Assembly: GCA_000388065.2 (NCBI GenBank)
Contig: KB932201.1
Length of the DNA stretch: 35,590 bases
DNA from: Fonticula alba ATCC 38817
Taxonomy: Eukaryota > Protista > Nucleariida
Strand: one strand, 5' to 3'
The notes under the pieces were generated by a model that was not told the DNA's origin, searched no databases, and worked only from the letters and a program-made list of their open reading frames with translations. Positions within the stretch are counted from its first letter, which is position 1; the number at the start of each line of letters is the position of its first letter. A program made the translations under genes and the position numbers. Below are positions 1 through 35,590 of this stretch, in pieces.

Positions 1-206
1 GCGAGCATATCCATGGATATGCATGGCAGCAAAGTGGCGCCCCTCCCCCCCCTTTTCCCCCCCCCCCCCCCCTTTTCGCCTTTTGCCGGCTCCCTTATTC
101 CGCCGCATGCGCACATGCCGGCCGCCACTTCTGGCCTCTCCTGCCCGGCTCGGCTGTCCTGCTAACCCCACCGACATGGTCTTTCGTTCCGGCGAACGAC
201 CCCCAG

Positions 207-1831
207 AACGTGCTATCGTCTGTATACGGAGAATGCCTATCGCCATGAGATGCTCGAGAGCACGGTGCCGGAAATCCAACGGACCAACCTCAGCAATGCG
301 GTCCTCCTGTTGAAGTCTCTCGGCGTGCGCGACCTGTTGGAGTTCGACTTCCTGGACCCCCCGCCCCAGGCCAACATCCTCAGCTCCATGTACCAACTGT
401 GGACCCTGGGTGCGCTGGACAACCTCGGCGAGCTGACCCCCGTTGGCCGGGCGATGTCGGGCTTCCCATTGGACCCGACTCTCAGCAAGATGCTGATCAC
501 TTCCAATGAGCTGGCTTGCACCACGGAGATCGCCACCGTGGTGTCCATGCTGTCGGTTCCTCCTGTGCTGATGCGCCCGCGCGGGCGCGAGGAAGAGGCT
601 GACACCGCGCACGAGCGCTTCAGCGTCCCGGAGTCCGACCATCTGACCCTGCTCTATGTCTTCCGGCTGTACGAGTCGAACCGCTTCTCGGACGCCTGGT
701 GCGACAAGAACTTCATCAATCCCCGGTCCATGCGTAATGCGCGCGAAGTGCGCGACCAGCTGTTGGACCTCATGCGCAAGGCCCGGATGGACATGCGCTC
801 GTGTGGCAACGACTTTGACCTGGTCCGGTGCGTGACCGTCCCTGCTGAGGAGCTCCCCGCATCGGCGCGGGTGCCCCCTCCCCCTCTTCCTGATCCTGTT
901 CATTCTCCTTCCTTCCTGTTGCCCCATGTTCCGTCTCTTCCCGTGGCCATGCTTTATTGACGTGCCGTTGGTGTCGCCCGATTGCTGCTGCTGCTGTTGT
1001 TGTTGCTGCTCCTCCTCCTCCCCCCTGCCCCGTGTCCTCCACAGCAAGGCCATCTGTTCGGCGTACTTCTACCACGCGGCCAAGATGAAGAGCGTCGAGG
1101 AGTATGTAAACATGCGTACTGGCAAGCCGTGTCGTCTCGAGCGCTCGAGCGGCATCTTCCGCCTCGGCTCGCCGCCCGACTACATCGTGTACCACGAGCT
1201 GGTCATGACCTCGCGCGAGTACATGCGCGGTGTGACCGTGGTCGAGCCTTCTTGGTTGGCCACCCTTGGACCGATGTTCTTCAAGGTGGTCACCATGGAA
1301 AACCGTCTCGTACGTGCCGATGGTGGGGGACTCGTGCTTGGCATTCGGTTGGCCCTCCTTCCCCTTTGTCTGTTCCTGCCATTCCCGCTTGCTGCGATTG
1401 CTGACCCAGCTCGGCGTCTTTGCTGCCCTCGCCGATCGCCATCGGCAACACAGCGATCAAACTATCGTGACCATCTGGAGGCCGAGTCCATGGAGCGCGA
1501 GTTGGAGCGCGCGCGCGAGGCTGCCCGCATCCGCCAGGAGGCCGAGCAGGAACGCCGTCGTCGGCAGATGGCCAACACCGATGTGGTGACTGTCGGCCGC
1601 CGGGCGCCAGATGCCGCCGGGCCGCGCCAGACCACCTCCCTGGCCGGGAACTTGGCATCTCGCTTGGCCGTTCGGGCGGCTCTCAGTGGCAAGACCTCCA
1701 ATGCTCCGGCCGGCTCCGCATCGGCGGGCCCCGCATCGGGCGTGTCCACCGGATCGGCCGCGGTATCAACCGCCGGGGCCCGCCGGACGCTGCCCCCGCC
1801 GCCAAAGCCCCGTCGTCGCATGGGCATCTAG
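207..1831 (+). CDS. PRP16: Pre-mRNA splicing DEAH-box helicase Prp16/DHX38, 3' part (gene starts upstream of window). Exons 207-827, 1045-1309, 1454-1831
   Basis: Spliced translation [66 protein letters not shown]..(HA2)..DLVR|[35 protein letters not shown] (OB-fold) matches DHX38/Prp16 (SMYQLW motif); C-terminus PRRRMGI resembles DHX38 PRRFGL. Donors GTGCGT (828) and GTACGT (1310); acceptor AGs end at 206, 1044, 1453; frames join. Confidence 0.93.
982..1020 (+). repeat. Compound (CTG/TTG/CTC)n trinucleotide tract in PRP16 intron
   Basis: ttgctgctgctgctgttgttgttgctgctcctcctcctc inside intron 828-1044. Confidence 0.8.
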
Positions 1832-2216
1832 GCCATTCATCCCCGGCTGCTTGATCCCCGTGTCCGCCATTCTGCCATAGAGACACACTCCTTGATTGCG
1901 GCTTCACTCTCCCCCTTTTTGCTTGCTTTTCTCTTTTTTTTTTGCCGCCTGCCCCTCTCTCCCTCTCTTGCTCATGGGGGTTGCACGGCCGATGTGCCGC
2001 CCCTGTGCGCAGCCAGACGGGGCTGTCCACCAGGACAGGAGACAAAATGAAGAGTGGTATATTCAATCAAGGACAGGGAGGGTAGCACGCGTCTAACTGC
2101 ATCGAGACAGGGAGGGTCTCGTCGTGGCCAGTGCTCGTGGTGGAGGGGGGGGCGGGGGTGTTGGCGCGCCGGCGGCGACCGTGTGGCACCCGTTTCGCCT
2201 TCTTCGTGTGGCGATA

Positions 2217-5200
2217 CTAAGGATGAGCCTGGGCCTGGGCTTGAGCCTGGGCCTGGGCCTGAGCTTGCTGATGCTGCTGCTGGAAGGAGGCATAGCGAGC
2301 CGAGAGCTCGCCAGCCACCGTGCGCGGCATTCCCGGGAACATCGCATCAATCACCTCGTCCAGCAGGGAGTACACCATGTGGCGGTTGATCAGCTCAATC
2401 TGGAAGGCGTCGAAGAGCAGCTGTGCGCCCTGAAGCGAGGCATTCTCGCCAACCAGCGTGGCAAACATGTCTGCAGGCGCGTTGGACAGCCGGAGAGATG
2501 GGGAGATGGTGAGATGATGCCGGCGGGCCATGTGGGGAGCCGAATGGCGGGGGAATCTGATGGGGCCGGGAGCGGGCAGCGAGTCGAGAGGGGAAAGCAC
2601 GCACGAGGGAACAGTTGATGCAGGTGGTGCTGAGTGGTCAGCTTGGTCTCGGAGCGCTGCTCCGGCGTTCGGATGTTGGGCTTGTCGTTGTACACATCAT
2701 TCGGCCAGAAGGCATTCATGAAGGTGTCCATGTACCAGAGGATCTGATCGGGCAGGACCATCCAGCGGATATTCTCCGTGAGTTTGCTACCAGCAGGGGG
2801 GGGGGGGGTGTTAGTGGGACAGGCACGCAGGCAGTGGCGAAGGCAGCGAGTGGCACGGGGAAGGGGGGGGGGCAGCAGTCAACAGGCAAAAACACACCGC
2901 TCGATGGCACCACCGAAGATTTGCTGCAGGAAGATGAGCAAGGCGCCGCGCTTGAGCGACTGCGCGCGGCTGACCATCGGGAACAACACCGTCAGCAGGC
3001 TGAACAGCGGCTGCATCAGAGGCGACCCGCCGAAAGACCCGGCAGCCTGGGCAGCAGCTGGCCCGGCGGCCGCGGCCGCGGCCGCCACCGCCGAAGCCGG
3101 GGGTACCACAGCCGGCAGCGGTGGCAGCTCGAAGGGCAGCCCCTGGGGATCGAGTGTCGGGGACTCGGTGATGGAAAAGGCGGCCCCGGGCCCGGTGCCA
3201 GGGACGCCGGTGCCGGGGGCGGCAGCGGCGGCCCCGGTGGGAGCCGACGAGGCCGTGGCCGCTTGAGCCGGCGGCGAGCCTGCACCCAGGCCCAGGGTGG
3301 CCGCCTCGGATCCCAAAGCGCTCGCCGGCTGGGGACCCGGGCGCGACATGGTCGGGGCGGCTGGGCTCGTGGATGGCGAAGTGGAGTTAAACAGCAGAGA
3401 CCCGATATTTTGCAGGAAGGTCTTGTTGTTGGTTCGCGAGGCGTCAATGTCGGCCACCGGTCCGACCGCCGGCGAGGGAGCCGGTGCCGGGACCGATGGG
3501 GCCGGGCCCACGGCCGGACCGGCCGCCGGGGCCTTGGCCGAAGTGCCGGCCCCGGCGGCCACACTCGGGCGCGAGTGCGACCGACTGCGAGCGGGAGAAG
3601 AGCCACCTGCAGATCCATTGGCGGCGGCTTGGGGCTGCTCGATCAGGCTGATGAAGCGCAGCAGCGAGGGGTTCTTGTGGAGCTCCGGATGCCGGAGAGC
3701 CGCATTCAGGTATTCCTCCAAGGTGACACGCCGATTGGCCACGATGGCTGCCTCATTGCGGAAGGCCAGCAGGCTGAGGCGCTTGCTGGGGAAGGGGAGG
3801 CTGGCGGCCGCATGCGAGGATGCCGCCTGCAGGCGCGCATGGAGCAGCTCGAATTCGGTGAACCGCCGATGAATGAGCCACCCGCATTCCGGGTTCGACC
3901 GGCCCACCATGATGGCATAGCAGGTGTACCCCCGACGGGCCGGGGCGAAGAGGCCGCCGGAGTCCGGCGTGCCATGGGGCTGGCCGGCCGAGGTGCTGGA
4001 CCCGGCCCCCGAGGCCCCTGGGCCGCCGTCATTCCCGGAGAAGACCACCGGCGGCGAGGCCATGGTCAAGACGTCGACAATTCGCACGGTCCACACACCC
4101 GGCAGCATGTTATGATAGTAGCTCAACTTGGACAGGTACACCGCGCACTTCTCGTGGATCATGTTCTTGGCATGCATCAGCACGGCCCGGCTTTCGGCCA
4201 CCGTGGCCCCGGCGCCGGCCACGGCCGCGGCGGCCGCCGCCGCCGCCGACGACACCGGCGCCCCGGACTCCTGGGACCGATCAAGCATGGCAAGGGCCGA
4301 GTCCAGGACGGTCAACTTGAGCCGGGCGTCACCGAGCTCGGCATCCAGTTGGCCCACCTGCGACAGGAGGTTTCGCAGGAAGGTCGGCGAGTTGATGTCA
4401 TTCTCGTCATCCTCCTCGTCGGCATCCTCCTCCTCCTCCTCCTCGTCGTATTCCTCCGCTTCGGAGTTGCTGGCATGGACATGGCAGAATCCATCATCGT
4501 CGCCGCTGTCCCGGGCAACGGCCTTGGTGGCGCCGGCATGCGGGGGCACCTCGGGACCCTGGGAGGAGAACGACGCGTCGTCATCCTCCAACAGCAGAGC
4601 CCCATCGGCCGAGGCCAGCTGCAAGTCGGCCAGCGCCGGATCCACGGCATTTGGATCCGGCCCATTGAAGGAGGCACTACGAGTGGCCGGCCGGCCGGGG
4701 GTGCGGGACCGCCGCATGCGCGCCGGGCTGAACATATCCGTGGCCACACGGGCCCCATACCGCGCGGTGCCAGGGCCGGCGGCCGCAGTGGCTCCGGCAG
4801 TTGACCGGTGCGAATCGGTCACCACAGCCCCGGAGGCCGAGGCAGTGGCCGCCTCGCGTAGACACGACTCCAGCAGGGAGATGACCTGCGTCAGGAAGAC
4901 CGAATCCTCCTCGGGCCGGATGGCCGAGGGAAGATCGCCAGCCGGCTCCGCAAGCAGCGTTGCCATGGCGTCGGTCGAGGAGCCGGTCCCGGCGCCGGAG
5001 CCCCCGAGCAGGGCCGGCGGCGTGTCCACCGGGGCACTGGCCACCAAGGCCGTGGGCGAGGAAGCCAGGGGGTCGGCCGGGGCGCTGGCCGACAGGTCGG
5101 CCAGATTGCTGGAACTCATGGACGTGGTCAGCGAACTGAGGATGGCCGTCAGAGGACCGGTGGCCGAAGACCCGGACCCCGGGCCGAGGGAGCCCCCGGC

Positions 5201-8200
5201 TGTCGAGGAGACTGACCGCCGGTGGGCGGTATTCGCGGCCGCAGCCGAGGCCGTCGCCGCGGCCGAGGGCGGGATGGCCACAGGCGTGGAGGAGATGTAC
5301 CCGCTCCGGGGGTGAATGGTGACATTGGGCGGCAGGGGCGGGGCCCCGGCCGAGCCGCTGGCCGAGCCACCCCCGGCCCCGATGCCGGTCGACGGCACGG
5401 CCGGCGTGAACTGGTCCGGCGAGGAGAAAAGCGAAGTCAGCTTCGCCGAGAAGGAGGTCGACCGGCGAAGAGCCGCCGTCGAGACGGCCGGCCCGCCGCC
5501 ATTCGAGGCCGAGGATGACCGCTGGTGCGAGGTCTGGCCAGAGGGGGATCGCGAGAGCGAATCCACCGCCGGGTCGGACCAGTCCGGCGGGACCAAAGCC
5601 CCCGAGGTGGGGGTGGCCCCATTGCTGCCGGAGTAGTGCGACTCGGTGGCGGAGAAGGCCACCGTCAAGTCGGACATCGAGCCGGCCTGGCTCCCCTGGA
5701 ACAGATCGTCCGAGGTGACAGCCGACTTCAGCGGCGAGGTGATGGATCCGAGAGGCCCGGCGCCCGGGCTGCCGGCTTGCGAGGGCAGGCGCGCCTGGGC
5801 AGCCGGCCCCGGGGCACTGTCCACCGCCACGGAGATGGCCGGCAGGGAGGCCGGCGGCGATCCGGCACCCGAGTCCGAGGTCTCGGATGCCTTCGGCTCT
5901 TCCGGGTCACCGGGGCTCGGGCCCGGGTCCTCCGCCTGGGGTGCCTCCTGCGAAAGGTCCGCAAGGGTGGCATGGCCACTTGCCTCGGCCGGGATCGAGG
6001 GCGACAGGGGGAAGCCGGAAGTTTTGCGGAAGCCCGGGGGCGAGTCGGCGGCCACCTCGGGCGATGGGGGCCGAGCGTCGGCCGCCGGCGCAAGGGGCGA
6101 CGAGGTGACGGCCACCGGCGCGGGCGACACCGTCAGCGGGGTGGCCGTCGTCGGAGTCGGTGGAAGCACCGTCGTCATGGGAAGGACGGCAGGGGCCGCC
6201 AGCCCGAGAGCCAATGGGAGGACATCCGGCGACACGGACACCGATCCACGGGGGAGGGTCCCGGAGTCGAAGCCGGCAAAGGCCGGCGGCAGCCCGCCCC
6301 CGGCGGCGATGCCCCCGAGCGGGAACTCCTGATCCAACTGGTCGTCAAGCGCCAATTGGTAAAAGTAGTGCGAGGCCTCGAATTCGCTCTGGAAGCGAGC
6401 CAGCATCTGCAAGACACAGGAGTAGATCTGCAGAAGGAGCTGCTCGGCGCCGGAGGGCGCCTCATCGACCGAGGGCCCGGCGCCCTCGGCTCCAGGGCCG
6501 GCCGACAGGCCGACACCGGGTGACTCGGTGGCCGAGCCCGCGACCGGCAGACCATCGGGGGCCGAGCCGACGCGCGACGCCCCGGCCGACAGGGCCTCCT
6601 GATGCTGGTCGATGAAGGCATCGATGAGGATCTGCAACCAGGAGTTGCCGAGATCCACGCGCTCCGGCGAGGCCGCTTGCAGATGGCGAGAAATGATGGG
6701 GAGCAGCTCGCGCGTGGCCAGATCATCGGTCTGCGGCTGGCCGACGGTGCGAGAGGCCCGGCGCTGGGCATGCGCACGCGCCAGCGCATCCACCAGGCTC
6801 GACAGAGAGTAGTGCCCTTGGGACTCGAGGAAGGCCATGAAGTAGAATCGCCCAACCGGCGAATCAAACAGGCGATAGATGGACCAGTCGGCTGGTGACC
6901 CGGCTGGCGAAGCATCCGGCCGGCTGCCCGATGCCCCGGCCGATGGGAGCTCGGTCACCAGGGACCCGCCCTCCGGCAGGGGGGACTCATTCAGTCGGCG
7001 GACCAGCTGCTCGCGCACCCGGGCAAAAGAGTCGATATACGACACGCCGGTCACCTCGTTCAGGCGCTTCTCCACGCTCTTCAGCAGGAATTGCAATTGC
7101 CGGGCATAGCGCGACCCCGAGCGTTGGTGGTCATTCTGCTGCTCGCGCAGCCGGGCGATGATCATTTGCCGATAGGCGCGAAGGTCCAAGATGGTGGTGG
7201 AGGTTTTGATCTTCTGGAGGAAGGACTCGAAGGATTGCGGGGTGCTGTTCGGGCCGCCGGTGCCCCCGCCGCCGAGGGCTCCGCCGGCGCCCCCCGGGCC
7301 AAGAGCCCCACCGGCCCCGGCTCCGCCCTGCTGGATCAGCGCCTCGGGGCTCATGTTCTTGATGAGCTTGTTGGCCGACTCATACTGGTTCAGGAACCGC
7401 AAAGCCTGGTACCCCAGGTGTTGGTTGATGTAATCCGGATCCGACAGCAGGTTGACCACTGGCAGAAGGGCAATATTGGCCAGCAACTCCCGAGCAAAGA
7501 GCATGAGCCCGTGCGACACCTCCAGGCCCAGGCGCGAGTCCGACAGGATGTGCTGCGTCATGATGCGCAAGTATTCCAGCTCATAGGCCACGCCCGGGTG
7601 TCCGGGATCGGCTTTCGACGGCCACCGCTCGACCGGCGTGGCCACCGACAGGCTATGGTGGAGGTATCCCCGAAGGGCGGGGTGGATCTGTGGCAAGGGG
7701 TCAGCAAGTTGCAATCGTCGAGGTGGGAAGGCCAAGTGGCCGAAGGCCAAAGCACCGAGCAGCAAGCAAGATGCACGTACGCCGCCGGCGGAGGCAAACT
7801 TCTCCAGCACCCGCCGCGCAAGGAGCGGGTTCTCCGAAAGATCGGTCGACTGGTTGGCATGGTGCCGGCGGACCAACTCAGACGCCTCCTGGAACCGAGC
7901 CAGCTGCATCGTCAGGATGGGAACTGGATTCGGAGAGAGAGAGAGAGAGAGCGCGCGCGCGATGACCACAGTGGTGTTTCCGGCGGAGGGGGGGAGGGGG
8001 TGTTATAAATTGGGCATGGCAAGGGAGGCGAAGGAGATAGGAGCAGCAGAGGGACGCACTGGTCCGCTTGATGATCAGGTCCACGATGTCGACGCGGCTC
8101 CCATGCGACCAGAGGGAATCCAGCAGCGTGTGCAAAATACACCGGACCTACGGGCAAGGCGGCGGCGTGGGCCATGGTTAGGACACCGTGCGGAGGATGG

Positions 8201-9204
8201 GCCGAGCCGAAACCCCGAGAGCCAAGTCGGAAGGAGCAAAAGGAGCGGCGCACCTTGAGTGGGATCACCTGGTCCGTGCTGATGTACTGGTACCAGGACT
8301 GGACGAAGTCCCGAATGAGGTTGTTGAGAGTCCGTTGAACCTTTGGAGCCAGGAGGCCCTGGATGTCATCGGGAGAGGGGGTCCGATCGGAGGCCACGGA
8401 GAAAGGCATGCTATAACCAGAGAGAGAGAGAGAGAGAGTGGGAGAGGGAGGGGAGCACAGCAAGAGCCAGGGATCCGACGCCAGGGTTAATACAGCTGCA
8501 TGTGCTGGAAGGTCAGGGAGGAGGGGAGGGGGCCAGCAAGCACGAGCATACCTATTTAGCATGGTATCGAGGTTGCTGGTCTCACGCTCGCGGAAGGGCA
8601 AGATCTACATTTGGATGTCAGATGGGGGGGGGGGGGGCAAAGGGAAGCGAGAAAGAAGGCAAGAAGAAAGCCACCGAGGGCCAAAGAAAAAGAAACCAGC
8701 CAACTTTGGCACACGCACCAAGCCCCACAGGGCGACGATGCTGAAGGGCCACGACCGGTAGGTATGGGTCCCAAAGCCATCCACACCACCAAGCACCAGG
8801 TAATTGTCGCGGCGCCGCTGCCATGCGGCGGTAGCCACGACGCCGACGAGGAAGCCGACCAGCAGCAGCGGCAAATACACAAGTAGCAGGAGCCACACCC
8901 CGGGGAGCAGGAAATTCAGCAGGGTCACCAGTATCAGGGGGCCGGTCAGCAGAGGCATGTATGGCTGAATGCGAGCCAGCGGTGGGGTGATATGCTGGCG
9001 CGCGATGGCAAGGGCCTCCTGAGCCGGGGCCGGCAGGCGCCCATGCACGCTGGCCAGCTGCCGCGCCAGGTGGTCCGCCAGGACTGCGAGCCGGGAGGAG
9101 GTAGTGGCCGGAGCGCCAGCCCGCGCGGCCGGAGCCACAGCCGGGCCACAGCCCAGGCCATCGGTCGACGGATTGGAGTGCGGGGACTCGACGTCAACGG
9201 ACAT
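2217..9204 (-). CDS. PXA-RGS-PX-PXC sorting nexin (SNX13/14/19/25, yeast Mdm1 family), about 2081 aa. Exons (minus) 9204-8719, 8604-8552, 8410-8254, 8147-8060, 7923-2898, 2786-2605, 2470-2217
   Basis: N-terminal hydrophobic segments (LILVTLLNFLLPGVWLLLLVYLPLLLVGFLVGVV); PXA motifs LIRDFVQSWYQYISTD and FARELLANIALLPVVNLLSDPDYINQ; degenerate RGS start LFDSPVGRFYFMAFLESQG; PX YAIMVGRSNPECGWLIHRRFTEFELLHARL..PFPSKR..RRVTLEEYL; PXC QIFGGAIERKLTENIRWMVLPDQILWYMDTFMNAFWP and NRHMVYSLLDEVIDAMFP. All six introns GT-AG; summed exon length 6246 nt is a multiple of 3 ending in TAG. Confidence 0.9.
2227..2274 (-). repeat. Coding hexamer repeat giving a (QA)n / poly-Q tail in the sorting nexin
   Basis: gcctgg units on the + strand; translation QQQHQQAQAQAQAQAQAQAHP*. 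Confidence 0.8.
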
Positions 9205-9652
9205 GGTGGATGGGAAGGGGAGGGAGGGCAAAGACGGCCGGGCGGGGAGGGGGGGNNNNNNNNNNNNNNNNNNNNNNNNNNNNNNNNNNNNNNNNNNNNN
9301 NNNNNNNNNNNNNNNNNNNNNNNNNNNNNNNNNNNNNNNNNNNNNNNNNNNNNNNNNNNNNNNNNNNNNNNNNNNNNNNNNNNNNNNNNNNNNNNNNNNN
9401 NNNNNNNNNNNNNNNNNNNNNNNNNNNNNNNNNNNNAGGAAGGAACTGGTGGTCGGGGATGGGGGGGGGGGGGGGACCGGGGGGCACCAAAAGGGGGGAA
9501 GGGGGGGGAAAAAAGGAGGAGGCGGGCGAAGGGGAGGAGAAGGGGAGAAAGGAGTGGAGGGACATTGACAAGCGCCCCGGGGGCGGGGAGCTGGCTCATT
9601 GGGCTAGCCCAAGAGGAGAAGCAAATGGGAGGCCATCCCGTAGTTAAAACCA

Positions 9653-9683
<31 letters not shown>

Positions 9684-10273
9684 TCCCAGGAAGTCTCCCA
9701 CACCATCTCCAGATACGCGTTGAGTCGCGGTGCCGGAAGACCCCCCCCGCCCCGCACTCTGGCCCCAGGGTACGGGCCCCGTCCCGCTTGGCATATTTTG
9801 TCGGAACGGGGCTACGAGTGGGCGTGGCGCCGGCGCGGATGCTTGGTGCGCAGTGCGGATCCGAGGACCGCCGGGGGGGGGGGGGGGGGTCAATGGGAGG
9901 ACCGGGCGGTGGAGGAAACAAAAACAAGGACATACCAACATTCTCCCCAGCCACCCACGCGTTGTGGGCCCGCGCACAGGGCTGTTGTTAAGCATGCATC
10001 CCCGGGCAGGAGCCGATCCGCCGAGAGCCAAGCCCTTCATGCTTCTTCCTTGTTGGGGGGCCTGCGGGGGGGGGGGGGGGGGGTGGAAAGCCCCACCCCC
10101 CCCCCGGGTGGGCACGAGCGGCATACGTTGGCATCCGCCGGTGGCTCGTGACAGGTTCACATGATGCGAAGAATGGCTTGGGCCTGGTTGAGATGGTTGT
10201 GCGGAAAAGACCGGCCCTGCCGAGGCATGAGGCCGGGGGCGGGGCGCGAAAGTGAGGCACACGCCAGGGCGCG

Positions 10274-10300
10274 GAGAGAGAGAGAGAGAGAGAGAGAGAG
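10274..10300. repeat. (GA)n microsatellite
   Basis: About 13 GA units. Similar GA/CT tracts near 7933-7951, 8419-8437, 15870-15889, 29944-29961 and 30341-30364. Confidence 0.9.
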
Positions 10301-10678
10301 CCAAAGCACAAGGCAGGATGTGAATGGGTGCCGGATGTATTTTTCGACAAGTGGAGGAAACACGCGAAGGAGGGGGGGGCATCAGGCCACCACCCCAAGA
10401 AAGCCAGCCTCGCCGGGGATGGAGGCGCCAGGAACAGGGCACCCTGTAGGAGCTCCGGGGATAGGCATCGGAGGGGAGGGGGTGATGCAGGCGGGGGAGG
10501 GCAGGAGGGCGGGGGGAAGGGAGGGCAGGATGGCCACTCAGGCCAGAAAAAAAAACGGGTGCAGCCGGCTACATGGGAAGGGGTGGGGGAGGAGGAGGAG
10601 GGGGGGGAGGCACCGAGGAGCGAGGGAAGGAAGGATACACATGAGGTGTGCTGGAGCGTGCTGGACAAGTGCCTGCAC

Positions 10679-13022
10679 TCAGATGACGTTTGTGGCAACC
10701 GCAGCCGCGTCGATGGAGATGAACCCGAGGCGATCGGCGTAGTGGATGAGCTCGAAAATGACCTCGACAGTAATGAGCCAGATGATGGACCATTCCTGTG
10801 TGGAGGAAGGGGGAGGGACACAGCAAAGAGGCGAAAGAGCGGGCGCGAGAGGACCGGCCCGAGGAAAGGGTCGTCAGCGATGAGGGGAGACGGAGAGCGC
10901 AAGAGAGGAAGTGCGGAGCGGGGAGGCAGACATATATGCGAATGCACGCACCAAGCGGAAGCTGTGCTGCTCACTGAGGTGATCGCGCAGGACCTCCACC
11001 AGTTGGCTGGTGTAGTCGATCTTCTTGTTGAGGATGGCAATGCGGGGGTTGATGTCCAGGGCGCGCGAGGCCGAGACCAGCAGATCCTCGAGCTTCGGCT
11101 CGCTCCAATAGTAGTCATGCGTCTCCAGTATCTGCATTTGCGGTGCGAATGGTGTGAGAAATCAAGCGGAACAGACGCGGGCCATATATGGAGGAGACAG
11201 CGCCGGAAGAGGGCCACAAAAAGGACCGCGAAGGGGCAAGCGCATGGACGTACCCCGGAGTGGAGGTTCAAGCTGGCACGGAAGCCCAGCAGCTTGCCAG
11301 TGTGCTCGAGGATGTCCGACCGGGTGAGTGGAAGCTTCTTGCCGGAGCCCATGATCCTGCATGGCCACCAGCCGCCAGGCGAGGGGGACATTGCGACGAG
11401 GCAGATGCCGGGTGGGGAATAAACCAAGCAAGGTCAGCGTGTGGCGAGGGGAGCCTCTTGTCCGATCACGCGGCGGCGGGGAGGAGGAGGAGGAGGAAAA
11501 CCAAAGGCGAGAACGCACTTGGGCAGGTTGCGGTTCTGCTCGAGATAATCATCGAGCTGCTCCTCCAAGACGGCCAGCTTGGCCGATCGGGCCAGGGCGT
11601 TGGAGAAGGCCAGACGATCGCGAATCAGCTGGTTGGAGGACGCATGCGAGCTGATGATGAAGGTTTCGCCACAGATGGACGAGGGGCTGGGCGTGCGAGC
11701 GGAAGGAGGCCGGGAAGGTGGATGAGTCAAGCTGCCAGCTGAGCTCGCCAAGGCAAGACAAGAGAAGAGGCGGGAAATCCCCCCCCCCCCCCCCCCCCCG
11801 CCCCATGGGCGGAGGAGCAGGAAGGGGGAGGAAACGGGAGACGCACCACGAGGACTCCGACAGGACATAGAACATCTCCTCGGTTTCGGCCTCACTGACG
11901 ACGTAGGGCTCAATTTGGGCGATGCGCGCGGCGCTCAGGCACCGGGCTCGCTGCTCCGGGGTGGCATTCCACAGGACAATGGTGCCGTCGGCAAAGAAGT
12001 AGGCCCCGGCATCGAGATGGTGGCTGAAGTCCGGGTCGGAGAAGTCAATCCGGTTGGAGTGCATGCGTAGAGGCGAGTACGGCAGCGAGGAGGTCGAGTA
12101 ATCGAAGGTGCCCTCCGAAGTCCCGGCGCCATTCATCAGGGCCGAGGGGATGTGCGAGTCCGAGGACAGGCTGCAATAGAGGGCCATGTCCTCGAAGAGG
12201 CGCTTTTCCACGAAGAAGGTCGGGTCCAGCTCGACCAGCAGCTTGTTCAAGTCGTAGCGCTCGGCCGTGCAGAAGGCCAGACAGTGGCCGGACTAGCGAA
12301 AGGAACGGGCAGGTGAGTGACGATTCGACGGGAGCGGCGCCAAAGACGGGGGGGGGGAGGGGGGGAGCGAGCAACAGAGACCAGACATCCAGAAGGGGCG
12401 GGACAGGTGGGGGGGGGGGGGGGGCGGGCGGGCGGGCGGATCGACAAATACACATGTATCAGGCATGACGACGCACGGCGATCGCATTGCTGTGTGCCTC
12501 GGCCTCGGCCGCCGAGGAGAAGGAGCCATGCGACAGACTCTGGAAGCGGGTAATGTGCTGCGGGTAATTCCCCTCCCGGCCGGAAGACGGGTGAGAGGCG
12601 GCATTGTCGGGCCGAGCGGCGGCGGCAGCGGCAACCGCTGCCTCGGCAGCCAGGCGCCGGGGCTTTGACAGGCGCGACGGCTTGCGCGTCGGTCCAGTTG
12701 GGAAGCTGGTCGATTGCGAATGGTTGAGAGCCTGGTTCGGCCGGCTCGAGGTGGTCGGGGGATTGGTGAGCGCCGGCCGGGCGGCCAGCCCGGCGGCGAC
12801 AGACTCCGGCGCATTGCCGCCGGCCGTCGGGCCGGGCGACGCAGGCTCCGGGGTACGCTGGGGCTGCGACACGGCCGAGACGGCCGAGGTGCTCACCAGC
12901 CGATGGCCGAGGGCCGTGGTCGCAGGGGCTCCCAGGCGGGGGGCAATCGGCGTGGCCGGCGCCGAGGCGCGCAGGAGGACCGCGCCGGATTGGCGGGCAA
13001 CATGGCTCAGGCCTCGGAACAT
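10679..13022 (-). CDS. RMND1: RMND1-like (DUF155, Sif2/Rmd1 family) mitochondrial protein, about 519 aa. Exons (minus) 13022-12477, 12292-11847, 11686-11519, 11356-11254, 11131-10952, 10795-10679
   Basis: Arg/Ser/Ala-rich presequence-like start MFRGLSHVARQSGAVLLRAS; family motifs AFCTAERYDL, YFFADGTIVLWN, RLAFSNALARSAKLAVLEEQLD, GKLLGFRASLNLHS, HDYYWSEPKLE, LDINPRIAILNKKIDY..LRDHLSEQHSFRLEWSIIWLITVEVIFEL (C-terminal TM). Five frame-consistent introns, total 1560 nt. Confidence 0.9.
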
Positions 13023-13387
13023 GGCGACCGGGGGAGGGAAGGAGGGGGTAGTAGGGAGGGGGGAGGCGCAACACAAATGCGAGGCAGGGGAAAGGGGAGA
13101 GAGAGAGAGAGGAGGGGGCGGGGCTGGGCCTCTCTGGCGGGGATTGAGTGGGGCATCCTCCAGGCGGGAGAGGGAGGGCACAGGTGAGCCTAAAAAAGGG
13201 CGCCGATCTTCAGTCCCCCTGCCTGGTTGGAACCATCCAGCCCGTCATCCGNNNNNNNNNNNNNNNNNNNNNNNNNNNNNNNNNNNNNNNNNNNNNNNNN
13301 NNNNNNNNNNNNNNNNNNNNNNNNNNNNNNNNNNNNNNNNNNNNNNNNNNNNNNNNNNNNNNNNNNNNNNNNNNNNNNNNNNNNNNN

Positions 13388-13438
<51 letters not shown>
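13388..13438. repeat. (CA)n microsatellite truncated by an assembly gap
   Basis: About 25 CA units directly after N-gap 13252-13387. Confidence 0.95.
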
Positions 13439-13440
<2 letters not shown>

Positions 13441-14305
13441 CGCTCTCCGCCTCGCGCTCCTCGCGCCGCAAGGATGCCCAGCCGGACGGCGAGAAAAAAG
13501 GAGCCGCAAATGTGGGGAAACGTGCAGCCCAGGCCCGACACAATATTCCGCCTGGCAGTTCAACCGGCAAGTGGCAGAGGGGTGTACGCACGGCCGCATG
13601 TGAAAGCCGATCGCTGGGCCCCGACCGTCCGACGAAAGGACAAACCACCAGGCGCCAAGGGGGGGGAGGGGTGCCCGGCCGGGCGGGCCTCCCCGAGGGC
13701 AGATCCCCACACACGGAGTGTCAGTGATCGAAGCCCGCAAAAGGGACCGAGAGAAAGTGGGCAAAGGGCGCAGCCGCCAAGTGGCGCAGCTGATGGGGCT
13801 GACAGACTGGCTGGCTGGCTGGCCGGCCGGCGTATGTGATCCCTTTCCGCCCTCCAGCCGGCTGTCGCCCTCGTTCTCCCCCGTTTGTGTCGTTCCCGGT
13901 CCGGGCACGCGCGATCCGGATGCGGCCGCCGGCGGACCACCGGCTGGCTGAGAGCCGGGGGCGTTTCGCGGCGCAGCGGGCCCACGGGTCCTCGGGCGAG
14001 GGGGGGGGGGGGGGCGGGGGCCCGGGACCCGAGAGCGCACATGTGCTCGCTTGCCGGCTCTCTCCCTCCTCCCAGTCGTGGACCCCTCCGGAGAGATTGG
14101 GGGAGCGCGCGCGCGCGCGGCTGCGTCGCAGGTGACCACGACGTGATCCGGGTGTGTGTTGCCAACGGATGCCCCCATCGAAACGGGGTTCCTACCTTTC
14201 ACCCTGTTTTTTTGCCCCGACTCCCGCCCTGCCTTTTGAGGGGGGAACAAAGAGCGCGGCAAAAAGGGAGGATTAAAATAATGCACAAGAAAGGGAGGGC
14301 TATTT

Positions 14306-14311
14306 TTTATT
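14306..14311 (-). terminator. Poly(A) signal AATAAA for SF3A1
   Basis: TTTATT on the + strand about 125 nt past the SF3A1 stop, within an AT-rich patch. Confidence 0.5.
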
Positions 14312-14435
14312 GTGCCGAGACGGGGCGGGGGGGGGGGGGGGGGGAGGACCAGGGAGTGTGGGGGCCCGGGGCGGGTTTTTTTTCCCCCTTCCTCCCCTCC
14401 CGTCCTCGGGACTTTCGACCGGGTTCCTGCTCGCA

Positions 14436-17189
14436 TCACTCGGTCCGGGGGCGCTTGGCGTCCGGGGCACCGTCGACCGACTCGTCGGGAACATCGGTGA
14501 CCTCGGCCACCGCGGCACTGGCCACCGCAGGGGTGGCAGCGGGGGCAGGCACAGTGGTGGGGATCTTGGGCCCGGCTTGGCGTGCCCGGAGCTCCTCCTC
14601 GGCCCGCTGGCGAAGCTCGGCCTCGCGGCGCAGGCGCTCCGGGTTGAGGGCCTCCGCGCGGGACTGCTCACGCAGGGCGGCAATCGACCGGCTGTGGCCG
14701 TCCCAGGCACGCTCCTTGGCCAGCAGCCGGCGCTGCTGCTCCTCCGGGTCCTCCTCCGCGCGCTGGGCCGCTTCGGAGCCGAAAATGTCCGACCGCTGGC
14801 GAGCCAGCTGCTGCAGGCTGGCGGAAATCTGCGACGGGTCCTGGACAAGGTTGGACGCATGGCGCGTCTGCTTGGCCTCGGCCGCGGCACGCTGCTCCCG
14901 CCAGCGGGGATCCACCAGCTCCACACGCAGCTGGTCGTTGGCCGTCTCCGGGGCGATGGTCTCGCCGCGGAAGGTGAACTGTGGCCCATGCTCTCGGCGA
15001 AGGCCGCCCTGCGCGGCCAGCGGCACATAATCCCGGCGAATGGTCACCTCCTCGGCGGGCTGGCTGGAAGTGGCAGCCGCGGCCACCGCCTCGGCCGGGA
15101 CCGAGCCGGCCGCGGGGTCCTGCTCGGTGGACGAGCGCTCGGCCGAGGCCAGGGCCTCCAGCTGCGTGGCCTTCAGCGAGGCCAGACGAGCCAGCAGGCT
15201 GTCGCGCGTCAGCGGCTCCGACAGATGGGCCACCGCGTCGCTCGGGGACAGGTCAATCGTGCCGGCCACCTCGAAGTCATTCCAGTCGATGGCCATGAAG
15301 GCCCGGCGCTCTTCGTCGGCCTGGGCCTGCTCGGCGGCCGTCCGCTCGGCCATGTACGTCCGCCAGGCCAGGCGGGCATGGGCCTGCTCGACCACCGACC
15401 GCAGGGGGTCCTCGGAGATGGCTCGCAGCCGGTCGAGCAGCTGCGTCCGGGGGTTGATGATCAGGCTGTAGTCCTGCACCAGGCACGAGAAGAAGGGGAA
15501 AAGCGAGTGGCGGTTGCGCAGGAAGTCAAACTGCCCGTTGTCACTCTCACGCTGCTGGAGCTGCAGCAGGAAGGACCGCCCATTCCGGGCCACAAACTGT
15601 GCCGTAAGCTTGATGATATCGCTGTGTGGATGGGGGGCGGGGGGGAGACGGAGGGCGGAGGGCGGCCGAGGCAGAAGGTCAGGACCGAGGGAAGAGGGGA
15701 GAGGCATTGCAAGCGAGGGAGAGGGTGGCGACGCACAGGTCGAGAGCCGTGATGTGCGGCGTATCAAGGAGGAATTCCAGGTCCGGCGGCTGGGGAGGCG
15801 GCGCGTCGGACTTGACCTCGGGCTTGTCGGCGGCGGCATCCTGCGATAGGAGAGCACCCAGGAGGGGAGGGAGAGAGAGAGAGAGAGAGGAAATGCGAGT
15901 GTCAGAGTTTTGGTAGGTTCAGCAAAGGCGGAACAGGGGGGGGNNNNNNNNNNNNNNNNNNNNNNNNNNNNNNNNNNNNNNNNNNNNNNNNNNNNNNNNN
16001 NNNNNNNNNNNNNNNNNNNNNNNNNNNNNNNNNNNNNNNNNNNNNNNNNNNNNNNNNNNNNNNNNNNNNNNNNNNNNNNNNNNNNNNNNNNNNNNNNNNN
16101 NNNNNNNNNNNNNNNNNNNNNNNNNNNNNNNNNNNNNNNNNNNNNNNNNNNNNNNNNNNNNNNNNNNNNNNNNNNNNNNNNNNNNNNNNNNNNNNNNNNN
16201 NNNNNNNNNNNNNNNNNNNNNNNNNNNNNNNNNNNNNNNNNNNNNNNNNNNNNNNNNNNNNNNNNNNNNNNNNNNNNNNNNNNNNNNNNNNNNNNNNNNN
16301 NNNNNNNNNNNNNNNNNNNNNNNNNNNNNNNNNNNNNNNNNNNNNNNNNNNNNNNNNNNNNNNNNNNNNNNNNNNNNNNNNNNNNNNNNNNNNNNNNNNN
16401 NNNNNNNNNNNNNNNNNNNNNNNNNNNNNNNNNNNNNNNNNNNNNNNNNNNNNNNNNNNNNNNNNNNNNNNNNNNNNNNNNNNNNNNNNNNNNNNNNNNN
16501 NNNNNNNNNNNNNNNNNNGGGGGGGGAGACGTACCCCGGCGGTCGGGGCAACCGTAGCATCGGACCGAGGCCCCGTGTCGCCGCGGGCTGGACAGAGAAA
16601 CGAAGCAGGAGCCCAGCAGCCGTCCGCATGATGGTTAGTCGGAGGGATGTGTGAAGGAGGGGCGGAGGGGGGGGGGGCCGGGGGGGGGGGGGAACGCACC
16701 AATCCGCTCCCGCTCGGTGGCCAGCCACCACTGGTAATACTTGTGGTAGGGATCGGTGGGCTCGAAGAAGGAGAACTTGTTGGACATCTGGTCGCGAGAC
16801 TTGGCGCGAATCGTGTCGGCAAAGCTCTCACCGCGGTCAATGATGAACTTGACCGAAGTCTGGATGACAACTACGATGGTGGTGGGGAGGGAGGGGCAGG
16901 GGTCAGTCAACAGGGAAGAGCAGCAGACACAAGGGGAGACGGGGGAGGGGGCATCGGACGAACATCGAATCTCCTGGGGTGGAATAATGACGCCCTCCGG
17001 GACATTCGGCAGGGAGGTCCCCTCAGGTCCGGAGGGAGCGGCCCCGGGCGGGGGCGGCTGCGCCGGGCCACCGCCCGACGGCGGAGGAGGCGGCTGTGTC
17101 GCGGCCGCCACCGAGGACGGCGGGGGCGGCGGCTGAGCCATGGCGCTCGAAGGCGGCGGGGGGGGCTGACCAGCAGTGGCGGCCGACAT
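14436..17189 (-). CDS. SF3A1: Splicing factor 3A subunit 1 (SF3A1/Prp21), at least 579 aa, no C-terminal UBL. Exons (minus) 17189-16964, 16870-16700, 16587-16535, 15840-15737, 15621-14436; gap 15944-16518 may hide an in-phase exon
   Basis: SURP1 IIPPQEIR|FVIQTSVKFIIDRG..KFSFFEPTDPYHKYY; SURP2 ITALDL|DIIKLTAQFVARNGRSFLLQLQQRE..QFDFLRNRHSLFPFF; Prp21-like segment AFMAIDWNDFEVAGTIDL; also ASNLVQDPSQISASLQQLARQRSDIFG and WDGHS. Frames join across all introns. Confidence 0.93.
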
Positions 17190-17910
17190 GATGGGGATAA
17201 GACAGGGAAGGGAGGGGGGGGGGGGGGGGGAGGGGAGAGGGGCCGTTGCCCAGGCATCCCTCGGATGTCTGGGTAACAACTCCCTGTTCAAGGGGCGAGC
17301 CGGCTTGCCCCCCTTCCCCCCCTGTACAGTCGTACCAGCCCGGCCGCCGCGTAGGGACACCGGGCTGGAGGCAGCCTCCGCGCGCATGCAGGTCCAGACT
17401 ACCAACGGATGGTCTATTCTTCGTGGATTCTGTCATTCCAGTTTAGCGTTCTGCTCGAGGCCTCGGCGTTGAGCGATCTAAGAATCCGGTTTTTCTCCGA
17501 GCTCAGTGCTACCACGGGTAGCCCCGGCCACGGGGAGGGCGGATTCGCCGTTGGCCCGTTCGGCCGATCGATCGCCCGCGCCCCCCGGCCATCGCCACAC
17601 CAACGGGAAGCCCCCTTTTACCCTCCCCGCACCGACATGGGAGGGGGGGGGGGGGGGGGGGCAGTCGGTGACGGCGGCCTTCGAGGTCCACTGTGCGGGT
17701 CGGCCTGAAAGGTGCCCTGGTGCCGGCAGGCCGGGCTCCGGGATGGGCCACACGCCGATCCTGGTCGGTCTCCCTGTGCCCGCCCCATCCACTGCGCCGA
17801 TCCGCCTCCTCCTTCCTCTCCCTTTGCCCTACCCTCCGTGCTCTTTCACCGTTTCTCTCCCTCTCGCTCGCTCGCTCGCTCTCCCTCTCCCTCTCTCGCT
17901 CTCTCTGCTC
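17190..17910. promoter_or_regulatory. Probable bidirectional promoter between SF3A1 and the LisH gene (721 bp)
   Basis: Divergent start codons at 17189 (-) and 17911 (+). Confidence 0.45.
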
Positions 17911-20115
17911 ATGGCCCCGGCGTACCTTCGCCCGCCCGCCGGCGGCCCGGCCCATGGCCCCCCTGAGGGGCCGCGCGCGATGGCACGCTGTTCGCCATCC
18001 GCGCGGCTGGACTCCGCTCGATTTGCCCCCTTGCGAGAGGACCTGCTGCAGCTCGTTGGGCAGTTCCTCCGCCGGCAGGGTTTCCTCCGGGCCCTGGGCG
18101 CGCTGCGTCTCGAATCCGGAGTGCAGTTCCCCCCGGTCGGGCATTTCAGCCCTCGCTTCCAGGAAGCCTGCCGGTCTTTTCGCCTGGTACACTGCCCCAG
18201 CTGTGCGCACTCCTGCCCGGTGGCCGCGGCAGCGGGACCAGGCCCGGCGGTCGCCATCTCCGCCGCCAGTGCGCCAGCGGCCCCTCCTGGGCATCCAGCA
18301 GTCTCGGCCGCGGCCGCGGCGGCGGCTGCTGCTGCTTCTGGGGGGCACTTCTGCCAGCCGGTGCCCGGGTCCCCGGCGGATGGCCTGGCCTCGGCCGCCC
18401 TCGAGTGCTTGGTAACCGACTGGCTGGCCGGGCGCCTGGCCGACTCGGCCGACTGGATGGAGCCCGGGGCATGTGCGCACTGCCCGGTGCCGGCGCGCAC
18501 GGCCACCACGGGCACCGCTGCCGGTTCCGGCATCGGTGTTGCTGCTAGTGCCGCTGGCGCGGCCGCCAGTGCCACCACCACCACCACCACCACCGCCCTT
18601 GCGAGTGCTGGCCATGCCCCGCCGTCGGACGACTTGCTCCACTTGCATGACCAGCAGCATCACCATTACCACTCGCAGCATGCCTTCGCGCTGGCACCCC
18701 CACCGCCGGCGGACCAGCATTTCGTCTCGCGCCCGGTGCACAGCGCGCCGGCGAGCTTCTTCCATTCGTCCGACCCGGTCGCCGGGTATGCGCCGCACGC
18801 GGCCTTGGGGCCGATCTCGGACCCCGCGCCGGGGCTGGTGTCCCGGCCACAGCCGCTGCTGCCGCCGGTGTCACTGGCATCGCACCACCAACAGCTGCAC
18901 CCCCAGCCGGCCGCATATCGCCTTCTGCTGAATGGCCCGAATTCCCATGCCCTCTCGGAGGCACATGGGTTTACGTCATCCGTCGGGTCGCCGGGGTCTG
19001 GGCCACTTTTTTTGGCCCCCGCCGATCCCGGCGACGAGGATCATCCGCAGGACAACGACTCCGACTGGGGCTATGTCGCGCCGGCACCCTCGGCCCGATC
19101 GCGAGGCGCCGGCCCCTTCGAGACACACCCGTCGGCGCCGGTCTTCCTTCATCCCGCCGAGGGCCAAGGGCCTGGGGAAATGGCGCCCCGCCACCAGCGC
19201 CCGCTGCCAGTGCCCCTGCCTCCGATTGCGGGGCCGCCCTCCGGTCCCGGAAGTGCGGCTCCCCCCGAGACACGCACCCCGGAGACGGCCGGGCCGCCGG
19301 CCGAGCCGCCCCCCCGGCCGCAATCCTGGCCCGGTGCGCAAGCCGGCGACGGACATGACACCGCCGCCCCGTGGACCGCCGGCCCGAATGCCACAGGTGC
19401 CTGGTATGCCGAGGAGCCGGTGTCGCCTTCGCCCGCGCCGAAGCGCCACCGCCCCGCGTCCCGGGCGAACCAGCCTGCTCCATTGCCAACGCCGCCGCCG
19501 GTCTCCTCGCAGCCCGCGCCGTCGGCCCCTCCGGCTCGCCAAGGGTCCTCCTCGCTGATGTCGCCGCACCTGTCTCACCTGTCGGGCGACTCGCCGGAAA
19601 GCACCTCCCCGGCATCGAGCTTCTCCCCGGTGTATGTCCCACTGCCTGTGGGTTTGTCGGGCCCGCGACCGGGGGCCGCCCAGCGCGCCGGGGCCCCGGA
19701 GCCCGATCCGACCCCGCGCCAGCCGCAGCAGCCGCAGCAGCCGCAGCAGCCGCAGCAGCCGCAGCAGCCGGCCCCCCGGCGGGCCGCCACCCCGCCGGCC
19801 CCCGCCGGCCCGCCCTCGGCGCCCGTGCCGCCACCATCCGCATCGCCGGCGCCCGGGCCCTCACCGGCAGCTGCTTTACCGGCGACCACGACTCAGCCCA
19901 AGCGCCGGCGAACCCCATCCCCGCCGATCGCCGCTCGAAGATCCCGGCCCAGCTCTCGCGGGTCCTCCCAGCCCCGGCCAGGCGGCTCCAAATCGGCGGC
20001 CGGCCTCACGCGCGACAGCATCTCGGCCCTCTTGCAGGCACTCGACTCGAATGACCTGCTGGACAATCTGCTGGATCAGGTTCACGCCGCCGAGGGCACC
20101 CCTGGCCGAGATTGA
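17911..20115 (+). CDS. Intronless LisH-motif protein, about 734 aa, mostly disordered (Pro/Ala/Ser/His-rich); candidate NPAT/Mxc-like nuclear scaffold
   Basis: Single long ORF; ATG 17911 follows a CT-rich UTR-like tract (alternative in-frame ATGs at 17743 and 17980). LisH-like EDLLQLVGQFLRRQGFLRALGALRLESGV at about 18037-18123; basic NLS-like PKRHR and PKRRR; helical C-terminus SISALLQALDSNDLLDNLLDQVH. Function is inferred only. Confidence 0.72.
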   Translation: MAPAYLRPPAGGPAHGPPEGPRAMARCSPSARLDSARFAPLREDLLQLVGQFLRRQGFLRALGALRLESGVQFPPVGHFSPRFQEACRSFRLVHCPSCAHSCPVAAAAGPGPAVAISAASAPAAPPGHPAVSAAAAAAAAAASGGHFCQPVPGSPADGLASAALECLVTDWLAGRLADSADWMEPGACAHCPVPARTATTGTAAGSGIGVAASAAGAAASATTTTTTTALASAGHAPPSDDLLHLHDQQHHHYHSQHAFALAPPPPADQHFVSRPVHSAPASFFHSSDPVAGYAPHAALGPISDPAPGLVSRPQPLLPPVSLASHHQQLHPQPAAYRLLLNGPNSHALSEAHGFTSSVGSPGSGPLFLAPADPGDEDHPQDNDSDWGYVAPAPSARSRGAGPFETHPSAPVFLHPAEGQGPGEMAPRHQRPLPVPLPPIAGPPSGPGSAAPPETRTPETAGPPAEPPPRPQSWPGAQAGDGHDTAAPWTAGPNATGAWYAEEPVSPSPAPKRHRPASRANQPAPLPTPPPVSSQPAPSAPPARQGSSSLMSPHLSHLSGDSPESTSPASSFSPVYVPLPVGLSGPRPGAAQRAGAPEPDPTPRQPQQPQQPQQPQQPQQPAPRRAATPPAPAGPPSAPVPPPSASPAPGPSPAAALPATTTQPKRRRTPSPPIAARRSRPSSRGSSQPRPGGSKSAAGLTRDSISALLQALDSNDLLDNLLDQVHAAEGTPGRD
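19723..19770 (+). repeat. Coding 9-mer tandem (CCGCAGCAG)x5 = (PQQ)5 in the LisH protein
   Basis: Five exact copies plus CCG. Confidence 0.9.
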
Positions 20116-20774
20116 TCGGCCTCGCTGGCATAAAGAAAACCTCCCCTGCCCATGCTTCGTGTCCGTTTCCTCCCCGAGGGCAGCCCCGCAGGAGATGGTC
20201 TTGGACCCAGCGAGACACCTGTGGACTAGGAACTACTGCCAACGCATGCGCTTTCGGTTACTTTTCAAAGCACTCCCTCCGCTTGGGGTCCGGCGGGCGG
20301 TGGGGGGCGGCGGCGGCAGGGGGGNNNNNNNNNNNNNNNNNNNNNNNNNNNNNNNNNNNNNNNNNNNNNNNNNNNNNNNNNNNNNNNNNNNNNNNNNNNN
20401 NNNNNNNNNNNNNNGGGGGAGGCCACAGCCGGGGTGTGTCTTTCACGCGGGCTTGCTCTCCCGCGGCATCTGTCGCCGCGCCCATGCCAGTCTCCTCCGC
20501 GAGCATTGCCAGCCTGGCAGGAAGTGACCGAGCGCGCGGGACAGCGAGCGGCCGGCGGGCCTGATGGGCTAGCGGCCAGCCGGTGACACGCCGGCCCGGC
20601 GGTCACATGCACCCCTGCCTCCTTCCTCCCTTTCTCTTTCCCTCTCTCCCCTCCTGCCTTTCCCCCCCCCCCCTCCACTCCCCTCCCCTCCCCTCCCCTC
20701 CCCTCGTCCCTCGATCATATCCGTGCTTCTGCTCTCCACCGGTTGCTTGCCATCGCTGTCGCTCCTCACCGAGG

Positions 20775-22089
20775 ATGAACGAAAGTCGCCACTCCTTGCT
20801 CAGCTGGGCCAACGAGCTCCTTGCCATGAACATCACCAAGATCGAGGAGTTTGGCACCGGGGCCCTGTATTGCCATATTGTTGACTCGGTTTACAGTGCG
20901 TGTCCCCCGTAGGGCAGGGGAAGGGAGCTGCATGTGTGCATCCGTACATGTGTCAACATGCCTGGCTTCTGCATTGACCTGCTGGCCGCCTTCTGACGCA
21001 ATTGCCCCCCCAGACGATGTTCCTCTCAACCGAGTCAAGTTCAACGCTCGCCAGGAATTCGAGTATGTCAACAACTTCAAGATCCTGCAGGATGCCTTTA
21101 CTCGGCACTCCATCAAGCGTGTGCGTTGTGGTGTTCCCCCCCCCCCCCCCCCACCGCCCCGCCCCCCGGTGGCTGCTTTTCCCCCCGGCCCCCTGCCTTT
21201 CACTCTCCGCCTCTGTCTTTGGCTCTGGGCTGGGCTAGGCTAGGCTGGGCTGCCCCTCTCTCCTCCGTCTGGCTGACATGTGGCATTGCAGAAAATCCCC
21301 GTCGACCAGCTGATCAAGTGCCGGATGCTGGATAACCTGGAGTTTGTCCAGTGGATGAAGCGCTGGTGGGAAACCGTCTACCCGGGGGATTACAAGCCAC
21401 TGGAGCGCCGCCAGCAGACCGGGGCCGTGGCTGATGGGCCGGCTGCCGGGGCGGGCGCCGCCACCGCGGGGCCTGCTCGGCGTCCGGTGGCTGTGGCCAG
21501 TCGACCGGTCCCAGCGCGCGCGACCACCCCGGCACCGGCTGGTCCGGGTGCTGCTGGCTCGGTTGCCGGGGCAGGTGTCGGCACGCGCCCGGCGGCAGCC
21601 TCGTCTCGGTCGGCTCCGGTCTCCGGGCGATCTACCTCGACCAGCCTGTCACCAACCCTGTCGGCCTCGGATGGCCAGTCGGCGCCTGCGGCCGGCTCTG
21701 CCGGTGCCGGCCAGCCCTCGGATGCAGCCCTGTCCCTCCTGTCGCGCTACCAGGAGCAGGTCCAGTCTTTGAGCGAGTCCATCGCCGAGCGGGATCTCAT
21801 CATTTCCGGCCTCAAGAGCGATGTGGACTTCTACTTCAGCAAGTTGCGTGAAGTGGAGATCGTCGTTCAGCGGACGGTCCTCCAGCTGCAGGGGGCCGGT
21901 GATGGGACGGCCACCGACCCGGCTCCGAGTGTGGAGCAACTGCTCGCCGCCATCCAGAGCGTCATGTATCGCGTGGCCGATGGGTATGAGATTCCGGCCG
22001 GAGCGCCGCCGGTCGGGGCTCCGACCACTGCCCCGAGTGCTGGCGCCCCGACCGCAAGCATGCAACTTGACGAGCCGGAGGAATTCTAG
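20775..22089 (+). CDS. EB1: Microtubule plus-end tracking protein EB1 (MAPRE/Bim1). Exons 20775-20895, 21014-21120, 21292-22089
   Basis: CH domain SRHSLLSWANELL..ITKIEEFGTGALYCHIVD..VPLNRVKFNARQEFEYVNNFKILQDAF..IPVDQLIKCRMLDNLEFVQWMK; EBH domain DFYFSKLREVE..IQSVMY; terminal EEF (EEY/F CAP-Gly-binding tail). Both donors GTGCGT. Confidence 0.95.
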
Positions 22090-22270
22090 AGATCGACCAG
22101 CCACCTTTCCTTTGTCGCTCGCACACAGGTGGACAGGACAACCATCGCACTGATACACATGCCCCCGCCAGGGCGCCCTCGCTCATTTCACCTTCCTCCC
22201 CTCCCCACCCTTTGAATATACGGCAAATTGCTACCCGGGGAAAAAGAGGCATGGCGATCGGTTACATGTC

Positions 22271-22272
<2 letters not shown>

Positions 22273-22310
<38 letters not shown>
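22273..22310. repeat. (TG)19 microsatellite between convergent EB1 and ARP4
   Basis: Perfect TG run. Confidence 0.95.
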
Positions 22311-22313
<3 letters not shown>

Positions 22314-22470
22314 GCGTCATCAACACACAGAGGCAGGCAGGCAAGCAAAGGTGGCACACAGGGGACCGGGACGGGGCGGGGGAAAGACAGTGCCGGGAAG
22401 GAGAGGGAGCACGAGGTCGGCTGGGAGGGGGCCGGCCCGGTTGCGCGCACGGGTAGCAGAGCTGGGCCAT

Positions 22471-24951
22471 TTACACGCATCGGCGGTTCAGGGCCACATG
22501 GCCGGACTCCTCCCACTCGGCGCGGCTGACCCACTTGGTACCGAAGCTGGAGAGACTGGTGACAATGCTGCCCCCGGTCCAGGCCATGTTCCGCCGGTCC
22601 ATGGGCGATGCCTCAGCGATGATGCGCGGCTGCTGGAAGGACTGCAGGCGCTGGCCCAGCTCGGCCGACAGGCGGCTGGCCAGGCCGTCGATTGCCGAGC
22701 ACCCTCCGGCCAGGGCAATGTGCGATGCCAGAGCCGCGCGATTGTCCACATCCACATTGGCCAGGCAGCGCTCAATCAGCTCCGGCAGGCCCAGGTAGTT
22801 GGAGGATTCGGCCCCTGGGGTGTGGCTGACGCTCGGCGGCAGGCCGGCTGTCGGGTAGCTGATCGGCAGCCCATACGCCTGGAGGATGTCACGCGGGTTA
22901 AAGAGAACCTCCCCGCAGACGGCTCGCTCCAGGCCGCCGTACAGGTCGTTGAAGCCGCACGGGAACTCGTACAGTCGCTGGGATCCGTGGGCACTCACAG
23001 ACAGGCTGGTATGGGCTTGCGCCCGGGCGGCACACCCGGCGGCCGAGGTGTCCGAAAAAGAGGGCAGCGGGCTGGGAGGAACGGCCGTGATGGACTGGCG
23101 CCAGTCGGCGGCCACGCGCTGGTGTGGTTATGCGCGGGCGTGGGAGTGGGCGTGTGTGTGTGAGTGTGTGAGTGTGTGAGTGTGTGAGTGTGTGAGTGTG
23201 TGTTTGTGTGTATGTGTGTATGCGTGAGTGCATGCGTGCATATTAGAGAGGAGTGGGGAAGGAGGACACAGTATGAGGGTGGAAGGTGGGCCAGACGGGA
23301 CACAAGGGTAGTATGGAGGAGAGGAGCCGGGAAATGCGCACCAGCTGATGGAAAGAATGGAAGGAAGGATGTGTGTTGGGGAAGGAGCGGGTTTTGAATT
23401 GGGCCGGCTGGCCGGCGTTGGTGGCTGAGGAGGGAGGAAGGAGAGGGGCGAGGGGGCAGGGACGAGGGAGAGACGGGGAGACGAAAGGGTGAGAGTTGAT
23501 ACCAAAGCGAGGGCGTGCGCCGGGGGAGACGACAAGGAAAGCTGTCGGCTGGCGTACGGCGCTTGTCCAGGACCAAATAGCCCGGGGTGATGGTGTGGTT
23601 GGGCCCAGGCCGGAGAGTTCGGCGCTGGGGGCTCCCCGTGGTCGCGGCAGAGGCTGCCGCCTGGTCCTCGCCCGGGGCCACACCGAAGGCGACCTCGCGC
23701 TTGGCCACCGCATGCAGGGCCAGCGCGTCGAGCAGGTCACCACCAAGAGGCTGCCAGGCGATGGCCTTGCGCAGGGCTATTCCATCGAGCACCGGCGTGA
23801 CCGTGGTCTTGGTGGCACCAATGTCCACCACAAGGGCGGTGGCGCGGTGCGAGGCGAAGGCCGCACACACGGCATCTCGGGCCACGTAGAAGGCCGGCAG
23901 GGAATACGTCTCGAACATGTGCTCAGCCAGGGTATTCCGGAAGGAGGGCGGAGCAAAGGAGGGCTCGATCATGAAGAGGGGATCCTATTGCCAGGGGTCG
24001 TCGCAAGAGGAGGCCACGCAGGCCAAGCCAGGAGCCCTTTGGGTCAGTGAATGGGCCCCGTGCGAGCGCGCGCGCGCGCGCGGATGCGTATGCGTGTGTA
24101 TGCGTGTGTGTGTGGGGGGGGGGGGGGGAGGGGGGGGGGGCAGGGGAGAGGGGGGCTTGGCCGGCCGGGCNNNNNNNNNNNNNNNNNNNNNNNNNNNNNN
24201 NNNNNNNNNNNNNNNNNNNNNNNNNNNNNNNNNNNNNNNNNNNNNNNNNNNNNNNNNNNNNNNNNNNNNNNGGCCGATTGGGCAAGGCACCCGCCACGGG
24301 GAGAAGCTCGAGCGGCCTTGTCGGGGAGGGCACTCTCCGGGGGAGGGGGGGACGGGCGGGTGGGCCCATGGCCAATGGTGGGGGGGGGGGGGGGGGAGGG
24401 GGGGGGGCACGGGACGGGCCCTGGATGGAACGCACTTCGCCCTTCACGGCGCCCAGCTGATTGAAAGCCTGCGACCAGATGGCCTCCGCATCATCCCAGT
24501 TGGTCACGGCGCCAGCGCGAATGGGCTGGATGAGCTCGGCATCATCGCGCCGGGTGAAGACCGCATGGTCGCCGACAAACCGCGACGCACGGGCTGGATC
24601 TGCGAGGAGTGTGAGCATCGGGCAATGCGCAAGATCAAAGGAAGGCAGGGGGCCGAAGACGCACCCGAGGTGTTGACACTGATGGAAGACAGGATGTTAG
24701 CTTCGGGGCTGAGGTCGCCGGCCCAACCGGCGCGAGTGGCGTATGAGCCGATCTCCAGCACAACGGCAGGAGTGTCGTCTGCAGCGGTGAAGGGAGCAAG
24801 AGCGGAGGGGGGGGGGGGTAAAAGCACGAGTGAGAGGGGCATCCAGACAAGGTGGCCAAAGTATGGTCGAGAATCGGGCACGAAAGGGCGCACCTCCTCC
24901 TCCGAAAACGGCCGAAGTGGGGGGCGGCGCCCCGGGGGCAGAGCTGGACAT
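22471..24951 (-). CDS. ARP4: Nuclear actin-related protein Arp4 (ACTL6/BAF53 family), about 497 aa. Exons (minus) 24951-24894, 24778-24665, 24599-24436, 23984-23558, 23424-23342, 23118-22471
   Basis: VFGGGDDTPAVVLEIGSYATRAGWAG (Arp4-type YGGDE..GSY..RAG start), DPLFMIEP, EHMFETYSLPAFYV, ALVVDIGA, YEFPCGFNDLYGGLERAVCGEVLFNP (ACTL6-like YEFPNGY), WTGGSIVTSLSSF..WVSRAEWEE, terminal RRCV. Five frame-consistent introns, total 1494 nt. Confidence 0.88.
23157..23196. repeat. (TGTGTGAG)x5 in the last ARP4 intron
   Basis: Five exact 8-mers embedded in TG-rich sequence. Confidence 0.9.
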
Positions 24952-25420
24952 GGTGGTCTCCCCGCGGTCGGGCGACTTGGATGCAGGAAGCGGGCGGGAA
25001 ATGCGGCGCGCGGCTGGTGAGCAGGGGAGGGGGGGGGGAGGGCAGGAGAGGAGGGGGACAGGATTTCTGGCATGAAACCTCCCCCCATCCGGGGAAAACA
25101 CCGCGCGACCTTCACAAGTACCACATCCTTCGGTCGGCGCGGGGCGGGGGGTGGGCCGGGCCGGGAAGGCCTGCGAACTAGCCGAGACTGTGGTGGCAGT
25201 TACCACCGCGAGTGCCGACGGATGGATGCTTCGATCTAACTCAGGCCGTCCCGCCTTGCGGGGGGCGTCCGGCCCCCCTCCCCCCCCCGCTCCATAAATG
25301 GGCCCTGCACTGCGAGGTCCGCTACCGGCGGAAGACCCAAACACCGGCGATCGACCGAGCCCCCCCTTTTTATTTCTCCCCCCGCCCCCCCCCCCCCCCC
25401 TCCTCCCCTCTTTCCTCGGC
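24952..25420. promoter_or_regulatory. Probable bidirectional promoter between ARP4 and CENP-W (469 bp ATG to ATG)
   Basis: Head-to-head start codons at 24951 (-) and 25421 (+); TATA-like CATAAAT at 25293-25299. Confidence 0.55.
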
Positions 25421-25992
25421 ATGACCGCCCAGAGGCGCTGCCCTCGCCAGGGCATCAAGCGTGTGGTCAAGAAGGCACAGCCCGGCCTCAAGCTCGGCGC
25501 CAACACTGACCTCCTGGTGCGCCCCAATGCCGCCCCCAGGCTCCCTCCATTTTGCCCTTGGCCAGGCGTCCGAGCTCGGTGCCCTTTTCTTCCTTCTTTC
25601 GATCGTCCCCCTTCTTCCGCGATTTCCTCCTCACGGCTGACACACAAACCCATACGCGCGCGTGTGTAAACTCCCGACGCTGGGTCAGATCTACCTGAAC
25701 TACATCGTCTTCATCCGGCGCCTGGCGGCACAAGCCGCCTCGGAGGCCCAGACCAGTGGCCTGCGAAAAATCGACGTCGATACCCTGCAAAATGCCCTGG
25801 AGGTGTGTGGACTTTGCCTTGTGCCCCCACCATCCTTGAGCCCCTCATGCCGATCGCGCCCTTTCTCCTCGTTCCGCCCCCGCTTTCCCTCTTCCCCACT
25901 CTGCTCGAGGATCTCTAACACTGGGTGTGCTCCCCCCCCCCCCCCCTGCCGCTCTGCATGCACAGAAAGTTCTCCGAGAGGCAAAGGGGTAG
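25421..25992 (+). CDS. CENPW: Centromere protein W (histone-fold CCAN subunit), 78 aa. Exons 25421-25516, 25689-25802, 25966-25992
   Basis: Spliced product MTAQRRCPRQGIKRVVKKAQPGLKLGANTDLL|IYLNYIVFIRRLAAQAASEAQTSGLRKIDVDTLQNALE|KVLREAKG* aligns end to end with the remembered CENP-W pattern PRGFLKRVFKRKKPQLRL..DLLVHLNCLLFVHRLAEES..A......I...H...A.K..LKKSRG. Both introns phase 0 with GT..CAG; AATAAA at 26067. Confidence 0.85.
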
Positions 25993-26066
25993 ATGTGCCC
26001 TGTGTGCGCCGTCGTCACCTGCATACTCCAGCGCGTAGCCAAACGAAGGGGCGAAGAAAAAGCAAG

Positions 26067-26072
26067 AATAAA
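26067..26072 (+). terminator. Poly(A) signal AATAAA for CENP-W
   Basis: AATAAA 75 nt downstream of TAG 25990-25992, followed by an A-rich tract. Confidence 0.5.
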
Positions 26073-26173
26073 GCACTCGAAGAGTGAAAAAAAACAAACA
26101 AACAAAAAAACCTGTTGTTACCCTATTTGTCTTCTTGATTGGCCGGCACTCCCACGTATCGAGGGGTATGCCC

Positions 26174-28033
26174 TCATAGGCCCGAGTACATGGGAGTGTC
26201 ACCAACACCACGGATGTGGGGATCGTCCGCCAACAGGCGGTCCTTCTCTTGGTGGATCATCTGGCTGACGATGGCCGGGTCGGCCTTCTTGCGAGTGACA
26301 ACCGCCACCAGAACGGCGACAATGGTGATCGCCGCCACACAGGCCAGCGACACCAGGGCATAGAAGAAGACAATCGGCTTGCACTCCTGCGTGGTGGATG
26401 GGTCGTCAGGACATGGGGCGCATCGGCCGCAGGGTCGGCGGGAGACAGGGCAAAAACAATGGGACAGGGGGGGGGGAGGGGAAACACGCACAACGAGGCC
26501 ATCCTCCCCGGTGACCGGCTCGGACAGGGGGCTGCAGTTGCGCGGAGCCGAGGACCCTTCCGGACAGACGGAATCCTCCGGGCAGATGATCGGCCGCCCG
26601 GTGGTGACCGATGGGCAGTAAAAGCCGGCCGGGCAGATCCGGCAGTCGTCAGCTTGAGACGAGCCAAACTGGTCCAAATAGTAGCCCGTTCCGCAGGGGG
26701 TGCAGTTGGCCGAGCCGGACAGCTCGGCGAAGGACCCCTGGGGACAGAGAAGGCAGCCGACGTGCCCGTAGTTGGGCTGATACATGCCGGGCTCGCAGTT
26801 GATGCACTTCGGGCAGGGAGAGGTCCTGGGGGGGGGGGGAGGGGNNNNNNNNNNNNNNNNNNNNNNNNNNNNNNNNNNNNNNNNNNNNNNNNNNNNNNNN
26901 NNNNNNNNNNNNNNNNNNNNNNNNNNNNNNNNNNNNNNNNNNNNNNNNNNNNNNNNNNNNNNNNNNNNNNNNNNNNNNNNNNNNNNNNNNNNNNNNNNNN
27001 NNNNNNNNNNNNNNNNNNNNNNNNNNNNNNNNNNNNNNNNNNNNNNNNNNNNNNNNNNNNNNNNNNNNNNNNNNNNNNNNNNNNNNNNNNNNNNNNNNNN
27101 NNNNNNNNNNNNNNNNNNNNNNNNNNNNNNNNNNNNNNNNNNNNNNNNNNNNNNNNNNNNNNNNNNNNNNNNNNNNNNNNNNNNNNNNNNNNNNNNNNNN
27201 NNNNNNNNNNNNNNNNNNNNNNNNNNNNNNNNNNNNNNNNNNNNNNNNNNNNNNNNNNNNNNNNNNNNNNNNNNNNNNNNNNNNNNNNNNNNNNNNNNNN
27301 NNNNNNNNNNNNNNNNNNNNNNNNNNNNNNNNNNNNNNNNNNNNNNNNNNNGGATGTGTGGAACATGCGCAAGGGAGCGAGGGGGGGAGGACCGATGGGG
27401 GATTCGCGCGCACCGGCTTCGAGGAAAAGTGCCCGGGGGGGCACTTGAGGCACATCTGCAAGCTCGGGCAGTATCCATCCGGGTAGGGGATCCAGTCGCT
27501 GCCGGAGGAGCTGGACCCGGGGGTAGACCCGGGGGTGGAGTCTGAGAAAGAAGCATCGGAGGAGGTGCTGTTGGCCGAGGAATCCGAGAAGATGTCGGAA
27601 TCAGGGCCAGAGGGATCCACCGGGGGCAGGGAGCCGGAGGAAGAGGGCATCGAGTCGGTAGGGCTGGAGGAGCTGCTCCGGGGCCGGCTGGGCGGCGGCT
27701 CCTGGCAGCGGCTCGAACAATGGCGGCTATTCCAGTAAAAGCCGGCCGGGCAGGGAATGCACACTGGCCGAGCGCGCGGGGCGAGGGGGAGGGGGGGGGA
27801 GAGGGAGGCAGAGATAAGCGAGGTGAGTGGAACGCGGAGAAAAAGAAAAAAGAAGGACAGGAGAGGACAGTGGGGGGGGGGGGAGGCGAAGACGCACGCG
27901 CGTCGTCATCGATCGCCAGATCCCACCGTGGCGCTGAGCCCCGGGCGGGCGTGATAGAAAAAATAACACCAACAAGGAGCAGCATCAGGACGCTGCGAGC
28001 GCCGGGGTGCGCCGGCCGTGTGCGTTCGGACAT
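26174..28033 (-). CDS. Type-I membrane protein with CxxCPxGxY/F Cys-rich repeats (GCC2/GCC3, ephrin-receptor-like type), a Ser-rich stalk and a short tail. Exons (minus) 28033-27898, 27763-27414, [hidden exon(s) in gap 26845-27351], 26825-26492, 26386-26174
   Basis: Signal-like MSERTRPAHPGARSVLMLLLVGVIFSITPARG; repeats CIPCPAGFYW, CLKCPPGHF, CINCEPGMY, CLLCPQGSF, CTPCGTGYY, CRICPAGFYCP, CPEDSVCPEGS; TM IVFFYALVSLACVAAITIVAVLVAVV then RKK; tail ends EKDRLL..YSGL*. Confidence 0.8.
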   Translation of the reverse strand: MSERTRPAHPGARSVLMLLLVGVIFSITPARGSAPRWDLAIDDDARASSPPPPPTVLSCPSFFFFSAFHSPRLSLPPSPPPSPSPRALGQCAFPARPAFTGIAAIVRAAARSRRPAGPGAAPPALPTRCPLPPAPCPRWIPLALIPTSSRIPRPTAPPPMLLSQTPPPGLPPGPAPPAATGSPTRMDTARACRCASSAPPGTFPRSRCARIPHRSSPPRSLAHVPHIXXXXXXXXXXXXXXXXXXXXXXXXXXXXXXXXXXXXXXXXXXXXXXXXXXXXXXXXXXXXXXXXXXXXXXXXXXXXXXXXXXXXXXXXXXXXXXXXXXXXXXXXXXXXXXXXXXXXXXXXXXXXXXXXXXXXXXXXXXXXXXXXXXXXXXXXXXXXXXXXXXXXXXXXXXPPPPPRTSPCPKCINCEPGMYQPNYGHVGCLLCPQGSFAELSGSANCTPCGTGYYLDQFGSSQADDCRICPAGFYCPSVTTGRPIICPEDSVCPEGSSAPRNCSPLSEPVTGEDGLVVRVSPPPPLSHCFCPVSRRPCGRCAPCPDDPSTTQECKPIVFFYALVSLACVAAITIVAVLVAVVTRKKADPAIVSQMIHQEKDRLLADDPHIRGVGDTPMYSGL

Positions 28034-29472
28034 GGCAAGTATGAGCACACTGGAGGGGAGGGGGCGGGGAGGGGGCGGGATCGAGGACGCCAGGTGTGGG
28101 GGAGAAGGAGGGGACTCGGGAAGAGGGGCGCAGGAGAAATGACAACGAGAGAAGGGGAGGGGTTGGATGCCGGGGGACTAATGGCCGAAATCCGGGGCTC
28201 AGCCAAAAGAGTCCCCGTGGGCCGGGGCGTCATGCCGTGTCCCGACCGCGCGCATGCAGGTTCAGGCATGCTCCCCCCTCTCCGTCTCTCTCGCTTGATA
28301 TCTCTCGGCTTCGGTGCATGTGTGTGTGTGNNNNNNNNNNNNNNNNNNNNNNNNNNNNNNNNNNNNNNNNNNNNNNNNNNNNNNNNNNNNNNNNNNNNNN
28401 NNNNNNNNNNNNNNNNNNNNNNNNNNNNNNNNNNNNNNNNNNNNNNNNNNNNNNNNNNNNNNNNNNNNNNNNNNNNNNNNNNNNNNNNNNNNNNNNNNNN
28501 NNNNNNNNNNNNNNNNNNNNNNNNNNNNNNNNNNNNNNNNNNNNNNNNNNNNNNNNNNNNNNNNNNNNNNNNNNNNNNNNNNNNNNNNNNNNNNNNNNNN
28601 NNNNNNNNNNNNNNNNNNNNNNNNNNNNNNNNNNNNNNNNNNNNNNNNNNNNNNNNNNNNNNNNNNNNNNNNNNNNNNNNNNNNNNNNNNNNNNNNNNNN
28701 NNNNNNNNNNNNNNNNNNNNNNNNNNNNNNNNNNNNNNNNNNNNNNNNNNNNNNNNNNNNNNNNNNNNNNNNNNNNNNNNNNNNNNNNNNNNNNNNNNNN
28801 NNNNNGGGGGGGGGGGGCGGGGAGCGCACCCCCCACCCCCATCCGCATCCCGCAGAGCCCGCCCCCCTTGGATCGTGCGTGATCCGAGCATTGGCCCCCG
28901 GCCCTGGCGGCCCCCGGGCGCACCCGGGTCCAAGGTCTAATCCCCGCCCTACAGGCAGGGGAACCACATTAATTCGACTGCCTCTCGCCCGGGGGGGGGA
29001 CGGGGGTGAGGGTGCGTTCCTTTCTTTTTGGCGGGCGAGGAACGTGGCTCGCCCGGACATCGAGGGTTCTCCCCGCCCCCCCCCCCCCTCCGGGACATCC
29101 CCACTGACTGTCCCCGGCCGGGCGCATTGCTGGCCGGCTGAAAATCCGCCCACCGCTCGGGCCATCGCGCTGGTGGATACGGCTACTGGTGGTGATACAT
29201 GCACTTGGCCCCCTGCTCCCCCTCTGGTCCGGCTCCCCGCGGATGCGGGTGCGCCGCATACGGGCGGATGCCACCCCACTGCCCAACGTCGCATGCCAAG
29301 GGCTTGGGTGGGGCACCTACGGAAGGGGGGGGGGGGGAGGGGGGACGGGCACAGGAGTGGTGTATTGTCGGGGATACCTGCATGCAGGATGTGAGCCTGA
29401 ATTCAGGGCCGCTTGGCGGACAAAAAAAATGACACCCAGCGATACACTTGCCACAAACATGGGCGGTTGTGC

Positions 29473-31540
29473 TCAATTGAAGCTGAACACCAGCTGCGGA
29501 GCAGGCGACTCTCGGCCTGCGGGACTTTCGGCCAGGGCTGGGCCAGCCTTGGTGGCACCCACGCCCGATAGAGCCGCCTCCAGCAGGAAGAAGGACCGCA
29601 AGACATCCACCACGGCCAGGATCTGGGCCACAGCCAGGACCAGCGTGATGGCGAAAAAGAAGTTGGCATTCCCCGCGCCGGAGCCAACCCACACATACCA
29701 CAGCGCCGGGGCCAGGGCCGTACTGTAGAGAACCAGCTGCCCCACGAGGAAGGTGTGCCGAAGCCGGTCGCCGACATAGCACATGTGCGCCAGCAGAACC
29801 GCCGCCGTCAGGGCGTAGTCCCCGACCGCGGGATACGGCTTTAGCAGGTTGTAAATGGCAATAAGCATGGCCGCCAGCAGGAGCGGCTGGCGCCTGGGGG
29901 CACGATGATGAGGAGGGGGATGTCCAGTGAGTGGATTTGCGACAGAGAGAGAGAGAGAGAGCGGGGGGGGAGGGGGGGGGGGGGCACAAAACGCGCCGGG
30001 CGAGGATAGGTCGGGGGAGGGAGGCGCACCACAGCCGGATGCTCAGCGGGACTAGGTAGATCAGGATGTTCACCTGGAACACCACACGATAGAAGACCGC
30101 AAAGGGGGCAAAGATCTCCAGCAGGAAGTACCAGATGAGCCCGAGATTCGGGGCCAGGTCCGGAATGGTGAGCCTGACCGGCAGAGGAAGGCAGGAGAGA
30201 CGGTTCGATGGTGAGTTTCAAAGTGACTGGCGACGTCGACCGAGGCACATGGATGCGCATGCGCATGTGCAACAGGATCCATGTGCATGGGCCTTTCTGG
30301 CAGGCAGATGTCTCCACTGGAATGCATGGATGTGCGTTTCCAGAGAGAGAGAGAGAGAGAGAGATGTATGCGCGCGTGTGCATGTACGTGCGCATCTGTG
30401 GGCACTTGAGGACGTACTGGAAGAGGTAGACATGCTGGATGAAGGTCCAGGAGCCAATCAAGGCACGGGAGCCGGCCAGCAGGGCCACTCCGGCGAGCAG
30501 CAGGCCCAGAAGCATGGCGGCCACAGGGCCAGCCCGACGGCCGGGAGCACGCTGTGCCAGCAGCAGCCCACATGGAACCACCAGCATCAGGGGGTACACC
30601 CCAAAGTAGGCGGCGAAGGCGAGGGCCGCACCGGCCAGCAGCGGCGATCCCCGATCCGCGGCCACCAGCGCCCCGAGGCTGAAGAGGTTGAGCAGGGAGG
30701 GGCTGACGCCCGGGAAGGCAGCCGACGCCAAAAGGAAGGGGTTCAGCAGGTAGGCCACGCCAAGCAGGCCAGGTCCGACACCGGACTCGGGCCGGAGGAG
30801 CACCCCGTGGTGCATGGCCGGCGAGCCGGCATCATCGGCAGCTCCGGCAGCAGGGGCTGCGGCACCGGCGGCCGGGCCCGGCGCGGCATCTGCCAAAGGC
30901 CCGCCGGGAGGGCCGCGCGACCGAGCACCAGGAGTGGCCACGGCCGAAGACCGGGCAGTCGCCTGGCTGTCGGCCAGTTGGGCATCTTTGGGGCGATCCT
31001 CGCCGCTGGCGAGGGCGCCCGTCGGGGACGCCACCAAGAAGGACCGCCGCCAGGAGATGGTCCGCTCGAGCACCGACCGGGAGAAGCGAATGACCAGCAG
31101 GGCGGTCAGCACATCGGCCAGCGCGGCCACCAGTGCCGACGCCACCGGGCGGCCGGCCGAGCCGAGCAGTGTATCCAGGTAGGCTGGCAGGAGCGAAAGC
31201 GGCGGCTGGGCCCGTCAAATGCGAGGAAATGCATCGGCGATGGGCAAGGGAAGGAGGCTCGGGCGGTGAGTGGCCGACGGGAGCCGGGAAGGAAGCCGGG
31301 CCGAGGGGCACCGCGGCGATGAGACACACGGTCCATGGGGCGCACCTGGTGCAAAGTCCACGAGGAGTAGGGATCGATACCGCGGGTCCACAGCCAAACC
31401 CCCTCCTGCAAGGCGGTGTGGTCGCCGGCGGTCGGCGACTGGAGGGCCGACTGGGCAGCTGGCCATTGGCTGCCGAGCAGGAACAGACGAATAGCCAAGG
31501 CGGCCGCCCCGACTGTCAGGGCAACCAGCGGGCTGGCCAT
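29473..31540 (-). CDS. PIGU: GPI transamidase subunit PIG-U (Gab1), about 515 aa. Exons (minus) 31540-31346, 31205-30418, 30173-30030, 29893-29473
   Basis: LQEGVWLWTRGIDPY..LHQ|PPL; AYLLNPF; LTIPDLAPNLGLIWYFLLEIF..F...VFQVNILIYLVPLSIRL; LKPYPAVGD; LWYVWVGSGAGNANFFFAITL. These are diagnostic PIG-U motifs in a multi-TM protein; total 1548 nt in frame. Confidence 0.93.
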
Positions 31541-31924
31541 GCTGAGGGGGGAGGGGAGTGAAATGGACACGAGTCGGCGCACGCGTGTGGATCCGTGTGT
31601 GTGTGTGTGAGAGAGAGAGGGGGGGGGGCCGGGGAGGGGGGCGCACACACACGCTGGAGAACGGGGGGATGCAAGAGAACAGGCGGCACGGGAAATGCAG
31701 GAGGGGAGGGGGGGAGGGAAGGCATATGGAGGAAAGAGGGAACCCGAGCTTCCCGAGGAGGCGGGCTTTTCCGCGATGCGGCGCGACGGCCCGTTGATGA
31801 TCGGCCCTGATCCTCTCGGACGCGGGTGTCCACTTTGGGACATGGGGCAGTGCTGGCTCCGGGGCGCGGTCTCGTTGTGGGTGGGACTTCCAACGCTGGC
31901 GGCCAGGCCGGAGGCCCGATGATG

Positions 31925-32498
31925 ATTGGCTTGTGTTCCGTTGGTGCGCCCTGCGCGAGAAGGGGGCTTCCCCCTTCAACCGGGGGGATGCGCCCGGCGA
32001 CGGCCGATCACAGCGTCAGGTGTGGCAGGATCACGCGGAAGGTAGCTCCTCACGCGCCAGCCCGCGGCCCTCGTGCCGGGCCCAAGCAGGGTTTTCCCCC
32101 CTCCCAAGGAGCACATGGGGGCGCGCGGCCCTCGGGGCCCATCCCTCGGGGGCCCCTGTCTCCCGCCCCCCCCTGGCGTTCCGGCTTGGGCTCTCTCACT
32201 CACGCGGGGAGGGGGCTACGCCCAACACACCGGGACACACAATCGGGGTGCCCGGGCTCCGGGCCCCGGTCGAGGAGGGGCCGCGGCCGGCGACGCCCAA
32301 AGCATCTCCAACCCGCGAGGCGGGGGTCTCAGCGATTGGTTCACAGAAAGCACGGGCCACCGAGGCCCGGCGAACCCCGGCATCTGGCGGCCGCCCATGC
32401 CTGGCCCGAGAGGCGGGAGCTGGGCGGCGAAGGGCGCGCCCGCGCCCGCGCCCGCGCCCTCCCACCGGCACCAGGCCGGCTCCCGCGAATGGGCGGCC

Positions 32499-32535
<37 letters not shown>

Positions 32536-32702
32536 GCGACCGAGACTCTCCAGAACGCGCCCGCCCCTGGTAGCCGGGGCCCGGCAGGGGGCTTTTGCCG
32601 GGCGGCGAGAGGGCACATTCCCCAGCGCTCATGCCCCCGGCCCCCGCTCCCCCGAGGGCGTGTCCGGAGCCTTGAGGGTGTCTCTGAGTCCGCATCGATT
32701 GG
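31925..32702. promoter_or_regulatory. Three GATTGG (CCAAT-box-like) motifs in the divergent PIG-U/TTD14 intergenic region
   Basis: ATTGG at 31925-31929, 32335-32339 and 32698-32702, each preceded by G. Function untested. Confidence 0.3.
32502..32534. repeat. (CCG)11 in the PIG-U/TTD14 intergenic region
   Basis: Perfect CCG run. Confidence 0.9.
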
Positions 32703-33008
32703 GTCGGGTCCCAGAGCACAGGCCTCGGGGGTCGGGGCCCGGGGGTCCGTGTGACCGGCCCCTTTTCCGCGGCTCCATCTTTGCCGGAGGCGGGGTGGGG
32801 GGGAAGAGGGGGCGGGCCTCGGTCCGACACACCCGCGCGCTCAGCCCGCCGGGCAGGTGGGCGCGCATGTGTGCGCATGGGGGGGGGGGATAGTTTCCCT
32901 CGGGTGGGCGGGCACGCATGAGCGCGCGATCCGCGCCTCCCCCCCCCCTCCCCCTCGCCCCTCCCGTGGGTAACACCTCCTCTGCGATTTGTCCCACGCG
33001 GTTGGGGG

Positions 33009-33016
33009 TATATAAG
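33009..33016 (+). promoter_or_regulatory. Putative TATA box (TATATAAG) upstream of TTD14
   Basis: Canonical TATAWAWR match about 260 nt upstream of ATG 33273, in otherwise very GC-rich DNA. Confidence 0.55.
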
Positions 33017-33272
33017 CGGCCAAGCCGGCGCCGCCCGGTGAAGAACCCTTGGTGCCTTTTTCCCGCCATCCCCGCCTGCCCATCCTCCCTCCCCCTTCGC
33101 CCCCCCTTTGTTGGCGCGTGTGTGTGTGTGTGTGTCCCTTCCCTGGGCCGCTCCTCCCGCCCTCCCCTTCCTCCTCCGTCCCACCATTCGCCTGCCCCTC
33201 CTCCGGCGGACGCCCCTGCTGCTGCTCTTCCTTTCCCTGCTGGCCCTGGCTCCCCTGCTCCTGAGTGCCACC

Positions 33273-35047
33273 ATGTTCGACGCCCATCCGATCATTCGTC
33301 CCCCACCTGTGGAGGTTGTCCAAGACTCCGAGAAGCAGAATGCCCCGGTCTTCCGTGTTGTCCTGACCGGCGGTGCGTGGCCCCCCGTGCCTCCCCTCGC
33401 CCTCGCCCTCGCCCTCGCCCTGGTGTTGGCTTCCTCATCTGCCCTCGGTGCTCCGATCGCGGCCTGCCCTCTGGCACAGATCTCCCCGACCTCCTCCATC
33501 TCCTCCCCCCTTTGCCCGCCCCTGACATGCCCTCCGTCCTTCTGCCGCTGCTTTGGCGTCGTCCCGGCCGGCGACAGGCCCCTGCGGCGGCAAGACCACC
33601 GCTCAGCAGCAGCTGATGGATACCTTCTCCTCGCTTGGCTGGAAGGTCTTCCGCGTGCCCGAGGCCGCCACCCTGCTGCTCGGCGGTGGTGTTGTCTTCA
33701 GCGAGTGCACCCCGGAGCAGAGTACGTGTCGAGCCCGCTTCCGAGAAGATGCCCTCCCCCCCCCCCCCTCCCCTGTGTGCGGTCCACATGGCATGTCTTC
33801 CCTTGCTGACCGATTGTTCCCCTCCCCCCCCCCCCCCCCCCGCTTGGCGGCCGCTCCCCTGCCGGGCCGGGCCCCATCATCCGTCCAGGCTTCATCTTCC
33901 AGGAGCAGCTCCTGCTGGCCATGCTGTCCATCGAGAATGTCTTCTTCGAGATGGCTCGCTCCAACTCCGAGCTCGGCATCAAGACCATTGTCCTGTGCGA
34001 TCGTGGAGCCATGGACGCCAGCGCATACATCAGCCGCGAGGACTGGCGCCGGATCCTCGAGCGCAATGGCCTTGACGAGGTGGAGCTTCGCGACGCGCGC
34101 TACGACGTCGTCGTGCATCTGGTCACCGCGGCCGACGGTGCCGAGGGCTACTACACGCTGGCCAACAATGCCGCCCGGTCGGAGGGGCTCTCCCTGGCCC
34201 GGGAGCTGGACAAGAAGTCCTGCAATGCCTGGGTCGGTCACCCGGTGCTGGATATCATCGACAACAGCACCCCCTTCACGCAGAAGATCGAGCGCGCCAC
34301 GGCCGCCGTGGCCAAGCGCCTGAACATCCCCGGGGTCCCGACCATCGACCAGCGCAAGTACAAGTTCCTGGTGGCCTCCCTGCCGGAGTCCTTCCCGGTG
34401 GAGCATCAGGACTTCCAGGTGGTCCACGATTATCTGATCTCGGATGGCACCACCGCGGCCGATGGCGACCGTATCCCGCAGCTGCGCATCCGTCGCCGCG
34501 GCCAGGGCAAGCTCTTCACCTATACCCTGACTCAGCGCGTGCGCCTGCCGGATGGCCAGCGCCTCGAGACTCGCCGGTCCATTGCCGCTCGTGAGTATGA
34601 GACTCTCTTGGCTCAGCGTGACACCACTCGCAACTCCATCGTCAAGCGCCGGATTTGCTTCATGAGCGACTCGCGGTACTACCACATCGGTATGAGGGCA
34701 TTCCTTTCGCGGCTTCCCCCCGCGCCCACGCCTTTCTCCCCCGCCCCCCGGTCTGCTGTCATCGGCGGCCCATGATGCTGACACACTGCTCGCCTGTCTC
34801 GCTTGCGCCCTGCCCTGCCCTGCCCTGCCCTGCCCCCCGTACAGATGTCTTCCAGGAGCCCCATGCCGGCCTCCTCCTTCTGGAGACCTACAGCCAGGGC
34901 CCGCCTGAGCTGCCCCCCTTCCTGGATGTCATCCGCGATGTCACCAATGACCCCGACTACAGCATGTTCAACCTGTCCCGCATCTCTCCCTCCCCTTGCG
35001 CCGAGGCCACCGTCTCCTCTTCGCCCTCCCTGGAGATCTACGAGTAG
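33273..35047 (+). CDS. TTD14: TTD14-like protein (TRPL translocation defect 14): N-terminal AAA_28-type P-loop NTPase fused to a CYTH-like domain. Exons 33273-33372, 33578-33721, 33889-34689, 34845-35047
   Basis: RVVLTGG|PCGGKTT (Walker A), GWKVFRVPEAAT, FQEQLL, CDRGAMDASAY, RDARYDVVVHLVTAADGAE, RSEG..ARELD..AWVGHP..DIIDNS, RKYKFLV, QDFQVVHDYL, LRIRRRGQ, KRRICF, LLLLETY, DVTNDPDYSMFNLS, all closely following Drosophila TTD14 motifs as I recall them. Confidence 0.9.
34807..34835. repeat. (GCCCT)x5 in the last TTD14 intron, just upstream of the acceptor
   Basis: Five exact pentamers plus GCCC. Confidence 0.9.
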
Positions 35048-35590
35048 CGCGGGGGTACACCTGTTGCGCCGTGCGCGCTGGGGCGCACATATAACAACAC
35101 ACATGCAAACATACACACCCCTGTGTCCCTCCCCGCGCATCCTCCCCCCCCCCCCCTCCCTGGCAAATAGCGGTGGCCGCGCGTAGAAGGAGGGGGGGGG
35201 CCAGGGGGGAGTAGCACACGTGCCCGAGCACCGACCCTTTCGGCGTGGCGCGAGCTCCATGCGCCCTGCGGCGCCGGCCCCACATGCCATTGTGCTCCCA
35301 ATCCCCCCCCCCCCCTGCTCGTGCCGCCGCCCTCCCTTCCCCTCCCCTGTATACCCCCCTGCTCTCGTGTAGACCCTCCCCCTATCTCCCCCTCTCCCTG
35401 TCTTTCCTCCCCCATCCCCACCAATGTACACTATTTCCCGTCCCCTCTCCCTCTTTGGAGACCATGTCCGGTGCCAATGCGCGGCTGCGCACATGCGCGC
35501 TTGTGTGTCTGTGATGGACTTCCATGGTGGCTGAGAGCCCCCTTCCCGCCGGGGGAGGGGGCAAGACACAGGCGATGTCGCGCCCTCCCC

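What the first reader, a model, noticed from the sequence alone, without database searches (positions are those of the whole stretch)
828..34844. 5' splice sites are GTGCGT-type with no +4 A in 35 of 35 introns: possible rewired U1/U6 recognition
Seen: the 35 donors from the ten spliced genes are GTGCGT x17, GTGCGC x7, GTACGT x5, GTGTGT x2, and GTACGC, GTATGC, GTATGA, GTTCGT x1 each. Position +4 is C in 31, T in 4 and never A; +5 is G in all 35; +3 is G in 26. Established: most eukaryotes favour GTRAGT, where +4 A faces U1 and then the METTL16-methylated A of the U6 ACAGAGA box. In budding yeasts, the shift away from +4 A has been associated with loss of METTL16/SNRNP27K. Inference: this lineage may have lost U6 m6A, or may carry a compensatory U6 (ACG in place of ACA) or U1 5' end (ACGCAC/ACGUAC) that pairs with +4 C. 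Caveats: the sample is small, donors were hand-picked (though constrained by frame and homology), and high GC may contribute.
Basis: partly seen in the sequence, partly recalled or inferred. Interest (0 to 1): 0.75.

Follow-up and report, generated by a model that had tools for sequence, protein, structure and literature searches.

The report
Fonticula introns start GTGCGT, never +4A
In the amoeba Fonticula alba every checked intron begins with GT-(G/A)-C-G-(T/C) rather than the usual GT-A/G-A-G-T; this is a real, selected dialect of the splicing signal, best explained by a matching one-letter change in the U1 splicing RNA, and similar dialects are already described in a few other protists.

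Summary
The window is Fonticula alba scaffold KB932201.1. Position +4 is C in 32 and T in 4, never a purine. +5 is G in all 36, and +3 is G in 26 and A in 9.

- **Evidence for the introns:** Six are cut out exactly in transcript contigs. Twenty-eight sit in models that reproduce seven public CDS lengths exactly. A gene parser blind to donor sequence found 17 on its own.
- **Not composition:** Intron interiors are 47% C, 25% T, 19% G and 9% A, so all-pyrimidine +4 has P about 7e-6.

C or U at +4 and A or G at +3 is the pattern that pairs with a U1 5' end reading ACGUAC. Predicted duplexes average -10.1 kcal/mol, against -4.8 for canonical U1.

I could not reach Fonticula's U1, U6, METTL16 or SNRNP27K. 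This scan has already noted the same donor code in many other windows of this genome, and a follow-up reports a U1 gene with ACGUACCU. I did not re-test those notes.

The same U1 change with GUGCGC donors is published for Mastigamoeba balamuthi. I also found a G5 U1 beside nine +4C/T introns on a metagenome contig.

The parts
828..1044 (+). intron, donor GTGCGT, DEAH helicase C-terminal part (gene A)
   Evidence: blind parse placed it exactly; the OB_NTP_bind profile starts at the first residue of the next exon
1310..1453 (+). probable intron, donor GTACGT (gene A); the acceptor could also be 1409
   Evidence: PWM parse only; in frame and stop-free, so motif and composition are the only support
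8605..8718 (-). intron, donor GTGCGT at 8718, sorting nexin (gene B)
   Evidence: model reproduces the public 2050-aa CDS exactly
8411..8551 (-). intron, donor GTATGC at 8551 (gene B)
   Evidence: public CDS length reproduced
8148..8253 (-). intron, donor GTGCGC at 8253 (gene B)
   Evidence: blind parse; CDS length
7924..8059 (-). intron, donor GTGCGT at 8059 (gene B)
   Evidence: blind parse; CDS length
7688..7780 (-). intron, donor GTACGT at 7780 (gene B), 93 nt and in frame
   Evidence: the 2050-aa public length is reached only if it is removed; CTGAC lies 13 nt from the AG
2787..2897 (-). intron, donor GTGTGT at 2897 (gene B)
   Evidence: blind parse; CDS length
2471..2604 (-). intron, donor GTGCGT at 2604 (gene B)
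   Evidence: blind parse; CDS length
12293..12476 (-). intron, donor GTGCGT at 12476, RMND1/DUF155 (gene C)
   Evidence: blind parse; 519-aa CDS reproduced
11687..11846 (-). intron, donor GTGCGT at 11846 (gene C)
   Evidence: blind parse; DUF155 profile 52->57 across the junction
11357..11518 (-). intron, donor GTGCGT at 11518 (gene C)
   Evidence: blind parse; DUF155 profile runs on across the junction
11132..11253 (-). intron, donor GTACGT at 11253 (gene C)
   Evidence: blind parse; DUF155 profile resumes at 140
10796..10951 (-). intron, donor GTGCGT at 10951 (gene C)
   Evidence: donor found by blind parse; acceptor fixed by the public CDS length
16871..16963 (-). intron, donor GTTCGT at 16963, SF3A1/PRP21 (gene D)
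   Evidence: blind parse; the model gives the 579 aa of P0001
16588..16699 (-). intron, donor GTGCGT at 16699 (gene D)
   Evidence: matches the sequence of P0001
15841..16534 (-). intron, donor GTACGT at 16534 (gene D); spans the N gap 15944-16518
   Evidence: exons on both sides match P0001; the donor hexamer is in read sequence
15622..15736 (-). intron, donor GTGCGT at 15736 (gene D)
   Evidence: matches P0001
20896..21013 (+). intron, donor GTGCGT, EB1 (gene F)
   Evidence: blind parse; 341-aa CDS reproduced
21121..21291 (+). intron, donor GTGCGT (gene F)
   Evidence: blind parse; CDS length
24779..24893 (-). intron, donor GTGCGC at 24893, actin-related protein (gene G)
   Evidence: 497-aa public CDS reproduced
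24600..24664 (-). intron, donor GTGCGT at 24664 (gene G)
   Evidence: Actin profile 35->46 across the junction; CDS length
23985..24435 (-). intron, donor GTGCGT at 24435 (gene G); spans the N gap 24171-24271
   Evidence: blind parse; Actin profile 87->96 across the junction
23425..23557 (-). intron, donor GTACGC at 23557 (gene G)
   Evidence: CDS length
23119..23341 (-). intron, donor GTGCGC at 23341 (gene G)
   Evidence: CDS length
25517..25688 (+). intron, donor GTGCGC, CENP-W (gene H)
   Evidence: blind parse; one of only two GT-AG models that give the public 72 aa
25803..25909 (+). intron, donor GTGTGT (gene H)
   Evidence: same enumeration of models
27764..27897 (-). intron, donor GTGCGT at 27897, ephrin-receptor-like Cys-rich protein (gene I)
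   Evidence: 337-aa public CDS reproduced
26807..27413 (-). intron, donor GTGCGC at 27413 (gene I); spans the N gap 26845-27351
   Evidence: CDS length
26387..26491 (-). intron, donor GTGCGT at 26491 (gene I)
   Evidence: CDS length
31206..31345 (-). intron, donor GTGCGC at 31345, PIG-U (gene J)
   Evidence: skipped exactly in transcript contigs of 4 runs
30174..30417 (-). intron, donor GTACGT at 30417 (gene J)
   Evidence: skipped exactly in transcript contigs
29894..30029 (-). intron, donor GTGCGC at 30029 (gene J)
   Evidence: skipped exactly in transcript contigs; blind parse
33373..33577 (+). intron, donor GTGCGT, AAA_28 protein (gene K)
   Evidence: skipped exactly in transcript contigs
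33722..33888 (+). intron, donor GTACGT (gene K)
   Evidence: skipped exactly in transcript contigs
34690..34844 (+). intron, donor GTATGA (gene K)
   Evidence: contig pieces end at 34689 and resume at 34845 (table 8); blind parse
34591..34596 (+). unused sense-strand GTGAGT inside an exon of gene K (a decoy)
   Evidence: transcript contigs run through it unspliced; one of 9 sense GTRAG sites, all exonic

Best explanation
These are ordinary major-spliceosome GT-AG introns of Fonticula alba, but the lineage's 5' splice-site consensus has moved from GTRAGT to GT(G/A)CG(T/C).

Shown: the shift is real, it holds for all 36 introns of ten unrelated genes, and +4 is under selection to be a pyrimidine (C far more often than U) beyond what C-rich intron composition would give.

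Inferred: the donors are read by a U1 snRNA whose position 5 is G (5'-AUACGUACCUG) instead of pseudouridine. Then +4C forms a G-C pair, +4U forms a wobble pair, and +3A or +3G pairs with U6 of U1. This gives a continuous 6-7 bp helix (G:C, U:A, G.U or A:U, C:G, G:C, U:A). The most likely history is that GC- and C-rich introns pushed +4 towards C and U1 then followed, or the reverse, as proposed for Mastigamoeba balamuthi.

Not inferred: any change in U6. I assume its ACAGAGA box is unchanged, and how U6 A43 (methylated or not) handles +4C is open.
For: - Organism: 100% match to H696_00739 [Fonticula alba], KB932201.1.
- Donors: RNA contigs 6/6; blind parser; seven public CDS lengths reproduced; Pfam continuity across junctions.
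- Statistics: +4 C32/T4/A0/G0 against an intron interior of C .47, T .25, G .19, A .09 gives P(no purine) 7e-6 and P(at least 32 C) 1.6e-7.
- Pairing: mean predicted duplex -10.1 kcal/mol with a G5 U1 against -4.8 with canonical U1. AUC of real donors against 973 sense GT decoys is 0.94 against 0.71. With canonical U1, 196 decoys pair at least as well as the median real donor; with G5, only 18 do. All nine sense-strand GTRAG sites are exonic and unused, and one is shown unspliced.
- Precedent: M. balamuthi has a U1 reading ACGUAC and prefers GUGCGC donors (bioRxiv 10.1101/2022.06.08.495308).
- New natural example: metagenome contigs L002-L004 carry a full-length Rfam U1 (70 bits) beginning AUACGUACCUG. 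The two intron-bearing genes beside it have 9/9 donors with +4 C or T (GTACGT, GTACGC, GTATGT, GTGCGT, GTGCGC, GTACGA), six of them fixed by a continuous Pfam profile.
- Lead, not evidence: scan note s1-065344 with its follow-up reports a Fonticula U1 gene with ACGUACCU.
Against: I did not see Fonticula's own U1 or U6. No snRNA lies in the window, and no tool gave access to the rest of the genome.

The pairing test is partly circular, because any motif with +4C favours a G5 U1.

Thecamonas trahens and the Mamiellales have +4C or +4Y donors with a standard U1, so +4C does not require a U1 change.

+3 is G more often than A, which is only a wobble against U1 U6, and 9 of 36 donors have +6C, which does not pair with U1 A3.

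The sample is 36 introns from one 35.6-kb window. The genome-wide claim rests on other windows' unchecked notes.
Confidence: 0.66

Rival explanations
1. Standard U1 with a tolerated mismatch. Fonticula keeps the canonical U1 (ACUUAC), and +4C arose from C-rich intron composition. It is tolerated because recognition leans on +1, +2, +5 and +6, on U1C/LUC7-type proteins, and on later U5/U6 proofreading, as in Thecamonas trahens and the Mamiellales.
For: +4C or +4Y donors with a standard U1 are documented in T. trahens and five Mamiellales. Fonticula introns are 47% C. I never saw the Fonticula U1.
Against: +4 is far more C-rich, and purine-free, than composition predicts. With canonical U1 the real donors pair hardly better than decoys (AUC 0.71). 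A scan follow-up reports a G5 U1 in this genome (untested here).
Confidence: 0.2
2. The primary change is on the U6 side: loss or altered use of METTL16-dependent m6A43 or of SNRNP27K, or a changed ACAGAGA box, with +4C following from that, by analogy with budding yeasts.
For: In Saccharomycotina, +4 preference tracks METTL16 and SNRNP27K presence (PMC10581693). +4 faces U6 A43 after U1 leaves, so some accommodation of +4C at U6 must exist.
Against: The yeast shift is to +4U, which pairs with unmethylated A, not to +4C. ACAGA was invariant in all 240 species examined. An untested scan note says the genome keeps METTL16. Nothing in the window bears on this directly.
Confidence: 0.08
3. Artefact: donors were picked by eye, or by an annotation pipeline trained on its own motif, so the uniformity is circular.
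For: 19 of the 36 donors were not placed by the blind parse, and 13 of these rest on the PWM parse plus the public annotation rather than RNA.
Against: Six of six introns tested with transcript contigs are exact. A parser blind to +3..+6 hit 17 exactly. 17 of the 24 GTGCGT hexamers in the window are donors.
Confidence: 0.02

Closest known systems
Mastigamoeba balamuthi 5'SS/U1 co-evolution (bioRxiv 10.1101/2022.06.08.495308)
   Same: The preferred donor is GUGCGC or GUGCGU, with +4C and +3G. The proposed reader is a U1 with ACGUAC, in which G pairs with +4C. The genome is intron-rich rather than intron-poor.
   Different: It is an archamoeba (Amoebozoa), whereas Fonticula is in Holomycota, sister to Fungi, so the change would be independent. 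In Fonticula +6 is mostly T, which pairs with U1 A3, whereas Mastigamoeba prefers +6C. Fonticula's U1 was not seen by me.
Thecamonas trahens and Mamiellales (Micromonas, Ostreococcus) +4C / GYGCGY donors
   Same: GC-rich genomes whose donors prefer a pyrimidine, mostly C, at +4.
   Different: Their U1 keeps the canonical ACUUAC. If the scan's U1 note holds, Fonticula differs in having compensated.
Saccharomycotina +4A-to-U shift linked to METTL16/SNRNP27K loss (Parker et al. 2023, PMC10581693)
   Same: A lineage-wide move away from +4A. +4 is the position that meets U1 Psi5 and then U6 A43.
   Different: The yeast shift is to U, not C. U1 ACUUACC and U6 ACAGA are invariant there. The association is with protein loss. 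In Fonticula only 4 of 36 donors have +4T.
Entamoeba GUUUGU donors with U1 AACAAAC
   Same: Core U1 recognition sequence and donor consensus changed together.
   Different: Different bases (two U-to-A changes). The genome is intron-poor and AT-rich, with near-invariant donors.

Membership tests
U2-type (major) GT-AG spliceosomal introns | GT at the 5' end and AG at the 3' end, removed from mRNA | tested here: met
   36/36 are GT...AG. Six of six tested are removed exactly in transcript contigs.
U2-type (major) GT-AG spliceosomal introns | Branch-site motif (YTRAY) upstream of a pyrimidine-rich 3' end | tested here: met
   The strict motif YTRAC occurs in 23 of 36 introns (CTGAC 16, TTGAC 3, CTAAC 3, TTAAC 1), and the looser YTRAY adds 4 more (27 of 36). 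Acceptor -3 is C or T in 34 of 36. The branch site is often far from the AG (median 48 nt).
+4C donors with compensatory U1 (Mastigamoeba type) | Donor consensus with C at +4 and R at +3 | tested here: met
   +4 C 32/36 and T 4/36; +3 G 26, A 9
+4C donors with compensatory U1 (Mastigamoeba type) | U1 snRNA 5' end reads ACGUAC (G at position 5) | not testable with these tools
Scan note s1-065344 reports it. The pairing prediction is consistent.
+4 shift by METTL16/SNRNP27K loss (Saccharomycotina type) | +4 preference for U over A | tested here: not met
   +4T in only 4 of 36; the preference is for C
+4 shift by METTL16/SNRNP27K loss (Saccharomycotina type) | Absence of METTL16 and/or SNRNP27K genes | not testable with these tools
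   No query sequence or proteome access was available. Scan note s1-066369 says METTL16 is kept (untested).
U12-type (minor) introns | Donor [AG]TATCCTT and branch site TCCTTAAC | tested here: not met
   None of the 36 donors has ATCC at +3..+6

The most novel reading that the evidence does not exclude
Fonticula has re-tuned both snRNA contacts of +4. Besides a G5 U1, the U6 ACAGAGA/5'SS helix works with a C opposite A43, which would need either an unmethylated or differently modified A43 despite a retained METTL16, or a protein contact replacing the m6A:A pair. That would make it a natural system in which the U1 and U6 requirements at +4 can be separated. In addition, G5 U1 plus +4C may have arisen at least three times (Mastigamoeba, Fonticula, and the unidentified organism of L002).
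Probability: 0.15. Interest if true: 0.75.

Novelty: new member of a known kind. Interest (0 to 1): 0.5.

Why it matters
The U1 5' end and the GTRAGT donor are among the most conserved RNA-RNA recognition pairs in eukaryotes. Documented cases where both sides changed together are very few: Entamoeba, Mastigamoeba, and partly Physarum. A further, phylogenetically independent case in the sister lineage of Fungi would show that this co-evolution recurs and follows the same path (U5 to G with +4C).

It also raises a concrete question for the current two-class model of 5' splice sites: what does U6 m6A43 do when +4 is C?

In practice, gene finders and splice-site scorers trained on GTRAGT will misplace Fonticula donors. 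The motif GTRCGY followed by C/T-rich sequence is a strong annotation signal in this genome.

Tried and rejected
- Rfam on the window found no snRNA or tRNA.
- Exact look-ups of the long plus-strand ORF 17743/17911/17980-20112 found nothing. The public annotation instead calls a 315-aa gene on the opposite strand.
- The search for homologous proteins with the 1674-aa sorting-nexin exon returned nothing, probably because low-complexity words filled the candidate list.
- Frame-only enumeration of GT...AG pairs is hopelessly ambiguous in this GC-rich sequence, and GC3 alone finds few coding frames.
- The blind parser misplaced several donors by 3-30 nt, including RNA-confirmed ones, so it serves only as an enrichment test.
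- Literature searches found no paper on Fonticula splice sites, snRNAs or METTL16.
- I found no route to Fonticula's U1, U6, METTL16 or SNRNP27K. The collections that can be scanned by DNA pattern do not hold this genome. The look-up of encoding contigs needs an exact protein next to the target. No eukaryotic METTL16 sequence was available by reference.
- I rejected pure composition as the explanation, U12-type introns, and the hand-picking artefact.
Full report
**What the window is.** The window is 35,590 bases, about 67% G+C excluding Ns, with seven N gaps. An exon of the SF3A1-like gene is 100% identical to 'hypothetical protein H696_00739 [Fonticula alba]' (P0001). That protein maps to GCA_000388065.2, scaffold KB932201.1, 3447690-3470443, which is window positions about 4436-27189. 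This confirms the organism name that earlier notes of this scan had given as a lead.

**Genes.** From codon-usage scoring, Pfam scans exon by exon and the public gene table, the window holds ten spliced genes:
- A: the C-terminal part of a DEAH helicase
- B: a PXA-PX-Nexin_C sorting nexin
- C: RMND1/DUF155
- D: SF3A1/PRP21
- F: EB1
- G: an actin-related protein
- H: CENP-W
- I: an ephrin-receptor-like Cys-rich protein
- J: PIG-U
- K: an AAA_28 protein

**Checking the donors without hand-picking.**

1. *Transcript evidence.* Four runs of one 2012 study hold about half the words of 28990-34989. Their Logan contigs are labelled 'RNA?' but behave as transcripts. They cover exons, leave the intergenic 31790-32789 empty, and skip exactly six GT-AG introns. 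The minus-strand donors are at 30029 (GTGCGC), 30417 (GTACGT) and 31345 (GTGCGC). The plus-strand donors are at 33373 (GTGCGT), 33722 (GTACGT) and 34690 (GTATGA, intron ending at 34844, the finding's end coordinate).
2. *Blind parser.* I wrote a dynamic-programming parser that sees only GT...AG, a codon log-odds table trained on three long exons, and zero-order intron composition with the first six intron bases left out. It placed 17 of the final donors exactly. It also made obvious small errors at others, so I use it only as an unbiased enrichment test. A second pass with a weak donor matrix recovered most of the rest.
3. *Public annotation.* Exon models built with these donors reproduce the public CDS length, ATG and stop, with no internal stop, for seven genes: B 2050 aa, C 519, D 579, G 497, I 337, F 341 and H 72. 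For D the model also matches the sequence of P0001. The exons were joined only inside scripts, to count length and frame.
4. *Profile continuity.* Pfam profile coordinates run on across junctions: Actin 35->46 and 87->96; DUF155 52->57, 104->(34 aa)->140; OB_NTP_bind starts at the first residue after the 828 intron.

**Tally.** There are 36 introns: GTGCGT 17, GTGCGC 7, GTACGT 6, GTGTGT 2, and GTATGC, GTTCGT, GTACGC, GTATGA one each.
- +4 is C 32, T 4.
- +5 is G 36.
- +3 is G 26, A 9, T 1.
- +6 is T 26, C 9, A 1.
- The exon side is weak: -1 is G in 20 of 36.

Seventeen of the 24 GTGCGT hexamers and six of the eight GTACGT hexamers in the whole window, both strands, are donors. All nine sense-strand GTRAG sites in the ten genes are exonic and unused. 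GTGAGT at 34591 is read through unspliced by the transcript contigs. The weakest item is the intron at 1310, which is in frame and stop-free and rests on motif and composition alone.

**Assembly gaps.** Three introns span gaps: 16534->15841, 24435->23985 and 27413->26807. Their donor hexamers are in read sequence. The exons on both sides are in frame according to the public CDS lengths, and for the Arp gene the Actin profile is continuous across the gap. Exons hidden in the gaps cannot be ruled out, but they would not change the donor counts. The other gaps lie upstream of start codons or between genes.

**Is it just composition?** Intron interiors are C .47, T .25, G .19, A .09. Absence of A alone is only mildly unexpected (P = 0.03). 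Thirty-two or more C has P = 1.6e-7, and no purine at all has P = 7e-6. +3 is purine in 35 of 36 against an expected 28% (P about 1e-16 on the 33-intron set). So +3 to +6 is a selected motif, not drift.

**What reads it.** C or U at +4 and A or G at +3 are exactly the bases that pair, by Watson-Crick or wobble, with a U1 5' end reading ACGUAC. They are the opposite of what Psi5 of canonical U1 pairs with. With ViennaRNA duplex energies, real donors average -10.1 kcal/mol against AUACGUACCUGG and -4.8 against AUACUUACCUGG. The area under the ROC curve for 36 real donors against 973 other sense-strand GT sites is 0.94 against 0.71. This test is partly circular, but it shows that canonical U1 pairing would barely mark these donors.

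**Literature.**
- A 2022 preprint (10.1101/2022.06.08.495308) reports that Mastigamoeba balamuthi prefers GUGCGC donors and has a U1 with ACGUAC.
- The same preprint reports that Thecamonas trahens and five Mamiellales prefer +4C or GYGCGY yet keep a standard U1. +4C therefore occurs in nature both with and without compensation.
- Parker et al. 2023 (PMC10581693) link a different shift (+4A to U) in budding yeasts to METTL16/SNRNP27K loss, with invariant U1 ACUUACC and U6 ACAGA. That analogy does not fit a shift to C.
- I found no paper on Fonticula splice sites or snRNAs.

**A new natural example.** Scanning the metagenome collection for a U1 with G5 plus the two conserved loop motifs gave three near-identical contigs, L002-L004 (about 55% GC over L002). 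Rfam calls a full-length U1 on each (70 bits, gathering threshold 69.5) beginning AUACGUACCUG, with the GAUCAGGAAG and CAUUGCAC loops and an Sm site.

The two intron-bearing genes beside it have nine introns. A TatD-containing gene has GTATGT, GTACGT, GTACGC, GTACGT, GTATGT and GTACGC. A DNA_alkylation gene has GTACGA, GTGCGC and GTGCGT. Six of the nine junctions are fixed by continuous Pfam profile coordinates. Seven have +4C, two have +4T and none has +4A. The sample is small and the organism unidentified, but it is an independent co-occurrence of a G5 U1 with +4 pyrimidine donors.

**What the scan knew already.** The same donor code was noted in many other windows of this genome, and one of those notes has a follow-up calling it real (s1-065562). 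Another follow-up (s1-065344) reports a Fonticula U1 gene with ACGUACCU on another scaffold. A first-stage note (s1-066369) says METTL16 is retained. I could not re-test the U1, U6 or METTL16 claims. No snRNA lies in the window and the tools gave no access to other parts of the genome. They are leads, and my confidence in the U1 step (about two in three) reflects that.

**Verdict.** This is a new member of a known kind (+4C donor dialects, probably with U1 co-evolution), and it is of moderate interest.

Noticed in passing
L002:1638-1803 (+), also L003:1960-2125 (-) and L004:1584-1749 (+): Metagenome contigs of an unidentified eukaryote (about 55% GC over L002) carry a full-length U1 snRNA (Rfam 70 bits) whose 5' end is AUACGUACCUG (G at position 5), flanked by tRNA genes. 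The two neighbouring intron-bearing genes have 9 of 9 donors with +4 C or T.
   Followed up: partly
window 17743-20115 (+) against 18971-19918 (-): The public annotation calls a 315-aa gene with no Pfam domain on the minus strand. The antisense plus-strand ORF (788 codons) has a much higher codon-usage score (138 against 8) and is the 'LisH orphan' of scan note s1-066024. One of the two readings must be wrong.
   Followed up: partly
window gaps 15944-16518, 24171-24271, 26845-27351, 28331-28805: Assembly gaps are bordered by long C or G homopolymer runs (for example GTACGTCTCCCCCCCC|NNN at 16534), and three of the seven gaps lie inside introns. The C-rich intron tracts probably broke the assembly.
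   Followed up: no
all 36 introns: The branch-like motif CTGAC is present in 16 of 36 introns, but often far from the acceptor (median 48 nt, up to 166). This agrees with scan note s1-065693 about distant branch points.
   Followed up: partly
window 7688-7780 (-), 1310-1453 (+), 16871-16963 (-): Three introns have lengths that are multiples of three. Those at 7688-7780 and 1310-1453 also have no in-frame stop, so retaining them would give in-frame insertions rather than truncated proteins.
   Followed up: no
window 34297: All four transcript assemblies read T where the genome assembly has C. This is either a strain difference or an assembly error.
   Followed up: no
window 14436-17189 (-) and 1-1831 (+): Two splicing factors lie in the window: SF3A1/PRP21 (two SURP modules and PRP21_like_P, with no ubiquitin domain seen) and the tail of a DEAH helicase that a scan note calls PRP16. 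Both look ordinary.
   Followed up: no
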